This document shows, in pieces, positions 1 to 64,000 of a stretch of 64,000 nt of DNA. The position numbers and the translations under genes were made by a program. The notes under the pieces are model-generated. The model ran no database searches, was not told the origin of the DNA, and saw only the letters and a list, made by a program, of their open reading frames with translations. Origin of the DNA: an uncultured Gemmatimonadaceae bacterium (GTDB taxonomy: Bacteria > Gemmatimonadota > Gemmatimonadetes > Gemmatimonadales > Gemmatimonadaceae); NCBI GenBank assembly GCA_963781585.1, contig CAWAGQ010000013.1, positions 64,001-128,000 on the forward strand. Reading direction: 5' to 3'. Numbering within the stretch: the first letter of the stretch is position 1; the number at the start of each line of letters is the position of its first letter.

Positions 1-180
1 GGGGCCCTGGGCGAGGCCGGCGTGCTGCTCACCGGAGGAACGCTGCTGTACGCCACGCCGGTCGCGGGGCCGCTCGCCGACTCGTCGTACGTCCTTCCGG
101 GCGCGGTGCTCGTCGACCGCGCCGACCTGGCCGCCATCGCGCCCAACGTGGTGCCGGGCCTGTCCGTGTATTTCTACTAG
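1..180 (+). CDS. 3' end of a YkuD/L,D-transpeptidase-like protein, apparently lacking the catalytic His/Cys (5' end outside window)
   Basis: Frame 1 reads GALGEAGVLLTGGTLLYATP...VLPGAVLVDRADLAAIAPNVVPGLSVYFY*. This parallels the C-terminus of the next gene (GVVGTERLNLGDGYGLHGT...SHGCVRLRNEDIETLFRIVPIGTPVYIY). Confidence 0.6.
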   Translation, partial: GALGEAGVLLTGGTLLYATPVAGPLADSSYVLPGAVLVDRADLAAIAPNVVPGLSVYFY

Positions 181-193
181 CGGACGCGGCGCC

Positions 194-1051
194 ATGGACT
201 CGGTCGTTCGCTTCTATCGCTCGGGCGGGGCGCTCGCGTGGGCGTTGACGGCGATCGCCGTTCTGGGGTGCGCCGGCACCCTGTGGATGACGACCACCAC
301 CGCAAACGTCCGCTTTGCGCGCGACGTTACGCGGATGGTCTTCAACGACAACCTCGAGCTGCTCGCTGACGTGCGGCGTCGGGTGGGCACCGCCACCGAC
401 TCGCTCGATGATCTGATCGCGTCTCCGGGTGACACCGCCGTCGAGCGAGGCTCGATCGTGGTCAGCATCGCCGACCATCGCCTCTGGTACCGGGTGGGCG
501 ATCAGCTCGTGTTCGAAACCCGGGTCGCCACCGGCAGCGGAAAGGTGCTGGCACAGGGCAGCACGAGCCACTGGAAGTTCGAGACGCCGCGCGGGCGCCT
601 GGTGGTGCAGAACAAGGAGGCCGATCCCACCTGGGTGCCGCCCGACTGGCACTACGTCGAGGTGGCGAGGAAACAGCACCTTCGCCTAACGAAATTGATC
701 CGCGGCAAGTCCATCGACGTGGGCGACGGCAGCGTCATCACCGTGTCGGGCAACAACGTGGTCCGGCGTTTCCCCGACGGGCACGAAGAGCCGTACGAGG
801 TGAGTGAGGGGAAGGAGATCACGGTGAAGGGGATGCTCATCGTCCCGCCGTTCGGCACCAATCAGCGCCGGTATGAAGGGGTGGTGGGCACCGAGCGCCT
901 GAACCTCGGGGATGGATACGGACTGCATGGCACCGATGTGCCGTCGTCGATCGGACAATCGGTGAGCCACGGCTGCGTGCGATTGCGCAACGAGGACATC
1001 GAAACGCTGTTCCGCATCGTTCCCATTGGTACTCCGGTGTACATCTACTGA
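194..1051 (+). CDS. L,D-transpeptidase (YkuD family)
   Basis: N-terminal hydrophobic anchor; TPRG, PTWVPP, LHGT...SHGCVRL catalytic motif; ends GTPVYIY. Confidence 0.92.
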   Translation: MDSVVRFYRSGGALAWALTAIAVLGCAGTLWMTTTTANVRFARDVTRMVFNDNLELLADVRRRVGTATDSLDDLIASPGDTAVERGSIVVSIADHRLWYRVGDQLVFETRVATGSGKVLAQGSTSHWKFETPRGRLVVQNKEADPTWVPPDWHYVEVARKQHLRLTKLIRGKSIDVGDGSVITVSGNNVVRRFPDGHEEPYEVSEGKEITVKGMLIVPPFGTNQRRYEGVVGTERLNLGDGYGLHGTDVPSSIGQSVSHGCVRLRNEDIETLFRIVPIGTPVYIY

Positions 1052-1227
1052 CGTCGATGGCCCCGGGGCCGAGGGGTGGACCGGAGCGCGTCGAAGTGGC
1101 ATCTTTCTCTCCCCGTGCGTGCTCGGGCTCACGTTGCGAGTGCGTGCTCCCTCTCAAAACCCGCGATGGCGTGACCTCCACGGCCCCACACCGGTCGTGG
1201 CTGGGACATTCGGTATCAGAGGGGATA

Positions 1228-2169
1228 ATGAGACCGAGCAGCAGCCGAAGGACCACTATCGCGTTTGGTGTCGCCGCCGCGTTCGTGTGCGCGACGGCGT
1301 TCATGCGTGCGCCGGACGCCGGCGCGAACGTGTCCGTGCGTCCGTCGCCGGAATCGACCACCACGATGCCGTTCGGCGCGGACACGCTCGCGGGGCGCAG
1401 CGGCAAGCTCCTCATGCGGCTGATCGATCGGGAAGGGGATGGCGGACTGGCCATCCTGCGGCGCCTGTTCGGCGACACCGCGACCACCCGACCCGGCATT
1501 TACGTCGCCTTCGACAGTGCGACGCGACGGCCGTTCAGTTTTGTCACGCTCGTCCCGTTCGCCGAGAAGGTCAAGGGAACCATCGGGGCATACCGGATGG
1601 GGTTCTGGCCGGGCGAACGCCGCGCGACGCGCTCCGATGCGTACCAGAATCCGGAGGGCTTCGTCCAGGTGACGCCCGAGAACGAAGACACGCCGGTGTC
1701 GGAACACTTCCGGTTGCGCGACTTCCTCACCCACGATCAGGCGGCGGTGTGGCCGAAGTACGTCGTGCTGAGCGAGACGCTCGTCGACAAGCTCGAGCTC
1801 GCCATGGCTGAGCTCCAGCGGCGGGGGATCCGCGCCGAGCACTTGGCCGTCCTGTCGGGCTTCCGTTCGCCGCAGTACAATGCCCGCGGGGTGAAGAGGG
1901 GTGGTCGCGCCGCTGACAGCCGGCACCAGTACGGCGATGCGGCCGATGTGTTCGTGGACAGCAACGGTGACGGGCGCATGGACGATCTCAACCACGATGG
2001 CCGCGTGAACAGCCGGGACGCGCGGGTCCTGGAGCAGGTGTTCGAAGCCGTGGAACGGGAGTACCCCGATCTCGCGGGCGGTCTGGCGGTGTACGCCGCC
2101 ACCAGGGCGCACGGGCCGTTCGTACACGTCGATACCCGCGGCGTCCCTGCCCGCTGGGGTCTCCGCTAG
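1228..2169 (+). CDS. Secreted M15-family Zn peptidase (YcbK/MepK-like) with DxNxDG Ca-binding-type insert
   Basis: ATG 1228 after GAGGGG; signal peptide; SGFRS, SRHQYGDAADV, HVD motifs; DSNGDGRMDDLNHDGRVN insert. Confidence 0.82.
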   Translation: MRPSSSRRTTIAFGVAAAFVCATAFMRAPDAGANVSVRPSPESTTTMPFGADTLAGRSGKLLMRLIDREGDGGLAILRRLFGDTATTRPGIYVAFDSATRRPFSFVTLVPFAEKVKGTIGAYRMGFWPGERRATRSDAYQNPEGFVQVTPENEDTPVSEHFRLRDFLTHDQAAVWPKYVVLSETLVDKLELAMAELQRRGIRAEHLAVLSGFRSPQYNARGVKRGGRAADSRHQYGDAADVFVDSNGDGRMDDLNHDGRVNSRDARVLEQVFEAVEREYPDLAGGLAVYAATRAHGPFVHVDTRGVPARWGLR

Positions 2170-3263
2170 TGCCCTTCCAGGCTCCCGGGCCTTCAGGCTC
2201 CGGGCAGGACGCCGGCGGAGCCGGTTCGGACCGCGGCACCGGCGCGCCTGACGCGCCACAGCCCGTTAGGCAGGATGGATCCCGCGTCGGACGCACGGTG
2301 CGGCACGTCCGGCTCGCCCTCGCCTGCTCCCTCGCCGTCGGATACATCGCATTCCTGCGCCCCGCCGAAGGCCTCGAGAGCACCGCCGCGCGCCTGCGCG
2401 CGGGTCCGCTGGCTCGCCCCGCAGCCGAAGCCTTCGGCCGCAGCGGCCACGTGCGGATGCGATTCGCGTTGCCCGGGACGCTGCTGGACTACCCTCTCGA
2501 GGTGGCCACCCGGGTTGATTCCGTCCGGTACGACTGGATCCCCCTCAACGGCGTCAGTGCGCTCGAGCAACCGCGCGCTCTCGCCAACGGCCTCGTGGCC
2601 CCGGACCAGCCTGGTTTCTACCACCTCGAGCTCCGCACCAACGGTATCCACCGCATGGTGGATGGGGTGTCGCTGTCCGTGCTGGTTCCGTTCGCGGAAA
2701 AGAACGGCGCGTCGCTCAACGGATACCGGATCGGCTACTACCGCGGTGAACGGTCGACTCGCCCGACCGCTGACATGCCGGCGGGCTTCGTCCAGATCGA
2801 CACGTGCGACCTGGACCTCCAGGTCTCTGATCACTTGCGTCTCGCCGATTTCGTCAGCCGCGACGCCCAGTCCACCTGGCCCCGCTACGCTGCGGTCGAT
2901 CCGCGCATTCTCGACAAGGTCGAGCTCGTGCTCGATGAAATCGAGAGCTGGTACGGTGGGGCACGTCGGGCGAGCGTGGCGTTCGACGTGCACTCGGGGT
3001 TCCGCACCCCGCTGCACAACCGGCAGGTGGCGCGCGCCGCGCGCGACAGCCGGCACCAGTTCGGCGACGCGCTCGACCTCGCGGTGGACGCCAACCGCGA
3101 CGGACGGGTGAGCGCAGCCGACACGAAACTGGTCGCCCTGGCGGTGGAAATCGTCGAGCGTGCGCATCCCGATCTGGTGGGCGGCATGGGCATCTACACG
3201 CACAGCGGTCCGGCATACGTGCATATCGACACCCGCGGCCAGCGCGTTCGCTGGCGGGGTTGA
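2169..3263 (+). CDS. Second M15-family peptidase paralogue
   Basis: HSGFRTP, SRHQFGDALD, DANRDGRVS, HIDTRG; start uncertain (GTG 2169 or later). Confidence 0.8.
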   Translation: MPFQAPGPSGSGQDAGGAGSDRGTGAPDAPQPVRQDGSRVGRTVRHVRLALACSLAVGYIAFLRPAEGLESTAARLRAGPLARPAAEAFGRSGHVRMRFALPGTLLDYPLEVATRVDSVRYDWIPLNGVSALEQPRALANGLVAPDQPGFYHLELRTNGIHRMVDGVSLSVLVPFAEKNGASLNGYRIGYYRGERSTRPTADMPAGFVQIDTCDLDLQVSDHLRLADFVSRDAQSTWPRYAAVDPRILDKVELVLDEIESWYGGARRASVAFDVHSGFRTPLHNRQVARAARDSRHQFGDALDLAVDANRDGRVSAADTKLVALAVEIVERAHPDLVGGMGIYTHSGPAYVHIDTRGQRVRWRG

Positions 3264-3269
3264 GCTGCC

Positions 3270-3722
3270 ATGCACCCGACGCTCCGCGACCGAATCGTGC
3301 GCCATCTGGAGCCGCTTCCCGACGAGCGCGCGTATCAGGTGCTCGACTATATCGAGTTTCTCGAGAAGAAGTACGGGACCGCGGACGCGTCGTCGGCGAA
3401 CCTGTTTCAGCGCTTCACCGAGGGCGTGGAAGACACCCTCCGCGCGGGGAAGGTCTCGGCCACCGCAATCGGTGAAACGATGGGCCTCCTCAGCAAGGCA
3501 ATGGGCGTGCTGAGCGGCGTTGCGGCGGCGGGGAAGTCCGTCGCTTCCGACATCGTCGACGTGGCCTCCCGCACCGTGAGCGGCGCGACCTCCTCCGGTA
3601 ACGCCGATCCGCGCGGCCGCGTCACAGGTCCCGACGGGTCCGGGCCCGCTCCGCCGCCCCCTGGTCCCGCACCGGGACAACCAGACCCTCCCGTCCCGCC
3701 CACGACCGGATCGAGCAGGTAG
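3270..3722 (+). CDS. Hypothetical protein (N-terminal LPDERAYQVLDYIEFL helix pair, Pro-rich tail)
   Basis: ATG 6 nt after the previous stop; codon usage like neighbours. Confidence 0.7.
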   Translation: MHPTLRDRIVRHLEPLPDERAYQVLDYIEFLEKKYGTADASSANLFQRFTEGVEDTLRAGKVSATAIGETMGLLSKAMGVLSGVAAAGKSVASDIVDVASRTVSGATSSGNADPRGRVTGPDGSGPAPPPPGPAPGQPDPPVPPTTGSSR

Positions 3723-3743
3723 GGAGTCGCTCCCACGTCTTGA

Positions 3744-5321
<1,578 letters not shown>

Positions 5322-5400
5322 CGCGGTCGGCAGTCTCCGCTGGCCGTCCGCGACGGCGTGCCGGACGCCCTCACCAGTGCGCGAAGAAAGCCTCCCGTGC

Positions 5401-5430
5401 TTGACGCGCCTTGTTCCGGGCCGATACTCT
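5401..5430 (+). promoter_or_regulatory. Possible sigma70 promoter for the permease
   Basis: TTGACG-N18-TACTCT, 45 nt upstream of ATG 5476. Confidence 0.35.
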
Positions 5431-5475
5431 AGCGGCCGCTTCTCCGGCGTCTGACCCCACATCCCTGAGGTGCGC

Positions 5476-6912
5476 ATGGACCTGTTCCGGCGAAAGAGCG
5501 TCACCGACCTGCAGGCCGAGGCGGAGCATGATCACAGCCTGAAGCGCGCGCTCGGTGCGCTCAACCTCACGCTGCTGGGAATCGGGGCCATCATCGGCAC
5601 CGGCATCTTCGTGCTCACGGGAACGGTCGCCGCGCTGAATGCCGGGCCCGCCGTCGTCCTGTCATTCGTGCTCGCGGGCGTCGCGTCGATCTTCGCTGCC
5701 CTGTGCTACTCTGAGTTCGCCTCCCTCGTCCCCATGGCCGGAAGCGCGTACACCTACGGCTACGCCACGCTGGGCGAACTCATCGCGTGGATCATCGGCT
5801 GGGACCTGATTCTCGAGTATGCCCTGGGCGCGGTCACGGTGGCCATTGGCTGGTCGGGCTACGTCGTCTCCTTTCTCAAGGACATCGGCATCACGGTGCC
5901 CCCGGCGATGTCCGCGGCACGCGGAACCCAGGTGATGCTCGCCGACGGGTCGAGCGTGACGGCGATCTTCAACCTGCCGGCGGTACTCATCATCGCAATC
6001 GTCACCACCCTGCTGGTCATCGGGATCAAGGAGTCGGCGAACGTCAACAACGTCATCGTCTTCCTGAAAGTCGGTGTGGTCCTGGTCTTCATCTTCGGTG
6101 CGTTCCGCGCGATCAACCCGGCCAATTGGCATCCGTTCATTCCGCCAAGCACCGGAACGTCCGGCGAATTCGGCTGGTCCGGAGTGATGACCGGTGCCGG
6201 CATCGTCTTCTTCGCGTACATAGGATTCGATGCCGTGTCGACTGCGGCACAGGAGGCCAAGAACCCGCAACGGGACATGCCAATCGGCATCATCGGGTCG
6301 CTGCTGATATGCACCGTCCTGTACATCATCGTGTCGGCCATCGCTACAGGGGTCATGCCGTACGGCGAGCTCAACGTCCCGGATCCGATCGCCGTCGTGG
6401 CCGACCGCGCCGGCCTCGGTTGGATTTCGTCGTTCATCAAGCTGGGCGCGATCGCCGGCCTGTCGTCGGTGATTCTCGTGATGCTGCTGGGGCAGTCGCG
6501 CGTCTTCTGGACCATGTCGAAGGACGGTCTGCTGCCGCGGTTCGTCAGCCACATCCATCCGAAGTTCCAGACGCCGTGGATCACATCCATCGTGACCGGC
6601 GTCGCGGTGGCATTCGTGTCGTCGCTGCTTACGGTGCGTGAAGCCGGCAGCCTCGTCTCGATCGGCACGCTGCTGGCCTTCGTGATCGTGTCGGCCGGCA
6701 TACTCGTGCTGCGCGTGCGCGAGCCCAACTTGCCGCGCACTTTCAAGACGCCAGCCGTGTTCGTGGTCGCCCCGCTCGGCGCCATCTCGGCGCTCTACCT
6801 CATGGCCTCGCTGCCGTGGCGCACGTGGGAGCGTCTGATCATCTGGTTCGTGATAGGCATGTTCATCTATTTCCTGTACGGCGCGCGCAATTCCCGATTG
6901 GCCAAACGCTGA
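5476..6912 (+). CDS. APC-family amino acid permease
   Basis: GIGAIIGTGIF, GSAYTY, FFAYIGFD motifs; about 12 hydrophobic segments. Confidence 0.95.
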   Translation: MDLFRRKSVTDLQAEAEHDHSLKRALGALNLTLLGIGAIIGTGIFVLTGTVAALNAGPAVVLSFVLAGVASIFAALCYSEFASLVPMAGSAYTYGYATLGELIAWIIGWDLILEYALGAVTVAIGWSGYVVSFLKDIGITVPPAMSAARGTQVMLADGSSVTAIFNLPAVLIIAIVTTLLVIGIKESANVNNVIVFLKVGVVLVFIFGAFRAINPANWHPFIPPSTGTSGEFGWSGVMTGAGIVFFAYIGFDAVSTAAQEAKNPQRDMPIGIIGSLLICTVLYIIVSAIATGVMPYGELNVPDPIAVVADRAGLGWISSFIKLGAIAGLSSVILVMLLGQSRVFWTMSKDGLLPRFVSHIHPKFQTPWITSIVTGVAVAFVSSLLTVREAGSLVSIGTLLAFVIVSAGILVLRVREPNLPRTFKTPAVFVVAPLGAISALYLMASLPWRTWERLIIWFVIGMFIYFLYGARNSRLAKR

Positions 6913-6950
6913 CCGAACGCCCCGAGGGGAGACGCGGGTGGTTACCTTTC

Positions 6951-6984
6951 AGCGGCGCTCCTTCGGGGGCGCCGCTTTCGCTTT
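6951..6984 (+). terminator. Probable intrinsic terminator
   Basis: AGCGGCGCTCC-TTCG-GGGGCGCCGCT hairpin followed by TTCGCTTT. Confidence 0.65.
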
Positions 6985-6997
6985 CCCCAGGGAGCAC

Positions 6998-8056
6998 GTG
7001 AATCTGTCGACGCTGCTACAGGTGCCGGCCGAACGCGGCGAGGCGATCCGGCGCATCGCCGGCGCCCTCGATGGCGTACGCACGGTCGGGATCACGACCC
7101 ACATCAATGCGGATGGAGACGCCTGCGGATCGGTTGCCGCCATGGCGCGCTTGCTCGCACAGATGCATCGCACGCCGGTCGTGGTCAATCCCACTCCCTG
7201 GCCGCTCCTGTTCAACTTTCTGCTCGGCAGCGATGTCAGCGACCGCAGCGCGGAGGGAGCCGCCGCCCTCTCGCGTGTGGACGCCGTGGTTGCGCTGGAC
7301 GTGAGCGACATGAAGCGGCTGGGCGGTCTGGCAGCCACCGTGCGCGCCGTGCGGGTACCGCGCATCGTGATCGATCACCACATCGCGACCGACGAGCCTG
7401 CCGGGGACATCATCCTCGCCGACGCCGAGGCGTGCGCGACCGGCGAACTCCTCTACGATTTTGCCGTCGCGACCGGGCTCGAAATCACGCCGGGGGTCGC
7501 CTGCTCGCTGTACTGTGCCATTCTCACCGATACCGGCGGGTTCCGCTACAGCAATACGTCGCCTCGGTGTCATGCGATTGCTGCCGCGCTGCTCGAGCGG
7601 GGCGTCGATCCCGAGTCGATGTACCGCCGGATCTATGCCTCGATGTCACCGGGGCGCCTCCATCTGCTCCGCGATGCCCTCGGGACGCTTGGCGTCGATG
7701 AGACGCACGGCATCGCCTGGGTCTCGGTGACGAATGACGCGATGGAGCGCCATGACGTGAGCGCCGAAGACCTCGATGGGATCGTCGAGCACCCCAGATC
7801 CATCGCCGGCACGCGGCTGGCGATGTTCTTTCGAGACCTCGGCTACGGCAAGGTCAAAGTGTCGTTCCGGAGCACCGGCGATGTGGACGTCAATCAGCTG
7901 GCGCGGCAATTCGGGGGTGGCGGCCACGCCAAGGCGTCCGGGGCACTCGTGGTCGGGTCGCTCGACGAGGTCATGGAGCGCGTGGTGGGCGCGGCCCGCG
8001 AGTTCGTCGGTCCGTCTCCCGGCCAGCCATCCAACGGCCGGCGGTCCGAGAGCTGA
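6998..8056 (+). CDS. nrnA: DHH/DHHA1 oligoribonuclease / pAp phosphatase
   Basis: THINADGD, IDHH, DTGGF, GGGGHAKASG; GTG start after GGAG. Confidence 0.9.
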   Translation: MNLSTLLQVPAERGEAIRRIAGALDGVRTVGITTHINADGDACGSVAAMARLLAQMHRTPVVVNPTPWPLLFNFLLGSDVSDRSAEGAAALSRVDAVVALDVSDMKRLGGLAATVRAVRVPRIVIDHHIATDEPAGDIILADAEACATGELLYDFAVATGLEITPGVACSLYCAILTDTGGFRYSNTSPRCHAIAAALLERGVDPESMYRRIYASMSPGRLHLLRDALGTLGVDETHGIAWVSVTNDAMERHDVSAEDLDGIVEHPRSIAGTRLAMFFRDLGYGKVKVSFRSTGDVDVNQLARQFGGGGHAKASGALVVGSLDEVMERVVGAAREFVGPSPGQPSNGRRSES

Positions 8057-8100
8057 GGCTCGACTCAGAACGCGCTGCGGCGCGGGAGTGATCTCGACAC

Positions 8101-9225
8101 ATGGGACAGACGCTGCAGGAGCGGATCTCGGTCGCCCTCGGCACGGTGCGCAATGCCCGCACCGGAGCCGATGTGACCTCGTCAGGCATGGTCCGCGACC
8201 TGGCGACAACGCGCGATGGCAAGGTTCGCCTGACGATGCTGCTCGACGCCCACGACGACGCCACGCTGGTGCGCGACGTACGCCAGGCCCTGCAGCGCGT
8301 TGCCGGCGTGAGCGATGTCCAGATCGACGTCCGTGATCCGCGCGAGCTCGAGCGACCTGCAGCCCCCAGGGCGACGGCGGGTCGCGCCCTGCCGGTCATG
8401 GACGATCGGCCGGCGCCGCAACGCCCGGCCGCGCCCACCCCCGTCCTGTACCCGAATCTCGGCCACGTCCTCGCCGTCTCGAGCGGCAAGGGCGGGGTGG
8501 GGAAGTCGACGGTGGCGGTGAATCTCGCCGTCTCACTGGCGCAACGTGGCGCTCGGGTCGGCATCATGGACGCGGACATCTACGGTCCGGACATCCCCCG
8601 CATGCTCGGCGTCAATGCGCCGCCCGCGGTCGTGAACGAACGCATTATTCCGCTCGAGGCCCACGGTGTGAAGGTGATGAGCCTGGGGTTCCTCATCGAG
8701 CGCGACCAGCCGGCCATCTGGCGCGGCCCGATCGTGATGAAGATCGTGACGCAGTTCCTGCGCGACGTGCAGTGGGGCGAACTCGACTTCCTGGTCGTGG
8801 ACATGCCACCCGGCACCGGCGACGCCCAGCTCTCGCTGGTGCAGGCGACGCAGGTCCGTGGCGCCGTGATCGTGACCACGCCCCAGGACGTCGCGGCCGG
8901 CGACGCCTTGCGGGGCGCCAAGATGTTCATGCGGGTCGGCGTCCCGGTGCTCGGCATCGTGGAGAACATGAGCTGGTTCGAGTGCCCGCACTGCGGTGCG
9001 CCCACTCCCCTGTTTGGAACGGGAGGTGGACAGGGGCTCGCGGATGAGCTGGAGTTACCCCTCCTGGGGAAAATTCCGCTCTATCCCCGCGTCATGGCCG
9101 GCGGGGACTCCGGCAATCCGATTGTGCACGCCGAACCCGAATCGAGCGCCGCCCGCGAACTGGGGCTCATCGCGGATCGGATCCGTGAGTCGCTGGGAGC
9201 GCCGGTGCGCGTGTCGCACGGCTGA
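8101..9225 (+). CDS. apbC: Mrp/NBP35 Fe-S cluster carrier ATPase
   Basis: SGKGGVGKS, DADIYGP, WRGP, DMPPGTGD, ENMS..CPHC. Confidence 0.95.
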   Translation: MGQTLQERISVALGTVRNARTGADVTSSGMVRDLATTRDGKVRLTMLLDAHDDATLVRDVRQALQRVAGVSDVQIDVRDPRELERPAAPRATAGRALPVMDDRPAPQRPAAPTPVLYPNLGHVLAVSSGKGGVGKSTVAVNLAVSLAQRGARVGIMDADIYGPDIPRMLGVNAPPAVVNERIIPLEAHGVKVMSLGFLIERDQPAIWRGPIVMKIVTQFLRDVQWGELDFLVVDMPPGTGDAQLSLVQATQVRGAVIVTTPQDVAAGDALRGAKMFMRVGVPVLGIVENMSWFECPHCGAPTPLFGTGGGQGLADELELPLLGKIPLYPRVMAGGDSGNPIVHAEPESSAARELGLIADRIRESLGAPVRVSHG

Positions 9226-9251
9226 GGAGGCCCGGTCGGGGCGTTCGACAA

Positions 9252-9350
9252 GTCAGCCAATCAGTCGCAAGCTTCCAGCCACCAGCAAGAAGTCTCAGCA
9301 GCCAGCTCTCAGTCAACAGCTCTCGGTTCTGCGTCGTCAGCCATCAGCTC
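9252..9350. repeat. Degenerate 7-bp tandem repeat (CAG-centred heptamers)
   Basis: CAG begins at 9296, 9303, 9310, 9317, (CGG 9324), 9338, 9345, and at 9262, 9276, 9283. Confidence 0.6.
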
Positions 9351-9364
9351 CCTCGGTCCTCCCC

Positions 9365-10111
9365 TTGCCCGTCATCACTCTCCTCACCGATTTCGGCACC
9401 GCCGATGGATACGTGGCGCAGATGAAGGGCGTCCTCGTGACCGGTGCGCCGGGAGCGGTAGTGGTAGACCTGTCCCATGAGATTCCGCCACAGGACGTGG
9501 AACTCGCCCGACTCGCCGTCGCCCGCTATTGGCGCTGGTTTCCGCCGGGCACTGTCCATCTGGTCGTTGTTGACCCGGGGGTAGGAAGCGCTCGCGCCGC
9601 CGTGGCCGCGGCGAGCGACGGCCGGTATCTGGTGGGCCCGGACAACGGCGTGCTTTCGCCGGCGCTGCTGGTGCCGGGCGCGCGCGCGGTCGCCCTCGCG
9701 ACTCCCGCCGGGGCGTCGCCCACCTTTCACGGTCGCGATGTCTTTGCACCGGCTGCCGCGGCCCTTGCGCGAGGGATCGACCTCGAGGCGTTAGGCGCGC
9801 CGTTCGCGGAGCCGTGCATCCGCCGCACACCCGAGCCCATCCGCGAACCCGACGGCGGGCTCCGGGGAGAGGTCATCGCCCTCGATCGCTTCGGCAACGC
9901 GGTCACCAACCTGGCGGGCGTACGCGGGGGTATCGTGTCCGCGGGTTCGCGCCGCATCCCCGTGCGGCTCACCTACGTCGAGGTGCCGGTGGGTGAACTG
10001 CTGGCGCTGGTCGGCTCGTCGGGGCTGCTGGAGATCGCCCGGCGCAACGGCAGCGCCGCCGCCCTGGGCGTCCAGCGCGGCACAGTGGTGCGCTGGCATC
10101 CCGACGGCTAG
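9365..10111 (+). CDS. SAM hydroxide adenosyltransferase / chlorinase-fluorinase (DUF62) family
   Basis: ITLLTDFG, VVVDPGVGS, GPDNG, TFHGRDVFAP, DRFGN; TTG start inferred. Confidence 0.92.
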   Translation: MPVITLLTDFGTADGYVAQMKGVLVTGAPGAVVVDLSHEIPPQDVELARLAVARYWRWFPPGTVHLVVVDPGVGSARAAVAAASDGRYLVGPDNGVLSPALLVPGARAVALATPAGASPTFHGRDVFAPAAAALARGIDLEALGAPFAEPCIRRTPEPIREPDGGLRGEVIALDRFGNAVTNLAGVRGGIVSAGSRRIPVRLTYVEVPVGELLALVGSSGLLEIARRNGSAAALGVQRGTVVRWHPDG

Positions 10112-10147
10112 GCCGCACCGCCGGGACGATCGCGCGTTCCGGACCTG

Positions 10148-11272
10148 CTACGCGCGCTGGCCGCGCGTCGCGGCGGGCGTAGGTCGTCGCGCGGCCACCA
10201 CTCCCGTCACCGGCGTCGGCGTCAGCCAGACAGCCATCTCGTCGCTCACGGGTCGAGGGCGCGCTGCATCACGACGGGTACCTGCGCGCGAGAGAATCGC
10301 CGCGCCCAGTCCCGCGGTCGCCGCAACATAGGTGATTGCGAGCGCCAGAACCCGTCCGATGCCACTCAGCAGCGGTGACCATTGCAGCAGTGCGGCCGCC
10401 ACCCACATGCCGAGGTAGAGCAGGATGCCCAGCACCAGCCCCCTGAGCGCGCTGCCGCCCGCCGACAAGCGCCTGGACCGTCCCGGCCCGATGCTGCCAC
10501 CAGTCAACCGGGCCATGGCGAGGAACCCCAGCGTGACCAGTCCCGCCACCGCCAGCAGGTAGGCCACGACGGCGAACGGGATCAGCAGAATACCGACCAC
10601 CGTGACAGTGAGCGCGATCAGCAGCAGTGCCAGTACCGGGCCGATCCCGAGCTCTCCCGCCACCCCCACCAGAAAGGAACGCCAGAAGCTCTGTTCCAGG
10701 ACGTCCGTCACGCCCGCGAGATAATCGCCGGCAAAGGCGTGGACGCCGATGCCGATCAGCAGCACGATCACCAGCCAACCTAACGAGAGATTGAGCGCGC
10801 CCTGGGTCGAGAGCCGCGCGGCGCGGCGCTCGGGCGTCAGCCCCAGCCGCGCTCCCAGGGTGGCCGAGATCGACCGCTGGGCGCCTGCCACCGTACCGGA
10901 CGGGGCGCGAACCGCACCGAACGCCGCGATGGCGTCACCCGTCACGCGTCCACCGTCCTCCACGATCAGGTTCCCGGCGATGACGACTGCCGTGCCGACG
11001 ACCGTGCCCCGCACCCGCAGATCGCCCAGCGCCACCACCACCGGACCCTTTACGGAATCGCCGGCCGGGATGACCCGGCCACCGAACCCGATGGTGTCCG
11101 ACCCCACCTTCCCGCTGTCGGGCGATTGCATCGATATCCCCGACGAGTCCGGCGCGTGACCGGCGGCCCCATCCTGCCCGGCCGTCGTGGCGCCTTGTGC
11201 ACTCCCCTCGACCGAGAGGATGCTCAGGGCGACCATCGACGCGACGGTAACCACATGAACCGTCGCGCGCAT
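10148..11272 (-). CDS. Membrane protein with signal peptide, bactofilin-like beta-repeat region and multi-pass TM C-terminus
   Basis: GDLRVRGTVVGTAVVIAGNLIVEDGGRVTGD repeats, then several TM helices; ATG at 11272. Confidence 0.7.
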   Translation of the reverse strand: MRATVHVVTVASMVALSILSVEGSAQGATTAGQDGAAGHAPDSSGISMQSPDSGKVGSDTIGFGGRVIPAGDSVKGPVVVALGDLRVRGTVVGTAVVIAGNLIVEDGGRVTGDAIAAFGAVRAPSGTVAGAQRSISATLGARLGLTPERRAARLSTQGALNLSLGWLVIVLLIGIGVHAFAGDYLAGVTDVLEQSFWRSFLVGVAGELGIGPVLALLLIALTVTVVGILLIPFAVVAYLLAVAGLVTLGFLAMARLTGGSIGPGRSRRLSAGGSALRGLVLGILLYLGMWVAAALLQWSPLLSGIGRVLALAITYVAATAGLGAAILSRAGTRRDAARPRPVSDEMAVWLTPTPVTGVVAARRPTPAATRGQRA

Positions 11273-11273
11273 G

Positions 11274-11864
11274 TTACGACCTCCGGCGACGGGACGGCGC
11301 GGTAACCGCGCGCAGCGAGACGGCGGCAACGAGAACCAGCCCAATGAAAACGGAGGCGCCAACCAGCGCGGCGACCGTGGAGCTCCCACCCAGCGTCGAT
11401 GTCACGTTGTGACCGAAGGTCGACGACAACAGACCGTTTACCACGTCGATCACCGAGGCGCGCGCGCGCTGTGTGACCAGGCTCACCAGAAAGAGCACGG
11501 CATCCAGTCGCCCCACCGCCCAGATCGTCGCGGCGGTGAACGTGAGTGCGACGAGCCCGGCGGCAGAAGCTGCGAGCGCCCGCACCGGCCCGGAGTGCGG
11601 CACGAAACGCCGCGCCGATTCCAGCGCCGCAACGTGCCAGGGTTCGAAAACCTGCACGTCACGCATGACGTGGTACGCAAACAACGGAGACGGCGACAGA
11701 TGGGGCAGTCGTTCGAGCGCCGCCACTGTCCCACGCCGCTGGTCCAGCCCGGCGCGGCATGTCGGACAACTCTCGACGTGCCCCATCAGAGGTGCAACGC
11801 CAAAACCCTCCTCGCCATCGACGAGGAGATCGAATTCATCAGGAAGGAGATGCCGATGTTCCAC
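11274..11864 (-). CDS. Zinc-binding anti-sigma factor (zf-HC2) with TM helices
   Basis: HVESCPTC (HxxxCxxC), downstream of an ECF sigma; GGAGG RBS. Confidence 0.8.
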   Translation of the reverse strand: MEHRHLLPDEFDLLVDGEEGFGVAPLMGHVESCPTCRAGLDQRRGTVAALERLPHLSPSPLFAYHVMRDVQVFEPWHVAALESARRFVPHSGPVRALAASAAGLVALTFTAATIWAVGRLDAVLFLVSLVTQRARASVIDVVNGLLSSTFGHNVTSTLGGSSTVAALVGASVFIGLVLVAAVSLRAVTAPSRRRRS

Positions 11865-11883
11865 AATGCCTCCAGGGGCTCTT

Positions 11884-11909
11884 TACGGCGGGTTCCGTAT
11901 GAAGGTTTC
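11884..11909 (-). promoter_or_regulatory. ECF (SigW-like) promoter upstream of the anti-sigma gene
   Basis: Minus strand GAAAC-N17-CGTA, 20 nt upstream of ATG 11864. Confidence 0.55.
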
Positions 11910-12047
11910 GGTGGGTCGGGTTGCGCATTCCCAATACAGGTCGGAGCGAACGCCTCCCCGGGAGCGACCAATCCGTGGCAGCCAACACGCCCTGGTCCGG
12001 CGGAGCTGCAATCGCCCTCCCTGCCGGGGCACGGCGCATTCGACGGT

Positions 12048-12650
12048 TCATGTGCGCTCTTCCTCCAGGGCGTCACGCAACTGGTGGCGGGCGCGGTGGA
12101 TGTAGGTCTTGACGGTGCCCAACGGGAGATCGAGGGTGGCCGCGATCTCCTCGTACGAGCGCCCCTCCACGTGACGGAGCAGTATGCACGACCGGTACTC
12201 GGGGCGGAGCGCCGCAATCGCGCGCTCGATGGCGCCGCCCAGTTCCCGGGCCTCGAGTTCGTCCAGCGCCGACTCCTGGCGGGCAACCACATCGAAGCGC
12301 GTGGCCTCCACTTCGGCCGCGGTCGCGGCATGGGGAGACCCATCGATCGACACCGTGTCGATTTGACGCTTCCGCAGGTGATCGATCGCGACGTTGTTCG
12401 CGATCTTGAAGAGCCAGCTGGAGAACTTGAACTCCGCACGATACCGGTCGACGTTGTTCAACACCTTGATGAAGGTGTCCTGCGCCAGGTCCTCGGACGT
12501 CTCGCGATCGCGCACCATGCGGAAGATCAGCGAGAACACCGGTCGCTCGTAACGCCGGATCAACTCTCGGTATGCCGCCTCGCGTCCCTTGCGGGCGAGC
12601 GCGACTACGTCAGCGTCGGGGAGGTTGGTGAGATCGATCAGTCGGGGCAT
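12048..12650 (-). CDS. ECF RNA polymerase sigma factor (SigW/RpoE-like)
   Basis: EDLAQDTFIK, FSSWLFKIANNVAIDHLR, SYEEIA..LDLPLGTVKTYIHRAR. Confidence 0.95.
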   Translation of the reverse strand: MPRLIDLTNLPDADVVALARKGREAAYRELIRRYERPVFSLIFRMVRDRETSEDLAQDTFIKVLNNVDRYRAEFKFSSWLFKIANNVAIDHLRKRQIDTVSIDGSPHAATAAEVEATRFDVVARQESALDELEARELGGAIERAIAALRPEYRSCILLRHVEGRSYEEIAATLDLPLGTVKTYIHRARHQLRDALEEERT

Positions 12651-12773
12651 GTTGCGGGGCACGGGGGCGGCTGCGCCGCAGCCAGCCCTGCAAGAGACCG
12701 GAAGGTATCGAGGCGCGGAAAGGCGGGCCAGCGCGCTTGCTCCACCCTCCGCGGGCGGTCAAGTTTCGCGGCG

Positions 12774-13568
12774 ATGACTCCGACCGGCATCGACGCGGTG
12801 GAAGCGCGAGCGGCTGCGGCGGGTGGAGCGGGGAAGCGAGCCTTCGTCCGCCGGCTCTTCTGGGAGATCGCGCCGCGCTACGATCTCCTGAACCATCTGC
12901 TCAGCTTCAATATCGATCGCCGTTGGCGCCGGTTGGCGATCCGGGAGCTCGTCTGGTGGGACTGCCCGGCCGGCACCTACATCGACCTGTGCGCCGGAAC
13001 GCTCGACGTGGCGGGCGAGCTGGCGCGCCAGCCCCGCTTTCAGGGCATGGTGCTCGGAACGGACTTCGTCGAACGCATGCTCCAGCAGGGGCTTCACAAG
13101 GCCCCTGCCAAGTCGCTCGCTCCCGTCGTGGCCGACGCGCTGGCTCTGCCGCTGCCCGATGGCGTGGCGGCGGGGGCGATCGTGGCGTTTGGCGCCCGTA
13201 ATCTCGCTGATCTGGATGCCGGGTTGGCGGAGGTCTATCGCGTCCTCGTCCCCGGCGCCCGATTCGTGATCCTCGAGTTTTCCACGCCACGGGATCGCCT
13301 GGTGCGGGCCGCGTATCATGCCTACTTCCATCACCTGCTACCGGCCATCGGTGGCCTGGTGTCCGGGAATGGTGCGGCGTATCGGTATCTTCCCGAGTCC
13401 GTGGCGACCTTCCCCGAGGCGGAGACGCTGGCGAATCGAATGCGCGAGGCCGGATTCAGGCACGTCCGTTGGCGCTCCCTGACGTTCGGGGTCGCCGCAA
13501 TCCACGTGGGTGAGAAAGACGGGCCGGACCGAGCCCCGGCGCCGGGCAGACAGGCGGCGCACGCATGA
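12774..13568 (+). CDS. menG: Demethylmenaquinone methyltransferase (UbiE/MenG)
   Basis: IAPRYDLLNHLLSF, DLCAGTLD, FGARN, ILEFS, AYRYLPESV. Confidence 0.9.
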   Translation: MTPTGIDAVEARAAAAGGAGKRAFVRRLFWEIAPRYDLLNHLLSFNIDRRWRRLAIRELVWWDCPAGTYIDLCAGTLDVAGELARQPRFQGMVLGTDFVERMLQQGLHKAPAKSLAPVVADALALPLPDGVAAGAIVAFGARNLADLDAGLAEVYRVLVPGARFVILEFSTPRDRLVRAAYHAYFHHLLPAIGGLVSGNGAAYRYLPESVATFPEAETLANRMREAGFRHVRWRSLTFGVAAIHVGEKDGPDRAPAPGRQAAHA

Positions 13569-15046
13569 GCATCGACTCGATCCAGGACTTCATCGCACTC
13601 CTCGAGCGTGAGGGAGAGCTGCGTCGTGTGAGCGTTTCCGTCTCGGCGCGCCTGGAACTGGCCGAGATCGCCGATCGTGTGATGAAGCAGCCCGGCGGCG
13701 GCCGTGCGCTGCTGTTCGAGCACGTGCTGCTGAACGACGGCACGCGCTCACGGTATCCGGTGGCGATCAATCTCTTCGGGTCCAGCCGCCGGATGGCGAT
13801 GGCCCTCGGGGTGGCCGATCTCGACGAGGTTGGAGCGCGCATCACCCGCCTGCTCGACCTGAAAGTGCCGCAGGGAATTCTGGGCAAGCTGGCACTGCTT
13901 CCGCGCCTGCTCGAAGTCGCGAAGTTCCCCCCGCGCCGGCGCAGCGGGACACCTGCCTGTCAGGAAGTCGTGTGGCGCGGTAGCGACGTGGATCTCACGC
14001 GCCTCCCGATCATCACCTGCTGGCCGGGCGACGGCGGCCCGTACATCACGCTGCCGATGGTCATCTCGGTCGACCCGAAGCGGGGCATTCGCAACGTCGG
14101 GATGTATCGGGTGCAGGTCCTGGAGCGCGACTCGCTGGCCATGCACTGGCAGCGGCACAAGGTCGGCGCCGCGCACTGGCGCGAGATGGCGGCGCGGGGG
14201 GAGAAGATGCCGGTATGCATCGCGGTCGGCGCCGACCCGGCCTCGGTCTACGCCGCCTCCGCGCCACTCCCGCCTAACGTCGACGAATTCCTGTTTGCCG
14301 GCTTCCTGCGGCAGGCGCCGGTCCCGCTCGCGCGCGCCGTCACCTGCGAGCTGGATGTGCCGGCCGACGCCGAGTTTGTGATCGAGGGCGAAATTGATCC
14401 CGCCGAACCGCTGGTCACCGAAGGGCCGTTCGGCGACCATACTGGCTTCTATTCGGAGGCCGATCTGTACCCACGCGTCCAGGTGAAGGCCGTCACCATG
14501 CGGCGCGACCCGGTCTACGCCACCACCATCGTGGGGCGTCCGCCCATGGAGGACTTCTATCTCGGGCACGCCACCGAACGGATCTTCCTTCCGCTGCTCC
14601 GGCTCACCGTGCCCGAGATCGTCGACTACCACATGCCCGCCGAAGGGATCTTCCACAACCTCGTCTTCGTCTCGATCGACAAGCAGTATCCGGGACATGC
14701 CTACAAGGTGATGAACGCGCTCTGGGGGGCCGGCCTGATGTCCCTCGCCAAGCTGTTGGTGGTCCTGGACAAGGACGTCAACGTTCGCGATCCCCACGAA
14801 GCGTGGTGGATCGCGCTCAATCACATCGATCCCGAGCGGGATGCGCGTTTCACCATGGGACCCATCGACGTCCTCGATCACTCCAGTCGGGCCTTCACCT
14901 ACGGATCGAAGATGGGATTGGACGCGACCCGGAAGTGGCCTGAGGAAGGGTTCACCCGGGCCTGGCCCGATCGCATCGTCATGGACGCCGCCACCCGGGC
15001 GCGCGTCGACGCACGCTGGGGGGAGCTTGGCCTCGCCGACCGCTGA
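13565..15046 (+). CDS. ubiD: UbiD-family decarboxylase (menaquinone, futalosine-pathway type)
   Basis: RNVGMYR, EGPFGDHTGFY, GRPPMED, DVLDH, SKMGLDATRK. Confidence 0.93.
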   Translation: MSIDSIQDFIALLEREGELRRVSVSVSARLELAEIADRVMKQPGGGRALLFEHVLLNDGTRSRYPVAINLFGSSRRMAMALGVADLDEVGARITRLLDLKVPQGILGKLALLPRLLEVAKFPPRRRSGTPACQEVVWRGSDVDLTRLPIITCWPGDGGPYITLPMVISVDPKRGIRNVGMYRVQVLERDSLAMHWQRHKVGAAHWREMAARGEKMPVCIAVGADPASVYAASAPLPPNVDEFLFAGFLRQAPVPLARAVTCELDVPADAEFVIEGEIDPAEPLVTEGPFGDHTGFYSEADLYPRVQVKAVTMRRDPVYATTIVGRPPMEDFYLGHATERIFLPLLRLTVPEIVDYHMPAEGIFHNLVFVSIDKQYPGHAYKVMNALWGAGLMSLAKLLVVLDKDVNVRDPHEAWWIALNHIDPERDARFTMGPIDVLDHSSRAFTYGSKMGLDATRKWPEEGFTRAWPDRIVMDAATRARVDARWGELGLADR

Positions 15047-15998
15047 CCCCCGCTCCCGCGAAGGACAGACGTTCGACGGCGAGTCACGCCTCGTCCGCTA
15101 CGTCAATTTCGTCAAGCTCCCCCACACCGTGTTCGCGCTCCCGTTCGCGCTCGTGGGCGCAACCCTCGCCAGCTACCGCGCGCCGGTATCGTTAGGCATG
15201 GTGGCCTGGATAGTTCTCGCCTTTACCAGCGCCCGGTTCGCTGCCATGGGATTCAACCGGGTGGTGGATCGCGAGATCGATCGGCGCAATCCGCGAACCG
15301 CCGGTCGTGAACTCCCGGCTGGCACCATGGGCGTGCGCGAAGCGTCACTGGCGGTGCTGGCGGCGTCCGCCTGCTTCATCTTCGCCGCCTTTCGCCTCAA
15401 CCCGCTCTGCGGCTGGCTCGCACCGGTCGCTCTGGCATGGGTCCTGAGCTACAGCTACAGCAAGCGTTTCACCCGCTGGTCGCACCTGGTCCTTGGATTC
15501 AGCCTGGCCATCGCGCCGGTGGGCGGCTACCTGGCGGTGGCCGGGCGCTGGGGTTCGCCGTGGTGGATGCTGCTCGCGCTCGCGACTGGGGTGGCGACCT
15601 GGGTGGCGGGCTTCGACATTCTCTATGCCCTGCAGGACCGCACGTTCGATCTGGCCCAGGGTCTCCACTCCATCCCCGTCGCATTTGGCGAGGTCGCGGC
15701 CTTCCGCATCAGCCGCCTCCTGCACGTCGTGGCCATTCTCTCCCTGGCCGCCGTCGGATGGGCAACCGGCGCGGGGATCCTCTACGCCGCAGGCGTTGTG
15801 GTCGCCGGTGGCCTGCTACTGTACGAACATTCTCTGGTCTCGCCGCGCAACACAGCACGCCTCAACGCCGCATTCTTCACGATGAACGGCATCATTTCCA
15901 TTGCGTTTTTCACCTTCGTCTTCGCCGAACGCCTCCTCCACAGGTGGAACCTCGCGGCAGCCGGCATCGAGCATCTGCGCTCCGCGGTGCTGCCGTGA
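15027..15998 (+). CDS. ubiA: UbiA-family polyprenyltransferase (MqnP-like)
   Basis: VKLPHTVFALPF, NRVVDREID..NPRTAGRELP, YSYSKRF, GFDILYALQD; TTG start inferred. Confidence 0.9.
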   Translation: MASPTADPRSREGQTFDGESRLVRYVNFVKLPHTVFALPFALVGATLASYRAPVSLGMVAWIVLAFTSARFAAMGFNRVVDREIDRRNPRTAGRELPAGTMGVREASLAVLAASACFIFAAFRLNPLCGWLAPVALAWVLSYSYSKRFTRWSHLVLGFSLAIAPVGGYLAVAGRWGSPWWMLLALATGVATWVAGFDILYALQDRTFDLAQGLHSIPVAFGEVAAFRISRLLHVVAILSLAAVGWATGAGILYAAGVVVAGGLLLYEHSLVSPRNTARLNAAFFTMNGIISIAFFTFVFAERLLHRWNLAAAGIEHLRSAVLP

Positions 15999-16609
15999 GC
16001 GATCAACTCCCGGTCGTGCTCGCGATCACTGGCGCCTCCGGGGCACCGTATGCGGTCGAGCTGCTGCGCGCGCTCGCCCAGGTCCGGCAAACCACCTGGC
16101 TGATCGTCTCCGAGCACGGGCTGCGTCTGCTGGCAACCGAAACAGGAATCACCTCACTGTCGATGTTGCGCGATCGCGTCGGCACAACCACCTGGGACGA
16201 TTGCATCAGGACGTTCGATGACCGCGACCGTGGTGCCCTTCCGGCATCCGGGTCGGTGCGCACCGCGGGCATGGTGATCTGCCCATGTTCGATGGGGACG
16301 ATTGCCGCCATCGCCCATGGCACGTCGAGATCCCTCGTCGAGCGCGCCGCCGATGTGACCCTCAAGGAACGCCGGCGGCTGATCGTGGTGCCGCGCGAGA
16401 CCCCGTACAGCCGCATTCATCTGGAAAACATGCTGCAGGTCACGACCGCTGGCGCGATCGTATTGCCCGCGTCACCGGGCTTCTATCACCGGCCGGCGAG
16501 CCTCGATGATCTGGTCCGCTTCGTCGTGGGCCGTGTACTCGACCATCTCGCGGTGCCGCACGATCTGGTGCCGCGATGGGGAGGCCAGAGTCCGCCGGTC
16601 CCGGAATGA
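15995..16609 (+). CDS. ubiX: Flavin prenyltransferase UbiX
   Basis: AITGASGAPY, ASGS, CPCSMGT, RAADVTLKERR, PRETP, PGFYH. Confidence 0.95.
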   Translation: MSDQLPVVLAITGASGAPYAVELLRALAQVRQTTWLIVSEHGLRLLATETGITSLSMLRDRVGTTTWDDCIRTFDDRDRGALPASGSVRTAGMVICPCSMGTIAAIAHGTSRSLVERAADVTLKERRRLIVVPRETPYSRIHLENMLQVTTAGAIVLPASPGFYHRPASLDDLVRFVVGRVLDHLAVPHDLVPRWGGQSPPVPE

Positions 16610-17091
16610 GTCGGCACCTGATCGGGCTCATCGCCGACACGCACGGGCTCGTGCGGCCCGGGGTGCATCGGGCGCTCGAAGGCGTTGAGGTGATTCTGCA
16701 TGCCGGCGACGTGGGTGGCGAGGAAGTGCTCGCCGAGCTCTCGGCGATTGCTCCGGTCCGCGCGGTTGCCGGCAACACGGATGCCCCCGGCGCCTCACAA
16801 CTCCCGTCTGAACTGATCCACAATGCCGGAGAGCTCTCAATTCACGTGAGCCACGGTCATGAGTTCGGCTCCCCCACCCCTGAGAAGCTCATTGCGCGCT
16901 ACGACAACGACGTCATCGTGTATGGACACACTCATGAGCCCCGGCTCCAACGCGTTGCGGGTCGCCTGGTGGTAAACCCCGGCGCCGCGGGTCCGGCGAG
17001 GTTTCGCGTGGTTCCCAGCGTTGCCCGCCTCCTGATCGATCACGCTGAGGCGGACGTCGAGTTCATTTCTCTGACAGGCGATGACGGCTGA
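16606..17091 (+). CDS. Metallophosphoesterase (YfcE/MJ0936-like)
   Basis: ADTHG, HAGD, GNTD, HGH, GHTH, NPG. Confidence 0.9.
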   Translation: MSRHLIGLIADTHGLVRPGVHRALEGVEVILHAGDVGGEEVLAELSAIAPVRAVAGNTDAPGASQLPSELIHNAGELSIHVSHGHEFGSPTPEKLIARYDNDVIVYGHTHEPRLQRVAGRLVVNPGAAGPARFRVVPSVARLLIDHAEADVEFISLTGDDG

Positions 17092-17100
17092 CACACGCCC

Positions 17101-18183
17101 TCAGGATGTCCAGCGCTCGGTTCGCTCCAGCTCCGAAGGGTGTGCACGAAACCAGGCCGCGACAACGAGCATCTCGTCGATCTCGTGCGTCGGGAGGGCC
17201 GCGCCCGCAATTCGCGCTCCCTGAAAGGTGTGCGAGGCCATCGTCTGGAGCTCCGCTTCAGCCTCGACGGAGCGAGGCGCCGGCACCTCGACCCGTACCA
17301 CGCCTCTCCGAATGAGGTACACGCGGTCCTCACCTTCCACGCCAGGGACCCGATAGGAGAACGTGAGCGTCTCCACGGCGAAGCGAAGACGCTCGAACTG
17401 TTCACGGAGCTCCTCCAGCCGGCGCGCCTTGTCACGCAGGGCAGCCGCGCGCTCGTAGGCCATCTTTTCGCTCGCCTCGGTCATGTCAGCGCGCAGACGA
17501 TCGATCGGACCATCATCGGCCCCTTCCAGAAACGACCGCGCCTGTCCGATGCGTTCGTGGTAGGTACGCGCCGCGACCGCGGCGATGCAGGGACCCAGAC
17601 ACTTTCCCACTTCGTATCGGATGCAGCCCGGCGTCCGCTCGGGCACCGGAAAGATCTCCTGCTGGTCCGAGTAGCGCATGCGCCGGTCCAACGAGCAGTC
17701 CCGGATGCCCAGCGAATCGCTCAGTTCCCGAAGGGCCAGGCGAAGTCGCGCTGCACCCACGAACGGGCCGTACACAACACCCTCCGAGATGGCTGCCACG
17801 GCGCGACGCACCGCCAGCCGCGGCGCGGTACCGCGCGTGATCGCGACGAACGCATAGTTCCGACCATCGCGCTTCAGGGCCACGTTGAATCGCGGCCGCA
17901 GCCTCTTGATCAGGCGCAACTCCTCCAACAGGGCCGCGAATTCGCTTGGCGTGTACGCCCAGTCGATTTGGCGCGCCTCGCGCACGATACGCGCCCCCTT
18001 GTCCTCCGGGTACGCACCACGAAAGTAGCTCAGCAGGCGTGACCGGAGCCGCTTGCTCTTCCCCACGTAGACCACCTCGCCGCTCTCCCCGACCATCCGA
18101 TAAACGCCCGGCCGGTCCTGGGCCTGTTCTCGAACCAGCGTTCGCAGACCGGCAATGCGCGACGCCTCCTCCGAGCGGCGCAC
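17101..18183 (-). CDS. GIY-YIG nuclease, UvrC N-terminal-like, with UvrB/C interaction motif
   Basis: PGVYRM..VYVGKSKRLRSRLLSYF, PRFN, CIRY..KCLGPC, YERAAALRD; no C-terminal RNase H/HhH region. Confidence 0.85.
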   Translation of the reverse strand: MRRSEEASRIAGLRTLVREQAQDRPGVYRMVGESGEVVYVGKSKRLRSRLLSYFRGAYPEDKGARIVREARQIDWAYTPSEFAALLEELRLIKRLRPRFNVALKRDGRNYAFVAITRGTAPRLAVRRAVAAISEGVVYGPFVGAARLRLALRELSDSLGIRDCSLDRRMRYSDQQEIFPVPERTPGCIRYEVGKCLGPCIAAVAARTYHERIGQARSFLEGADDGPIDRLRADMTEASEKMAYERAAALRDKARRLEELREQFERLRFAVETLTFSYRVPGVEGEDRVYLIRRGVVRVEVPAPRSVEAEAELQTMASHTFQGARIAGAALPTHEIDEMLVVAAWFRAHPSELERTERWTS

Positions 18184-18186
18184 CGA

Positions 18187-19014
18187 TCAGTGCTGACAGC
18201 GGTAGCAGAACACCGTAGAGCGCCAGTCGATTGTGTGTGTCCCGACGAGCCGGGTGCCGCAACGAAGACAGGGTTCGCCGGCTCTGCCGTAGACCCTGAG
18301 TTGCGCCGCGAATCCTCCGGGCTTGCCGTCAGGGTCCTGGAAGTCGCGAAAGGTCGTACCACGTGCTTCAATGGCCGCGCGCAGCAGCACGACGACAGCA
18401 TCCCGCAACGTCCCGACAGCGGCAGGTCCGACCAATCGACCCTCAAGCGAAGGATCTACGCCAGCCAGCCACAGGGCTTCATTCGCGTAGATGTTTCCCA
18501 CTCCTGCGATTCTGTGCTGATCCATGAGCACCTTCTTGACGGCCTGTCTCGTGTCCCGAAGAAATGCCGATAATCGGTCCGAGGTGAAGTCCGCGTCAAG
18601 AGGCTCCACACCCAGCCTGCGGTCCAGTCGCGCGAATGCTGCTGGTCCCAGCAGCTGCACGGTGCCGAGTCTGCGCACATCCCGGTAGTAGAAGGCACCG
18701 CCGCCCTGCAGGGCGAAGACGGCTGTCACGTAAGGATCGCTCAGAGTCGCGTCCAGGTCACGCACCACGCGCACGGCGCCCGTGAAACGCGGCTGAAATA
18801 CCAGCCGGTCTCCGGTGGACAGGTCGACCACGATGCACTTTGCACGGCGCCATACCCGCTCGATGCGCGCTCCCGAGACACCGAGTCGGAGCTTCTTCGC
18901 CGACGTGTCCCTCAGGATGTCACGCCGGGGTACGTCGAGGTCGGAGATGGATCTGCCTTGGAGCGCGCGCTGCAGGTCTCGCGCTATCGTCTCCGTTTCA
19001 GGTAGCTCCGGCAT
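18187..19014 (-). CDS. mutM: Formamidopyrimidine-DNA glycosylase
   Basis: MPELPE N-terminus, GVGNIYANEAL, C-terminal CxxC...CxxC zinc finger. Confidence 0.96.
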   Translation of the reverse strand: MPELPETETIARDLQRALQGRSISDLDVPRRDILRDTSAKKLRLGVSGARIERVWRRAKCIVVDLSTGDRLVFQPRFTGAVRVVRDLDATLSDPYVTAVFALQGGGAFYYRDVRRLGTVQLLGPAAFARLDRRLGVEPLDADFTSDRLSAFLRDTRQAVKKVLMDQHRIAGVGNIYANEALWLAGVDPSLEGRLVGPAAVGTLRDAVVVLLRAAIEARGTTFRDFQDPDGKPGGFAAQLRVYGRAGEPCLRCGTRLVGTHTIDWRSTVFCYRCQH

Positions 19015-20284
19015 GTCGTTTCATCTCCCTCCAGCCTATGTCGCCGCGAAACTGCCTGCCTGGGAAATGAACGCGCTCCACACCTCGGAGGCTCTTGGCG
19101 CGAGCCTCCTCCAAAGTGTGTCCGAGACCAGTCACAGCGACAACCCTGCCACCAGCGGTGACGAGGCCCCCGTCCGGAGCACGCTTAGTCCCCGCCTGGA
19201 AGAGAAGAGTTCCTTCCTCGAGCTCCGATACCGTGATTGGTGCTCCTGTACGTGCCGCTTCCGGGTAGCCCGGTGCCGCGAGCACTGTGGTGACGGCGGA
19301 TTCCGGTGAGAATCGCGGTTCGGGTGCCCCATCCAGTCCCCCCGACTCGCTGCACCGGAGCATGAGATCCAGAAGGCTGGAGCGCATGAGCGGCAGAACC
19401 GCTTGTGTTTCCGGGTCTCCGAAGCGGCAGTTGAACTCCACGACTTGGGGGCCTTCCGCCGTTAGCATCAGGCCGCCATAGAGCAGCCCCTGGAACGGCG
19501 CGCCGTGCTCCCGAAGACTGCGAAGCGTCGGAGCGATTATCTCTTCAGACACCCGCTGCAGCACGACGGCTGTGGCGATGCTCACGGGAGCATAGGCACC
19601 CATGCCTCCGGTATTCGGTCCCCCATCACCTGCCAGAAGGCGCTTGTGATCCTGTGCGGGGAGCATGAGAACGAAACGGACGCCGTCGGAGAGCGCAAAT
19701 ACGGATAGCTCCTCACCAACCATGAACTCCTCAACCAGGATCTCGTCCCCGGCATCCCCGAAGACGCGCGTCTGGAGCATGGCATCAATCGCAGAATCTG
19801 CCTCTTCCATGCTCCCGCAGATGCTCACTCCCTTTCCCGCCGCCAGTCCAGAGGCCTTGATGACGACGGGGAAACCTAATCCACGGGCTGCGGCCTTCGC
19901 CGCAGCGGCATCCGTGTGCCACGAGGCACGCGCGGTCGGGATCCCGGCGTCCAGCATGAGTTGCTTGGCGAAGCGCTTGGATGACTCGATCATGGCAGCC
20001 TTTCGGGTCGGGCCGAACGCGCGAATCCCGACCTCGTGCAACGCATCGACCATACCTGCGGCGAGGGGTGACTCCGGTCCCACCACTACGAGATCGACTC
20101 GTTCCAACCGGGCCAGTGCGACGAGGCTCGCAGTGTCGCTCGCCGCGATCGGACGGCAGTCCGCCAGTTCGGCGATCCCGGGGTTCCCGGGCGCGACCAT
20201 GATGTGTGCAGACGGGTCGTCGTTACGCAGCTTCCAGGCGAGGGCGTGTTCCCTCCCGCCCCCGCCGACCAGGAGGAGCCTCAC
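18998..20284 (-). CDS. purD: Phosphoribosylamine-glycine ligase
   Basis: GGGGREHALAW, APGNPG, KASGLAAGKGV, QDHKR, GPNTGGMG, RFGDPE. Confidence 0.98.
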   Translation of the reverse strand: MRLLLVGGGGREHALAWKLRNDDPSAHIMVAPGNPGIAELADCRPIAASDTASLVALARLERVDLVVVGPESPLAAGMVDALHEVGIRAFGPTRKAAMIESSKRFAKQLMLDAGIPTARASWHTDAAAAKAAARGLGFPVVIKASGLAAGKGVSICGSMEEADSAIDAMLQTRVFGDAGDEILVEEFMVGEELSVFALSDGVRFVLMLPAQDHKRLLAGDGGPNTGGMGAYAPVSIATAVVLQRVSEEIIAPTLRSLREHGAPFQGLLYGGLMLTAEGPQVVEFNCRFGDPETQAVLPLMRSSLLDLMLRCSESGGLDGAPEPRFSPESAVTTVLAAPGYPEAARTGAPITVSELEEGTLLFQAGTKRAPDGGLVTAGGRVVAVTGLGHTLEEARAKSLRGVERVHFPGRQFRGDIGWREMKRHAGAT

Positions 20285-21303
20285 GTCGTCGGGCCAGTAC
20301 CCCCCGGGGTCTCGTCGCCGCTGTCGCCGTCCTTCGACCGCCCGAAAGCGTCGTCGAACGCCGATCGAGCCCGTCCGAGCACGCCGGAGATCGTCTCCAT
20401 CGCGTCGCGCGCCTGATCGCCGTAATAGCCGGCTGCGTCCACGAAATCGTCCGAATACGGAGGCGTGGCCGCGTCATCGCGCCGCCGGTAATCTCCACCC
20501 ACGATCTTGTCGTAGCCGCCGGCGTCGATCCAACGCTGAAGCTCCGCGGCGCGAACCGTGCCGAACGGGTGCGTGCGAAAGGCCGTATTGATCACCTGCC
20601 AGACCTTGTCGGCGAGATCGCCCTCCGTCTGATAGGCTTTCGCCTGCTCCATGAAGGCGTCCACGCTGATGCTGTCTCCGAATTTCCGCCCTCCGGCCAT
20701 CTTGAGGAACGTGCTCATCGTGACCAGTGTGTCCTGTGTGACGAGCAGCCCCGCGCGATCCGCCGAGAGTTCCGCCTTGCGGTACCACTCGAGCAGGGCC
20801 AGCTGAAACGGGAACAGCGCCAGTCCGGCCAGGAAAGGGAGATTCTGCAGGCCGACGGTGAGAATGATGATGGCGATGGTCGTGTACGTCGTATGGCCGC
20901 TCATGATGTGGCCGAGCTCGTGGCCGAGGATGTCACGCTGCTCCTCGGGCTCCAGCAACTCGATCATGCCGGAATTCACTACGATGAACGGCCGCTCGAA
21001 ACCGACGGCGGCCGCATTGACCAGCGGCGTCTGCGTGACGTACAGCTCGGGCACCTCAGGCCAGTCCAGCGTTTCCCGGACCTCCTGGTACATCGCCCAC
21101 AGCTTCGGGCGCTGCGTGGGTCCAACGCGGACGGCGTTTGCGAGAAAGATCTGCCGGATCCCCTTCTCTCCGAAGAACGACGCCACCTTGCGGACGACCT
21201 GGTCAAAGCCCGGGATGGCCCGCAAGGCGTTGAGCGCAGCGCGGTCAGCGGGATGCTCCCACGCCGTCGACGCGATCTGGACGAGCTTCTTGCGTTCTGC
21301 CAT
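20281..21303 (-). CDS. M48-family Zn metallopeptidase
   Basis: WEHPAD, HELGH, ELSADRAG, THP. Confidence 0.9.
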   Translation of the reverse strand: MAERKKLVQIASTAWEHPADRAALNALRAIPGFDQVVRKVASFFGEKGIRQIFLANAVRVGPTQRPKLWAMYQEVRETLDWPEVPELYVTQTPLVNAAAVGFERPFIVVNSGMIELLEPEEQRDILGHELGHIMSGHTTYTTIAIIILTVGLQNLPFLAGLALFPFQLALLEWYRKAELSADRAGLLVTQDTLVTMSTFLKMAGGRKFGDSISVDAFMEQAKAYQTEGDLADKVWQVINTAFRTHPFGTVRAAELQRWIDAGGYDKIVGGDYRRRDDAATPPYSDDFVDAAGYYGDQARDAMETISGVLGRARSAFDDAFGRSKDGDSGDETPGGTGPTT

Positions 21304-21521
21304 GGTGAGAGAGGGTAAGGGGTGAGGGCGCCTGGCTGGCTCGTTAGGCGCACGCGTTCCGGAGATCGGTCGCGTTCCGCGGCCCCGCCTGCGGAGCCCT
21401 GACGCCGTCGCGTGACCGCCGACTTGCCGGTCCCACGCCCATCCTACGTCCGACAGCCGGAAAGGTGTCGCCCGGGCAATCCGCCGGCCCCGGACGCGCC
21501 CGCGACCGACTCCTCAGCGGC

Positions 21522-22691
21522 TCACACATTGGCAAAGGCGCCTTCGATGTCCTGGAGCAGATCCCCTATATCCTCGACGCCCACCGAAAAACGCACCAGG
21601 CCGTCCCCGATCCCGATGGCTGCACGTCGCTCGGCGGGAACCGAAGCGTGGGTCATTGACGCCGGATGGCAGACCAGGCTCTCCACACCACCCAGCGACT
21701 CAGCCAGCGTGAAGACCCGCAGCCCCTCGATCAGACGGGCTGCTCGTTCGCGCGTCGCGACGTCCACCGAGATCATCCCCCCGAAACCCGACATCTGCCG
21801 GCAGGCGAGCTCGTGCTGCGGATGGGAAGGGAGCCCGGGATAATGGACGCGGTCTTCTCCGAGCCGCGCCGCCAGCCACGTCGCGATTCGCCGCCCGTTG
21901 GCGTCGTGTGCGGCCATTCGAAGGTGAAGCGTCTTGGTTCCTCTGAGGACGAGCCATGCATCGAACGGCCCCGGAACCGCCCCCGCCGCGTTCAGGATGA
22001 ACTGCAGACGCTCCGCCAGCTCGTCGCTGCGGACGACGGCAATGCCCCCGACCATGTCGCTGTGGCCATTGAGGTATTTGGTGCTGGAGTGGAAGACGAC
22101 GTCGGCGCCATGCTCGAACGGCCGCTGAAAGACCGGGGTCGCAAAGGTGTTGTCCACAATGAGAAAGGCGCTGGCTTCCCGGGCGATCTCTCCGGCCGCG
22201 CCGAGGTCCGTAAGGCGCATCAGCGGGTTGGTCGGGGTCTCCAGGATAATCGCCCGGGTGGAACCGGTTATGGCGTCCCGAATGCGTTCCGGATCCCGGG
22301 TGTCCACGTAGCTAAAGTTCAGCCCGCAGTTGCCGAGAATTCTGTCAAAGAGACGTGGGGTACCGCCGTACATGTTCTCAGCGCACACAAAATGGTCGCC
22401 CGCGCGGAACAGCTTCATGATGGAGTCCAGGCACCCCATGCCGCTCGCGAACGCGAATCCGTGCGTGCCGCCCTCCAGGGCCGCGACGTTCCGCTCGAGG
22501 GCCTCTCTCGTGGGATTCCGCCCGCGCGCGTACTCGTAACCCTTGTGCCTGCCGAGGCCGTCCTGGGCGTACGTCGACGTCAGATAGACCGGGGTCATCA
22601 CCGCCCCGGTGGTCGGATCCGGCCGCTGGCCGGCATGGACCGCTCGGGTGCCAAAACTCATGCCCAAATCGTCGTCAAAAATGCGAGTCAT
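21522..22691 (-). CDS. Cystathionine gamma-synthase/gamma-lyase (PLP trans-sulfuration enzyme)
   Basis: YARGRNPT, ETPTNP, VDNTFATP, STKYLNGHSD, ESLGGVESL. Confidence 0.93.
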   Translation of the reverse strand: MTRIFDDDLGMSFGTRAVHAGQRPDPTTGAVMTPVYLTSTYAQDGLGRHKGYEYARGRNPTREALERNVAALEGGTHGFAFASGMGCLDSIMKLFRAGDHFVCAENMYGGTPRLFDRILGNCGLNFSYVDTRDPERIRDAITGSTRAIILETPTNPLMRLTDLGAAGEIAREASAFLIVDNTFATPVFQRPFEHGADVVFHSSTKYLNGHSDMVGGIAVVRSDELAERLQFILNAAGAVPGPFDAWLVLRGTKTLHLRMAAHDANGRRIATWLAARLGEDRVHYPGLPSHPQHELACRQMSGFGGMISVDVATRERAARLIEGLRVFTLAESLGGVESLVCHPASMTHASVPAERRAAIGIGDGLVRFSVGVEDIGDLLQDIEGAFANV

Positions 22692-22786
22692 AGGTGGGAA
22701 GCCGGAGGAAGAGGAGGGAAGATAGTGCACACCGGACACTACCCGAAACACGCGTGCGCCGTGGAACGGAATCCGGGACGGGGTCG

Positions 22787-23896
22787 ATGACGACGCCCGG
22801 TGTCGCGAACACGCGCCGCGGAGCGGCCGCTGGTCCGGCGGACCGCCAGCGATGCCTCATCGTGGACGATGAACCGCATCTGCGTCGCGTCCTCTCGCGC
22901 CTGATGCAGACCGACGGATTCATCTGCGAGGAGGCGGCGAACGGACGCGAGGCCCTGGAGGCACTGGAGCGCCATCCGGCAACGCTGCTACTGACAGACC
23001 TGCACATGCCGGAATTGGACGGTATTGGGCTCTTGCGGGAGGTCCGGAGCCGTTACCCGGACACGGCGGTAATGCTCGTGACGGCTGTGGCCGACGTTCG
23101 CACCGCCGTCGACTGCCTGGCGGAAGGCGCAATGGACTATGTGACGAAGCCCTTCCAGCTCGAGGAGGTTCGGGCGCGTGTCCGGCAGGCGCTCGACAAG
23201 CGGCGGCTCATTCTCGAAAACCGCGACTATCAGGAGCGCCTCGAGGAACGCGTGGGGATTCAATCGCGGCGTCTCGAACAGCTGTTCTTCGCTTCGATTC
23301 AATCGCTCGCCGACGCGCTCGAAGTCAAGGACAAGTACACGCACGGACACTCCCTGCGCGTCAGCCGCTACTCCGTGCTGATCGCACGCGAACTACGGAT
23401 GGACGATGCGTTCGTAGCGCAGGTCGAGCTTGGAGGACGCGTACACGACATCGGGAAGATTGGCGTGCGCGAGACGGTCCTCAACAAGGCAGGGCCGCTG
23501 ACGGATGAGGAGTATCGCCACATCATGTCGCATCCGGAGGTCGGATGGCGCATCCTGAAGCCCCTCCTGGCTGACCAGACCAGGGCTCTCAGCATCGTGC
23601 GACACCATCACGAACGGTGGGACGGCCGCGGACTCCCTGATGGGCTGGCCGGCGAAGCGATTCCCTTCGAGGCGCGGATCGCAGCCGTCGCGGACACCTT
23701 CGACGCCATGACCAGTGAACGACCCTATCGGCCGAGCGCAGGGGTTCCGGCGACCGTGGATGAGCTGCTGCGCTGCCGCGGGACGCAGTTCGATCCCGAG
23801 GTCGTGGACGCCTTCGTAAAGGTGCTCCGGCGCGAAGAGCAGGACGCTGAGCAACATGCCGATCGTCGCACAGCAGTGGCCCAGGCATCGGACTGA
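22787..23896 (+). CDS. Response regulator with HD-GYP-type output domain
   Basis: REC (IVDDE, TDLHMP, KPF); HD domain (GHSLRV, HDIGK, HHERWDG, DAMTSERPYR). Confidence 0.92.
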   Translation: MTTPGVANTRRGAAAGPADRQRCLIVDDEPHLRRVLSRLMQTDGFICEEAANGREALEALERHPATLLLTDLHMPELDGIGLLREVRSRYPDTAVMLVTAVADVRTAVDCLAEGAMDYVTKPFQLEEVRARVRQALDKRRLILENRDYQERLEERVGIQSRRLEQLFFASIQSLADALEVKDKYTHGHSLRVSRYSVLIARELRMDDAFVAQVELGGRVHDIGKIGVRETVLNKAGPLTDEEYRHIMSHPEVGWRILKPLLADQTRALSIVRHHHERWDGRGLPDGLAGEAIPFEARIAAVADTFDAMTSERPYRPSAGVPATVDELLRCRGTQFDPEVVDAFVKVLRREEQDAEQHADRRTAVAQASD

Positions 23897-24131
23897 CGTC
23901 GCTGCGGATGTTACGAATCCGCCGCTCGCGATGTCGCTAGGAGCTGGGCAAGTGTCTCCGTTTCCAATACATAGCGCGACCTGAAGGCGTCTGCCGTCGC
24001 CGGGTTTTCGCCGTGCCGCGTGCAGAGGCTCTCCCGAATCGGGTCACGTCCTGTGATCCGTGTCGCGCTGCCGCACTGCGCAGTGCGGTTAAGATTGAAG
24101 CCTCGGCCAGACGAGGTTCACCAGCGGGAGC

Positions 24132-25511
24132 ATGGCGCAGATGCCCTTCGGTGGGTTGATGATCAGTGTGTCAGGGATACGGGGCCGAGTTGGCGAGGCC
24201 CTGACCCCCGAGGTCATGGGAACGTACACGGCCGGGTTCGGCGCCTGGTCGCTTGCGCGCTCCACATCTCGCGCGATCGTCGTGGGGCGCGATTCCCGTG
24301 TTTCCGGTCCGATGTTTCAGCGGGCGGTCACCGCGGCGCTGCAGTCGGTGGGCGCCCGGGTCATCGACCTCGGGATGGCCCCGACCCCCACGGTGCAGTT
24401 GGCGGTGGAGGACCATGAAGCGGCGGGGGGGCTGGCAATAACGGCCAGCCACAATCCCATCGAGTGGAACGCGCTCAAGTTCATCGGGCACGCGGGTCTG
24501 TTCCTCGACCAGGCTGAGAGCGCCGCTATGCGGGCCTTCGTGGACCGGGGGGTGCCCCGCGTGGGGTGGCAGGAGTTGGGAGAGGTGGAACCCGATCCTC
24601 AGGCGGTGACGCGCCACCTGGAGCGCATTCTGGCCCTCCCCATCATCGACGTGAAGGGAATCCGACGACGTCGGTTTCTAGTGGCGCTCGATAGCTGTCA
24701 CGGCGCTGGCAGCACGATCCTGCCGGCGCTCCTGGAGCGGCTCGGTTGTGAAGTATGTGCGATCAATCTGGTGCCTGACGGCCTCTTTCACCGGTCGCCC
24801 GAGCCCGTAGCCGAGAATCTTGGGGAGCTGCAGGAGCTCGTCCGATCCACTGGAGCTGCGGTGGGACTGGCGGTGGATCCGGACGTGGACCGCCTGGCCC
24901 TGGTGGACGAGACGGGGCGTGCCATTGGAGAGGACTACACCCTTGCTCTGGCGTGTCGTGTCGTGCTGCGGCGGCAGGCAGGGGTTGTCGTAACGAACCT
25001 GTCGACGAGTCGGGTAATCGACGACGTGGCGGCCGAATACGGATCCTCGGTGGTCCGGGCGCCGGTGGGCGAAATCAACGTGGCGGCGCGGATGCGCGAC
25101 GTGGGTGCCATTGTCGGCGGAGAGGGGAACGGCGGGGTAATACTCCCCGCGCTGCATCTCGGCAGGGACGCACCAGTGGCCGCGGCTCTGGTTCTCCAGT
25201 TGCTGCTGGAGGAACCGCGGCCGCTGTCTCAGGTTGTGGCACGATATCCGCAGTACCACATCGTGAAGGAAAAGCTCGACCGGCCGGCCGTGGCCCTGGA
25301 CGCGGTGTACGACGCCCTTCGCGGCGACTTTGCGGACGCCGTGGTGGACACGCAGGACGGGTTGCGACTGAGCTGGTCCGATCGATGGGTGCACGTGCGT
25401 CCGTCGGGGACAGAACCGATCATCCGCGTCATCGCCGAAGCCCGGTCGGAATCTCAGGCCCGGGAACTCATCGCTCGCTGCCGCGCGCCTCTCGACGCGC
25501 TGGTGGCGTAG
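24132..25511 (+). CDS. glmM: Phosphoglucosamine mutase / alpha-D-phosphohexomutase
   Basis: SGIRG, TASHNP, DPDVDR, GEGNG, RPSGTEP; directly upstream of glmS. Confidence 0.8.
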   Translation: MAQMPFGGLMISVSGIRGRVGEALTPEVMGTYTAGFGAWSLARSTSRAIVVGRDSRVSGPMFQRAVTAALQSVGARVIDLGMAPTPTVQLAVEDHEAAGGLAITASHNPIEWNALKFIGHAGLFLDQAESAAMRAFVDRGVPRVGWQELGEVEPDPQAVTRHLERILALPIIDVKGIRRRRFLVALDSCHGAGSTILPALLERLGCEVCAINLVPDGLFHRSPEPVAENLGELQELVRSTGAAVGLAVDPDVDRLALVDETGRAIGEDYTLALACRVVLRRQAGVVVTNLSTSRVIDDVAAEYGSSVVRAPVGEINVAARMRDVGAIVGGEGNGGVILPALHLGRDAPVAAALVLQLLLEEPRPLSQVVARYPQYHIVKEKLDRPAVALDAVYDALRGDFADAVVDTQDGLRLSWSDRWVHVRPSGTEPIIRVIAEARSESQARELIARCRAPLDALVA

Positions 25512-25530
25512 CTATCATTTCATACCGCCT

Positions 25531-27357
<1,827 letters not shown>

Positions 27358-27376
27358 TCCCGGTGGGGCCCCTGGA

Positions 27377-27844
27377 ATGACGGCGGTATCGGAGGTCCAC
27401 ATTCGCGCCGCGACGACCGCCGACCTGCCGGTGGCGCGCGCGCTTCTCGCGTCGGCCGAGCTGCCGCTGGACGGCCTCGAAGAATCTTTTGGCGAGGGAT
27501 ACGTCCTGGTGGAATCCGACGGAGAGCTGGTCGGCATCGAGGGCGTCGAAGTGCATGGCCGGGACGGACTCCTGCGGTCGGCGGCGGTCGCTCCCGGCTG
27601 GCGCGGGCGCGGCCTCGGCGACCGCATGACCCGCGACCGGATCGCCTGGTCGCGCCGGCGCGGTCTGCGGGCGCTGTACCTCCTGACCACGACGGCGGGG
27701 GACTATTTCCCGCGTTTCGGCTTCCTGCCAGCCGATCGGACGGCAGCGCCGGATGCGATCCGGACATCGCGGGAGTTCTCCCGGGCATGCCCCGACACGG
27801 CGTTGCTGATGCGTATGGCGTTAGGCAGCGACTCCGGAGCGTGA
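27377..27844 (+). CDS. GNAT acetyltransferase (ArsN2-like)
   Basis: LLRSAAV..WRGRGLG, LYLLTTTA..YF, EF..CP. Confidence 0.8.
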   Translation: MTAVSEVHIRAATTADLPVARALLASAELPLDGLEESFGEGYVLVESDGELVGIEGVEVHGRDGLLRSAAVAPGWRGRGLGDRMTRDRIAWSRRRGLRALYLLTTTAGDYFPRFGFLPADRTAAPDAIRTSREFSRACPDTALLMRMALGSDSGA

Positions 27845-27928
27845 CGGATCCCGGCACGCCGGCCCCGGTCGCGAGGAGATCGGGCGCCGGGCTCGGCGCG
27901 CCGCTGCCGGGACGCTACCTTTCAACCC

Positions 27929-28381
27929 ATGCGCGTTCTGCTGCAGCGCGTCTCGCGCGCCGAAGTTCGCGTTAGGCAGCCTGACGGCACGGCGGGAACC
28001 GCCGGCCGGATCGGCCGTGGGTACCTTCTCCTGGTCGGGTTTACGGACGCTGACGACGAGCCCCGCCTGGCGTGGATGGCCGACAAGGTGATCGGCCTGC
28101 GCCTGTTCGCCGACGCCGATCAGAAGATGAATCTGGCGCTTGGCGACGTGGGGGGATCGCTGCTGGTCGTGTCGCAGTTCACCCTCTACGGCGACGTGCA
28201 GAAGGGCCGCAGACCAAGCTTCCTCGATGCGGCCCGGCCGGATGTCGCGGTTCCGCTGTACGACCGTTTCGTGGCGCTCCTCCGCGAGCGCGGTGCAACC
28301 GTGGAAACCGGCGTGTTCGGCGCCATGATGGACGTGGAGCTGGTGAATGACGGCCCGGTGACGCTCTGGCTCGAGCGATGA
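27929..28381 (+). CDS. dtd: D-aminoacyl-tRNA deacylase
   Basis: MRVLLQRV, SQFTL, GRRPSF, NDGPVT. Confidence 0.97.
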   Translation: MRVLLQRVSRAEVRVRQPDGTAGTAGRIGRGYLLLVGFTDADDEPRLAWMADKVIGLRLFADADQKMNLALGDVGGSLLVVSQFTLYGDVQKGRRPSFLDAARPDVAVPLYDRFVALLRERGATVETGVFGAMMDVELVNDGPVTLWLER

Positions 28382-28977
28382 CCGCTCCGCGCGTCGTCCT
28401 GGCGTCTGAATCGCCCCGCCGGCACGATCTGCTGACCCTGATCGGGATACCACACGACGTGCGACCGGCGCACATCGATGAGACCAGCCATCCCGATGAG
28501 GCACCAGCTGTCCACGTGGAGCGGCTTGCCCGCGAAAAGGCCTCCGCGATCGCCGCCCTCGATCCCGGCGCGGTGGTGATCGGAGCGGACACCGAGGTGG
28601 TCCTCGATGGCGCGGTGCTCGGGAAGCCGACCGACCAGGAGGATGCGCGACGCATGTTGGGCCGCCTCTCGGGACGGACCCATACCGTGCTGACGGCGGT
28701 GGCGGTGGCATACGACGGCGCGCTCGCCTCGGGCGTGGAAACGGTGGAGGTGACTTTTCGCCCGCTCACCGACGCGGCGATCGCCTCGTACCTGGCCACC
28801 GGCGAACCGATGGACAAGGCCGGGGCGTACGGGATCCAGGGATACGGCGCCGTGATCGTGCGGCGGATCGACGGTGACTACTTCGCGGTCATGGGCCTGG
28901 CGTTAGGCAGACTCGTGCACCTGCTGGCCGAGGTGGGGATCCGGTATGACTTCGGCGTGCTGTGCGCGGCCGATTGA
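28378..28977 (+). CDS. maf: Maf nucleoside triphosphate pyrophosphatase
   Basis: LASESPRR, GADT, LGKP, DKAGAYGIQG. Confidence 0.96.
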   Translation: MTAPRVVLASESPRRHDLLTLIGIPHDVRPAHIDETSHPDEAPAVHVERLAREKASAIAALDPGAVVIGADTEVVLDGAVLGKPTDQEDARRMLGRLSGRTHTVLTAVAVAYDGALASGVETVEVTFRPLTDAAIASYLATGEPMDKAGAYGIQGYGAVIVRRIDGDYFAVMGLALGRLVHLLAEVGIRYDFGVLCAAD

Positions 28978-29154
28978 ACCTGGTGCGGCGCCACCTCGCT
29001 CGTCGCTCCGGTTACTCGGGATCAATTCCCGCAATCTACGGCAAGCCGGCGCCACTGACTGTCCCGGGATCGAAGCCGGGCGTCGCGCCACCTGACGCAC
29101 GAGCGCCGCGACTTCCGCCGCGGCGCCCGTGGTGTCCAGAGGAAAGGCTCCCTG

Positions 29155-29532
29155 CTATCGGGTCACGCCCGGCGGCCGGCCTCTCCCCATCGGCATGTTC
29201 TTGCGGTTCTCGTCGAACACCTTTTGCTGATCCGGTGTCAGAACCGCGCGGATCTCATCGTACTGCTTGTTGTTGTTCTCCATCATCTTCGTGCGCGCGG
29301 CCGCCATCCCGGCGGAATCCATACCCTGCATCTGCGGCCGCATGGCGCGGTACTTCGCGACGATCGTGTCGACCTTCGTCTGTTGGTCGGCGGTCAGCGT
29401 GATGTTCTGCATCAGCGCCGTCATGCCGCCCCGGCCACGACCCCCACCGCCGCCACCGCCTTGCGCGTTGGCGACCGGCGCCACGAACATGCTCGTGGCC
29501 AGCACTAGGAGAAAAAAGCGAACCGACTTCAT
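29155..29532 (-). CDS. Secreted Spy/CpxP-like (LTxxQ) protein
   Basis: Signal peptide, Gly-rich linker, LTADQ and LTPDQ motifs, Met-rich. Confidence 0.75.
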   Translation of the reverse strand: MKSVRFFLLVLATSMFVAPVANAQGGGGGGGRGRGGMTALMQNITLTADQQTKVDTIVAKYRAMRPQMQGMDSAGMAAARTKMMENNNKQYDEIRAVLTPDQQKVFDENRKNMPMGRGRPPGVTR

Positions 29533-29685
29533 GCAAATACCTCGAAGGGTGAGGGTGAGTACCTGGCCTGGGGGGCGTAGTTGTACGCGGCCCGGCCTCC
29601 ACCTGTTGCGCGGAGGTCAGCGCGGCGCGTCAGCGCTCAGACCGCCCCTGCTACCCGGCAACGGGCGCCCGCGGCCATTGATCCC

Positions 29686-30729
29686 CTACGTCACCGATCG
29701 GTTGGCGTACACATCGCGCCATCGCTGCACTCGCTCCACGACGTCGCCGACCGTGATGCGCGCCATCCGTCCCGACCGGGTCGCAGCACTGACCGGATAG
29801 GCTTCGCCGGGCTCGCCGTAGGCGTCAACGATCAGGTCGTGGAAGCGGCGATACGGACCGGTCCGACGCGGATTCGTATATCCCATCACGCTGACGACCG
29901 GTCGATCAAGCGCAACCGCCATGTGGAGGGGACCTGTATCCGGCGACAACACGAGGGCCGAGCCCTCCAGGATCGAGACGAGGTTCCGCAGTCCGCTGCC
30001 GAGCGCCGACATCGGGGGCCGGCGCGCGGCGGAAAGGATGTTCTGTTCCGAACGAATTTCCCGCGGCGAGCGCCCGCCAACGAGGACGGGCTGCAGGCCG
30101 AAGTCGTGGTAGAGCACGTCGGCCACCTGCGCCCATCGTTCAGGGAGCCAGTCCTTGGCAGGGTTGCTGGTGGCCACGACGATCGCTGCCACCGGACGGT
30201 CGAACTGCGCGAAGAACTCACGCTGCCACGTCCGCTCCGGTTCCCAGGGCCCGAGGTGCCATTCGACCGGTTCACTCGCCACACCCAGCGCGGTGAGGAA
30301 CTCGAAGTACTGATCCTGCACGTGCTGACCGGTCTGATGCGGCGGGATGCGGTGTGTCGTGAACAGCCAGTTCAGGTCGCGTGCGCGCGCGCGGTCGAAA
30401 CCGAGCTTGACCGCGGCGCGCGCAAGGGCGGTCACGACGCCCGCCTTGAAATACACTTGCAGATCCAGCACCAGGTCGAACTGTCGCGAGGCCAGCGCGC
30501 GCCCGACCTCGACAAAGGCCCGGAGGCCGCGGGCGCGATCGAAGAGGATCAGCTCATCCACCGCCACGTGGCCACGCACGAGACTCGCAGGTCCGGGTTG
30601 GACCACCCAGGTGATCCGGCACCCTGGATGGTGACGCTTGAGAGCGTTGACGACCGGGAGAACGTGCACGGCATCGCCGACTGCGCTCATCATGACGATG
30701 CCGATCCGATCGAGACCCGCGCTAATCAT
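29686..30729 (-). CDS. GT9 glycosyltransferase (heptosyltransferase-like)
   Basis: SAVGDAVH, DLQ, KDW, DTGPLHMA. Confidence 0.9.
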   Translation of the reverse strand: MISAGLDRIGIVMMSAVGDAVHVLPVVNALKRHHPGCRITWVVQPGPASLVRGHVAVDELILFDRARGLRAFVEVGRALASRQFDLVLDLQVYFKAGVVTALARAAVKLGFDRARARDLNWLFTTHRIPPHQTGQHVQDQYFEFLTALGVASEPVEWHLGPWEPERTWQREFFAQFDRPVAAIVVATSNPAKDWLPERWAQVADVLYHDFGLQPVLVGGRSPREIRSEQNILSAARRPPMSALGSGLRNLVSILEGSALVLSPDTGPLHMAVALDRPVVSVMGYTNPRRTGPYRRFHDLIVDAYGEPGEAYPVSAATRSGRMARITVGDVVERVQRWRDVYANRSVT

Positions 30730-31490
30730 GCGCGCGATGGCATCGCCGCCAGCGATCGCAGCTGTCGCAGTTCGTCGTCGTCGAATCCCGCTCCGTTCTG
30801 CTCGCGCATTTTTCGAACGGAGCGCTCGAGCCGCGCGAGGTTGGCGGCCTGCACGTTGGGGTCGCCTGGCGGCGCGAAGCGGACGCGATCGACGTCGAGG
30901 ACGAAGGCGCGATCCACCCCGGTCGCATCGGGAACGAGGAAAATGTTGCGGACGTTGAGGTCGGGGTGCCAGGCGCCAGCGCGGGTCAGGGCCTGCATGA
31001 GTTCGCCGAGCGACGCCAGCCAGGAACCTCGCGCCGGTGCCGCCGCAGGCGTCATCAAGGCGTCACCGAGGTCGTGGCCGGTGAGCTCCAGCGTCACGAA
31101 GTCGCTTCGGCGGAACAGCCACCCCGTCTGGTAGATGGCGAATGCTGCCACGGGCGGTGTTCGCACCCCGGCGCTGGCGAGGACGTACGAGACCAGCAGC
31201 TCGTAGGGGGCGCGGGTCGGTGGGAGAAAGACGTCCTTGAGCAAGGGGCCCAGCAGGCCGCCGTGGTGACCGTGCCGCACCACCACCCGACGTCCGTCGT
31301 TAGGCATCGGGACCGAGAACGCGGGGACCCGGCCGGGCAGTTCCCGGCGCTCGGGGTGCCGCGACGCCCACTCGTACAGCGTCCCGGTCCGCAACACCTC
31401 GCGTGTCCAGTCGACACAGGAGGTGTGCGCAACCACCCGCGTTGCCCCCACGCGGAAGTGGCTGAACTCCTTCGGCACCGGCAGCCTCAC
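30726..31490 (-). CDS. Lipopolysaccharide/Kdo kinase family protein
   Basis: HGGLLG, R..YEL, HPDLNVRNI, LDVD, NLARLERS. Confidence 0.85.
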   Translation of the reverse strand: MRLPVPKEFSHFRVGATRVVAHTSCVDWTREVLRTGTLYEWASRHPERRELPGRVPAFSVPMPNDGRRVVVRHGHHGGLLGPLLKDVFLPPTRAPYELLVSYVLASAGVRTPPVAAFAIYQTGWLFRRSDFVTLELTGHDLGDALMTPAAAPARGSWLASLGELMQALTRAGAWHPDLNVRNIFLVPDATGVDRAFVLDVDRVRFAPPGDPNVQAANLARLERSVRKMREQNGAGFDDDELRQLRSLAAMPSRA

Positions 31491-33148
31491 GACGCCGCGT
31501 TGTAGACGGGAAGCGGCGTGTCGCGACCGGGTACCCAGAGCGCCTCATGGGGGACGAGCGCGTGCGGCCGCGTCAGCGACTCCGCCAGCGCGGGGGTCAC
31601 CAGTATCTGACCCCCCTCTGCCGCCTGACAAAGGCGGTTCGCGGTATTCACCACGTCTCCGATAATAGTGTACTCCAGCCGCCGCTCGCTCCCCAGGTAG
31701 CCGGCAAACACCTCACCGTAGTTGAGTCCAACTCCAACCTGCAGCACGGGGCGACCCTCGGCGGCCCATCGCCTGTTCAGTCTCTCGAGCCCCGAGAGCA
31801 TCTCGAGCGCGGCCTCCAGGGCACGATCGGCGTCGTCGGGGGCGCTCCAGGGCGCGCCCCACTGCGCCATTACGGCGTCTCCGATGAACTTGTCCAGCGT
31901 GCCGCCGTGACGAAACACGCACTCCGCCATCTCGCTGAAGTACTCCGTCAGCAGGCGCGCCGTCGCGTCCGGCGTGAGTCTCGCGGCCAGCGGCGTGAAG
32001 CCGCGGATGTCGTTGAACAGCACCGCGACCCGGCGACGCTCTCCCCCCGCGCGTAGGGCGGCAGGGGTGGCCGCAATCTTGGCCGCCAGGTGAGGGGTGA
32101 AGAAGCGCTCGAAATTCCCGCGGATCACGGCCTCCTGGCGACTGCGCTCAGCGAACCGGAGGTTCTCGAGCGCGACCGCCCCGATGCCCGCGCACGCCAC
32201 CAGAAACTCGAGGTCGTCCTCATCGACCCGCCTCGTCAGAACCGGGCGATCGCCGGCAGTCAGGCTCGCCGCGTACAGAACCCCCAGCACACGCCCTTCT
32301 CCGCCCAGCAGCGGCGCACAGACCGCGGACCGCCGCATCGACACCATGGGGATGGTGGTCGCCTCGTCGCTCGGTCGAAAGGTGGCAGAGACTGGCGCGG
32401 ACACCGGATGATCGTCGGAGAGAAGGGCGACCTTCTCGCGCACCGCCGTCTGCGCGAGTGAAATCGGCACCGGCGGCTCGCCATGACCCTTGGCCGGTCC
32501 CGAGCGAGCCCGCTGCGCGCCCACTCGCAGGTCCCCGTCGCCGTCGGTCAGGAGGACTGCGGCCTGATCGACGTCGAGCATGCGGCAGGTGAAGCCCAGG
32601 AGCTGTTCCAGCAGCTCTTCTTCGGTGGGCACCCTGGTCAGCGCCTTCGAGATCTCCAACAACAGGGTCAGCTTCAGCCGGTCGCGCTCCTGCTGCGGCA
32701 CCACGACTGCCGTCTCGTCCACGGTCCGCTGCACGCCGCTGGCGCGGAGGGCACGCTCCAGGGTCTGGTCCGCGTCCGGGACGGGTACCTGTCGGATGAT
32801 GGTGGTGCCGGCGCGGGCCGCCCGGCGCATCGTTTCGGCCGAGCCGTCGTCGATCAGGACCGGGCTCAGGTCGCGCAGCTCGAAGAGGATCTTGCCGAAG
32901 ACGACGCGATCCCCGGCGGCAACGCGGGCGGTAGCCACGCGCTTGCCATTCACGAACGTGCCGTTACTCGATTCCAGATCCCGCAAGGCGACGCCGGTGG
33001 CTTCGACCACGACCTCGGCGTGGCGCCGCGAGACGGTGGGATCGAGCACGGGCAGGTCGCTGCTCAGTGCCCGCCCGAGCACGAGAGTGGAGCCGGCGCG
33101 CAACTCGAACGAGAGCTGGCCGTCGGCGCTGACCAGGCGATAGGGCAT
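31487..33148 (-). CDS. FHA-GAF-class III adenylate/guanylate cyclase
   Basis: FHA (GR, SRRH, SSNGT), GAF-like middle region, DIRGFT, DKFIGDAVMA, GDVVNTANRL. Confidence 0.9.
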   Translation of the reverse strand: MPYRLVSADGQLSFELRAGSTLVLGRALSSDLPVLDPTVSRRHAEVVVEATGVALRDLESSNGTFVNGKRVATARVAAGDRVVFGKILFELRDLSPVLIDDGSAETMRRAARAGTTIIRQVPVPDADQTLERALRASGVQRTVDETAVVVPQQERDRLKLTLLLEISKALTRVPTEEELLEQLLGFTCRMLDVDQAAVLLTDGDGDLRVGAQRARSGPAKGHGEPPVPISLAQTAVREKVALLSDDHPVSAPVSATFRPSDEATTIPMVSMRRSAVCAPLLGGEGRVLGVLYAASLTAGDRPVLTRRVDEDDLEFLVACAGIGAVALENLRFAERSRQEAVIRGNFERFFTPHLAAKIAATPAALRAGGERRRVAVLFNDIRGFTPLAARLTPDATARLLTEYFSEMAECVFRHGGTLDKFIGDAVMAQWGAPWSAPDDADRALEAALEMLSGLERLNRRWAAEGRPVLQVGVGLNYGEVFAGYLGSERRLEYTIIGDVVNTANRLCQAAEGGQILVTPALAESLTRPHALVPHEALWVPGRDTPLPVYNAAS

Positions 33149-33187
33149 CCGTGTTACCAATATACGTCCCGGCGGCGCGCCTGCGGC

Positions 33188-34684
33188 CTATCTTGCCGCC
33201 GCGCGTACGCGACCGAGTGCGAGGAGCAGCGCGCGTGCCTTGTTTTCCGTTTCCTCCCATTCCCGGACCGGATCGGAGTCGGCGACAATTCCGGCGCCCG
33301 CCTGGATGGACGCGATTCCCCCCGCAATGACGCAGGTCCGAATCGTGATCGCGAGGTCCATACGCGCGTCGCCCGATGCGACGTAGCCGACGGCGCCTGC
33401 ATACGGACCGCGACGCTCCGGCTCGAGTTCGTCGATGATCTGCATGGCCCGCACCTTCGGCGCCCCGGTCATGGTGCCGGCGGGAAACGACGCCCGCAGG
33501 GCGTCGAGTGCCGAGAGCCCTTCGCGCAGCTCGCCCTCAACCTGGCTCACGATGTGGAGTACGTGGGAATACCGCTCGACGATCATCAGGTCGGTCACGC
33601 GCACCGTACCGAACCGCGCGATGCGTCCCACGTCGTTGCGGCCGAGGTCCACGAGCATCAGGTGCTCGGCGCGCTCCTTCTCGTCGGCGAGCAACTCGGC
33701 CGCCAGACCGTCGTCCGCCTCGGGGGTGGCACCGCGGGGCCGGGTGCCGGCGATGGGACGGAGGGTAACGCGCCCATCCGAGACGCGTACCAACAGCTCG
33801 GGAGAAGAGCCGACCAGCTCGACGCCATCGAGGACCAGGTGGTACATGTAGGGCGATGGATTGACCGCTCGCAGGGCGCGGTACAGCGACGTCGAATCGA
33901 AGTCGTGCGGCAACTCGATTCGCCGGGCCAGCAGGGCCTGGAAGCAGTCGCCGGCAAAGATGTACTCGCGGATCCGCTCGACGTCGCGCACGAAACGATC
34001 ACGCGGGTAGGTCGACCGGCCGGCCGCCGGAGGCGTGGCCGGGTCGAGGCGGAGCGGCGGCAGAGACGACGGCGCCTGGAGCCGGCGCTCCAGGCTGTCG
34101 ATCTCCAGCACCGCGGCATCGTAGCGGGAGCGGAGATCGGCGTTAGGCGTGCCGGGCGGAACGGGTACCGCCACCACGATTCGACCCTGGCCCCGCAGGT
34201 TATCGATGATGACCAGCGCGCGGGTGAACACGAACAGGGCGTCGGGCACGTCGAGGGCGCGCGCCGGCGCATGCGGCAGCTTCTCGAGGCTGCGCACCAC
34301 GTCGTAGCCGAAGTATCCCACGGCGCCGCTCCAGAACGCGCCCAGTTCCGGGACCTCGGCCGGGCGCTCCTCGCGCAATCGCCGCTGCAGGTCGCCGATC
34401 GGGTCAGCGGTGGGACGCGATTTCTGCCAGCCCCGGTCCGGGGTCCACTCGTCCACCACGTCATCGCGCCAGCGCCACGCGGCGCGGGGTTCGGTGCCCA
34501 GAAAGGTGTACCGCGCCCACGTCTCGCCGCCGGCCGGGGCCGATTCCAGCAGGAACGCGAACGGCGGACGCCGCAATTTGGCAAACACCGCCACGGGCGT
34601 ATCGGTGTCGAGCAGCACGTCACGCCACACCGGAACGAGCGTGCCCTGCCGGGCGAGCGCGCTGAACCGTTCGAACGTGATCAC
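33188..34684 (-). CDS. trpE: Anthranilate synthase component I
   Basis: LLES, NPSPY, GSSPE, PIAGT, KERAEH.MLVDLGRND, FPAGT; GTG start inferred. Confidence 0.93.
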   Translation of the reverse strand: MITFERFSALARQGTLVPVWRDVLLDTDTPVAVFAKLRRPPFAFLLESAPAGGETWARYTFLGTEPRAAWRWRDDVVDEWTPDRGWQKSRPTADPIGDLQRRLREERPAEVPELGAFWSGAVGYFGYDVVRSLEKLPHAPARALDVPDALFVFTRALVIIDNLRGQGRIVVAVPVPPGTPNADLRSRYDAAVLEIDSLERRLQAPSSLPPLRLDPATPPAAGRSTYPRDRFVRDVERIREYIFAGDCFQALLARRIELPHDFDSTSLYRALRAVNPSPYMYHLVLDGVELVGSSPELLVRVSDGRVTLRPIAGTRPRGATPEADDGLAAELLADEKERAEHLMLVDLGRNDVGRIARFGTVRVTDLMIVERYSHVLHIVSQVEGELREGLSALDALRASFPAGTMTGAPKVRAMQIIDELEPERRGPYAGAVGYVASGDARMDLAITIRTCVIAGGIASIQAGAGIVADSDPVREWEETENKARALLLALGRVRAAAR

Positions 34685-34732
34685 GTCACGCTCGCTTGTT
34701 CGCGCGAGGCCGGACTTCGATATTCGCGAAGC

Positions 34733-36838
34733 ATGGATCGACTCCTCAGGGCAAGAGCCCGATCGAGCCGGGCTGCGACGGTGACCATCGTGGCGACGCT
34801 GATCCTGCCCGCGCTCGGATCGCCGGAAGCGGCGAACGCCCAGTCCTGGAACGACGCGCGCACCCGCGCGCTCGTGACCCTCGCCACCGAGCGACGCGCG
34901 CTGCAACTTGCCGACACCGGGCTCGCCGCCTACGCCGCCACGGCGCACGGCTACCTGACGTTCCTGGCGCAGCTTGGCGAAGGCTTTCCCGATCCGCCCA
35001 AGGTGGTGAAGGCCGACGAGATCGCGCTGGAAGTCTATTGGCGCGCGCCGAACTACAGCAAGCAGGTGATTGTGGGGCGCCGGGACACCCTGGTGCTCCC
35101 CACGGATATCCAGTACCACCGCGATCACCTCGGAATCGTCCAGAACAACTTTCCGGATTTCATCCGGTTGGGAGAAGGGGACGAAGTCCGCGACGTGCCC
35201 CATCCGCTGTCCGCGACGGGCGGAACGGTCTACGATTTCGCCATCAGTGATTCACTCCGGATCGGCATTCCCGGGCGCACCATCGAGGTCTACGAGGTGA
35301 AGTTTCGTCCTCGTGACGACCGTATGTCGGCGGCGGTGGGCGCGGTGTATCTGGCGCGGGAAGACGCCCAGGTCGTTCGCATGGCGTTCTCGTTCACCCG
35401 TGCGGCACTGATCGATCACGAGCTGGAGGACGTATCGATCGTCCTGGAGAACGCGCTTATCGAAGGGCGCTTCTGGCTGCCCCGTCGCCAGGAGATCGAG
35501 ATCCGCCGCACTGGCACCTGGCTCGATTTTCCGGCGCGCGGCATCATCCGCGGCAGGTGGGAGATCTGCTGCTACCGGGTCAATCAGGCGCAGCCCGCGG
35601 CGTTCTTCGCCGGCCCTGAGATCGTGGTCGCCCCGCCGGCGGTCGTTGAGGCGCACCGATGGGAGGGCGCCATCCTCGACTCGCTGCCGACCGACGTTGG
35701 GGTCGCGAGCGAACAGGAGGTCCGGCGCGTCCAGGCCGAGGCGCGCGCGCTGGTGAGCTCGGCTGCGCTGGCGCGCAGCCGGCGGACATCGGTCAGCGCC
35801 CCGCGGCTGTCCGACATCGGCCATGTGGCCCGTGCTGAAGGACTGTCGTTAGGCTTCGGAGTCCGGCGGCGCCTCGGCGCCGGCCTCGATGCCGCCGTCC
35901 TGGCGCGGTTTGGCGTCGGCGATCACGAGCCGAAAGGCAGTCTCGAGGCGGGCTGGCGCAACGGCGCCGGCGATGCCGTTCGCCTGCGCGTGTTTCGCGA
36001 ATACCGGGACGCCGGCGACGAGGCGGAGACGTCGGGGATTCGGAACAGCCTCGCCGCGCAGGAGTTCGGAAGCGACTACTCCGATCCCTTCGACGCGCGC
36101 GGCGCCGAGCTGGTGCTGGAGCGACGGGGACGGACGAACGGGCGCTGGCGAGCGACGCTGGGTTACGAGTGGCACGACTCGGTACGAGTCATGGCGCATC
36201 CCACATTCGGCGCATTCCAACCGGTTCTCCCGGTTGTGAACGCCAGCGGCCCACGGTTGGCCCTGGCGTACGAGAACACCGCGATCGCATGGCCGGCCGG
36301 GCTCTCGGCGCGGGCACGGGTGGACCTCCGCTCGGGGCTCACAAGGTCCCGCGGCTATGAATCGTCCGTCTACTCCCGCGCCTTCGCCGACGTCGAGATC
36401 GAGCGCAAGTTCGGGGAACGACGGCTCGTGTTCCGGGCCCTCGGCGGTGCGGCCGGGAGCGATCGATCGCTTCCGGTGGAGGAGAATCTGTTCGCGGGCG
36501 GGCCGCTGACCGCTCCGGGGTACGAGTTTCATCAGTTCGGATCTTCGCGCCTCGTCGCCTTTCACGCCGAGTGGCAGGTCCCTGTGCCGTTTCCAACCAT
36601 CCCGCTCGGTCGGTGGGGCCGAATCCCGGGACGCGCTTCGATCGTCCCTCTTGGGAGCCTCCTCGGGACCGGACGCCCCGCCGCGCCGCGATTCCTCCGC
36701 GCCGGATGGTACCCGTCTCTCGGACTCGGGCTGCAAACCCTTTTTGACCTGCTGCGATTCGATGTCGCGCGAGGACTTCGCGATGGTCGATGGACGTTCA
36801 GTGTCGACGTGGCTCGGGACTTCTGGCGCATCATGTAG
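34733..36838 (+). CDS. Large exported/outer-membrane protein with probable C-terminal beta-barrel
   Basis: Signal peptide ending ANA-Q; amphipathic beta-strands at the C-terminus (LRFDVARG..WTFSVDV). Confidence 0.65.
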   Translation: MDRLLRARARSSRAATVTIVATLILPALGSPEAANAQSWNDARTRALVTLATERRALQLADTGLAAYAATAHGYLTFLAQLGEGFPDPPKVVKADEIALEVYWRAPNYSKQVIVGRRDTLVLPTDIQYHRDHLGIVQNNFPDFIRLGEGDEVRDVPHPLSATGGTVYDFAISDSLRIGIPGRTIEVYEVKFRPRDDRMSAAVGAVYLAREDAQVVRMAFSFTRAALIDHELEDVSIVLENALIEGRFWLPRRQEIEIRRTGTWLDFPARGIIRGRWEICCYRVNQAQPAAFFAGPEIVVAPPAVVEAHRWEGAILDSLPTDVGVASEQEVRRVQAEARALVSSAALARSRRTSVSAPRLSDIGHVARAEGLSLGFGVRRRLGAGLDAAVLARFGVGDHEPKGSLEAGWRNGAGDAVRLRVFREYRDAGDEAETSGIRNSLAAQEFGSDYSDPFDARGAELVLERRGRTNGRWRATLGYEWHDSVRVMAHPTFGAFQPVLPVVNASGPRLALAYENTAIAWPAGLSARARVDLRSGLTRSRGYESSVYSRAFADVEIERKFGERRLVFRALGGAAGSDRSLPVEENLFAGGPLTAPGYEFHQFGSSRLVAFHAEWQVPVPFPTIPLGRWGRIPGRASIVPLGSLLGTGRPAAPRFLRAGWYPSLGLGLQTLFDLLRFDVARGLRDGRWTFSVDVARDFWRIM

Positions 36839-36951
36839 GCAGGCCCACCGGTTAACGGGCGCAGCGCACGCGCCGAAACTATGAAAGCCCAACCGTCCGC
36901 GTTAGCTTCGACCAATCCCCCCTCTCAATCCGCGCGAGCGACTGAAACGAG

Positions 36952-39189
36952 ATGACCGAGCGCTCCATCCGAGATGACTGGCTCCTTCCGACGCTTCAGG
37001 CGTTGATCGATGCCCAGTCGCTCTCCCACTTGAAGCAGCAGGCAAGGGAGAGTCTCTGGGACGCCGCCATCCGACACGGCCTCGTGACCGATGGCGACAT
37101 TCTCGCTGCCTTGTCGGCACGCTTTCGCATGCCAATCGCCGACCTGACGTCCATCACCAGCGAAGCAAAGTCTGTCGTGCCCGAGTCGCTCGCGCGCAAG
37201 TACCGCATCGTGCCCTTGCGCGTCTCCGATTCCGCACTCGACATCGCCACTGCCGATCCGCACGATCTGGATTGCGAGCGCACGCTCGGCTTTGCGACCG
37301 GACGCACCATTCGCATGCACCTCGCCTCGCCGAGCCAGCTCAGCGAGCGCATCGACGACCTCTACCGTCCCGACAACGCGGTTGAAAAACTGCTCGAAGG
37401 GATGACGCAGTACGACGTGCAGTCGATGCTCGACGAAGACGTCCCCGACGAAATGGATGTCTCCGCAAGCAAGGCGTCCGAGCGGCCGATCATCCGACTG
37501 GTCGACCACATCATCGCCGAAGGGATCCAGCAGCGAGCCTCGGACATCCACCTCGAGTCGCAGGAAGGAGGCGCGGTCGTCACCTATCGCATCGACGGTG
37601 TGCTCCGGCAGGCGATGCAGCTGCCCAGGGCCGTCGGCATTCCGCTGGTGTCGCGGGTGAAGATCATGTCGGGGCTGGACATTGCGGACCGACTCCGGCC
37701 GCAGGATGGTCGCGCGCGGGTTTCTGTAAACGGCGCACGCGTGGATCTGCGCGTGTCGACCCTTCCGGCGTCGAACGGTGAGAAGGTCGTCATCCGAATT
37801 CTCGACAGCCGTTCCACCGTCCTCTCCCTCGAGGGCCTGGGCCTGGGCGAAAAGGAACTGGCGCGGGTGCTGCACCTGGTCAATCTGCGCGAGGGAATCA
37901 TCCTGGTGACGGGCCCGACGGGTTCGGGGAAGACGACCTCGCTGTATTCCGCGCTCCGGACGATTCAGGCCCGCGGCGTCAACATCGTCACGGTCGAGGA
38001 TCCCGTTGAGTACAAACTCACCGGCGTGGTGCAGGTGCAGGTGAATGAGAAGGCAGGCCTGACGTTTGCGGCCGCGTTGCGCTCGATCCTTCGACAGGAC
38101 CCCGACGTGGTGCTCGTCGGAGAGATCCGCGACCACGAGACAGCCACAATCGCGACTCAGGCTTCGCTGACCGGCCACCTCGTCCTCTCCACCCTCCACA
38201 CCATCGATGCCGCAAGCGCCGTGGCGCGCCTCATCGACATCGGCGTCGAGCCGTTCAAGATCGCGGCAGCGCTCAAGGGCGTGGTGGCGCAACGCCTGCT
38301 GCGGCGGCTGTGCACGCACTGCAAGATCCCCGCGACCGAGTCCGTTCCGGAGCGACTGCAGCGGTGGATTCCGGAGGGATCCCAGATCTTCAAGGCGGTG
38401 GGCTGCGCGGAATGCAGTAACATGGGCTACCGCGGCCGGATGGCGGTGATGGAGGTCATGATCAGCGACAGCGAGGTCGAGCGCCGCATCGCGGCGGCCG
38501 ATTCCACCGATGCGATCGCCGAAGCAGCGCGCGATGGTGGTATGCGAACCCTGTGGGAATCGGGGGTGGAGCAGGTGTTGTCGGGCACCACCGACATCGA
38601 AGAACTGCTACGCGTGGTGGAGCCTCCCCTCGAAAGCGTGGAAGAGCGCGATCGCAACGGACGACTGTCTGCGGCTCCGGCGGCCGCACCGCGGACGCGC
38701 ACTCCGGCTCCGGCGCCGGCCGTCGTGCGAACCGCAACTCCCCGTGCGGGTCAGTCGTTCCTGCCCGCTGAAGTGCTGGAGCTGGTGGACGACTCAGCGC
38801 ACGGCCCAACGACCAAAGGACCTCGCCACACCGTCCTGCTGGTCGAAGACGAAGAGCCGCTGCGGCTCGTCCTGCGCGATCTGCTCGAACGGGAGGGCTA
38901 CACGATTGTCGAAGCGAGCGACGGTATCCAGGCGCTCGATGAGATCGACCGGAGCGCCCCCGACGCGATCGTGCTTGACCTGAACCTGCCGAGATTGGAT
39001 GGGTATGGCGTACTCAGCCATATACGTGCGCGCGCCGCGACGTCGTCTCTCCCCGTACTCGTCCTGACGGCCAGGGCAGACGAGGACAACGAGGTGCGGG
39101 TATTCGAGATCGGCGCAAACGACTTCATCACCAAGCCGTTCCGTCCGCGGGCACTGAGCGCGCGGCTGAAGGCCCTCATCAAGAAGTAG
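36952..39189 (+). CDS. PilB/GspE-family ATPase fused to a C-terminal receiver domain
   Basis: ASDIHLE, PQDGR, GPTGSGKT, VEDPVE, LRQDPD, GHLVLSTLH, CxxC..CxxC; REC (LVEDE, DLNLP, KPF). Confidence 0.92.
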   Translation: MTERSIRDDWLLPTLQALIDAQSLSHLKQQARESLWDAAIRHGLVTDGDILAALSARFRMPIADLTSITSEAKSVVPESLARKYRIVPLRVSDSALDIATADPHDLDCERTLGFATGRTIRMHLASPSQLSERIDDLYRPDNAVEKLLEGMTQYDVQSMLDEDVPDEMDVSASKASERPIIRLVDHIIAEGIQQRASDIHLESQEGGAVVTYRIDGVLRQAMQLPRAVGIPLVSRVKIMSGLDIADRLRPQDGRARVSVNGARVDLRVSTLPASNGEKVVIRILDSRSTVLSLEGLGLGEKELARVLHLVNLREGIILVTGPTGSGKTTSLYSALRTIQARGVNIVTVEDPVEYKLTGVVQVQVNEKAGLTFAAALRSILRQDPDVVLVGEIRDHETATIATQASLTGHLVLSTLHTIDAASAVARLIDIGVEPFKIAAALKGVVAQRLLRRLCTHCKIPATESVPERLQRWIPEGSQIFKAVGCAECSNMGYRGRMAVMEVMISDSEVERRIAAADSTDAIAEAARDGGMRTLWESGVEQVLSGTTDIEELLRVVEPPLESVEERDRNGRLSAAPAAAPRTRTPAPAPAVVRTATPRAGQSFLPAEVLELVDDSAHGPTTKGPRHTVLLVEDEEPLRLVLRDLLEREGYTIVEASDGIQALDEIDRSAPDAIVLDLNLPRLDGYGVLSHIRARAATSSLPVLVLTARADEDNEVRVFEIGANDFITKPFRPRALSARLKALIKK

Positions 39190-39260
39190 CGCTTGCATCG
39201 GGAGCACCGATGGAGAATGGGAGCACCGCATAGGTGCTCCCATGTACCGGTGGAGCACGA

Positions 39261-39725
39261 ATGACCGAACTTTCCGTTGGATCGGTAGACGTTTTCGTTT
39301 TGGATGGGACCGGAGATGCGATCAAGGTTCTCATCCTGCGACGGGCTCGCGGCACCCGATGCACCGGAGCGTGGGAAGCGGTCCACGGCCGTATGCAGGG
39401 GCGGGAGCGGCCTGAAGAGACTGCCTTGCGTGAACTGCGCGAGGAAACGGGGCTGGAGACAACTCGGCTGTACAACGTCACCTGTCAGCCCTTTTACCTG
39501 CACCGTGAGCAGACGGTGCTCGTGGCGGTGGTGTTTGCTGCTTTCGTCCGGTCCGAGGCTCCCATCGCGCTCAGCGCCGAACACGACCAGGCGGAGTGGG
39601 TCAGCGTGGCGGAGGCCCTCCGGCGCCTCTCATGGCCCCGCTCGGCCGCGGCGCTCCGCGACGCCGTGGCACTGGTCGGCACAGGCACGGCGGGCGCTGT
39701 CGAGGACGTGCTGCGGGTAGTATAG
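39261..39725 (+). CDS. NUDIX hydrolase
   Basis: G..GRERPEETALRELREETGL Nudix box, SAEHD. Confidence 0.88.
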   Translation: MTELSVGSVDVFVLDGTGDAIKVLILRRARGTRCTGAWEAVHGRMQGRERPEETALRELREETGLETTRLYNVTCQPFYLHREQTVLVAVVFAAFVRSEAPIALSAEHDQAEWVSVAEALRRLSWPRSAAALRDAVALVGTGTAGAVEDVLRVV

Positions 39726-39732
39726 GCTCCCG

Positions 39733-40575
39733 CTAGTCCCGGCTTCCGCGATCGCGACTGGGCGAAAGCACGTCGTCGAGTGCCGGTGCGTTCGGCTTTA
39801 CCCGGACGCTCTTCGCGGGAACGCCCACGTTGACGTGGTACGGGCGCACGTCCTTGGTCGCCACGGCACATGCGCCCACCATCCCCTGCACCCCCACGCG
39901 CACTCCCGCGAGCACAGTCGCGTGGTAGGTGATCCGCACGCCGTCCTCGAGAACAGTGGCGGCGTCTGTCACCTCCTTCTGATCCACGATGCTGTGGGTG
40001 TGACTGTAGATGTTCGCATAGTCGCTCACCGAGACACCGTTCCCGAGCACCAGGCCGCCACGGTCATCGAGCAGAACATGGCGATGCACGACGACGTCGT
40101 CGCCGATCTCGAGGTTGTAGCCGAACGAGAACTCCACATGCTGAAAGCACTTGAAGTTCGCACCACAGCGCTTGAAGACGTGGGGCGCCAGCGTGCGGCG
40201 GAATTCCACCCCCAGCTCCACGTTCTGACCGCCAGCCGGAAGACGGTCGAACGAATACCACAGCCAGAGGAGCGGCTTGACGCGCCGGAACTTTTCGTCG
40301 TCGCATTCGGCGTAATATTCGGGCTCCAGCGTGACGTTACGGGGGTCGAGCGCTGACAACGCCAACCTCGTGCCCAGCGGCAACGCGTTGTCCGACACGG
40401 CGCTCTCCCAGTCGCCAGCGAACTGCGGATACGCCAGCTCGCAGAGGGTCTCGCGGCAGAGGCGCGCGCGGTCACAGTTCACGTCGCGCAGCGCTTCGGC
40501 GAGCCGATCGAGCCACTGCCCGGCAACCGGCTGCTCCGTACGTGAGGTAAGAGCTCGTAGGGGACGCCAGACCAT
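39733..40575 (-). CDS. Hexapeptide-repeat acyltransferase
   Basis: LEIGDDVVVH, VLGNGVSVSD, VLEDGVRIT, VATKDV..VGVPAK. Confidence 0.85.
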   Translation of the reverse strand: MVWRPLRALTSRTEQPVAGQWLDRLAEALRDVNCDRARLCRETLCELAYPQFAGDWESAVSDNALPLGTRLALSALDPRNVTLEPEYYAECDDEKFRRVKPLLWLWYSFDRLPAGGQNVELGVEFRRTLAPHVFKRCGANFKCFQHVEFSFGYNLEIGDDVVVHRHVLLDDRGGLVLGNGVSVSDYANIYSHTHSIVDQKEVTDAATVLEDGVRITYHATVLAGVRVGVQGMVGACAVATKDVRPYHVNVGVPAKSVRVKPNAPALDDVLSPSRDRGSRD

Positions 40576-40648
40576 GATTCGGCTCCTGTTATTGCCTTCG
40601 TTCACCCTGCCGAGCACCACACACGGCGATGCGGCGGGCAACCGCGAC

Positions 40649-41309
40649 TCATTGCGGCTGGGGGTTCTTCCTGATTCCCACTCGCGACCGGACGAGGGCG
40701 CGCTCGCGCTCGATGCGTGCCAGCGCGTTGGACCAATCGCTGTTGCGCGCGGTTTCGTACTGCACGGTCAGCGGCTGGTTCACGTCGATTTCGGGGTCGA
40801 ACACGTACAGTGCGCTCTTCCGCTCCCGTTGCCGCAGTCGCTGCTCCCCGAAGCCTGCCGACAATGGGAGAATCTCGAAGTGGTCGAAAGTCCTGCCCGA
40901 CGCTCGTAACGATGAATTCCATCGGGCTGAAGCGCGTGTCGCCCTGCTCGAGTCCGAAGTACTGGACGTACCACAGGCTGAATGCATTCAGCCCGGTGCG
41001 CCGCGCAACCGCGTCGAGCTCGGCTTTCCGGCTCGCCACAATATCTCGCAGGGCGCGATAGCTGTCGGGCGAAAGCACGCGGATCACGGTCTCGTCGAGC
41101 GGGATCGCACGCACCTGCAGGCCGAGCACCTGCAGGTTGATAGCGATGTCCTCCTGATGCAGGGAGCCGTACCCGGCCGGCACGAGGAACCGGGAAGAGT
41201 CGCTCGATGCGGGCGATGGCGTTTGCGTCGCCGAGGTACCCGTGCCCGCGCAGGCCGCCAGCAGCACGGGCGCCAGCGCTCTGCCGGCGCGGGTCAAGTG
41301 GCTCGCCAC
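40649..41309 (-). pseudogene. Lipoprotein gene split by a 1-nt frameshift near 40878 (or a sequencing error)
   Basis: Lipobox LAAC; protein-like sequence runs to ..GQDFRP in one frame and continues EILPLSAGFGEQRL..PQ* in another. Confidence 0.65.
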
Positions 41310-41926
41310 GCCGGTTGCTCCACCAGGTGCATGATTGCCGCGGCGAGATCGTCGCGCCCGCGTCCGGTCTGCGCGCTCACGGCAAGGACCTGTTCCGGGC
41401 TCAGATCCAGTGCCGTGACAATCTCGCCCACGCGCGCCTCCGCAGCCTGAGGGCGAAACTTGTCGATCTTGGTGATAGCCACGAGGGTCGGAACGCCCAT
41501 CTGTGCGAGGAACTCGAGCATATCCCGGTCATCGACACCGGGCTCGCGCCTCGCGTCGAGGAGGAGGACGATGCCTCGCAGCTGGGACGATTCCCTGAGA
41601 TACGCTTCAATCAGCGGGCGCCATTCGGCGCGCCGCTCCTTCGACACGCGAGCGTATCCGTAGCCGGGCAGGTCGACGAAGACGAACGCGTTGTTGACCC
41701 GGAAGAAGTTGATCTCCCGTGTGCGACCGGGCGTGCGGCTGACGCGGGCGAATGCGCGTCGGCGCACGAGCGTATTCAGGAGAGACGACTTGCCGACGTT
41801 CGAACGACCGGCGAACGCGATCTCGGGAAGCGATGTCGCGGGCTTCCAGCCGCCGGCGCTGGCGGCCCCGCCGAGGAATTCCAGCTCCCGTACCACCAAC
41901 GGATCCCGCATTCCCACGGGGGACAT
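41294..41926 (-). CDS. engB: Ribosome biogenesis GTPase YihA/EngB
   Basis: GRSNVGKSS, TPGRT, DLPGYGY, TKID. Confidence 0.96.
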   Translation of the reverse strand: MSPVGMRDPLVVRELEFLGGAASAGGWKPATSLPEIAFAGRSNVGKSSLLNTLVRRRAFARVSRTPGRTREINFFRVNNAFVFVDLPGYGYARVSKERRAEWRPLIEAYLRESSQLRGIVLLLDARREPGVDDRDMLEFLAQMGVPTLVAITKIDKFRPQAAEARVGEIVTALDLSPEQVLAVSAQTGRGRDDLAAAIMHLVEQPAWRAT

Positions 41927-44352
41927 CAGTGTGACAGCGGGAGTGAGGCCCGTGTCGCAGCGTGTCGAGGGCGGACCGCCTCGCGAAAGGCCAGGGACAG
42001 CACTTCATCCATCGTGCGGACCGGGTGGAATCGCATGGTCGCACGAACGTCAGCCGGCAACTCCTCGATCTCTCGGACGTTCGACGCCGGAATGACGACC
42101 TCATGGATGCGGGCGCGGAGCGCCGCTACCGCCTTTTCCTTGAGGCCACCAATCGCAAGCACCCTGCCGCGGAGGGTGATCTCGCCGGTCATGGCCACAT
42201 CGCCGCGGACGGGCGTCCCGGTCAGTGCCGAAATAATTGCGGTTGCGATGGCGATACCGGCGGACGGGCCGTCCTTGGGCGTGGCGCCTGCCGGAATGTG
42301 GACGTGGAGGTCGCGACTGCGATGAAAATCGACCTCCACACCCAGGTGGCGCGCGCGCGACCGAATATAGCTGAGCGCAGCAGTGGCCGATTCCTTCATC
42401 ACGTCCCCAAGCGTGCCCGTGAGGTGGAGTTTTCCTCGACCCGGCACCGCGCTCACCTCGATCTCGAGCACCTCGCCGCCCGTTGACGTGTACGCAAGAC
42501 CCGACGCGACCCCCACCTTGTCATCCAGCGTCCCTTCGTCGGGATCGTAAGGCGCCACGCCGAGAAGTGCGCGCAGGTCGGCGGTGCCTATCTGCACGGG
42601 CGATCGCTCGCCGCGCCGCGCGGGCCCTTCGACATCATCGTCAATTCGGAGACGCTCGGTCTCGCGGCGCGCGACTTTTCGCGCGAGCCGCGCAAGCCGC
42701 CGCTCGAGCTCGCGTACGCCAGCCTCCCGGGTGTACTGGCGCACGATGGTCGGAAGAACGTCGGAGTCGAGCGTGACGTGGTCCCTTGCCAGCCCCGCCC
42801 GTTCCAGTTGCCGCGGCACGAGGAACTGTCGGGCAATGGCGTACTTCTCATGATCCAGATATCCCGGCAGACGCAGCGTCTCCATCCGGTCGCGCAACGG
42901 ATCGGGAATGTTGGCCAGCGAGTTCGCCGTGGTGAGGAACAGCACGCCCGACAGGTCGTAATCGACTTCCAGATAGTGATCGCTGAACGCGCGATTCTGT
43001 TCCGGATCCAGCACTTCGAGCAGCGCCGCCGATGGATCGCCGCGATAGTCCTGGCCCAGCTTGTCTATCTCATCCAGAAGCAGCACCGGATTGACCACCT
43101 CGGCGCGGCGCATCGCCTGAATGATGCGACCCGGTTGGGCGCCCACATACGTTCGGCGGTGCCCACGGATCTCGGCCTCATCTCGCACACCGCCAAGCGA
43201 CATGCGCACGAATCGACGGCCGAGCGCGCGGGCAATCGACTTTCCCAGCGAGGTCTTTCCGGTTCCGGGAGGGCCGACGAGACAGAGAATCGGGCCCTCG
43301 AGGCGCCCGACCATTGCGAGCACCGCAATGTGATCGAGAATCCGGTCCTTGGCTTCCTCCAGACCATAGTGGTCTTCGTCGAGCACGCGGCTGGCGTGGG
43401 CCACGTCCAAGACGTCATCGGTGCGTTCCGTCCAGGGCAGGGCAAGCAGCCAGTCAACATAGTTGCGACTGACCGTCGACTCCGGTGACATCGGCGACAT
43501 CCGTCGCATCTTCCGGACTTCACGCTCGATGCGCGTGCGTACCGATTCCGGCAGTCCCTTGGCGGCAAGTTGCGCGTCGAGCTCCTGCAGGTCGTCGCTC
43601 TCCTCCTGGCCGAGCTCCCGGTTGATCGCCTTGAGCTGCTCCTGGAGATAGAACTCGCGCTGGTTGCGGAAGAGTGACCCGCGAACGTCCTCGTCGATCT
43701 TGCGCTCGAGGCGAAGGATCTCGATTTCCGCCGCCATCAGTTCGGACAGCGCACCGAGGAGTTCCACCAGCGTCGGCGCTTCGAGCAATCGTTGGCGGAC
43801 ATCGTGCCGCACCGCCAGATGAACGGCGATGGCGCACGCCATCCGCTCTTCCGTGGCCGACGCCTGGGCCAGAGCCACCACTTCGGCAGGAAGCCGGCGC
43901 TGCAGCGCCACGTATTCCTCGAATCGCGACAGCACCTGGCGCGCCCGTGCTCGCTCGTCCGAAGAGGGCGCGCCGGCGCTGAGGGGCGCGGGCGCGATGG
44001 CGGCGCGCAGATGTCCGTGAGACTGCGAGTAGCGCGTGATACGGATACGCCCCAGCGCTTCCACCAGGACCCGGGTGGCGCCGGAGGGTAGCCTCGTGAG
44101 CTGTCGCACGCGGGCCACCACCCCCATGCGATGGAGGTCCGCTGCCGCGGGCTCCGCCGTTTCCGCGTTCCGCTGTGCTACGAGTACCAGCAGTTTGTCG
44201 TCGTCTGGTGCGGCGTCGATCGCCGCAAGCGACGCGTCCCGGCCCACCAGCAATGGCATCACGACGTAAGGAAACACCACCACGTCGCGAAGCGGCACTA
44301 CGGGCAGTCGGTTCGGGACGACGAACGATTCGGAGTCGCGGGTGAGAAGCAC
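41926..44352 (-). CDS. lon: ATP-dependent Lon protease
   Basis: [39 protein letters not shown]. Confidence 0.98.
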
Positions 44353-44518
44353 AGCGTGGGGTCAGGGGCCTGCAGCCAGGAACAGCGCGGGAGGCCGGAG
44401 GCAAAGGGCCAAAGGCAACGCCTGGGACCAGCGAAAACCTAAGCGTCCGAACAGCGACTCGCTGCCTCGGACGCCTGCGTGGCCGGATTCTTCCGCGCTC
44501 TCCGGCGAAGATGCGCTG

Positions 44519-45769
44519 CTACGCTTCCTTCTTCTGCCGCTTGGGCGCGATTTCGAGCATCGGAGGAGCGCCGTTGAGGATGCAGTTCTCGGTGACCTTG
44601 ACTTCCACCACATCCTCACGACTGGGCAGGTCGAACATCACGTCCAGCAGCACTTCCTCGAGGATCGCGCGAAGTCCCCGGGCACCGGTGCCGCGCTTCA
44701 GCGCCTTCTGCGCGACCGCCCGCAACCCGGACTCTTCGAACGTGATCCGCACGTTCTCGAACTCGAAGAGCTTGTGATACTGCTTGGTGAGGGCGTTCTT
44801 GGGTTCCTTCAGGATGCGAACCAGGGATTCCTCGTCGAGTGCCTCGAGGGGCACTACCACCGGAAGACGTCCCACCAGCTCGGGTATGAGGCCATAACGC
44901 AGGAGATCATCGGGCTCGATCTCGGCAAATGGATTGCGGGTGATCTTCTCGGCGCGCCCGCTCTCCAGATCCTCCTGCGTAAAGCCGATCTGTTTCCGGC
45001 CCGTTCTGGTCTCGATGATCTTGTCCAGTCCGTCGAAGGCACCGCCGCAAATGAAGAGTATGTCCTTCGTGTTGATCTGGATGTATTCCTGCTGCGGGTG
45101 TTTGCGGCCGCCCTGCGGCGGCACCGACGCGATCGTTCCCTCCAGGATCTTGAGGAGGGCCTGCTGCACGCCTTCGCCGGACACATCGCGCGTTATGCTC
45201 GGGTTCTCCGACTTTCGCGCGATCTTGTCGAGCTCGTCGATATAGACGATCCCGCGCTCACACTCTGCCACGTTGAAGTCGCCAGCCTGGAGCAGGCGAA
45301 CAAGGATGTTTTCCACGTCCTCGCCCACATATCCAGCTTCCGTGAGCGTGGTGGCGTCGGCAATGGTAAACGGGACGTCCAGGATCCGGGCCAGCGTCTG
45401 GGCGAGCAGCGTCTTGCCGACGCCTGTCGGGCCGAGCAGAAGGATGTTGCTCTTGTCGAGCTCGACATCGTTCTCGCGCGTATTGCCGGAATTGATACGC
45501 TTGTAGTGGTTGTAGACGGCGACCGAGAGCGCCTTTTTGGCGTGTTCCTGCCCGATCACGTACTGATCGAGCACGTCCTTGATTTCGGTCGGCGTGGGTA
45601 CCTGGGTGATAGCCTCCGCAACCTCGCGCTCCTCGTCCTCGGCAAGAATCTCGTTACAGAGCGCGATGCATTCATTGCAGATGTATACGGACGGACCGGA
45701 AATGAACTTCCGGACCGAGTCCTTCGACTTTCCGCAGAACGAGCAACGCAAGTGTTTGTCGTGCGACAT
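44519..45769 (-). CDS. clpX: ClpX ATPase
   Basis: [37 protein letters not shown] loop. Confidence 0.99.
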
Positions 45770-45902
45770 AGGCTCTGGGGGTATCGGCCCGTCGCCGCCT
45801 CACCCAAGGCGGAGTACCTCGAAATAGACGCGTGGGGCGCCTCGCTAGCAATTGGGAGCGGGGGGTAACCGGCTTGCACCCCCTGCCGCGCCCTCCTTCT
45901 TT

Positions 45903-46532
45903 CTACCCGGTCGCCGCGGGCTGGCGCAAGGCCTCCTGCACCTCGTTTCGGCTCGCCACGATGTTGTCGATGATTCCGTAGTCCTTGGCCTCTTCCGCCG
46001 ACATGAAGCGGTCCCGGTCGACGTCGCGCTCGATCTGCTCCAACGGCCGTCCGGTGTGGTGGGCCATCAGCTCATTCATCTTGTTGCGCAAATAGAGAAT
46101 CTCGCGGGCCTGGATTTCGATGTCGGCGGCTGAACCCTGTGCCCCGCCCGAGGGCTGATGGATCATGATCCGCGAGTGGGGCAGCGCCGAGCGGCGGCCG
46201 GTGCGTCCGGCGGCCAGCAGGAAGGCCGCCATGCTGGCTGCCAATCCCATGCAGATCGTGTTCACAGGCGACTTCAGGAATTGCATCGTGTCGTAGATCG
46301 CGAGTCCCGCTGAGACCGATCCGCCCGGTGAGTTCACGTACACATGGATGTCCCGTTCGGGGTTGTCCGCGTCCAGGAAGAGGAGTTGGGCAATGACGAT
46401 GTTCGCGACGTCGTCATTGATCGGCGTCCCGAGGAAGACAATGCGGTCCATGAGTAGGCGACTGAAGATGTCGTATGTCCGCTCGCCGCGGCTGGACCGC
46501 TCGATCACATAGGGTGGATAGATCGTTGGCAT
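45903..46532 (-). CDS. clpP: ClpP peptidase
   Basis: DIFSRLL, NSPGG, AASM, IHQP. Confidence 0.99.
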
Positions 46533-46677
46533 GGTGGTCGGTCAGAAGGAGACAGTGATAGTTATGCGGGAGGCGGCGCAACCAGACGTGGCGCGGGCCA
46601 TCGGGATGCGGAAGCGGGGACGGCCGGGGCCATCGCCGTGGTCCGTTGACCCTTCACCCTAATGCGCGGGGGTTGCG

Positions 46678-47916
46678 TCATTCAACCGTGTTTCGCTCCA
46701 GAAGCCACTTGAAGACCTTTTCCTCCGTGATACCCCGCTCCAGTTCCTTGAGACGCCCAGCCTTTTCGAGGGAGGCGTACAGCTGCCCGGGATCCGAGCC
46801 GCGTTTCGCAGCAAGCTCGCTGATTTTTTCGTCCAATTCGCTCTCTTTTGCTGCCAGGCCTTCCCGGTCGGCGAGCGTCTCGATGATCAGGTCGCGTCGG
46901 ACCTGTCGCTCCGCCATGGGGCGGAACTGCCCGACGAAGCGCTCACGCTCCTGCTCGGGAATCTGGTAGCGCTCTGCGTACGCACTCACCAGCTGAGCGA
47001 CCCAGCTTGGCGGAACGTCGAACGCGTTCGCGCCGGCGATTTCGTCGACCAGCTTCTGCCGCATCTCGGCATCGGCTTCGCGGGTGGCTTCGCTGACCAG
47101 TTCGTCCCGTACGGTCGTCCGCAACGCGTCTGCCGACTCGAATTCGCCGACCGTGTGCGCGAACGCATCGTCCAGGGTGGGAAGCGATTTCCGCTTCACG
47201 TCGTTCAGAGTAACGCGCACGACTTTGGTGCGGGAGCGCTGCGATTCGTCGGGGAAGTCCTCGGGCCACTTGACCGGCTGTTCGACTGTCTCTCCCGGCC
47301 GGGCCGACATGATGAGCTCCTCCACGCCGGCGATGGCCTGGCCTCCTCCCAGCACGAGTCGGAACTCCTTTCCTTCCGGCATCTGCCCGGATTCGTCGGC
47401 CGTGGACAGGACGACGGAAACCAGATCGCCCTCCTTCGGTTTGTCCTCCACGGGCGCCCACGAGGCGTGCTGCTCGCGAAGGGCGTCGACCTGCTCCTGG
47501 ACCTGCTCGTCCGAGACGACGCGTTCTGTGCGGGTTACCCGGAAGCCGTGGGTCCGCTCGAGCGCAATCTCGGGGCGCACCTCCAGGTGCAGCTCGAACG
47601 TGAGCGGCTCTCCCTCAGCGAACTTGAGGTCATGGACGTGCGGCTGGGCGGCCAGCTTGAGCGTGCCGTCTTCCATGACCTGCTTGTACGCCTCCTGGAT
47701 CAGCGACTCGACCGCCTCCTGGCGGATCGCCTCCCCATAGCGCTTGAGGACCATGGCGGGAGGCGCCTTGCCGGGACGAAAGCCGGGCAGGCGGACGGTC
47801 GACGCATATCGACGTGCGGCGCGCTCCTGGGCTTGTCGCACAGCGTCTGCAGGGACTTCCACCTGCAGCAGGCGTTCGACGCCCTCGGACTTCTTCGGAG
47901 TGATCTGGATAGCCAT
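46678..47916 (-). CDS. tig: Trigger factor
   Basis: GFRPGKAP signature; FKBP-like middle domain; upstream of clpP. Confidence 0.96.
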   Translation of the reverse strand: MAIQITPKKSEGVERLLQVEVPADAVRQAQERAARRYASTVRLPGFRPGKAPPAMVLKRYGEAIRQEAVESLIQEAYKQVMEDGTLKLAAQPHVHDLKFAEGEPLTFELHLEVRPEIALERTHGFRVTRTERVVSDEQVQEQVDALREQHASWAPVEDKPKEGDLVSVVLSTADESGQMPEGKEFRLVLGGGQAIAGVEELIMSARPGETVEQPVKWPEDFPDESQRSRTKVVRVTLNDVKRKSLPTLDDAFAHTVGEFESADALRTTVRDELVSEATREADAEMRQKLVDEIAGANAFDVPPSWVAQLVSAYAERYQIPEQERERFVGQFRPMAERQVRRDLIIETLADREGLAAKESELDEKISELAAKRGSDPGQLYASLEKAGRLKELERGITEEKVFKWLLERNTVE

Positions 47917-47987
47917 CGGCGTGGTCGACTTGCGGCGGGGCGAGCCACCGAGTGGCGGAGCCCCGCGGGTTGCCGGTCGCCAAGAAG

Positions 47988-49538
47988 TTAACGGCTGGCG
48001 CGAGCCGCTGGTACGCGGTCCGGGGCGACCCGGGAGCGGTTCGCAGGAGGGCGACCGCCACCGGCCGCGTCCGCAGGTCCGATCATCGCGGCCACGAGCT
48101 TGGCGGAGCTCAGGACCCCGGGGATCCCCGGTCCCGGATGCGTGCCTGCGCCCACAAAGTACAGGTGCTGCACATCGGCACTTGCGTTATGAGGGCGAAA
48201 CCACGCCGACTGGGTGAGCAGCGGCTCGAGCAGGAAGGCGCTTCCGAACGGGCTGTTCATCTGGTCCCGGAAATACCGCGGATCGATTCGCATCTCGCAG
48301 ACGATGTGCTTCGACAGCTCCGGCAGGTATCGCGCTTCCAGGTACCTGACGATCCGGTCGCGCATGACGTCGCCCGCCCGCTCCCAGTCCACCCTTCCGT
48401 CCAGAAGCGGGACGGGCGCCAGCGCGTACCAGGTATCGCAACCTGGCGGAGCCAGCGACGGATCGGTCGCGGTGGGATGGTGCAGGTACAGGGAGAAATC
48501 GGGCGCGAGACGCTTGTGGCGGAAGACATCGTCCAGCAGGGCGGCGTACCGCGGCCCCATCAGAATCTCGTGGTGCGCGCGATCGGGGTAACGCCGGTCG
48601 GTGCCGAAATAGAGCACGAACAGGGACATGCCGTACTGGCGCCGTGCCACCTCTGAGGAGCCGGCGTCCCGACGGACGCGGGTGGGGACGAGATTCTCCC
48701 AGGTCCATCCGGGGTCGGCGTTGCTCACGACCGCGTCGGCAGGGACTTGCTCCCCGTTCGACAGCCGAACGCCCCCCACGCGTCGGGTCCGGGCATCGAC
48801 CAGGATCTCCTCGACCGTTGAGCCCAGGCGCAAATCGCCGCCCATCTTCCGGAACAGGGTGACCATCGCGTGTACCAGGGCGCCGGTCCCCCCGCGCACG
48901 TACCACACGCCGAACCGCCGCTCGAGCTCGGGAATAAGAGCGTAGATGGCCGGTGCGGTGAACGGATTGCCGCCAATGAGCAGGGGATGAAAGCTGAAGA
49001 CCTGCCGCAATCGAGCGTCGGCGACGTGGCGATTGACCAGCGACGCTACCGACCTCCACGCCCGCGTGCGGAGAAGGGAGGGCGCGAGTCGCATCATTCC
49101 AGCGAGCGAACCCATGGGCTGGTCGATGAGCGGCATCGCCACCTCGAAGATGCGACGTTCAGCGGCGGTCAATCGCCGGTAGCCCGCCAGGTCCCCGGGA
49201 TTGAAAGCCTCGACCTGCCGGAGCATCTCCTCCTCACTGCCGGAGCGATCGAAAGTCGAGCCGTCCTCGAAGCAGACCCGATAGAAGGGATCGAGTGGAA
49301 CCGTGGTGACGTAGTCCCGACGGTCACAGGCGCATTCGCTGAAGAGCTCGTCGATGAACTGCGGTGCGGTGATGATCGTGGGTCCGGCGTCGAACACGAA
49401 GCCGTCGCGCACAAAGACGCGCGCACGGCCGCCGGCGGTGTCGTGGCGCTCCAGCACGGTGACGTTGTGACCAAGTGCGCGAAGGCGAAGGGCGGCCGCC
49501 AGTCCTCCGAGCCCGCTTCCGACGACGACGATTCTCAC
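47988..49538 (-). CDS. crtI: Phytoene desaturase
   Basis: VGSGLGGL, GGRA, FDAGPT, FRPHN, VGAGTHPGPGIPGV; GTGA overlap with the upstream stop. Confidence 0.93.
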   Translation of the reverse strand: MRIVVVGSGLGGLAAALRLRALGHNVTVLERHDTAGGRARVFVRDGFVFDAGPTIITAPQFIDELFSECACDRRDYVTTVPLDPFYRVCFEDGSTFDRSGSEEEMLRQVEAFNPGDLAGYRRLTAAERRIFEVAMPLIDQPMGSLAGMMRLAPSLLRTRAWRSVASLVNRHVADARLRQVFSFHPLLIGGNPFTAPAIYALIPELERRFGVWYVRGGTGALVHAMVTLFRKMGGDLRLGSTVEEILVDARTRRVGGVRLSNGEQVPADAVVSNADPGWTWENLVPTRVRRDAGSSEVARRQYGMSLFVLYFGTDRRYPDRAHHEILMGPRYAALLDDVFRHKRLAPDFSLYLHHPTATDPSLAPPGCDTWYALAPVPLLDGRVDWERAGDVMRDRIVRYLEARYLPELSKHIVCEMRIDPRYFRDQMNSPFGSAFLLEPLLTQSAWFRPHNASADVQHLYFVGAGTHPGPGIPGVLSSAKLVAAMIGPADAAGGGRPPANRSRVAPDRVPAARASR

Positions 49539-50587
49539 GCCAGTTGCTCGCGACGATCCGCGAGGTGAGCCAGCTGCGCCCACGAGCGTGCGGGGTCAGC
49601 GAGCGCGAGCGCGGTCGGTACCAGCATTGCGGTTGCGCCGAGCGCGGCTGCCCACCAGAGTCCGTGGCGCAGGCAGATCGCGACTGGCATGATCCCGTTG
49701 ACCGCGTAGAGGAGAACAAAGAACCGCGAGCGTCCCAGTCGTTCGGCCACCAGGGAGGGTGGTGTCACCCAAAGCATCACACGCGCGATGATGGTTCCAG
49801 TGACATACCAGCCGAGCCAGTTGCTGACCGGCATGCCGTAGAACGCGTTGCCCGAGAAGAAGGTCGACACCCAACCGGGCAGCCCGGCGTCGTGAAACAT
49901 TTGACCGGCTCCCCAGCTCCAGTGCGCCATTCGCACCATGGCGGGATCCATGGAGATGTCCCAGGCCACGAGCACGGCACCAGCGAGCGCGGCCCACCGC
50001 CACCTCGCCGCCGCGTTGTCGGCGGCGCGAACGCGCCGGCTGACGATGGTGAGACAACCGACGAGCATGTAGAACCATGACACCGGTATGGGGAACGGGA
50101 CCAGGCCCAGAACACGGTAGCCCAGCAGCGACGAGTAGTGGTATTCCCCGAACGGGAGTGCGGTGCTCGTTCCGATGAGTTCAGCGCTCAGTGAGATGCC
50201 GGCACCCGCGACGAACAGTGTCAGGGCGCGTCGCGCGCCGAGTGCTCGTGCGAGAAAGGCGAGCGCTGCCAATGCGCCGAGAAGCACGTAGAGCGGCCCC
50301 GAGAATCGCCATCCGAGACGCATGACGGTCGCTGCCGGCTCCTGCAGCACCCAGGCGCCCGGGGGTCGACTGAGGATGGTCACCATCGCGGTCGTCGAGA
50401 ACGCGATGAGCGTCACGTGAGCGGTGAAGAGACCGATGGCGAGGCCGGGGCGTCGTGCGCGCACCTCGGGGCCGGTGAAGGGGAGGGGTGACGAGGGAGA
50501 CGTTGCCGAGCTCGGGGCTCGCGCAGCGTCGGCGAAGCCCGGCGGTGCGGAGGTCTCCGTGCCATGTGGGTTGCCGGCTCGTGTCAA
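49535..50587 (-). CDS. cruF: Carotenoid biosynthesis membrane protein (CruF-like 1,2-hydratase)
   Basis: ELIG..PFGEYHY, P..IP.SW, WD..MDP, W.W, FYGMP.SN.LGW; TTG start after GAGGA. Confidence 0.75.
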   Translation of the reverse strand: MTRAGNPHGTETSAPPGFADAARAPSSATSPSSPLPFTGPEVRARRPGLAIGLFTAHVTLIAFSTTAMVTILSRPPGAWVLQEPAATVMRLGWRFSGPLYVLLGALAALAFLARALGARRALTLFVAGAGISLSAELIGTSTALPFGEYHYSSLLGYRVLGLVPFPIPVSWFYMLVGCLTIVSRRVRAADNAAARWRWAALAGAVLVAWDISMDPAMVRMAHWSWGAGQMFHDAGLPGWVSTFFSGNAFYGMPVSNWLGWYVTGTIIARVMLWVTPPSLVAERLGRSRFFVLLYAVNGIMPVAICLRHGLWWAAALGATAMLVPTALALADPARSWAQLAHLADRREQLA

Positions 50588-50594
50588 CCGGTCC

Positions 50595-51527
50595 TCACAC
50601 GGTTGCGTGCGACGTGCGGCGTGCAGCGTCGGGGGCCATTGACACCGGCGGGAGTTCGGGCAGCCGCCGGGTCCAGGCGCGTACCAGGACGCGCAGCAGT
50701 TCCGTGCGGCGGACAACCGCGCGCCGGGAGAACGAGTCGAATTCGATTGCCTCAATCGCCGCGAGGATCCCGGCATAGCCGGAAGCGCAGGCGAGGGCAC
50801 AGCGCTGCGCGTCAGATTGAAGCAGCGCAATTCCAGGTGTGGCGGCTCGATAGAGTTCACGGGCCCGCGCGATCTGGAATCGCATCAGGGCGCGCCACGA
50901 TGCGACCGCGCGGACGGCGGTGCCGTCGAGGACCTGTTCGCGCGACAGGGAGAAACGCCGCAGGTCCTCATCGGGAAGATAGACGCGGCCGCGCGCGGCA
51001 TCCTCCCCGACGTCGCGGAGTATGTTGGTCAACTGCATCGCGAGTCCGAGCGTGCGCGCGTGTCCGAGGGCGCGCTCGCGTTCGTCGGCGCCCCCGGTCG
51101 TGCCGAAGACGGCGGTGCACATCTCGCCCACGCTGCTGGCGACAGCGCGGCAGTAGCGCTCGAGATCGTTCCAGGTCGCGTAATGCGCGTACGAAAGGTC
51201 CCGCTCGACGCCGGCGAGAAGTGCTTCGAACGGCGCCCGCGGAATCTCGAAGCGGGCCATGGCGCGCAGGAGCTCGCGAAGCACCTCGTCCCGCGGCGTC
51301 TGGTGCATCGCCGCATGGAACGCATTCCGGTACTCCCGCAGTCGCGAGAGCGCGGTGGCCGCACCCTGCGGATCCGTCGCCAGGTCGACGATATCGTCTG
51401 CGGTACGGCAGAATGCGTAGACGGCATACACGCCACGCCGTTTGTGGCGTGGAAGCAGCCGGCTCGCCAGCGCAAAGGTCCGTGCGTGGCGGAGCACCAT
51501 CCGCTTGCAGCTGGCGGCATCGTTCAC
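50595..51527 (-). CDS. crtB: Phytoene synthase
   Basis: ARTF..ASRLLP, VYAFCRTADDIVD, YC..VASSVG, QLTNILRDVGED..RGRVYLP; GTG 51527 inferred as start. Confidence 0.93.
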   Translation of the reverse strand: MNDAASCKRMVLRHARTFALASRLLPRHKRRGVYAVYAFCRTADDIVDLATDPQGAATALSRLREYRNAFHAAMHQTPRDEVLRELLRAMARFEIPRAPFEALLAGVERDLSYAHYATWNDLERYCRAVASSVGEMCTAVFGTTGGADERERALGHARTLGLAMQLTNILRDVGEDAARGRVYLPDEDLRRFSLSREQVLDGTAVRAVASWRALMRFQIARARELYRAATPGIALLQSDAQRCALACASGYAGILAAIEAIEFDSFSRRAVVRRTELLRVLVRAWTRRLPELPPVSMAPDAARRTSHATV

Positions 51528-51529
51528 GA

Positions 51530-51577
51530 TGCGGAAGGGGGGACTCGAACCCCCACGGTTGTCCCACGGGATCCTAA
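51530..51577 (-). pseudogene. Orphan 3' half of a tRNA-Leu(TAG); attachment-site remnant
   Basis: Minus strand TTAGGA-TCCCG-variable arm-GGGGG TTCGAGT CCCCC-CTTCCGC-A; no matching 5' half seen in the window. Confidence 0.88.
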
Positions 51578-51596
51578 AAATTATTTCCCCTTCTAG

Positions 51597-51681
51597 TGCG
51601 GGCGGAGGGATTTGAACCCACAAGTCCTTTTGGGACAACGGCTCCTAAGGCCGTCGCGTATGCCAGTTCCGCCACGCCCGC
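51597..51681 (-). tRNA. tRNA-Leu(TAG), complete, 85 nt, CCA not encoded
   Basis: GCGGGCG/CGCCCGC acceptor stem, D-loop with TGG, ACGGC-CTTAGGA-GCCGT anticodon arm, long variable arm, GTGGG-TTCAAAT-CCCTC, discriminator A. Confidence 0.95.
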
Positions 51682-51697
51682 GCTTCGATTTTTCGCC

Positions 51698-51737
51698 TAG
51701 TGTCCCTCTTGGTGTCCCTCTCGTCTAGTGGCACCCT
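51698..51737. repeat. Tandem 12-bp repeats, candidate integrase arm-type sites
   Basis: TAGTGTCCCTCT (51698), TGGTGTCCCTCT (51710), degenerate TAGTGGCACCCT (51726). Confidence 0.6.
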
Positions 51738-51740
51738 GGA

Positions 51741-51749
51741 ATTCTAACA
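51741..51749 (-). promoter_or_regulatory. Extended -10 promoter candidate for the element-borne tRNA
   Basis: Minus strand TG-T-TAGAAT, about 60 nt upstream of the tRNA 5' end. Confidence 0.45.
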
Positions 51750-52414
51750 GGGCGGCGAAGAACAAGGCGACACCTGGGTCTGACACAGCCCCGTGTTTTA
51801 CCCCCATGCGATTTTACCCGAACTTCCGCGAACAACCTTCACGGGAGTTGTTGTGATGGCCAAAAGAGATAAAGAGAAGACTGGGGATTGCGCCGGAGAA
51901 CGGACTACTAAGGGTCACGTCATGTACGGCGTCGGCAAGTCAACGACGAGACATACGTCATCACGCGCCTGACGCCTCGGTACGCCCAGTACATGCTCGC
52001 GCTCACGCTTGATCGTGGCGATGCCATTGTGCTATCGGCAGACAATGAGGGGAACCTGCTACTGAGGGCGGCTTCGACCAGTGGGCGTTCGACTCGTTTC
52101 AGGATGCCTATCTCTGTGCGCGGGACCTCCTCGGCGTCGGTAATCCGGGGTTTGCGGCAACGTCGTGGTCGAGGACTGGAAATCGGAAGGCGAAAACGAA
52201 CGCCGAACCGGCATGGCGGACCTTGATCGTTCGCAAGCTCGAAGCGTTGATCGCCGACACGGAACGGAAGATGAAGGAAGAACAGGCAGCACAAAGCAAT
52301 ATCGCCTAACGTCATACGTCTGCGTGGCTTTGGTGTCCCATTGGGGTAAGATTTGACTATCAGCTCGTTAGGCGCTCGACCCTCAGTCGGACACCAATCA
52401 GCCACGGAGGTCAG

Positions 52415-53860
52415 ATGATCAAGAAACTCTCACCACCACCCACGGAATCGCCGCTCGGTCGTCGAGAGCGCGGGCACGGAAAACTCGTGTGCTGGCCGTA
52501 CCGCACGCCGGCTGACCGTCTCGCGGGCGTCGCCGTTCCATATGGATACGACGCGCGAGGCCGGGCGCTGTGGAAGTTCGTCCTCCGGCTCGACGGTAAG
52601 GCGGTCGTGATCCCAGCCCGTGACTGGCCGCACGCCAACAACGAGTCGCTGAAACGCCTCGGCAAGTGGGATGAGATCGTTGCCGCGAAGGCGGCGAGGA
52701 AAGAAGCGCGCAAGGCTCGGATCACCGGCATAGCCGCCAGTGAGGGATGGAGGTACGCCGACCTGACGCGCGAATGGCTAGCCCACAAGCATCAGCAGGG
52801 CAGGGCACGGCCCTCGACGCTCGCGGGGTACGCGGACGACCTCAAGCGTCACTTCGACCCGTTCTTCAACGTGAAGCTCGACAACCCGGCGCTCGCCGAA
52901 ATCACGCCGGTTGCCATTTCGGCTTTTCGTGCCGCAGTCACGGGGGCAAAGGGTGACCGGCGTCGCGAGAAATGGAACAAGCTGTTTTCACGAGGTTGGG
53001 AGATCTTTGAGTTCGCCCGCGCTCTCGGGAAGATCGACCGCAACCCGTGGATCGCGCCCGTTCATCGCTATCCCGAGCGAACCCGCGACGCGGAGCAGCA
53101 GACCACTGTAATTCCGGCGACGCAGTTGGATCTGATCCTCGACGAGGCCGAGAAGCTCGATGACCCTCGCGTTTCCGTCGCGGTGCTACTCGCTGGGTAC
53201 GGCGGCCTTCGGCTCGACGAGATGACGCACGTTCGCGTCGGCGACCTCACCGTCACCGACACGCTGGTGGATCTGAAGGTAACCAGTGGCTTTCCCTGCT
53301 CGTGCTCATCGTGCGCGAAGGACGGCAACAAGCACCTGACGAAAAATGGGACGACGCGCTACGTGCCGTTCTTGCCTGAGCACGGACAACGGTTCGCTGC
53401 ACATGTCGAACGGCTTCGCACCGCCGGCGTGAGCGGTCCCGAGACGTGGCTGCTCGCCTGCCTCGAACGGCAGCGTCGGTCGAAAGCGAAGCCGGGCAAC
53501 ATGGTCAGGCGCGATACCATCGCGGGAGCGGTCGAGGGACTCGTCGCACGGACGCTCGGTCTCGCGCCGGTCGTCTCGAAAAAGAAGGCCAAAAACAAGT
53601 CCGGACAGATCCGCGATGTGACGCGGACGCGCTACAAGCTGCCGAAGGGAGAGCGCATCCACGTACTACGCCACGCGGCGCGGACTCGGCTCTCGCATCT
53701 CGGCCTGCCGAGCGAGACCATAGACCTCATCATGGGTCACCGGCTCACGGGGATGCGCGGCACGTACACGCATCAGGACCGCGCTGCCGCGTATCGGCTC
53801 CTCTGCGAGAAAGCAGGCAGGAATCTTCCGAGCCCGGTGCAACTCGTCCGGAGCGCCTAA
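52415..53860 (+). CDS. Tyrosine recombinase/integrase
   Basis: GGAGG RBS; GLRLDE (R), TKNG (K), HVLRH, MGH....GTY catalytic residues; adjacent to the att site. Confidence 0.93.
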   Translation: MIKKLSPPPTESPLGRRERGHGKLVCWPYRTPADRLAGVAVPYGYDARGRALWKFVLRLDGKAVVIPARDWPHANNESLKRLGKWDEIVAAKAARKEARKARITGIAASEGWRYADLTREWLAHKHQQGRARPSTLAGYADDLKRHFDPFFNVKLDNPALAEITPVAISAFRAAVTGAKGDRRREKWNKLFSRGWEIFEFARALGKIDRNPWIAPVHRYPERTRDAEQQTTVIPATQLDLILDEAEKLDDPRVSVAVLLAGYGGLRLDEMTHVRVGDLTVTDTLVDLKVTSGFPCSCSSCAKDGNKHLTKNGTTRYVPFLPEHGQRFAAHVERLRTAGVSGPETWLLACLERQRRSKAKPGNMVRRDTIAGAVEGLVARTLGLAPVVSKKKAKNKSGQIRDVTRTRYKLPKGERIHVLRHAARTRLSHLGLPSETIDLIMGHRLTGMRGTYTHQDRAAAYRLLCEKAGRNLPSPVQLVRSA

Positions 53861-53941
53861 CGCCGACTCACCATCAGGTGAATACAAGGGCGTATATTTG
53901 ACTACATCGTAAATGGCTGGGCGCATCGCCAGCCCACCACG

Positions 53942-53984
53942 GAGCCGGGTGACGGGGGAGCCCTCGTTCCCCGGCTCTCTTTAT
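53942..53984 (+). terminator. GC-rich hairpin with T-rich tail downstream of the integrase
   Basis: GAGCCGGG...CCCGGCTC outer stem, inner GACGGGG/CCTCGTT stem, then TCTTTAT. Confidence 0.5.
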
Positions 53985-53998
53985 CACCGGAGTAATGC

Positions 53999-54175
53999 AT
54001 GAAAGCCAAGCGAAGGAAGACCCGCCCGTCAGCCACCCGCGCCGAAAGCATCCGGCGATCCTGGCAAGTTCAGTCGATTCGCCAGCGTCGGTCTGAGGGC
54101 GTACGGCGGTACCACGAGCGCGCCCGCGCCGCCCTCGAAGCGCAGGAACGCGAAGGTGGCATGGCCACGACGTGA
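53999..54175 (+). CDS. Small basic protein, 58 aa (MKAKRRKTRPSATRAESIRRSWQVQSIRQRRSEG...)
   Basis: GGAG RBS 6 nt upstream; below the ORF-track length cutoff. Confidence 0.5.
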   Translation: MKAKRRKTRPSATRAESIRRSWQVQSIRQRRSEGVRRYHERARAALEAQEREGGMATT

Positions 54176-54284
54176 GAGGTTGCTACCGCGCACCACGGTA
54201 GTCTGGTTGGGCACGACGAAAGAGAAGCGCGCCTCGGAGCCGAATCCGAAGGCGCGCACCTGAACCCGACAACTCAAATCAACA

Positions 54285-56183
54285 ATGGAATCGCAGGATA
54301 ATATCTCATCGCCGCTCGTCCAGCGGTTTTGCGACCTGTTTCAAGCTGCGGCGGTATCCGCGACCGCGACCGCTGCCTTCGCTCTCGTCGCGCACGCGGC
54401 GACACCCGTGGAAGCGGCGCACGCATATGCGTCCGCCGGGTTTCCCGTCATCGCGTGGCGAGCTGGCGCGGACGGTGCAAAGGTGCCGCTCATCGACGCG
54501 TGGCCGAGTGCTGCGACGAACGATCCCGGCGCGGCGGTGCGCTGGTGGGACCGCTGGCCCGACGCGGGCGTGGGGGTGGTCCTCGACGCCGGCTGGTGCG
54601 TCGTTGACATCGACGGCGACGATGGCCTACGGACGCTCGTCGAACGCGTTCAGCTTGGCGGACTGCCACTCGGCCCTCGCGTTAAGACTGGACGCGGGTA
54701 CCATCTATGGTATCGCGTTCCGCCCGCGCTCCAGTCAGGGCTTCGGAACGCGGCGAATGGCAAGGTTGAGTTCTACGTCGAGGCCCGCAAGCGATTCTTC
54801 GCCGCGCCGCCGTCGATACACCCGACCGGCGTCGCATACGCGTGGGAACACGCCGAGCTGCCGGTACCTGATCTTCCCGCCGACGCGTTCCGGTGGCTCA
54901 TCGACGTTGACGGCGACCACAGCGCGTCCAAGCCGAACGTGGCCGCGCCGCTTGTCGGTCGCCACGACGACCTATTTCGGGCGCTGTGCTCCATGCGGGC
55001 GCGCGGGTTCGACGAGGACGCAATCGAAGCCGCAGCCCAAAAGCAAAACGAAGCGTTCGCGGATGGTCCGCTCCCGGCCACGGAACTCGCGCGCATCGTG
55101 ACGATGGTCAACCGTTATCCGCTCGGGACGGCGCTGCCGAATCGTCCGACGACGCACGGCCTCACGCTCCGCCGCTACGACGAGATCGAGGAACGCCCGC
55201 TGTCGTGGGGGTGGCGCGGCGTGCTGCCGCGTCGGACGCTCTCGACCGTCGTGGGGGAACCCGGTCTCGGCAAGAGCCTCGTGACTTGCGACCTCGCGGC
55301 GCGATTTACGCGGGGCGAGGCGATGCCGGGCGGGAGCGCGAACGGGTTCGGCAGGCCGGTCAACGTCCTTATGATCGCCATCGAGGACGACCCCGAGGAC
55401 ACGATCAAGCCCCGGCTCGACGCTGCGGGCGCGGACATGATGCGCGTCTTCGACGTTCGCATGAAGGTCGAGACGAGCGACGACATCGGCGCGCTGCCGA
55501 CGTTCCCGGACGACGTGCCGCGCCTGTTCGAGCTAGTCCGTGAGCACGACATCAAGGTCATCATCGTCGACCCGATCACCGCCTGTCTCTCCGACAAGGT
55601 GAACGCCTGGAAGGACGCGGACGTAAGGCGGGCGCTCGCGCCGTTGATCACGCTGGCCCGCGAAGTGGATGCGGTGGCCCTCGGCGTTATGCACGTGAAC
55701 AAGAACGAGACGCAAAGCGCGATCAACCGTGTCGCCAACTCGAAGGCCTTTACGGCAGTCCCGCGCGCCGTGTGGTGGCTCGGCCGCGACCCCGAAGACG
55801 AGGCACATCAAGTGCTTGTTTCGGTCAAGTTCAATGTCGGGCCGAAAGATAAGAGCTACGGCTTCTGCATCACGGGCTTTGACGACAAGGCCCCGCGGGT
55901 GGCGTGGGACGCCGCGCCGGGAACCTTCACGGCGAAGGACCTCCAGCGGCCCCCGCTCGACGAACGGCGAGACGGGAGGTACGAGGCCGCCCTGCTCCTC
56001 TTGCAGCACCTCGGCACGGGGCTCGTCGTCGAAAGCCGCGAGATCAAGGAAGCGGCGAAGGGCAGAGGAGTCGGTGAGAAAACGCTCGAACGGGTCGCGA
56101 AGGAGTTTGGGGTCGTGATCACGCGGACCTCGGAAGTGCCGTCGCGCACCACGTGGCGGTGGCCGTCGCGACTGACCTACTAG
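54285..56183 (+). CDS. Primase-polymerase + PriCT + AAA (RepA-like) helicase replication protein
   Basis: AHAYASAGFPV, KVP, VVDID, TGRGYHLWY, APPSIH; GRHDDLF; Walker A GEPGLGKS, Walker B IIVDP. Confidence 0.9.
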   Translation: MESQDNISSPLVQRFCDLFQAAAVSATATAAFALVAHAATPVEAAHAYASAGFPVIAWRAGADGAKVPLIDAWPSAATNDPGAAVRWWDRWPDAGVGVVLDAGWCVVDIDGDDGLRTLVERVQLGGLPLGPRVKTGRGYHLWYRVPPALQSGLRNAANGKVEFYVEARKRFFAAPPSIHPTGVAYAWEHAELPVPDLPADAFRWLIDVDGDHSASKPNVAAPLVGRHDDLFRALCSMRARGFDEDAIEAAAQKQNEAFADGPLPATELARIVTMVNRYPLGTALPNRPTTHGLTLRRYDEIEERPLSWGWRGVLPRRTLSTVVGEPGLGKSLVTCDLAARFTRGEAMPGGSANGFGRPVNVLMIAIEDDPEDTIKPRLDAAGADMMRVFDVRMKVETSDDIGALPTFPDDVPRLFELVREHDIKVIIVDPITACLSDKVNAWKDADVRRALAPLITLAREVDAVALGVMHVNKNETQSAINRVANSKAFTAVPRAVWWLGRDPEDEAHQVLVSVKFNVGPKDKSYGFCITGFDDKAPRVAWDAAPGTFTAKDLQRPPLDERRDGRYEAALLLLQHLGTGLVVESREIKEAAKGRGVGEKTLERVAKEFGVVITRTSEVPSRTTWRWPSRLTY

Positions 56184-56479
56184 CACGCGGTGTCGCGTGT
56201 AACCAATGATACAAATCCACGGACCGAAGGTTATAAAAAGTAGGAGTGTCTCAACCAGGAGGAAGAATCGCGTAACTCGTTGGCACCTAACGCCGCTTCC
56301 AGTCGCGACACTTCGCGTGAAAAGGGCAGTCGCGACACGCGTCATTCACGGTGGGGCGGAGCCTCCGCTTCCAGTCGCGACACGGCGGGTCGAATACAGG
56401 GAGGCCTGGCCTACAGCCTCGCTGAATGCCCCGGAAAATGCCTGCCGCGACCACGGCGGGACACCAGCGCGGGACACCA
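56165..56479. repeat. Putative replication origin: iterons flanking an AT-rich patch
   Basis: CAGTCGCGACAC x3 (two within CCGCTTCCAGTCGCGACAC at 56293 and 56365, one at 56327); inverted partial copies at 56165 and 56190; AT-rich 56200-56245; GCGGGACACCA x2 (56456, 56469). Confidence 0.75.
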
Positions 56480-56709
56480 CCGCCCGGCCGATTGTAACAA
56501 GCTCACATAAGTGCTGTCGTGGCAAAGCTTTATGCACAAAGACTATCATATCAGGTACGCTAGTTCGTCTTCGCGACAAGCCCCTAGAACACGCTCAGAC
56601 CGCCTCGCGTGCCGCCGACCTATTTCTCCCTGTCCTCACGCACGGATTGCCCTTACCGTGGCATCTGGTGCCACCACCAACCGGTTCGCTGGACCTAACG
56701 AGTTCCTCA

Positions 56710-57312
56710 ATGAAGAACCCAAAGGAAGTGAAAGCGCCGCCCTTCCCAGACCTGCTCGCTGCGCTCGACCAGTACGATCCGCGGCTATCTGCGGAGGTGC
56801 GCGCCCTCCTCGCAGAGCTAAGAAGGGTCATCGCGGAGACCGGAGCGGCAACGGGAGGAGAAGGGCTGTCCGAAACCGCAGTCACAACGATCAAAGACAT
56901 CGCGACCGCCCACGTCGGCTCCGCGATGTACAACCAGCTCTCGTTGCAGTACTCGGCGGGTCTCCCGCTGAATAAGGGCGGCGAGAAGCGGGGCGTGATT
57001 CTGAGAGCGATGGAGAAGGCAAACCCTTGGTTCAGCGCGGCACGGTTCAAGGGGATGGATGGTCGCTTGCTTAAGAAGCCAAGCGGTCAGGCTAATCTGC
57101 GGGCGCGCGGCCGTGCGGCAGCCAAGGCGCGCGAGCTTCCGCGCGTGGACATTGACGAGCTGACTGAGCGTGAGGGCGACGCCATTTACGCGGAACTAAA
57201 GGCGGAGGACCAAGCGCGGCTCGCCGCCGGGAAGCGACCGCGGAAGTCCGTCGAAATCCAAAGGCAAGCGGAGGTGCGCGCCGCCCGTCGCCTAAAGGAG
57301 CGCGGCCAGTGA
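56710..57312 (+). CDS. Hypothetical protein, 200 aa
   Basis: ATG 56710 within the long ORF; its upstream extension only reads through the iterons. Confidence 0.65.
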   Translation: MKNPKEVKAPPFPDLLAALDQYDPRLSAEVRALLAELRRVIAETGAATGGEGLSETAVTTIKDIATAHVGSAMYNQLSLQYSAGLPLNKGGEKRGVILRAMEKANPWFSAARFKGMDGRLLKKPSGQANLRARGRAAAKARELPRVDIDELTEREGDAIYAELKAEDQARLAAGKRPRKSVEIQRQAEVRAARRLKERGQ

Positions 57313-57465
57313 CAGCGCTGTATCGGACTCGTTAGGGCCATCACGGTACCTTGAAAAACGTATCGAGGCCTCACGCCTCGACGCGCTACGGACGACGGTC
57401 GGCCAGCGGAACTGAAAATCTCCGCCGCTGGTCGGCCGAAGCCCCGGACCTCAAGGAATACCAAG

Positions 57466-58068
57466 ATGGCAACAACCACCAAGCCAGAAACGCTCGACCA
57501 GAGGCGCGCTCGCCTACAGGGCGAGTGCAATCACCTCACGTGTGACGCGCGGGATGCGCTCGAGGAGAAGCTGATTGCGGCAGATACAGCGGAGAAGGCG
57601 GCCGCTACGGCCGACGACGGACCCGCATGGCAAGCCGCTCGACGAGCCAAGGCCGACCTGATTCAGGAGCGTGAGGAACTCGTCGCGAGCATCGAGGCGA
57701 AGCAGCTCGCGCTCAAAGAGTGTGAGTGGCAGATCGCCAAGCGAGACCGGGACGCCGGAATCCGCGAGGTGCAGGCGCACGCCAAGACTGCGGCCGACGT
57801 CGCGCCGGAGATCGTCGAAGCTGTCGAGACCCTCGCCGACGCCCTGCAGCGCTTCGCAGGCCAGTGCGCCGGGGTCTATCGCGCTGGCGCGGCGGTGGAC
57901 CACGACAACGAGCGCGGCCTTCGCGAGCTGACGTCGAAGGAACGCGTGTGGCGCGACGTGGAATATCACCTGCGCGCGGCGCTCGGACTTTCCACCGGCG
58001 CGTTCATTCACGGCACGGCGCTCGATCAGGCAAGCGAGCTAACAACGTACGCCGAGACGCTCCGATGA
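57466..58068 (+). CDS. Hypothetical coiled-coil protein, 200 aa
   Basis: AAGGA RBS; Ala/Glu/Arg-rich helical composition. Confidence 0.75.
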   Translation: MATTTKPETLDQRRARLQGECNHLTCDARDALEEKLIAADTAEKAAATADDGPAWQAARRAKADLIQEREELVASIEAKQLALKECEWQIAKRDRDAGIREVQAHAKTAADVAPEIVEAVETLADALQRFAGQCAGVYRAGAAVDHDNERGLRELTSKERVWRDVEYHLRAALGLSTGAFIHGTALDQASELTTYAETLR

Positions 58069-58301
58069 CGCCCGACCGCCGGGCGGAGCTTCGCACCGTC
58101 GCGCGTGCCTATGCCTTCGACGTCGCCTTCGGTGGCGCGCCGCTCGTCGGGGCGATGGCGCGCACCTGGGGCCACGCCGAATCACGCGAGGAATCCCGTC
58201 GCGTCCTCGCCGACTTCAATACTGCCTTCCGCCACTTCGCCCGTCGCGCCGGTCGCGCGGCGATCCGCTCCACACTTCGTGAGGTCCGCCGTGAGCGATA
58301 A
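58065..58301 (+). CDS. Hypothetical protein, 78 aa
   Basis: ATGA overlap with the upstream stop (MTPDRRAELR...). Confidence 0.6.
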   Translation: MTPDRRAELRTVARAYAFDVAFGGAPLVGAMARTWGHAESREESRRVLADFNTAFRHFARRAGRAAIRSTLREVRRER

Positions 58302-58647
58302 CACGTTCGTTCTACCGGCGAAAGCCGCACATGCGTTCCGACCGGGCGAGATGATTCCGGAGGACGGCTTCACCCGCTTCGTGCCCTACTTCCCTCGTCT
58401 GACCGGCGAGTCCGACGCCGCCTACGCGGCTCGGCTAGAAGCTGTCGGGTTAGCCGTAGTCATTACCTCCGAGGATGCCCGCGACATCGCTACGTACCGA
58501 GGACTCGTAACCGAGGCCGTAACGCGGAAGCTGCCTATCGCGATGCTGACCTCTCCGATTTCCGACGACCCGGGCGACGTGGACCTCGCGACTAGAGAAG
58601 CGGCGAAGGCGGCCGCCCTCGAAGCTGCGCACAGAGCCAAACCCTGA
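58291..58647 (+). CDS. Hypothetical protein, 118 aa
   Basis: GAGGT RBS, GTG start (SDNTFVLP...). Confidence 0.6.
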   Translation: MSDNTFVLPAKAAHAFRPGEMIPEDGFTRFVPYFPRLTGESDAAYAARLEAVGLAVVITSEDARDIATYRGLVTEAVTRKLPIAMLTSPISDDPGDVDLATREAAKAAALEAAHRAKP

Positions 58648-58661
58648 ACCGATACACTCCC

Positions 58662-58841
58662 ATGGCAAACAATTCGAAGCTTGACCCGTCCCCCACCTAT
58701 AGCCCGTCGCATCACGACATCGATGAGTGGCACCGCGCTCGTCAGGCTCCCGGCAACGCGCCCGCGAACTCGCCCGCCGCGCCGGGAAACGCGCCGCGTG
58801 AGAACGTCGAACGTCCCGAGAAGTCGAAGGACGGCCGATGA
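58662..58841 (+). CDS. Small Pro/Asn-rich protein, 59 aa (MANNSKLDPSPTYSPSHHDIDEWH...)
   Basis: Fills the gap; its stop overlaps the next ATG (ATGA). Confidence 0.5.
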   Translation: MANNSKLDPSPTYSPSHHDIDEWHRARQAPGNAPANSPAAPGNAPRENVERPEKSKDGR

Positions 58842-59206
58842 CCGCGACGGTCGGGCTGACGGTCGGCCTTACCGACGAAGACGAGCGCCTGATCGAGCGG
58901 CTGATCGACGCCGCGCTCGTCAGGCGCTTCGGATCGAGTAACGGCGCTCCCTCCGAGTCTGACCGGCTCGCTTCGTGGCGCGAGCGGCTTTGGACGTGCG
59001 CGCCGGATACGCGCCTGTTTGCCGACGAAGTCGCGGCGGCTCTCGGCGTGTCGAAGCGGACCGTCTACCGCTGGGTAGACGTGAAGCACCTTCCCTGCCG
59101 ACGCCGCGACGACGGGCTCGTGTTCCTCGCGGGTGACGTCCGAAGGTGGGCCGACGAACAGGAAACGGTGGTCAACTCGGCCGCGCGGCTTCGGAAGGTC
59201 GGGTGA
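58838..59206 (+). CDS. Excisionase/MerR-like HTH DNA-binding protein
   Basis: ADEVAAALGVSKRTVYRWV..LPC.R....VF..DVRRW. Confidence 0.85.
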   Translation: MTATVGLTVGLTDEDERLIERLIDAALVRRFGSSNGAPSESDRLASWRERLWTCAPDTRLFADEVAAALGVSKRTVYRWVDVKHLPCRRRDDGLVFLAGDVRRWADEQETVVNSAARLRKVG

Positions 59207-59210
59207 CGCC

Positions 59211-59474
59211 GTGACCTTCCGCGCGGCAAAGCGCCACGCGTCCCGCGAGGGACTTCGAATCCCCCGGCCTCCGAAGACGCTCGACGACGCCGTTAGGCTC
59301 GCGTCGTGGGTGTCGATCCAGGTCGCGCGCGGGAATATCAGCCATCACGACGCCCGCGCCATCACGGACGCGCTCAAGGAATTTCGCGAGCTGCTCGGCG
59401 TTCGCGACGCGAGGGTCGAGGCCGAGTCCCTGCGTCGCCAGATCGCTGAGCTAAAGGCGCGAGCCGGTGAATAG
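59211..59474 (+). CDS. Small helical protein, candidate terminase small subunit
   Basis: 87 aa, helical with C-terminal coiled coil; overlaps the terL start; function inferred from position only. Confidence 0.5.
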   Translation: MTFRAAKRHASREGLRIPRPPKTLDDAVRLASWVSIQVARGNISHHDARAITDALKEFRELLGVRDARVEAESLRRQIAELKARAGE

Positions 59475-60993
59475 GCGAGAGCTAGAGCGACTTCGCCGCG
59501 AACTCGGCGAGCTGGAAGAGCGGCTCTACGGCACCGCGCCGTGGCCCGACCTCTCCCGGTACGCCGGGCGCGCCCGCGCCTTCGCGGAAGACGTTTGCCA
59601 CGCGGTGCTGCTCTCCTGGCAGGGCGAGGCGTTTGACGCGCTCGACGCGAACCGGCTCCTTGCCGTCGCGTCGTGCAACGGCGCGGGCAAGACCGCGTGG
59701 GCGCCGCTCGCGCTCCTGTACGTGGCGGCGGTGCTCGGTGCGAAGGCCGTCTATCTGACCGCCAACGAGCGGACGGCGCGCACGACGATGGTGCGCGAGC
59801 TAAAGCGGTGGGTCCGCGCCGCGAAGCTGCCGTGCTCGGTCTACAACCACGGCGTCGAAACGCCTAACGGCGGCGTGATCCTCGTCCTGTCGCCCGCCGA
59901 GATGGAAGCGGCCGCGGGCCAGCACGACCCCGAGATGGTGGTGATCGTGGACGAGGCCTCGGCGCTCGAAGACGACATCTTCGAGGCGCTGATGGGCAAC
60001 GCCGTGTCGGAGCGCAACCGGCTGGTTCTGCTAGGCAACCCGCTCCGCGCCTCCGGACCGTTCGCGACTGCGCTCCGCGCCGCACAGGGCTGGTGGAAGC
60101 GCTTCGTGACCGCCGCCGAGGTGATGGCCGACGCGAACTATGCGAACATCGCGGGCCTCATCAGCAAGCCGGGCGTGGACGCGCTCCGTCAAACGTTCGG
60201 TGAGGAGTCGATGGCGTTCGCGAGCCGCGTATACGCGCGGCTTCCGGTCGCCGACGCGGACGCGCTCTATCCGGAGGCGCTGTTAGAAGCGGCCGTCGAG
60301 CGCTGGCGAGCCGGCACGCTTCGGAGGAAGCACGCGAACGCGCGTCTCAAGGCGGGGCTCGACCTGGCCGCGTCCGAGGACGGCGACGCGTCGGCGCTGG
60401 CGGTGGCCTTCGGCGGCGCGCACGTCGAGGCCATCCACACCATGCGGAGCCGCGACACGATGAAGGTCGCGGGCTGGGCGGTCGCCACACTCGGCGCGTA
60501 CAACGCGCGGCGTCGCCCTAGCTTCGCGATGGCCGAAGCCGTCCGGGACCTCGGCCTAACGAGCCCCGGCGATCCCCTCATCCAGCTTCGCGACGTGAGC
60601 ATCTATGGCGACGAGATCGCGTGGGGAAAGGGCTGCATCGACCGGCTCAAGGAGGCGGGCTTTGCGGCTTACGGCATCAATGTTTCACGACGACCGGCCG
60701 AGGCCGACAAGGCGGCGATCTACGCGAACGAGCGGGCGCGCATCGCCTACGCGTTCCGCGAAAGGCTGGTGCAGGGGACCGTGGCGATCCCACCAGACGA
60801 CGAGCTGCTGGAAGAACTACGCGCCTATAAGGCCTTCGCGAACAGCGCCGGGAAGCAGCAGTGCGTCAGCAAGGGCGAGCTTCGGCAGGTGCTCGGCCGA
60901 AGCCCCGACAAGATGGACGCGGTGCTGCTGGCGACGTGCGCGGACGCGTCGCCGACGTTCGACGCCGACGAGAGTGGCTTGATCGCGTTCTAG
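59467..60993 (+). CDS. Terminase large subunit
   Basis: Walker A SCNGAGKT, Walker B VVIVDEA, LLGNP coupling motif, nuclease GLDLA..D, DEIAWG, SPDKMDA. Confidence 0.85.
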   Translation: MNRRELERLRRELGELEERLYGTAPWPDLSRYAGRARAFAEDVCHAVLLSWQGEAFDALDANRLLAVASCNGAGKTAWAPLALLYVAAVLGAKAVYLTANERTARTTMVRELKRWVRAAKLPCSVYNHGVETPNGGVILVLSPAEMEAAAGQHDPEMVVIVDEASALEDDIFEALMGNAVSERNRLVLLGNPLRASGPFATALRAAQGWWKRFVTAAEVMADANYANIAGLISKPGVDALRQTFGEESMAFASRVYARLPVADADALYPEALLEAAVERWRAGTLRRKHANARLKAGLDLAASEDGDASALAVAFGGAHVEAIHTMRSRDTMKVAGWAVATLGAYNARRRPSFAMAEAVRDLGLTSPGDPLIQLRDVSIYGDEIAWGKGCIDRLKEAGFAAYGINVSRRPAEADKAAIYANERARIAYAFRERLVQGTVAIPPDDELLEELRAYKAFANSAGKQQCVSKGELRQVLGRSPDKMDAVLLATCADASPTFDADESGLIAF

Positions 60994-61514
60994 GTTGCGT
61001 CCAGCAACGCGTCGATGATGGTCATGCTCTCGCTGAGAGAATCGTAGCTCGGCCGATCAACCCAACCGAACCTCTCCTCGCCGGAGACAAACGCGGCACC
61101 GAGGAGGCTGCTAACCGGTATGACGCCAGGATAGCAGACCTCCACTGGTACGATCATTGGGAGGTGCTGGCCACAGCGCCGAGTTGCCTCGCGCGACGAC
61201 ACCGGAGCAGTCGGAAGCAAACCGCGATCAACGCAAAGTAGAACGGTCAACCTGTGGAGGAACACAAACCGCTCCCACTGACGATGCGTGTCGGGGTGGA
61301 ATACCTCTTCGGGTCGTGCTGCGGCGAAGTCAAAGAGCGAGATAGCGCCCAACTGCCGACAGCAGGAGTCGCGCGACTGCGGAAAGGTGTCCCGCATCGA
61401 CCCGTCCCAAGGTCTAATCTCGCCGCACTTTACGATCTCTGCGAAGTGACGAACGCTCGTCGCGTGTATAGGTCCCTTCAGAAGAATTCGATACAGCGGG
61501 TGTTCTTTCTCCAC
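60990..61514 (-). CDS. Hypothetical protein, possibly ADP-ribosyltransferase-like fold
   Basis: HATS..F.EI..CGEIRP ... ISLFD ... EVCYPGVIP pattern; GTG start 10 nt after the DUF4238 stop. Confidence 0.5.
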   Translation of the reverse strand: MEKEHPLYRILLKGPIHATSVRHFAEIVKCGEIRPWDGSMRDTFPQSRDSCCRQLGAISLFDFAAARPEEVFHPDTHRQWERFVFLHRLTVLLCVDRGLLPTAPVSSREATRRCGQHLPMIVPVEVCYPGVIPVSSLLGAAFVSGEERFGWVDRPSYDSLSESMTIIDALLDAT

Positions 61515-61524
61515 GGCGATGCCA

Positions 61525-62493
61525 TCAACAGTCGCGTTCCGCGTTTGGTGTCTGCGCGTCGGAGTCGGGCGCGCGGATGGGCTCGGGCTCGAACCACGCC
61601 GCCCTCGTTTCATTCTGGCAGACCACTATCTCGTCGTCGGCGTGGACGAGCGTGCGTTGATTGAGGATGTCGACAACCATTGGCGTCGTCTTCTGAAAGC
61701 CGCTAAGACCGGCGCGGTTGTAGACGAGGGTCTGACGCGGAGAGATTGGAAGCGTGACCTCCACGGTCGGATACATCAGACCTGGCGCCCGATGCAGGAA
61801 TGGACGCTTGTACGCCTCGGGGTCGAACACGACGCAGGGCGCGTCCGATGCGATGAATCCAAGGCGATCATCCGTGGAGAGAATCGCGAGATCCATTCCC
61901 ACGAGTAGCGACGCCATTGTCTCGATCGCCACAGCCATGCTGTTTTGAAGCGGCTCGCTCGCAAGTCGTCGTACGTCCGCATGACTCATGGTCTTAGCGC
62001 GATCCGATGGCGGCATCATCAGGCGAGCTATCTGCTCGCGCTCCTCGGGCGATCGCCTCATCATGTCGTCGTGAACTCGATCCAACGTTTCGAGAAGGCG
62101 TCCCCACTCCTTCCTCTGATGGTCGCGCTGTCGACGCGACCGCGAGTGCATCGCCGCAACGAAGACCGCCAGCATGAACTGGTCGAGCGGCTCAAGCTCG
62201 ACGCGCGCCTCAAACTTCTCGCGTCGCAGCGTCGAGAAGCGATCCTCCAATTCGCTGAGCCCACGTTCAAGCCGCAGGTCCCGAGCGCCTGACCGGCCGT
62301 GAATCGTGTACATGTCGGTCTCCGCGAAGATATTGTGCGGCGCCTTCCGACGGCCGGCACCGCCATTCCACGGGAACACCCACACGTACGGCTCCTGGCC
62401 TTCGGGCGTCGTGGGGTCGCACCATGCCGAGAGGTACGAACGGGGGACCCAGTGTTGTTTCTTGTGCTTCATGGAGCGAACCGAAATGGCCAC
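61525..62493 (-). CDS. DUF4238-family protein
   Basis: QHWVPRSYLSAW N-terminal motif, LE..LSELE, FIASDAP, LPISP; start 62493 or 62472. Confidence 0.82.
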   Translation of the reverse strand: MAISVRSMKHKKQHWVPRSYLSAWCDPTTPEGQEPYVWVFPWNGGAGRRKAPHNIFAETDMYTIHGRSGARDLRLERGLSELEDRFSTLRREKFEARVELEPLDQFMLAVFVAAMHSRSRRQRDHQRKEWGRLLETLDRVHDDMMRRSPEEREQIARLMMPPSDRAKTMSHADVRRLASEPLQNSMAVAIETMASLLVGMDLAILSTDDRLGFIASDAPCVVFDPEAYKRPFLHRAPGLMYPTVEVTLPISPRQTLVYNRAGLSGFQKTTPMVVDILNQRTLVHADDEIVVCQNETRAAWFEPEPIRAPDSDAQTPNAERDC

Positions 62494-62569
62494 TCGCGAC
62501 GTGCGACCGACGCGTCGCCTACCGTCGACTGATCGAGCGGCCGATAAGCCTTCTGACTGGCCCGATAAG

Positions 62570-62734
62570 CTACGGGACTAACCTGCCAGAGAACGCGGCG
62601 CTGATTACCTGTGAGATTGCGGCGTTCACCGCCTCGCGAGTTCCGCTCTTGAGTGCGGCACGTATGCGCTGTCCAAGCGGAGTCTGATCCTTCAGCGCAT
62701 CCGGCACGGAATTGAGAACGGTTAACCCCTTTAG
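62570..62734 (-). pseudogene. 3' end of a gene interrupted by the IS5
   Basis: Open frame LKGLTVLNSVPDALKDQTPLGQRIRAALKSGTREAVNAAISQVISAAFSGRLVP* running from the IS boundary. Confidence 0.6.
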
Positions 62735-64000
62735 CAGGGTGCTGAAAAAGGGTGGAAAACTTGCTGTTGCAGAACGGGAGAGCGATGCCTAACGTGGCGC
62801 GACCCCAATGGAGAGTCCCCGGTATGCGCGGCGAGAGCCCCCAGCAGACGATTCTGTTCAGCTATCGCTCGGTCGAGGACCGGATCCCGGTCGACCACCC
62901 CTTGCGCGTGATCCGCCAGCTCGTGGAACCCGTGCTGCGCGAGCTGTCCCCCCAATTTGACGTGCTGTACGCCAAGATCGGGCGGCCGTCGATTCCGCCG
63001 GAGCACTTGCTGCGGGCGCTCCTCCTCCAGGTGCTGTACACGCTCCGGAGCGAACGGCGCCTCATGGAGGAACTCGACTACAATCTCCTCTATCGCTGGT
63101 TCGTGGGACTGAATCCCGACGAGCCCGTGTGGGTGCCGACCGTGTTCACGAAGAACCGGGAGCGGCTCCTGGAGGGGGACATCGCGCACGCGTTCTTCGC
63201 GGCGGTCCAGCGGCAGGCCGAGGTGCGGCAGTTGCTCTCGCACGAGCACTTCACGGTGGATGGCACGCTCCTCGAAGCTTGGGCGAGCCAGAAGAGCTTT
63301 CGCCCGATCACCGAGGGGGGCGACGGACCCCAGGGGCCCACCCCACCGGCGGAGGCGGATGCCGCGAGTCGGCCGAAGAATCCGACGGTGAATTTCCGGG
63401 GGGAGAAGCGGTCGAATGCGACGCATCGGTCGAGGACGGATCCCGACGCGCGGCTGGCCCGGAAGAGCCGAAACACCGCCGCGATTCTCGGCTACCTGGC
63501 GAGTGTGATCATCGATAATCGCCACGGCTTGGTGGTGGCGACCGATGTGCGCGCGCCGGGCGGGCATGCGGAGGAGGAGGCCGGGCTCGAGATGCTGACC
63601 ACGCTGGAAAGCCACCGGCCGCACCGGACCCTCGGGGCCGACAAGGGCTACGATACCGAATCGTTCGTCACCGGGGCGCGGGACGCGGGGGTGACGCCCC
63701 ATGTCAGTCAGAACATTCACCCCCGCCGGCTTCGCAGCGCCATTGACGCGCGGACGACCCGCCACTCGGGCTACGAGATCAGTCAGCGCAAACGGAAACT
63801 GGTGGAGCAAGGCTTTGGCTGGGACAAAACCGTGGGCTTGCTGCGCAAACTCCGGCATCGCGGTCGCGAGAAGGTCGGCTGGATCTTCACGTTCACCAAT
63901 GCCACCTACAATCTGGTGCGGATCCGCACCCTGATCCGGGCCGGCGTATGCCCCTAACGTCGACCAGCGCGCGGAATCGCCGCCGCGATCGCGCAAAGGG
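62735..64000 (+). mobile_element. IS5-family insertion sequence (right end beyond window)
   Basis: Left end CAGGGTGCTGAAAAA preceded by TTAG; intact transposase. Confidence 0.85.
62824..63957 (+). CDS. IS5-family DDE transposase
   Basis: DHPLR, GRPSIPPE, YNLLYRWFVGL, VDGT, TDPDARL, ADKGYD, RKLVEQGFGW.K. Confidence 0.95.
   Translation: MRGESPQQTILFSYRSVEDRIPVDHPLRVIRQLVEPVLRELSPQFDVLYAKIGRPSIPPEHLLRALLLQVLYTLRSERRLMEELDYNLLYRWFVGLNPDEPVWVPTVFTKNRERLLEGDIAHAFFAAVQRQAEVRQLLSHEHFTVDGTLLEAWASQKSFRPITEGGDGPQGPTPPAEADAASRPKNPTVNFRGEKRSNATHRSRTDPDARLARKSRNTAAILGYLASVIIDNRHGLVVATDVRAPGGHAEEEAGLEMLTTLESHRPHRTLGADKGYDTESFVTGARDAGVTPHVSQNIHPRRLRSAIDARTTRHSGYEISQRKRKLVEQGFGWDKTVGLLRKLRHRGREKVGWIFTFTNATYNLVRIRTLIRAGVCP

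Follow-up and report, generated by a model that had tools for sequence, protein, structure and literature searches.

A lineage-specific, over-represented non-palindromic octamer in Gemmatimonadaceae DNA and its possible role as a self-DNA tag

Few hyper-abundant genomic words are understood, namely uptake sequences, Chi, and KOPS. The 64-kb stretch of DNA from a soil-type Gemmatimonadaceae bacterium analysed here, hereafter the window, raises the question of what keeps one octamer, CGTTAGGC, in so many copies. CGTTAGGC denotes the forward word and GCCTAACG its reverse-complement reading, and the counts below pool both. The window contains 20 exact copies, 13 on the plus and 7 on the minus strand, with start positions from 684 to 62787 and a density of one per 3.2 kb. 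The 7-mer core CGTTAGG is present 25 times, as the 20 octamers and five extra copies, the last of which ends at 63959. The preliminary description of this DNA had listed the same 20 perfect copies and five additional cores, at the same coordinates.

The abundance of the octamer was compared with null models of increasing stringency. The GC content of the window is 66.4%, rather than the approximately 68% estimated previously, and arithmetic from composition yields a zero-order expectation of about 2.4 copies, within the range of two to three given before. Dinucleotide-preserving shuffles contain 1.05 copies on average and four at most, and none of 100 reaches 20. The Markov expectations for orders 1, 2, and 3 are 1.11, 0.69, and 0.86, respectively, and CGTTAGGC ranks first among all window octamers by over-representation at these orders. 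The expectation of order 4 rises to 6.07 because the model contains pentamers of the motif itself, and the excess still has a p value of 6e-6. Shuffling synonymous codons inside each of the 53 called genes (1000 rounds) produces 0.70 genic copies (sd 0.81, maximum 4), compared to 14 observed. The excess is 18- to 29-fold across the three null types (dinucleotide, Markov, codon). TTAG and CTAA are otherwise scarce, as had been noted: they total 53, of which 25 lie inside the core, and C precedes 25 of the 26 copies of GTTAGG. The preliminary description had suggested ranking all octamers against a Markov null, and had named two outcomes that would weaken its case, loss of the enrichment under a dinucleotide- or codon-preserving null and restriction of the enrichment to the window. 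The enrichment survives both nulls. A directional force holds CGTTAGGC well above the compositional and coding expectation, against GC-rich codon habits.

The excess extends beyond the window. Relatives were gathered by a glmS search of genome contigs, which matched at least 604 stretches. Locus L004 has seven copies in 21.8 kb, with 0.15 expected, and CGTTAGGC is its top octamer too; locus L001 has two copies in 6.7 kb, with 0.07 expected. Sixteen other GC-rich loci, 256,879 bases altogether, contain none, and relatives with 77–83% GlmS identity lack the excess. It is lineage-specific, occurring in the window genome and two relatives, whose motif-bearing DNA was covered over 92 kb (window, L004, and L001), in parts of genomes rather than a whole one. 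The GlmS tree groups the window with L004 (support 0.98) and places L001, weakly (0.60), with the motif-less L028, L002, and L003. Comparable "dialect" words were sought in L002, L003, L028, L053, L011, L005, and L006 and rejected, the best octamers being palindromes or coding words. One of these, CAGTTCGA in L053 (11 copies, 0.7–2.1 expected), tracks the gene strand and marks conserved peptide positions common with the window. A second octamer of the window, CACCGCCA (23 copies, 5–6 expected), tracks the coding strand, and its excess is attributable to codon usage.

Fourteen of the 20 copies are inside called genes, and the remaining six fall in the 10.6% of the window outside them (p 0.015). 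The genic copies comprise seven in the sense and seven in the antisense direction, which occupy the four stop-free frames 5, 2, 2, and 5 times. TTA accounts for 13 of the 1919 leucine codons of window genes, and five of these 13 sit in CGTTAGGC, which bears out the earlier remark that the word uses rare codons. Two of the four TAA stops in the gene list fall in the word, and the stop codon of L004 dtd is the TAG of the word. Because of the 7:7 distribution, the use of all four stop-free frames, and the rare codons, CGTTAGGC is to be regarded as a word recognised in DNA rather than in RNA or protein. The genes and frames reported previously (glmS, maf, ubiA, DUF62, dtd, ubiD, trpE, terL-like, L,D-transpeptidase, and IS5) were all reproduced, and the copies assigned to the intergenic position 21342, the island, and the IS5 were located (Table 1). 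The proposal of a DNA-level signal maintained in this lineage agrees with the equal use of both gene strands and the absence of copies from the 16 other loci. We are nearly certain that CGTTAGGC is a real DNA-level signal under directional force.

The right-hand block of the window is an integrated element and an IS with a separate history. Matches in phage and plasmid collections are distant only, with identities of 27% for the terL-like protein, 27–32% for the primase, and 55–57% for the IS5 transposase.

Table 1 Copies of the octamer and of its 7-mer core in the window. Gene strands are given in brackets; codons are given as read in the gene.
Feature and location	Positions	Strand of word	Codons and remarks
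Exact octamer, L,D-transpeptidase gene (+)	684..691	-	CGC CTA ACG AAA
Exact octamer, Peptidase_M15_2 gene (+)	2264..2271	+	CCC GTT AGG CAG
Exact octamer, DUF62/SAM hydroxide adenosyltransferase gene (+)	9789..9796	+	GCG TTA GGC
7-mer core variant, eighth base T, ORF 10148-11389 (-)	10778..10785	-	core match
Exact octamer, ubiD (+)	14272..14279	-	CCG CCT AAC GTC
Exact octamer, ubiA (+)	15190..15197	+	TCG TTA GGC
Exact octamer, non-coding, spacer between M48 peptidase gene and Cys/Met PLP enzyme gene	21342..21349	+	
Exact octamer, glmS (+)	26639..26646	+	ACG TTA GGC; same letters and place in L004, L001
Exact octamer, GNAT acetyltransferase gene (+)	27819..27826	+	GCG TTA GGC
Exact octamer, dtd (+)	27970..27977	+	CGC GTT AGG CAG; Gln (CAG) here, Glu (GAG) in relatives
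Exact octamer, maf (+)	28901..28908	+	GCG TTA GGC; 7-mer core at same place in L001
Exact octamer, antisense, Kdo/WaaP-type kinase gene (-)	31298..31305	+	ATG CCT AAC GAC; relatives L-P-D-G/D
Exact octamer, antisense, trpE (-)	34141..34148	+	ACG CCT AAC GCC
Exact octamer over TAA stop of predicted ORF 35849-36892 (-)	35847..35854	+	
Exact octamer, interval between tRNA-Leu and integrase gene, end of doubtful open frame	52304..52311	-	inverted partner at 52366
Exact octamer, non-coding, 42 bases upstream of integrase start	52366..52373	+	
Exact octamer over TAA stop of integrase gene	53855..53862	-	
7-mer core variant, eighth base T, island ORF 56206-57312 (+)	56285..56292	-	core match
7-mer core variant, eighth base T, island ORF 56206-57312 (+)	56693..56700	-	core match
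7-mer core variant, eighth base G, non-coding, island	57330..57337	+	core match
Exact octamer, non-coding, spacer between HTH_17 gene and terL-like gene	59291..59298	+	
Exact octamer, terL-like gene (+)	59862..59869	-	ACG CCT AAC GGC
Exact octamer, terL-like gene (+)	60554..60561	-	GGC CTA ACG AGC
Exact octamer, IS5-family transposase gene (+)	62787..62794	-	ATG CCT AAC GTG
7-mer core variant, eighth base G, IS5 transposase gene end	63952..63959	-	core match

In the window, the core CGTTAGG is followed by C in 20 copies, T in three, G in two, and A in none. A purine follows as the ninth base in 25 of 29 copies from the three genomes, which is a weak preference, and the flanks of the 29 aligned copies have no other conservation or extended consensus. 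None of the one-mismatch variants at positions 1–7 is in excess in the window, and one- and two-mismatch neighbours of CGTTAGGC show no general excess. Terminator-like inverted pairs are absent from the window, the arms of its sole inverted pair (52304/52366) being 54 bases apart. A dispersed repeat of the REP or MITE kind was rejected on the grounds that the aligned copies have no flank similarity and that most of the window copies are genic. More broadly, there is hardly any probability left that the word is nothing special, that is, a chance accumulation, an effect of codon or dipeptide usage, the remains of a dispersed repeat, or an error of assembly. This reading was tested and rejected: all nulls are exceeded, the flanks are dissimilar, the copies lie in frame in conserved genes with no indels, and three independent assemblies have the same excess. 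No point in its favour was found, although CACCGCCA and CAGTTCGA are coding-strand effects.

The window, L004, and L001 have the same glmS copy, ACG TTA GGC. The four-fold sites of glmS are 0.45–0.49 identical among these three sequences and 0.41–0.52 over all 15 pairs, and composition alone gives about 0.39 by arithmetic. Judged from this alignment, the copy appears to have been maintained although synonymous sites are near saturation. One of the four alignable window sites is exact in both L004 and L001, and one more is present in L001 as the 7-mer core. Other copies originated independently, some of them through amino-acid changes: E to Q in dtd, and L-P-D to M-P-N in the Kdo kinase. The preliminary description had proposed to check whether orthologous positions change synonymously; those in dtd and the Kdo kinase gene do not. 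Selection or molecular drive maintains CGTTAGGC. Even a strong preference for GC-rich codons can thus be overcome by a force at the DNA level, to the point of altered amino acids.

Selection for a chromosome-level role unrelated to DNA transfer, for example the binding of a nucleoid protein or of one that organises domains, would make CGTTAGGC a word of the HIP1 type. The glmS site is conserved beyond neutral expectation, the same argument that gave selection for HIP1 in the accessible part of that literature, which also quotes a 15- to 300-fold over-representation of HIP1 that includes the excess found here; copies occur within and between genes. However, CGTTAGGC is not a palindrome, exact conservation is limited to one in four alignable sites, and no candidate protein is known. 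We consider such a role unlikely.

The word could also have no function of its own and result from mutation or repair that is biased in a sequence-specific way, such as very-short-patch-type correction or a deaminase. The gains proceed by transitions that turn GC-rich precursors into the AT-containing word (e.g., CTS to TTA), and the distribution of the word is lineage-specific, as such a bias would predict. However, one-step correction cannot yield 20 copies because it draws only on the one-mismatch pool, expected at 0.2–0.5 per variant. Likely precursors are not depleted, with 11 copies of CGCTGGGC for 11.9 expected and 23 of CGCTCGGC for 24.9. Gains need at least two changes, some of them non-synonymous, and the glmS copy is kept at a saturated synonymous distance. 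A by-product of this kind is very improbable.

The orientation of the copies bears on two further explanations. The plus to minus ratio is 13:7 in the window (p 0.26), 18:11 in the three genomes pooled, and 4:3 in L004. In the first 36 kb of the window, 11 of 13 exact copies are on the plus strand regardless of gene strand, a hint of polarity that would point to a word of the Chi or KOPS type. Up to 36 kb the ratio is 11:2 for the exact copies and 11:3 for the 7-mer core; beyond 52 kb it is 2:5 and 3:8, respectively. A change-point permutation test of orientation is non-significant (p 0.10–0.12), and the copy-free gap of 16,457 bases is marginal (p 0.016–0.054). A KOPS- or SRS-like guide for the FtsK translocase, pointing toward the terminus, would explain the core counts by a polarity switch between 36 and 52 kb. 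The complete chromosome that contains L053 has glmS at 2.63–2.65 Mb of 4.92 Mb, near the antipode if the record is assumed to start at the origin. A polar guide is nevertheless improbable, given the non-significant test, the interleaved orientations in L004 (4:3 in the stretch where the window has 8:0), and the lack of matches to a dif-like pattern in the window at up to three mismatches. GC skew and GC3 skew, taken separately for each gene strand, differ by about 0.02 only and are uninformative, and the block after 52 kb belongs to mobile DNA with its own history.

The main rival to our preferred reading, an uptake-type tag, is a Chi-like recombination signal, which we also regard as unlikely. 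The RecBCD or AddAB enzyme of the clade would read the word on single-stranded DNA and switch from degradation to RecA loading, and selection for break repair would sustain the density of the word. The sharp octamer with no excess of one-mismatch variants, the predominance of plus-strand copies in the first 36 kb, minus-strand genes included, and the spacing, similar to the roughly 5 kb given for E. coli Chi in the available text, are consistent with such a signal, as are the copies in mobile DNA, since the same text places Chi in some phages. Against it, the polarity is non-significant and differs in L004, the excess is missing from relatives with 77–83% GlmS identity, and codon usage does not explain the excess of a word composed of rare codons, whereas the Chi words of E. 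coli and S. aureus are attributed to common codons in the part of the Chi preprint at hand.

The roughly 20-fold excess over chance and coding suggests that an unknown cell machine reads CGTTAGGC, comparable to the reading of DNA-uptake tags by Neisseria and Haemophilus. Our best guess, which we put forward tentatively, is an uptake-sequence-like self-DNA tag, with a role akin to that of DNA uptake sequences in Neisseriaceae and Pasteurellaceae. Fragments with the word would be favoured by a sequence-specific protein that acts in DNA transfer or recombination, possibly a receptor for uptake or, with lower likelihood, a protein that packages DNA. Once ordinary GC-to-AT mutation had created the word in an allele, that allele would be transmitted and recombined more frequently. 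The word would therefore build up where coding constraint is weakest, at residues free to vary, rarely used synonymous codons, stop codons, and spacers, in either orientation and in resident mobile DNA. The fuller claim, that a Gemmatimonadaceae sub-clade has a previously undescribed self-DNA recognition system that biases horizontal transfer to CGTTAGGC fragments by competent-cell uptake or by packaging in a resident phage-like element, is possible but rather doubtful. If true, a transfer bias for self-DNA would have reshaped genes, stop codons, and mobile elements in opposition to codon usage, the first molecular drive of the uptake-sequence type outside Proteobacteria. To our knowledge, no mechanism of gene exchange has been characterised in Gemmatimonadota.

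CGTTAGGC is a new, sharply defined non-palindromic example of a hyper-abundant word, from a phylum of soil and fresh water that has received little study. It offers a handle on the reader protein, through phylogenetic profiling that compares genomes that have the excess with those that lack it, and in metagenome bins of Gemmatimonadaceae the word can distinguish native from foreign DNA. If its role is that of an uptake or transfer tag, adding it to transforming DNA would be a practical route to genetic tools in bacteria that are hard to manipulate.

The preliminary description did not recognise the word as a described motif, and our literature search found no description of CGTTAGGC as a genomic word, in Gemmatimonas, Gemmatimonadota, or otherwise; among the matches listed for the string itself are primers and unrelated constructs. 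The three methylation motifs reported for Gemmatirosa all differ from it. Natural competence or uptake specificity in Gemmatimonadota was not found documented in this search, and the accessible portion of PMC3497702 does not mention the phylum.

Among known systems, KOPS and SRS resemble CGTTAGGC as oriented words of octamer size, to which the one-orientation run over 36 kb corresponds. KOPS and SRS have a very strong strand skew that reverses at dif; the skew of CGTTAGGC is non-significant and the window has no dif-like site at up to three mismatches. The excess of KOPS is much smaller than that of CGTTAGGC. Chi is likewise a sharp non-palindromic octamer that recurs once per few kb and enters mobile DNA, as far as the excerpted sources go. 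Chi words are over-represented and oriented along the direction of replication. Its frequency and orientation in E. coli and S. aureus are argued there to follow common codons, whereas CGTTAGGC exceeds the codon null 20-fold and its polarity lacks statistical significance. The cyanobacterial HIP1 (highly iterated palindrome) is an over-represented octamer that lies within and between genes and is conserved at orthologous sites, according to the sections available, and CGTTAGGC has one such site across three genomes. HIP1 is palindromic and belongs to a different phylum. The function of HIP1 is still without explanation after decades in the same sections.

Classical uptake sequences are denser than one per 3.2 kb; DUS often form inverted pairs that serve as terminators, and USS have a structured flanking consensus. 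CGTTAGGC differs from DUS and USS in its sequence, in its phylum, and in its length of 8–9 bases, compared to the 9–12-mers searched for in the available text of the DUS paper. It is without inverted-pair terminators and, except for the purine at +9, without a flanking consensus. In those systems, DNA with the word is preferred in uptake or transformation, and a specific receptor (ComP-type) exists. The likenesses are that both are short non-palindromic words, hyper-abundant on both strands (20 copies at 13:7 in the window for 0.7–1.1 expected, within 92 kb of the clade), and confined to a related group, here with L004 and L001 enriched and 16 other loci empty. Genes contain both in whichever frames are usable, and both are relatively commoner in the DNA outside genes. 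Both have few one-mismatch copies, which add only 21% in one genome with exceptional over-representation in the excerpt of the DUS paper, and tolerate changes at one of their ends.

The window (64,000 bases) contains 20 copies of the octamer CGTTAGGC or its complement, 13 on the plus strand and seven on the minus strand. The count and coordinates match those of the preliminary description, and so does the total of 25 CGTTAGG cores, of which the five non-exact ones have T (3) or G (2) as the eighth base. The G+C content is 66.4%, below the earlier estimate of about 68%, and yields a zero-order expectation of ~2.4 copies, within the two to three predicted previously. The excess persists against dinucleotide-preserving shuffles (n = 100), which contain 1.05 copies on average (sd 1.05, maximum 4). 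Markov models of orders 1, 2, and 3 expect 1.11, 0.69, and 0.86 copies, respectively, and rank CGTTAGGC as the most over-represented octamer of the window. The order-4 model expects 6.07 copies (p 6e-6), a value raised by the pentamers of the motif itself, because the word makes up much of its own rare sub-words. TTAG/CTAA is otherwise scarce, as proposed earlier: 25 of its 53 occurrences fall within the core. GTTAGG is preceded by C in 25 of 26 cases, and GCCTAAC is followed by G in 20 of 20.

Third-position GC together with Pfam matches defined 53 genes, which span 89.4% of the window and contain 14 exact copies. Shuffling synonymous codons inside each gene 1000 times, which keeps the proteins, the per-gene codon usage, and also the rare codons contributed by the motif itself, gives 0.70 genic copies (sd 0.81, maximum 4), and the excess thus survives a codon-preserving null. 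Seven genic copies are sense and seven antisense. A stop codon closes one frame per strand (CGT TAG GC and GCC TAA CG). The four open frames are all used, as xCG TTA GGC (5 copies), xxC GTT AGG C (2), xGC CTA ACG (2), and xxG CCT AAC G (5), and the word holds five of the 13 TTA codons found among 1919 leucine codons of the window genes. The description of a motif embedded in genes regardless of frame and using rare codons is therefore borne out, and the equal strand distribution together with the use of every open frame means that CGTTAGGC is neither a peptide nor an RNA signal. The closed frame is exploited as well: copies of the word supply the TAA stop of the integrase gene, that of the open reading frame at 35849-36892, and, in L004, a glmS-containing locus of a related genome, the TAG stop of dtd. 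Six of the 20 copies lie outside called genes, in 10.6% of the sequence (p 0.015).

The window was placed in Gemmatimonadaceae, and its relatives were identified, by a glmS-based scan of species-representative genomes. The word is not confined to the window. Among the matches listed, the closest locus, L004 (GlmS identity 85%), carries seven exact copies in 21,824 bases (0.15 expected), and CGTTAGGC is again its top octamer; L001 (82%) carries two in 6,675 bases (0.07 expected). The same excess in three independent assemblies excludes an assembly artefact. No copies are present in the partial locus L028 (83%), in L002 (80%), L053 (79%), or L003 (77%), or in L005-L011 and L014. At the density of the window, ~7 copies would be expected in L053 and ~4 in L002, so that their zeros are meaningful; those of L003 (~3) and L028 (~1.5) are less so. 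The 78 other loci (1,302,759 bases) contain seven copies versus 11.7 expected, and the subset of 16 whose G+C is 60% or more (256,879 bases) contains none versus 1.66 expected. In the GlmS tree, the window and L004 are joined with a support of 0.98, and L001 is weakly attached (0.60) to the motif-less L028, L002, and L003. This topology could reflect one gain followed by loss, or possibly a single carrier clade that the tree does not resolve.

Two other octamers were noted. The second most over-represented octamer of the window, CACCGCCA/TGGCGGTG, has 23 sites between 388 and 62358 (5-6 expected). Since TGGCGGTG is on the coding strand in most genes that carry it, the excess seems to stem from codon or dipeptide usage, and TGGCGGTG might be the type of common word usable by a Chi-type enzyme. 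In L053 (Gemmatimonas sp. DEX182b), CAGTTCGA occurs 11 times at 3651-18534 (0.7-2.1 expected). It was rejected as the counterpart of CGTTAGGC, because it follows the gene strand and shares three positions with the window or L004, as befits a coding word.

Variation of the word is tolerated at its 3' end. One-mismatch variants at positions 1-7 show no excess, and position 8 is occupied by T three times (0.37 expected) and G twice (0.42 expected). The flanks of 29 aligned copies from the three motif-bearing genomes carry no information apart from a purine directly 3' of the word in 25 of them, or in 23 of 27 after merging the three homologous glmS copies into one (p 3e-4). No extended repeat surrounds the copies, so an origin as pieces of a dispersed element is excluded. 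The one-mismatch variant CGTCAGGC is found 17 times in the three motif-bearing genomes (8.9 expected) and nine times in seven relatives lacking the motif (8.2 expected); it could represent the word in a tolerated or decaying state.

The loci of the relatives are syntenic with the window at 16-40 kb. The window, L004, and L001 write the glmS copy (26639) with identical codons, ACG TTA GGC, amid synonymous positions that differ. In L053, the Thr-Leu-Gly is spelled ACG CTC GGT, and the middle residue is Tyr, Ile, or Met in GlmS of other relatives. Identity at four-fold degenerate glmS sites is 0.41-0.52 across all 15 pairs, near the ~0.39 computed from base composition alone for the window and L004, so synonymous sites are close to saturation, and the retention of a leucine codon of 0.7% frequency in three lineages is not neutral. 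Only one of four alignable sites of the window is shared exactly, the maf site being common to L001 as the 7-mer core; one of four sites is shared for L004 and one of two for L001. At new sites, the word and the orthologous sequence disagree at two or more positions, most of the changes being GC-to-AT transitions (CTS to TTA, for example). The dtd site combines an Arg CGG/CGA to AGG change with the replacement of Glu GAG by Gln CAG, which provides the final C of the word, and the Kdo-type kinase site converts L-P-D to M-P-N. The likely precursors CGCTGGGC (11 versus 11.9 expected) and CGCTCGGC (23 versus 24.9) are not depleted in the motif clade. A repair bias acting on one position cannot account for the 20 copies, since its precursor pools, expected at 0.2-0.5 each, are too small.

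An integrated element adjoins the tRNA-Leu gene and, judging by its genes, may be a phage satellite or prophage remnant. This right-hand block of the window, the element followed by an IS5, contains seven of the 20 exact copies in 11.7 kb (p 0.058) and four of the five core variants; the word is thus no scarcer in resident mobile DNA than in core genes. The sole closely spaced inverted pair of the word (52304-52373, 54 bases between the arms) is located just upstream of the integrase gene.

Features of the integrated element and of other regions of the window
Feature	Coordinates	Strand	Remarks
Integrated element region	51596-63959		
tRNA-Leu	51596-51681	-	adjoined by element
Tyrosine integrase	52415-53860		in element
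Prim-Pol/AAA_25 primase-helicase	54285-56183		in element
HTH_17 excisionase-like gene	58802-59206		in element
terL-like gene	59467-60993		in element; 27% identity to phage terminases
DUF4238 gene	61525-62493		in element
IS5-family transposase	62752-63957		right end of block
Type II/IV secretion ATPase (T2SSE)	36952-39189		N-terminal MshEN, fused C-terminal response-regulator receiver domain
1451-codon open frame	32483-36838	+	antisense to trpE and neighbours; no Pfam match
trpE	33188-35203		
Open frame upstream of ubiE	11271-13568		overlaps opposite-strand ECF sigma factor gene

Exact copies are distributed 11:2 (+:-) before 36 kb, independently of gene strand, and 2:5 after 52 kb, with none in between. 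In a change-point permutation test, the apparent polarity switch has p 0.12 with the octamer and p 0.10 with the core, and the copy-free gap of 16,457 bases has a p of 0.054 and 0.016, respectively, under uniform placement. The copy-free stretch (35855-52303) holds the T2SSE ATPase, NUDIX, engB, lon, clpX, clpP, tig, and three carotenoid genes. Across the part that reads 8:0 in the window, the orientations are 4:3 and interleaved in L004 and 1:1 in L001; the polarity data comprise 92 kb of motif-bearing sequence. Neither a dif-like site nor a usable GC skew signal, total or third-position split by gene strand, was found in the window. The receiver-domain fusion of the T2SSE ATPase is unusual for a PilB/MshE-like motor. 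The open frame antisense to trpE is a spurious long frame typical of GC-rich DNA, and the one at 11271-13568 likewise overlaps an ECF sigma factor gene on the opposite strand.

The excess is not a product of chance, codon usage, dispersed repeats, or artefact. CGTTAGGC is a DNA-level, lineage-specific word. A directional force keeps its abundance 18- to 29-fold higher than expected, overriding codon preference and at times protein sequence. The DNA-level signal of the lineage postulated in the preliminary description is upheld by the excess over the codon null and the absence of copies from the 16 other GC-rich loci. The literature searched, with subscription journals outside its coverage, contains no description of this or another hyper-abundant word in Gemmatimonadota, in line with the preliminary description, which did not recognise CGTTAGGC as a described motif, and the three motifs of the Gemmatirosa methylome all differ from CGTTAGGC. 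The cyanobacterial palindrome HIP1 is described as an octamer over-represented 15- to 300-fold, with a function still unknown; a HIP1-like word selected for some chromosomal role is an improbable explanation here. The main rival, a Chi-like recombination signal, is equally doubtful. A preprint argues that frequent codons account for the abundance and orientation of the Chi words of E. coli and S. aureus, whereas CGTTAGGC is composed of rare codons and its excess outlasts the codon-preserving null, which places Chi below molecular drive of the uptake-sequence type.

Such drive would fit best among known systems, because the pattern matches in orientation, frames, turnover, 3' end, lineage restriction, and mobile DNA. 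Like the DNA uptake sequences (DUS) of Neisseriaceae, CGTTAGGC occurs in both orientations and every usable frame and is relatively commoner outside genes. Its positions turn over fast, with a few long-kept sites. Its 3' end is graded, and copies with one mismatch are few; in one genome of a DUS study such copies add only 21%. As with DUS, the word is limited to a group of related genera; it is also found in resident mobile elements.

Follow-up and report, generated by a model that had tools for sequence, protein, structure and literature searches.

A virus-related element in a Gemmatimonadaceae genome that splits the host tRNA-Leu(UAG) gene at a six-base core and carries a tRNA-Leu(UAG) of its own

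Structural reading of both ends of an integrated element, its comparison with the empty site in a genome of the same genus and tRNA searches throughout the assembly lead us to conclude, with considerable confidence, that a virus-related element of about 16 kb, targeted to the sequence TTAGGA, destroys the host gene for tRNA-Leu(UAG) and that the tRNA encoded by the element takes over the decoding of CUA. The mechanism that we propose involves two steps. Integrase-mediated site-specific exchange within a 6-bp core in the anticodon loop would split the host gene into two dead halves; given that attP and attB share only TTAGGA, both junctions lack a tRNA, with the host gene being lost as a result. 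The tRNA-Leu(UAG) of the element, which is located 19 nt inside the integrase-proximal junction and reads outwards, would then supply CUA decoding. Breaking a tRNA gene and replacing it has already been described for some phages, and the present case appears to match this known mechanism. Judging from the sequence comparisons, what would be new relative to the published cases compared here is the Gemmatimonadales host, the 6-bp core and the reversed orientation; further interest attaches to the small element that bears a homologue of the terminase large subunit (TerL) and to the presence of a rebuilding and a replacing design inside one integrase family.

The window analyzed here is the whole stretch of 64,000 nt, G000:C13:64001-128000, where G000 is the studied assembly, in 17 contigs, of a soil bacterium of the Gemmatimonadaceae and C13 is its 566-kb contig. 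Positions without a contig name are window positions, and the features are collected in Table 1.

The split host gene, its two halves and the empty site

At the near junction, reading of the minus strand from 51577 to 51530 gives, in this order, the TTAGGA of an anticodon loop, the 3' strand of the anticodon stem, a long variable arm, a T arm (GGGGG/TTCGAGT/CCCCC) and an acceptor strand (CTTCCGC) with the discriminator A, i.e., 48 nt that represent positions 34-81 of an 81-nt type-II tRNA. These 48 nucleotides agree at every position with the 3' segment of the tRNA-Leu(TAG) gene that is intact at the syntenic site of the same-genus genome G001, so that the resemblance of this segment to a tRNA is not due to chance. 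ARAGORN detects no rebuilt tRNA at this junction. The first-pass annotation, which was made from the letters of the window, had described an orphan 3' tRNA half starting at the anticodon loop and, 19 nt away, a complete tRNA with the same anticodon and with different acceptor, anticodon and T stems and a different variable arm. The orphan half is borne out to the base by the minus-strand reading, the complete tRNA is recovered by both ARAGORN and Rfam (discriminator at 51597, core at 51572-51577), and alignment of the two tRNAs recovers each of the stated differences; the fragment is indeed not the usual duplicated att repeat, since it differs from the complete tRNA in every stem.

The same annotation had predicted that the missing 5' half, beginning with GCGGAAG and ending with CGGGA plus the loop, would be found on the minus strand at the far end of the element, without a functional 3' half. 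BLAST and direct reading place this half on the minus strand at G000:C13:131591-131639, 3.6 kb beyond the end of the window, where it opens with GCGGAAG, passes through the D arm, reaches CGGGA with the loop CTTAGGA, and is followed by non-tRNA element DNA rather than by the remainder of a rebuilt GCGGAAG-type tRNA. At this far junction, no tRNA is detected by ARAGORN, or by Rfam even at E<=10. The two copies of the core are 16,019 bp apart.

The empty site, which the annotation had suggested looking for in relatives, was sought by searching the left flank in 41 genomes (G000 and 40 relatives). Among these, only the same-genus genome G001 matches the whole flank (87%), and the match ends at the core. 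Here G001 possesses an intact 81-nt tRNA-Leu(TAG) gene of the GCGGAAG type that adjoins crtB and is identical at 81 of 81 positions to the joined halves from G000. The tRNA gene matches in G001 are confined to this syntenic copy, and the GCGGGCG type carried by the element was not found in this 64% complete genome; the native gene of the island-free relative is of the GCGGAAG type. In pairwise BLAST, positions 1-1506 of the G001 sequence align with the far flank (89% over 1,510 nt) and positions 1501-1678 with the near flank (91.6%), and the two blocks overlap by exactly 6 nt, namely TTAGGA. Given that the bases beside the core differ between the two junctions, the shared core is exactly 6 bp and covers loop positions 33-38. 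The attB sequence reads CGGGA C TTAGGA TCCCG, i.e., the crossover core lies inside the 7-nt anticodon loop with the inverted repeat of the anticodon stem on either side. The 100% identity of the G000 halves to the G001 gene implies that the integration is recent. Thus, the suggestion that the host gene was destroyed through a very short core is supported, with TTAGGA as the core and neither junction rebuilt.

Two alternative explanations bear directly on these junctions. Most tRNA-targeting elements rebuild the gene that they enter (PMC10865867, PMC11476347), and a tRNA fragment directly beside a complete tRNA of the same anticodon is what ordinary tRNA-targeted integration could leave behind, with the GCGGGCG tRNA being native or rebuilt and the 48-nt fragment being a duplicated att repeat. 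We find this hardly credible because each stem of the fragment is different from its counterpart in the complete tRNA, because in the island-free G001 the site is occupied by an intact gene of the GCGGAAG type and the GCGGGCG type was not found, and because the matching 5' half lies 16 kb away and runs into non-tRNA DNA; the far end, the null result with Rfam and the empty site together refute it. An assembly chimera that joined unrelated DNA at tRNA-like repeats would be in line with the 7.2% contamination of the bin and with the same tRNA order in some contig pairs. The probability of such a misjoin is close to nil: both junctions are contained in one 566-kb contig, both flanks are syntenic with a single contig of G001, the breakpoints fall on the same 6 bases, and a repeat-driven misjoin gives no complementary halves 16 kb apart.

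As a separate observation on the assembly, the contig pairs C2/C6 (Ala-cgc followed by Gln-ctg) and C5/C8 (Cys-gca followed by Phe-gaa) show the same tRNA order with similar spacing; with contamination at 7.2%, such pairs may reflect the presence of two related genomes in the bin, or of large duplications.

The host flank at the near junction comprises lon, clpX, clpP, tig, phytoene desaturase, a carotenoid synthesis protein and crtB, and the flanking DNA is 87-92% identical to that of G001. The crtB gene starts with GTG at 51527, 2 nt past the 3' end of the split tRNA, and in G001 with ATG at the same place. Because in both genomes crtB begins 2 nt past the 3' end of the native tRNA-Leu(TAG), the arrangement suggests that the tRNA and the crt genes could form a co-transcript. 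It can also be observed that the crt genes are placed between tRNA-Leu(TAG) and tig-clpP-clpX-lon.

Table 1. Features of the split tRNA-Leu(TAG) locus and of the integrated element (window positions, unless a contig is named)
Feature	Position	Strand	Evidence or remark
crtB of the host (phytoene synthase), the first flanking host gene	50595..51527	-	Pfam SQS_PSY 5.2e-77
Orphan 3' part of host tRNA-Leu(TAG), attR-like junction	51530..51577	-	direct reading; 48/48 identity to the G001 gene
Common core TTAGGA (6 bp), copy at the near junction, positions 33-38 in the anticodon loop	51572..51577	-	empty-site BLAST overlap
Element spacer, 19 nt, between element tRNA and core	51578..51596	-	without counterpart in the G001 empty site
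Element-borne complete tRNA-Leu(TAG), GCGGGCG type	51597..51681	-	ARAGORN 51596-51681; Rfam tRNA 54.1 bits
GTGTCCCTCT motifs in tandem with period 12, candidate arm-type sites for the integrase	51699..51721	+	about 122 nt from core
Tyrosine integrase, 481 aa, open frame	52415..53860	+	Pfam PF00589 3.9e-09, PF14659; phrog_1 3e-25
PrimPol / PriCT_1 / AAA_25 replication protein (PrimPol-helicase)	54285..56183	+	Pfam; PHROG DNA polymerase/primase
HTH_17 protein, candidate excisionase or regulator	58838..59206	+	PF12728 3.7e-09; phrog_66 5.8e-08
Terminase large subunit (TerL) homologue, 508 aa	59467..60993	+	phrog_2 5e-17
DUF4238 cargo protein	61525..62493	-	PF14022 1.6e-31; without PADLOC match
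IS, 1,357 bp, DDE transposase	62732..64000, on to C13:128088 (88 bp past window end)	+	DUF772, DDE_Tnp_1
Integrated element, whole	G000:C13:115578-131590	.	16,013 bp without core; in-window part 51578..64000
Far copy of the core	C13:131591-131596	-	outside window

The element and its tRNA-Leu(UAG)

The translated integrase of the element displays the motifs GLRLDE, HVLRH and GTYTH, which correspond to the R, HxxR and Y motifs, and it is presumably this enzyme that made the two junctions. Its catalytic domain also contains, at residues about 295-315 (window 53300-53360), a Cys-rich insert (CSCSSC...H) that is kept in the family consensus and that may bind metal. By tblastn, the TerL homologue matches 128 phage records, and its identity to annotated TerL genes is 26-27% across about 90% of its length; a sequence search of PDB with this protein yielded no match. 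The IS has a second, 99.5% identical copy at C11:231040-232391, which marks it as a later arrival in the element; without it, the element measures 14.7 kb, and given the IS inside, the element may no longer be mobile. Neither capsid, portal and tail nor lysis genes were recognized in the 16 kb by Pfam, PHROGs or PADLOC, so that the term lysogeny may not apply to this element, and PADLOC found no defence genes among its 12 ORFs. The element may be satellite-like or defective.

The tRNA of the element is transcribed outwards, toward the junction and crtB. It shares with the host tRNA the anticodon TAG, the discriminator A and the layout of the D arm, and its Rfam score is well above the gathering score (29 bits), compared to 59.8 bits for the native copy in G001; a single mismatch in the T stem, U50.U64 (U.U), counts against a functional replacement. 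The window contains one tRNA, and of the 63 tRNAs predicted by ARAGORN in the 17 contigs, the element copy is the one Leu(tag) gene. Across 400 further genomes of the phylum, no match to this tRNA exceeds 80-81%, which argues that it is foreign to the G000 lineage; no donor turned up among these genomes, and a 28-nt piece of the tRNA has no exact match in IMG/VR. A simple scan for a sigma-70-like promoter upstream of the tRNA gave none, and such a scan may not suit this phylum.

Under the accepted rules of decoding, the CAG, GAG, UAA and CAA leucine tRNAs are not expected to read CUA. In 2,029 long ORFs of high GC3, CTA is rare, with 686 of 1,065,444 codons and 0.66% of the leucine codons, yet it is present in 530 of these ORFs. 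We infer that the host expresses the element tRNA, charges it by LeuRS and depends on it. The annotation had proposed that the element complements the gene that it destroys with its own tRNA, and had pointed to a search for other Leu(TAG) genes as a check. The search returned none besides the element copy (ARAGORN, 63 tRNAs, the 17-contig assembly), and the proposal gains support from the good form of this tRNA, its identical anticodon and its being the only Leu(TAG) gene found, its function being a deduction from these features.

It could be argued that the split is real and that the element tRNA is a passenger, either because another Leu(UAG) gene is unassembled or because poor decoding of CUA is tolerated. 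The assembly, in 17 contigs, is 93.5% complete with 7.2% contamination, so that a second Leu(UAG) gene may lie in unassembled DNA; moreover, CUA makes up only 0.66% of the leucine codons, and in some relatives the tRNA has two long matches. Nevertheless, we consider this distinctly unlikely, given the one Leu(tag) gene among 63 tRNAs, the restriction of the G001 matches to the syntenic copy and the occurrence of CTA in 530 of 2,029 long ORFs. Furthermore, a well-formed tRNA located 19 nt from the core is what would be expected if it had been selected along with integration, as in the replacement that we favor.

In the same ARAGORN output, several odd calls were observed (G000 C14:156433-156507, C7:24027-24121, C4:189888-189981, C13:349596-349691 and C16:34532-34627), including an anticodon tta ('Stop'), a 4-base anticodon and several tRNAs of 94-96 nt (Ala, Gly, Trp, Lys), all of which may be false positives or tRNAs with insertions.

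Replacement of the tRNA could have consequences beyond decoding. Because crtB starts 2 nt past the old tRNA, the crt operon is probably served by the promoter of the element tRNA in place of that of the host tRNA. This outward promoter may restore the transcription of an operon that was cut off from the promoter of the host tRNA.

The integrase family and its attachment sites

The integrase is rare and belongs to a small family. At E<=1e-10, a search of 5.8 billion proteins, with 7,999 candidates scored, gave 6 proteins including the query itself, and the integrase is present in 2 of 401 genomes of the phylum, G000 included. There is 1 locus (L016) among genome contigs (125 pattern stretches) and 3 among metagenome contigs (381 stretches), and no relatives were found in the 12 pattern stretches from IMG/VR. 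L016 comes from a Gemmatimonadales MAG that, by contig coordinates, is the same genome as G086 and G419.

In G419, a complete tRNA-Leu(TAG) (58 bits) is located upstream of the integrase gene in the same divergent geometry as in G000. An orphan 5' half lies 15.2 kb away, and the 5' half together with 40 nt upstream (80 nt) is repeated at 94%; a second orphan 5' half, 18 kb away, matches at 100% over 41 nt, its upstream sequence being different and of host type. Each unit of the locus is bounded by the 5'-half repeat. The locus can be read as a tandem pair of elements, each of which would bring an upstream region and a 5' half, such that the gene would be rebuilt from the 5' half of the element and the 3' half of the host, in a mirror image of the canonical 3'-half repeat. 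The G419 element shares with that of G000 the PrimPol protein (39.5% identical), the HTH_17 protein and TerL (39%). As an observation on its layout, the region at about G419:C15 18178-36283 (L016, L020-L022) forms a tandem array at one tRNA-Leu(TAG), with a 2.65-kb remnant and a 15.2-kb element.

Among the metagenomic loci, a complete tRNA-Leu(TAG) is located in L017 at 693 nt upstream of the integrase gene, and L018 contains, 10 kb past the integrase gene, a 42-nt stretch that is 100% identical to the 5' half of the L017 tRNA and is followed by element DNA; in L019, the region is absent altogether. Both L017 and L018 are consistent with the rebuilding design of G419, with at most one of the two ends visible on each contig. 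Thus, of the related loci with both ends on one contig, one of one (G419) rebuilds the gene, and G000 is the only family member seen to replace it. In L017, a match to the c-di-GMP-I riboswitch aptamer was also observed at 342-427 on the plus strand (36.4 bits, gathering score 35), between tRNA-Leu(TAG) and the integrase gene and upstream of the small ORF that precedes the latter; no such riboswitch was found in the G000 element.

The attachment sites of the family offer additional information. The tandem motifs upstream of the element tRNA are candidate arm-type sites. The sequence GGTGTCCC occurs 6 times in the 18-kb locus compared to 0.6 expected, with none of 200 shuffles reaching 6, and the sites include positions near the integrase gene and one in the P' arm. 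In L017, tandem GGTGCNCCTTC motifs are similarly placed, 106 nt from the core of that locus; L018 shows no enrichment of the G000 motif in its exact form. Core and motif are similarly far apart (122 nt in G000, 106 nt in L017), whereas the distance to the tRNA's 5' end differs (19 versus 72 nt), which implies that the spacing between arm and core was kept despite the extra 3' half and spacer (72 nt) in G000. On the other side, the stretch of element DNA that directly adjoins the far core can be aligned with its counterpart in L018, with TTAGGA at the same place, and the blocks common to both are CGTTAGGC and AGTGACAGGCGTTG-CAG--AAGGAC-TAGCG. Because the DNA at the far core is homologous to L018 with TTAGGA in the same position, and because the spacing of the arm sites is kept, comparison within the family indicates that the junction in G000 represents an authentic attP of this integrase family. 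A decayed tRNA 3' half past the far core was also considered and rejected, as the region shows no tRNA-like match and is homologous to the P' arm of L018 instead.

These sites also bear on whether the locus could be the frozen accident of a dead element, produced by illegitimate recombination or the decay of an att repeat, and not a working attP design. An IS is inserted in the element, no reads of an excised or circular form were obtained, and only a handful of relatives exist, all of which would fit such an accident. We nevertheless judge it unlikely: the core is at the same loop position as in the relatives, beside a conserved P' arm; the spacing between the arm sites and the core is kept despite the extra 72 nt; the integrase is intact; and the halves are 100% identical to the gene of the relative, as expected of a recent event. 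In a separate search of Logan contigs, only one run, from a soil metagenome, carried 0.06 of the sampled words, as scattered short pieces on the 18-kb locus, and no RNA run came up; the 'joints' encountered there, with 22-nt sides or 30 foreign letters between, were considered as excision products and rejected, being read as tRNA-Leu genes of other organisms.

The relatives would carry only the promoter and 5' half of tRNA-Leu(UAG) and would therefore have to match the 3' half of the host. By our reading of the stems, a hybrid of the element 5' half and the 3' half of the G000 host would mispair in both the acceptor and the anticodon stem; accordingly, the rebuilding design would fail in this host, and a whole tRNA avoids the mispairing. 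The comparison suggests that the replacement design could have arisen when the att core moved about 70 nt downstream. Somewhat speculatively, the integrase family may capture a switch from rebuilding to replacement, in which a rebuilt tRNA was caught together with 19 nt of former host flank upon excision at a downstream TTAGGA, the core being thereby moved about 70 nt; such a capture would be the simplest origin of the G000 design. If this is true, an element that brings a whole tRNA would no longer depend on compatible stems, and any host with a Leu(UAG) loop containing TTAGGA would be open to it. The pair that closes the loop of the element tRNA, which is C-G and not A-T, may spare this tRNA from the integrase of its own element.

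Given that the replacing element has a rebuilding sister, the family offers a natural comparison of the two designs, which bears on how they are related, a question that PMC10865867 leaves open. The case also implies that a foreign tRNA gene, only about 80% identical, can take the place of one that is native and inherited vertically, with possible effects on the downstream operon.

Comparison with known systems

The background against which the annotation had placed this element, namely that most tRNA-targeting elements rebuild the gene and that tRNA-dependent lysogeny occurs in some actinobacteriophages, agrees with the account in PMC10865867. tRNA-dependent lysogeny has been proven for actinobacteriophages (Guerrero-Bustamante and Hatfull, 2024, mBio, PMC10865867), with Fionnbharth/K4, Cluster L, Cain/K6, Gaia/X and Gordonia CQ2/DL among the examples given there; the cores tabulated in that paper measure 8-17 bp, and the related integrases described as rebuilding the gene go with a 3' half. 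The G000 element resembles these phages, as they are described there, in having a tyrosine integrase with attB in a host tRNA gene (in G000, probably single-copy otherwise), a core whose shortness does not allow the gene to be rebuilt, a cognate tRNA of its own, and close relatives with related integrases that rebuild the gene instead (PMC10865867). It differs from them in its Gemmatimonadales host and in being a 16-kb element with a TerL homologue. Its 6-bp core is shorter than any in the tabulated range of 8-17 bp (PMC10865867), and its rebuilding relatives carry the 5' half with the upstream region, not the 3' half.

Two further cases of phages with their own tRNAs come close to this arrangement. 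In Sinorhizobium meliloti, prophages resembling phage vB_MloP_Lo5R7ANS put tRNA-Leu(UAG) out of action and encode a copy of their own (PMC11476347, PMC12429752). The isoacceptor is the same as in G000, and central integration inactivates the gene (PMC11476347); moreover, the prophage tRNA-Leu(UAG) is reported to be at most 80.6% like that of the host, and the G000 pair differs in every stem. Unlike the G000 element, the S. meliloti examples are intact alphaproteobacterial prophages, and the likeness is drawn from the tRNA features given in PMC11476347. Prophage Lj965 of Lactobacillus johnsonii, according to its description in PMC10865867, has no rebuilt tRNA at a junction and encodes a cognate tRNA; its host, unlike that of the G000 element, belongs to the Firmicutes and it is a full prophage.

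With respect to orientation, elements that integrate in reverse and recombine with the 5' part of the tRNA are described as uncommon (PMC6563490, citing Zhao and Williams, 2002). The G000 element is like these integrators in being located on the 5' side of the surviving tRNA sequence (PMC6563490). The element in G419 is of the reverse-orientation type and contributes the 5' half together with an upstream region of its own. The G000 element departs from this type in that it has a whole tRNA and a 6-bp core, with both host halves orphaned and none rebuilt. An anticodon-loop class of tRNA-targeting tyrosine integrases was reportedly delineated by Williams in 2002. The G000 element has the features of such a class, its core covering loop positions 33-38 and its attB having the inverted repeat of the stem. 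Taken together, these comparisons would extend break-and-replace landing in tRNA genes to the Gemmatimonadota, as well as to a small element with a TerL homologue that may fall short of a complete phage.

What the first reader, a model, noticed from the sequence alone, without database searches (positions are those of the whole stretch)
51578..60993. Satellite-like element with its own terminase large subunit but no recognisable capsid or portal
Seen: a ~9.4 kb co-oriented module of integrase, small basic ORF, primase/helicase, iteron origin, five unknown ORFs, an HTH protein, a small helical ORF and TerL with intact ATPase and nuclease motifs. Convergent cargo genes follow immediately, where a portal gene would normally lie. 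Established: PICIs typically encode only TerS, P4-like satellites encode no terminase, and capsid-forming PICIs encode TerS/TerL together with portal and capsid. Inference: this may be an undescribed satellite type that supplies a whole packaging motor and loads helper procapsids. The HTH gene sitting beside the terminase rather than beside the integrase is also atypical.
Basis: partly seen in the sequence, partly recalled or inferred. Interest (0 to 1): 0.85.

Follow-up and report, generated by a model that had tools for sequence, protein, structure and literature searches.

The report
Capsid-less mobile island with own terminase
A complete 16-kb mobile island, inserted in a leucine tRNA gene of a Gemmatimonadota-type bacterium, carries integration, replication and DNA-packaging-motor genes but no virus shell or portal genes, so it most likely spreads in the capsids of a helper phage, which no experiment has yet shown.

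Summary
The described module is real. It is the left 9.4 kb of a precisely bounded 16.0-kb element (window 51578-67590) that runs 3.6 kb past the window end. The element sits in the anticodon loop of the host tRNA-Leu(TAG). Joining the two flanks in silico restores an intact tRNA, and the element carries its own complete tRNA-Leu(TAG). The 508-aa protein is a genuine large terminase by PDB profile and by AF2/Foldseek, with ATPase and nuclease motifs intact. No portal or capsid gene was found anywhere in the element or in the genome. This TerL falls in a well-supported clade of 28 sequences, all from Gemmatimonadota and none from the viral contigs sampled. Eight relatives are bounded by tRNA repeats at 5.6-18.5 kb. 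Of 18 clade loci scanned, 0 had portal or capsid hits, while a control prophage of the same phylum and 5 of 8 viral contigs did. The only gene conserved beside TerL is a small upstream protein (16 of 22 loci), a candidate small terminase of no known family. The best reading is a helper-dependent satellite that brings its own terminase. I found no published description. Packaging, helper and excision remain untested.

The parts
51530..51571 (-). 3' half of the split host tRNA-Leu(TAG) gene (acceptor strand CTTCCGC)
   Evidence: Joined in a script to the 5' half, which lies beyond the window at 67597-67629, it gives an intact 81-nt tRNA-Leu(TAG) by ARAGORN.
51572..51577 (.). Left copy of the 6-bp att core (TCCTAA on +, which is the anticodon-loop TTAGGA). 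The right copy is at 67591-67596, beyond the window (L001 7591-7596).
51578..64000 (+). In-window part of the mobile element. The whole element is 51578-67590, 16,013 bp, GC 0.634 against 0.67 for the genome.
51596..51681 (-). Element-borne complete tRNA-Leu(TAG) (acceptor GCGGGCG/CGCCCGC). It is the only tRNA-Leu(TAG) that ARAGORN found in the genome.
52415..53860 (+). Tyrosine integrase, 481 aa
   Evidence: PF00589 3.9e-9; phrog_1 3e-25.
53999..54175 (+). Small basic ORF (58 aa, pI 11.9), function unknown
   Evidence: No family hit.
54285..56183 (+). Primase-helicase (Prim-Pol, PriCT_1, AAA_25), 632 aa
   Evidence: PF09250 3.6e-28; PF13481 8.9e-31; phrog_10729 3.9e-39.
56165..56483 (.). Iteron-like repeat cluster, the candidate replication origin
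   Evidence: Three direct copies and one inverted copy of AGTCGCGAC, plus a tandem 13-mer.
56710..57312 (+). Unknown ORF, about 200 aa (shortened from the 368-aa frame)
   Evidence: No family hit, and the Atlas gave no relative.
57466..58068 (+). Unknown ORF, 200 aa. The strand cannot be settled from base composition.
   Evidence: No family hit.
58105..58647 (+). Unknown ORF, up to 180 aa, start uncertain
   Evidence: No family hit.
58662..58841 (+). Unknown ORF, 59 aa
   Evidence: No family hit.
58838..59206 (+). HTH_17 (excisionase / AlpA-MerR-like) DNA-binding protein, 122 aa
   Evidence: PF12728 3.7e-9; phrog_66 5.8e-8; TIGR01764 6.6e-6.
59133..59474 (+). Small helical protein overlapping the TerL start; candidate small terminase subunit. 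The source's own gene call is 87 aa.
   Evidence: Found just upstream of TerL in 16 of 22 clade loci. It matches no known family, and the fold searches were uninformative.
59467..60993 (+). Large terminase subunit (TerL), 508 aa, with ATPase and nuclease domains
60990..61613 (-). Unknown ORF, 207 aa, convergent with TerL (cargo)
61525..62493 (-). DUF4238 protein (cargo)
   Evidence: PF14022 1.6e-31.
62752..63957 (+). IS5-family transposase inserted in the cargo region
   Evidence: PF05598 2.1e-22; NF033581 5.4e-75. A second copy lies on contig C11.

Best explanation
This is a complete 16.0-kb integrative mobile element of a Gemmatimonadota-specific family. It most likely behaves as a helper-dependent phage satellite that brings its own terminase.

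Shown:
- It is inserted by a tyrosine integrase into the anticodon loop of the host tRNA-Leu(TAG), which it splits.
- It carries a full replacement tRNA-Leu(TAG).
- It encodes a primase-helicase next to an iteron-like origin, an HTH_17 protein, a small conserved protein directly upstream of TerL, and a bona fide TerL.
- Low-GC cargo follows: DUF4238, an IS5 element and a Phd-like antitoxin.
- It has no portal or capsid gene.

Inferred:
- After excision the element replicates from its own origin.
- The small protein, alone or with the HTH protein, acts as the small terminase that recognises the element's DNA.
- TerL cuts that DNA and pumps it into procapsids made by an unidentified helper phage, docking on the helper's portal.
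- This bypasses the helper's own terminase.
For: Boundaries. Joining the left flank (up to 51577) to the right flank (from 67597) gives an intact 81-nt tRNA-Leu(TAG) with a perfect cloverleaf. GC returns to the host level at the right end. Housekeeping genes follow: an aminotransferase, HtrA and DnaK.

TerL identity. An alignment profile hits Sf6 gp2 large terminase at 2.4e-21, and the nine best PDB matches are all large terminases. The AF2 model has pLDDT 82.8. The top Foldseek hits are Sf6 gp2 (2.9e-18), T4 gp17 (1e-11) and HK97 TerL (3.1e-11). The catalytic residues are invariant.

No capsid or portal.
- No such hit for any ORF of the element.
- No whole-genome hit to PF05065, PF04860, phrog_1216 or phrog_64.

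Family evidence.
- In a tree of 95 TerLs (38 of them viral), this one falls in a clade of 28 with SH-aLRT 99. All 28 come from Gemmatimonadota genomes or metagenome proteins, and none is viral.
- Eight relatives are bounded by partial-tRNA repeats at 5.6, 5.9, 8.8, 8.8, 11.4, 12.7, 13.7 and 18.5 kb.
- Of 18 clade loci scanned, 0 had portal or major-capsid hits.
- Positive controls: a prophage of the same family as this genome (L204) gave portal 6e-111, scaffold 3e-47 and major head 2e-54. Five of 8 viral contigs gave a portal directly downstream of a related TerL.
- All-against-all clustering of 22 clade loci found only these shared families: TerL (22), the small upstream protein (16), HTH_17 types (5 + 4), integrase (4), AAA_25 (4) and PrimPol (3). 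No conserved downstream family appeared.
- L201 repeats the order int, primase, HTH, TerL, with no portal.
Against: - No helper phage is identified, and none of the five structural families searched was found in this 93.5%-complete genome.
- No excised circle, virion read or expression data could be obtained; no sequencing run was listed.
- The small upstream protein has no detectable similarity to known small terminases. Its best BFVD match has E 0.06 and its best VIA Z is 7.2, generic for helical proteins. In this element it also lacks the N-terminal CCCH zinc-ribbon-like segment that 7 aligned relatives have.
- Neither the TerL clade nor the small protein was found in the IMG/VR contigs sampled. 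So nothing ties the family to virus particles.
- An IS5 insertion and a very short att core (6 bp) leave room for an immobile copy.
- Some relatives carry 1000-1200-aa proteins of unknown function, or single neck or tape-measure-like hits. The family is therefore not uniformly free of virion genes.
- The phrog_2 match alone is unspecific: it rings in 11 of 14 control genomes.
Confidence: 0.5

Rival explanations
1. The terminase has been taken over for a role other than packaging the element itself. Examples: an anti-phage device that competes for or sabotages an invading phage's procapsids or DNA, or a nuclease that resolves the element's replication concatemers. The element would then move by some other route.
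For: - In several relatives TerL sits among DNA-metabolism genes, not head genes: RusA/PDDEXK and SSB in L016, RuvC and SSB in L031, an exonuclease in L022.
- The element carries cargo of the kind often seen on defence islands: DUF4238 and a Phd-like antitoxin.
- No link to virus particles was found.
- In one subclade the Walker B Asp is replaced by Thr (5 of 16 aligned sequences).
Against: - TerL keeps both the ATPase and the nuclease catalytic residues and a full-length terminase fold.
- It is tightly coupled to a small upstream protein in the position of a small terminase (16 of 22 loci). That is the arrangement of a working packaging enzyme.
- No PADLOC defence model matched at a meaningful level: the best E for TerL was 6.4e-4 over 39 residues.
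Confidence: 0.17
2. This is a decayed remnant of a prophage or of a capsid-forming PICI that lost its head genes. The TerL is a leftover.
For: - An IS5 element and low-GC cargo sit exactly where head genes would follow TerL.
- The small upstream protein is shorter here than in 7 relatives.
- Two relatives (L197, L003) have no detectable integrase inside their repeats.
Against: - The att sites are precise and rebuild the tRNA.
- Eight independently bounded relatives at different tRNAs share the same reduced content, and no portal or capsid family is conserved in 22 loci.
- The TerL clade holds no sampled viral contig from which remnants could derive.
- TerL is intact and 82% identical over 97% of its length to a metagenome protein.
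- The short form of the small protein is conserved at 66-83% identity in 5 other proteins. One of them is on a contig of the same length (7,315 bp) and source as the TerL relative's, which is probably the same contig.
Confidence: 0.12
3. The element is self-sufficient and encodes capsid and portal proteins too divergent to recognise.
For: About ten ORFs of the element have no family hit. Phages of this phylum are poorly sampled.
Against: - Apart from the integrase, primase, TerL, DUF4238 and the transposase, the largest ORF is 269 aa, so nothing is portal-sized. That ORF has very low Atlas recognition (877).
- None of the unknown ORFs is conserved among related elements.
- PHROGs readily finds portal, scaffold and capsid in a prophage of the same bacterial family.
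- 16 kb, of which 6.6 kb is cargo, is too small for a head-tail virus.
Confidence: 0.04

Closest known systems
Classical PICIs (SaPI type and Gram-negative type), as modelled in SatelliteFinder (de Sousa et al. 2023, PMC10085698; passages read)
   Same: A small (about 10-16 kb) site-specifically integrated island. It has an integrase, an HTH regulator or excisionase-type protein, its own primase-replicase with an origin, a packaging-specificity gene at the distal end, then accessory cargo. It has no structural or lysis genes.
   Different: PICIs carry only a small terminase (or Rpp) and use the helper's TerL; a recent survey states that classical PICIs lack TerL (PMC13612085). This element encodes a full TerL. 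Its putative small subunit belongs to no known TerS family. No capsid-morphogenesis gene was found. The HTH gene lies next to the terminase rather than next to the integrase.
Capsid-forming PICIs (cfPICI; PMC10085698, and bioRxiv 10.1101/2022.09.08.507074, seen in a search listing only)
   Same: A satellite-sized island with integrase, primase and its own TerS plus TerL.
   Different: cfPICIs are defined by also encoding major capsid, portal, protease and head-tail adaptor/connector, and they steal only tails. None of these was found here or in 18 clade loci.
PICI-like tycheposons and VEIMEs (marine satellites; bioRxiv 10.1101/2020.12.28.424599 and PMC9618062; passages read)
   Same: tRNA-targeting tyrosine-recombinase elements flanked by partial tRNAs, with a primase/helicase and a minimal packaging gene set. 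Some carry cargo.
   Different: In the passages read, those elements carry terS or an MCP (tycheposons), or TerS homologues and 'motor-like ATPases' (VEIMEs), not a TerL with a nuclease domain. The host phylum is different. No sequence relationship was tested.
P22/Sf6-type phage large terminases (PDB 4IFE and 4IDH)
   Same: Best sequence-profile and structural match. Two-domain ATPase plus RNase H-like nuclease with conserved acidic residues.
   Different: Only 15-16% identity over the Foldseek alignment to full-length Sf6 gp2 and 20% to its nuclease domain. In those phages a portal gene follows TerL, as it did in 5 of 8 viral contigs checked. Here it does not.

Membership tests
Large terminase subunit (TerL) family | N-terminal ASCE ATPase with Walker A and Walker B | tested here: met
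   GAGKT at 72-76 and D162/E163. The ATPase domain aligns structurally with those of T4 gp17 and P74-26.
Large terminase subunit (TerL) family | C-terminal RNase H-like nuclease with conserved acidic residues | tested here: met
   The profile matches the Sf6 gp2 nuclease domain at 2.4e-21. D299, D382, D481 and D484 are invariant in 16 sequences. Foldseek TMt is 0.65-0.67 to the nuclease domains 5C10 and 8DKR.
Large terminase subunit (TerL) family | Packages DNA into procapsids through a portal | not testable with these tools
   No portal in the element or genome.
Classical PICI | Integrase, primase-replicase and a regulator of the AlpA/MerR/Stl type | tested here: met
   PF00589, PF09250 + PF13481 and PF12728 (HTH_17; a sub-threshold MerR hit at 1e-4). 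The regulator's role is inferred, and its position differs from that in PICIs.
Classical PICI | Small terminase only; no TerL or other structural genes | tested here: not met
   A full TerL is present.
Classical PICI | Induced and packaged by a helper phage | not testable with these tools
   No sequencing runs were listed, and no helper is identified.
Capsid-forming PICI | Major capsid, portal, protease and head-tail adaptor/connector genes in the island | tested here: not met
   No such hit among all ORFs of the bounded element. There is no ORF of portal size.
Capsid-forming PICI | Own TerL | tested here: met
Small terminase subunit (for ORF 59133-59474) | Homology or fold similarity to known TerS families | tested here: inconclusive
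   No Pfam, PHROG or NCBIfam hit. The model is three helices, and the structural matches are generic. The assignment rests only on position and linkage to TerL.
Complete prophage (tailed phage) | Portal, major capsid, tail and lysis genes between the att sites | tested here: not met
   The element is 16,013 bp between att sites, and none of these genes was found.
tRNA-targeting tyrosine-integrase element | att sites within a tRNA gene, with crossover in the anticodon loop | tested here: met
   for this element. In 8 relatives the repeats are the 5' or 3' portion of a tRNA gene. That they end in the anticodon loop is read from the tRNA positions the repeats cover (for example 1-39, 33-75) and was not computed. 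That anticodon-loop sites form a known class of integrase targets is recalled, not checked in a paper here.

The most novel reading that the evidence does not exclude
A family of 6-19-kb capsid-less phage satellites, so far seen only in Gemmatimonadota, carries a complete terminase: a TerL lineage absent from the viral contigs sampled, plus a new zinc-ribbon/coiled-coil small subunit. With it they take over helper procapsids without using any helper packaging protein. That would be a fifth packaging strategy beside P4, PICI, cfPICI and PLE. This copy also splits the host's only tRNA-Leu(TAG) gene and supplies the working copy itself.
Probability: 0.45. Interest if true: 0.85.

Novelty: new variant of a known kind. 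Interest (0 to 1): 0.75.

Why it matters
In the papers read here, satellites are sorted by what they steal. PICIs and P4 take capsids and the helper's terminase motor. cfPICIs take only tails. A satellite that brings the whole terminase but no shell would fill the gap between them. It would also raise a testable question: how can a foreign TerL dock on a helper's portal? Such elements are missed by satellite-finding models, which expect TerL only together with capsid genes, and probably by virus-finding tools too. Soil phyla such as Gemmatimonadota may therefore hold many uncounted phage parasites that move cargo and defence genes. Finally, an element that splits a single-copy tRNA gene and replaces it with its own full copy is an unusual way to integrate without harming the host.

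Tried and rejected
- My first reading of a 41-nt similarity between the intact tRNA and 67589-67630 as the att repeat was wrong. It is homology between the element's tRNA and the host's split tRNA, and the acceptor stems do not match.
- The metagenome scan with the close TerL group confirmed no relative, so the contexts of the 44-82% relatives P0003-P0006 could not be seen.
- No sequencing run was listed for the element, so excision and coverage could not be examined.
- The complex prediction of TerL with the small protein was not available.
- The Atlas search gave no relative for the 368-aa frame or the 269-aa ORF (scores 0.77 and 0.81, low recognition).
- For the small protein, Foldseek against BFVD had a best E of 0.06, and VIA against 48,161 chains had a best Z of 7.2. 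Both are generic helical matches.
- The IMG/VR scan with the small-protein alignment failed first for lack of a conserved stretch. With a 4-sequence alignment it found no relative.
- tblastx of related loci against the element was too noisy at this GC content to use.
- PADLOC gave no meaningful hit for 17 proteins.
- A 1196-aa protein of relative L031 had no PDB or Pfam match.
- Literature searches found no description of a satellite with TerL but without capsid and portal. The candidate precedent PhiAH14b has no terminase. Supplements were not read. Subscription-only papers are outside the library.


Full report
**Setting.** The window is G000:C13:64001-128000 of a 5.7-Mb, 67% GC draft genome with 17 contigs, 93.5% complete and 7.2% contaminated. 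Relatives of the key protein come almost only from Gemmatimonadota. I take that as the host phylum.

On the + strand lie the following:
- a tyrosine integrase (52415-53860);
- a 58-aa basic ORF (pI 11.9);
- a Prim-Pol/PriCT_1/AAA_25 primase-helicase (54285-56183);
- about four ORFs without any family hit;
- an HTH_17 protein (58838-59206);
- a small helical ORF (59133-59474) whose end overlaps the next start;
- a 508-aa terminase-like protein (59467-60993).

A cluster of repeats starts inside the last 20 nt of the primase gene and runs on past its stop. AGTCGCGAC occurs three times direct and once inverted within 220 bp, and these are 4 of the 5 copies in the whole window. A tandem 13-mer follows. 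This fits an iteron origin. The repeats overlap the first third of the 368-aa frame. Its translation there looks non-coding, so the gene probably starts at 56710 and encodes 200 aa.

**The 508-aa protein is a large terminase.**
- Pfam gave only sub-threshold P-loop hits.
- PHROGs gave phrog_5902 (9e-19) and phrog_2, TerL (5e-17). phrog_2 also rings in 11 of 14 control genomes, so I did not rely on it.
- A profile of 16 homologues hits the Sf6 gp2 large terminase at 2.4e-21. The nine best PDB matches are all large terminases.
- The AF2 model (pLDDT 82.8) matches full-length Sf6 gp2 (2.9e-18), T4 gp17 (1e-11), HK97 TerL (3.1e-11) and D6E TerL.
- GAGKT (72-76), Walker B D162/E163 and the nuclease acids D299, D382, D481 and D484 are present. 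The four nuclease acids are invariant in the alignment.

**Boundaries of the element.** The contig continues past the window, so I read on.
- GC is 0.55-0.63 from 61.0 kb to 67.5 kb and then returns to host level. An aminotransferase, HtrA and DnaK follow.
- At 67597-67629 lies the 5' half of a tRNA-Leu(TAG), with acceptor strand GCGGAAG. Directly beside the intact tRNA, at 51530-51571, lies a 3' half with the matching strand CTTCCGC.
- Both halves end at the same 6-bp core, TCCTAA, which is the anticodon loop.
- Joining the two flanks in a script gives an 81-nt tRNA-Leu(TAG) with a perfect cloverleaf by ARAGORN.
- The element is therefore 51578-67590, 16,013 bp. It split the host gene in the anticodon loop.
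- The intact tRNA-Leu(TAG) at 51596-51681 has a different acceptor stem (GCGGGCG/CGCCCGC). It lies inside the element, 18 nt from the core. It is the only tRNA-Leu(TAG) that ARAGORN finds in the genome.
- So the element disrupts a single-copy tRNA gene and supplies a full replacement. Precise excision would restore the host gene.

**Content of the whole element.** Beyond TerL come:
- a 207-aa ORF and a DUF4238 protein, both convergent with TerL;
- an IS5-family transposase on the + strand, with a second copy on contig C11;
- a 269-aa ORF with no relatives;
- a weak Phd-like antitoxin (PF02604, 5.5e-6, below the Pfam cut-off);
- several short unknown ORFs.

No ORF hit a portal, capsid, protease, scaffold, connector, tail or lysis family. 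Apart from the integrase, primase, TerL, DUF4238 and the transposase, nothing exceeds 269 aa, so there is no candidate of portal size. The whole genome gave no hit to PF05065, PF04860, phrog_1216 or phrog_64. phrog_1328 gave only a weak hit (2.6e-5) to its C-terminal part, in a 1317-aa ORF. No second TerL and no paralogue of the element's genes exist in the genome.

**Is it a remnant? Evidence from relatives.**
- The protein collection holds only 27 homologues at E up to 1e-3. The closest are 82%, 50%, 46% and 44% identical.
- A scan of one genome per species confirmed 198 relatives; the best 80 were kept, and most of the higher-scoring ones are from Gemmatimonadota MAGs.
- IMG/VR gave 236 relatives, with the best 80 kept. 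Their near-full-length matches are at most 29% identical.
- In a sample of the phylum, 25 of 401 genomes have a homologue. That count includes this genome and one unpublished genome on which nothing else rests.

I built a tree of 95 near-full-length TerLs, 38 of them viral. Left out were 23 duplicates, partial or interrupted hits, and the two loci of the unpublished genome. This protein falls in a clade of 28 with SH-aLRT 99. The clade is made only of Gemmatimonadota genome loci and metagenome proteins, with no viral contig in it. The neighbouring clades mix viral and cellular rows.

**Context of that clade.** I scanned 18 clade loci, this one included, with Pfam and/or PHROGs.
- None has a portal or major-capsid hit.
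- Ten have an integrase within reach, and nine a primase or AAA_25 helicase.
- Isolated virion-like hits do occur: a Neck1 protein in L200 (5e-24), weak tape-measure-like hits in L051 and L022, and a ClpP-like protease in L197.

The controls worked.
- L204, from a genome of the same family as this one, is a normal prophage: TerS, TerL, portal (phrog_1216, 6e-111), scaffold (3e-47) and major head (2e-54). Its TerL groups with viral contigs in the tree.
- In 5 of 8 viral contigs with related TerLs, a portal was detected directly downstream.

As a test that needs no annotation, I clustered all ORFs of 22 clade loci against each other. The only families shared by three or more loci were TerL (22), the small upstream protein (16), two HTH_17 groups (5 and 4), integrase (4), AAA_25 (4) and PrimPol (3), plus two clusters of antisense frames inside TerL. 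No conserved gene follows TerL. That is not what a set of prophages would give.

**Relatives are bounded too.** Of 18 distinct clade loci examined, 8 have a tRNA gene and a partial copy of it bracketing TerL:

| Locus | Size | tRNA | Note |
|---|---|---|---|
| L198 | 12.7 kb | tRNA-Val | |
| L031 | 13.7 kb | tRNA-Pro | 5' half repeated |
| L203 | 8.8 kb | tRNA-Arg | 5' half repeated |
| L021 | 8.8 kb | tRNA-Ser | |
| L022 | 18.5 kb | tRNA-His | |
| L016 | 11.4 kb | tRNA-Cys | |
| L003 | 5.6 kb | tRNA-Lys | 5' half repeated |
| L197 | 5.9 kb | tRNA-Leu(TAG) | imperfect repeat |

- Eight loci had no tRNA in the stretch held, and two had a tRNA without a repeat.
- By the tRNA positions they cover, the repeats appear to end in the anticodon loop. 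This was read from the positions, not computed.
- L197 has the closest TerL with visible genomic context (39% identity). It sits at the same chromosomal site as this element, next to HtrA and DnaK.
- L201 repeats the gene order of this element: integrase, primase, small ORFs, HTH, TerL, then unrelated genes.

**The small upstream protein.**
- It has no Pfam, PHROG or NCBIfam hit, and its 34 homologues are all unnamed.
- Seven aligned relatives have an N-terminal Cys-Cys-Cys-His segment that looks like a zinc ribbon, followed by a conserved helical part. The protein here keeps only the helical part.
- The short form is conserved at 66-83% identity in five other proteins. One is on a contig of the same length (7,315 bp) and source as the 82% TerL relative's, probably the same contig.
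- The AF2 model is three helices (pLDDT 75), and fold searches were uninformative.
- Its reading as a small terminase rests on position, start-stop overlap with TerL and linkage. It is an inference.

**Mechanism.** The following are shown:
- a bounded integrative element;
- an intact integrase;
- a primase-helicase beside iteron-like repeats;
- a bona fide TerL coupled to a conserved small protein;
- no shell genes;
- a family of such elements.

The following are inferred:
- excision and replication of the element;
- recognition of the element's DNA by the small protein and/or the HTH protein;
- packaging by its own TerL into procapsids of a helper phage.

The best PDB relatives are of the Sf6 type. 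From memory these are headful packagers, so a 16-kb element might be packed as concatemers, but this is speculation. I put the satellite reading at about 0.5. The main rivals are a terminase used for another purpose such as interference, a decayed remnant, and unrecognised capsid genes.

**Comparison with what is known.**
- Passages in PMC10085698 and PMC13612085 state that PICIs carry a small terminase but no TerL, and that cfPICIs carry TerL together with capsid, portal, protease and connectors.
- In the passages read, tycheposons carry terS or an MCP, and VEIMEs carry TerS homologues and motor-like ATPases.
- The Streptomyces satellites encode full head modules. EPIPs encode a small terminase and head genes. 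PhiAH14b has no terminase.
- Seven literature searches found no satellite with TerL but without capsid and portal. The library lacks most subscription journals, and I read no supplements.
- Earlier notes of this scan report similar capsid-less, terminase-bearing islands in other phyla. These are unchecked AI notes and count only as leads.

**Verdict.** I rate it a new variant of a known kind: a phage satellite with a new division of labour. It is of high interest, and it lacks any experimental or read-level evidence of mobilisation.

Noticed in passing
window 51530-51681 and L001 7591-7629 (= window 67591-67629): The element splits the host's single tRNA-Leu(TAG) gene in the anticodon loop. 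Instead of rebuilding it from a partial copy, it carries a complete tRNA-Leu(TAG) with a different acceptor stem, 18 nt from the att core. Relatives L031, L203 and L003 duplicate the 5' half of their target tRNA. Others duplicate the 3' part.
   Followed up: yes
window 51698-51718, 52331-52396, 56458-56479, 61385; L207 16675 (= window 67475): The motif TGGTGTCCC (up to 1 mismatch) occurs 8 times in the 18-kb stretch, against 3.3 expected; 3 of 200 shuffles reach 8. There are two tandem copies at the left end, an inverted pair just upstream of the integrase start, two tandem copies in the origin region, and one copy 115 nt from the right end. These may be binding sites of the integrase arm domain or of a regulator.
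   Followed up: partly
window 62752-63957: The real gene here is an IS5-family transposase on the + strand (GC by codon position 0.67/0.47/0.85). The longer minus-strand ORF 62731-64080 is not the gene. A second copy of the IS lies on contig C11, where tblastn aligns it in three adjacent pieces, which may mean frameshifts.
   Followed up: partly
alignment A1 (TerL homologues P0009, P0010, P0012, P0013, P0014): In one subclade of the Gemmatimonadota TerLs the Walker B aspartate is replaced by threonine (LTEAQ instead of VDEAS). The following glutamate and the nuclease acids are kept. The effect on ATPase activity is unknown.
   Followed up: no
L031 12718-16308, L198 2359-5577, L200 14534-17566: Three related elements each carry a 1000-1200-aa protein with no Pfam or PHROG hit. 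For the L031 protein, a PDB sequence search also found nothing. They did not cluster with each other at E 1e-8.
   Followed up: partly
L019, L025, L206 (= G302), and rows L181, L183, L187, L188 of the tree: A second, separate Gemmatimonadota TerL clade of 6 rows also lacks detectable portal or capsid neighbours in the loci scanned. In L025 it sits 2.6 kb from a homologue of this element's primase (31% identity).
   Followed up: partly
L012 and L014: Two clade members lie beside NikA-like (relaxosome accessory) proteins. L012 also lies among mercury and heavy-metal resistance genes, which hints that some members ride on larger mobilisable islands.
   Followed up: no
window 47988-50860: Carotenoid genes (a phytoene desaturase-like amine oxidase and a Caroten_synth protein) lie upstream of the insertion site.
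   Followed up: no
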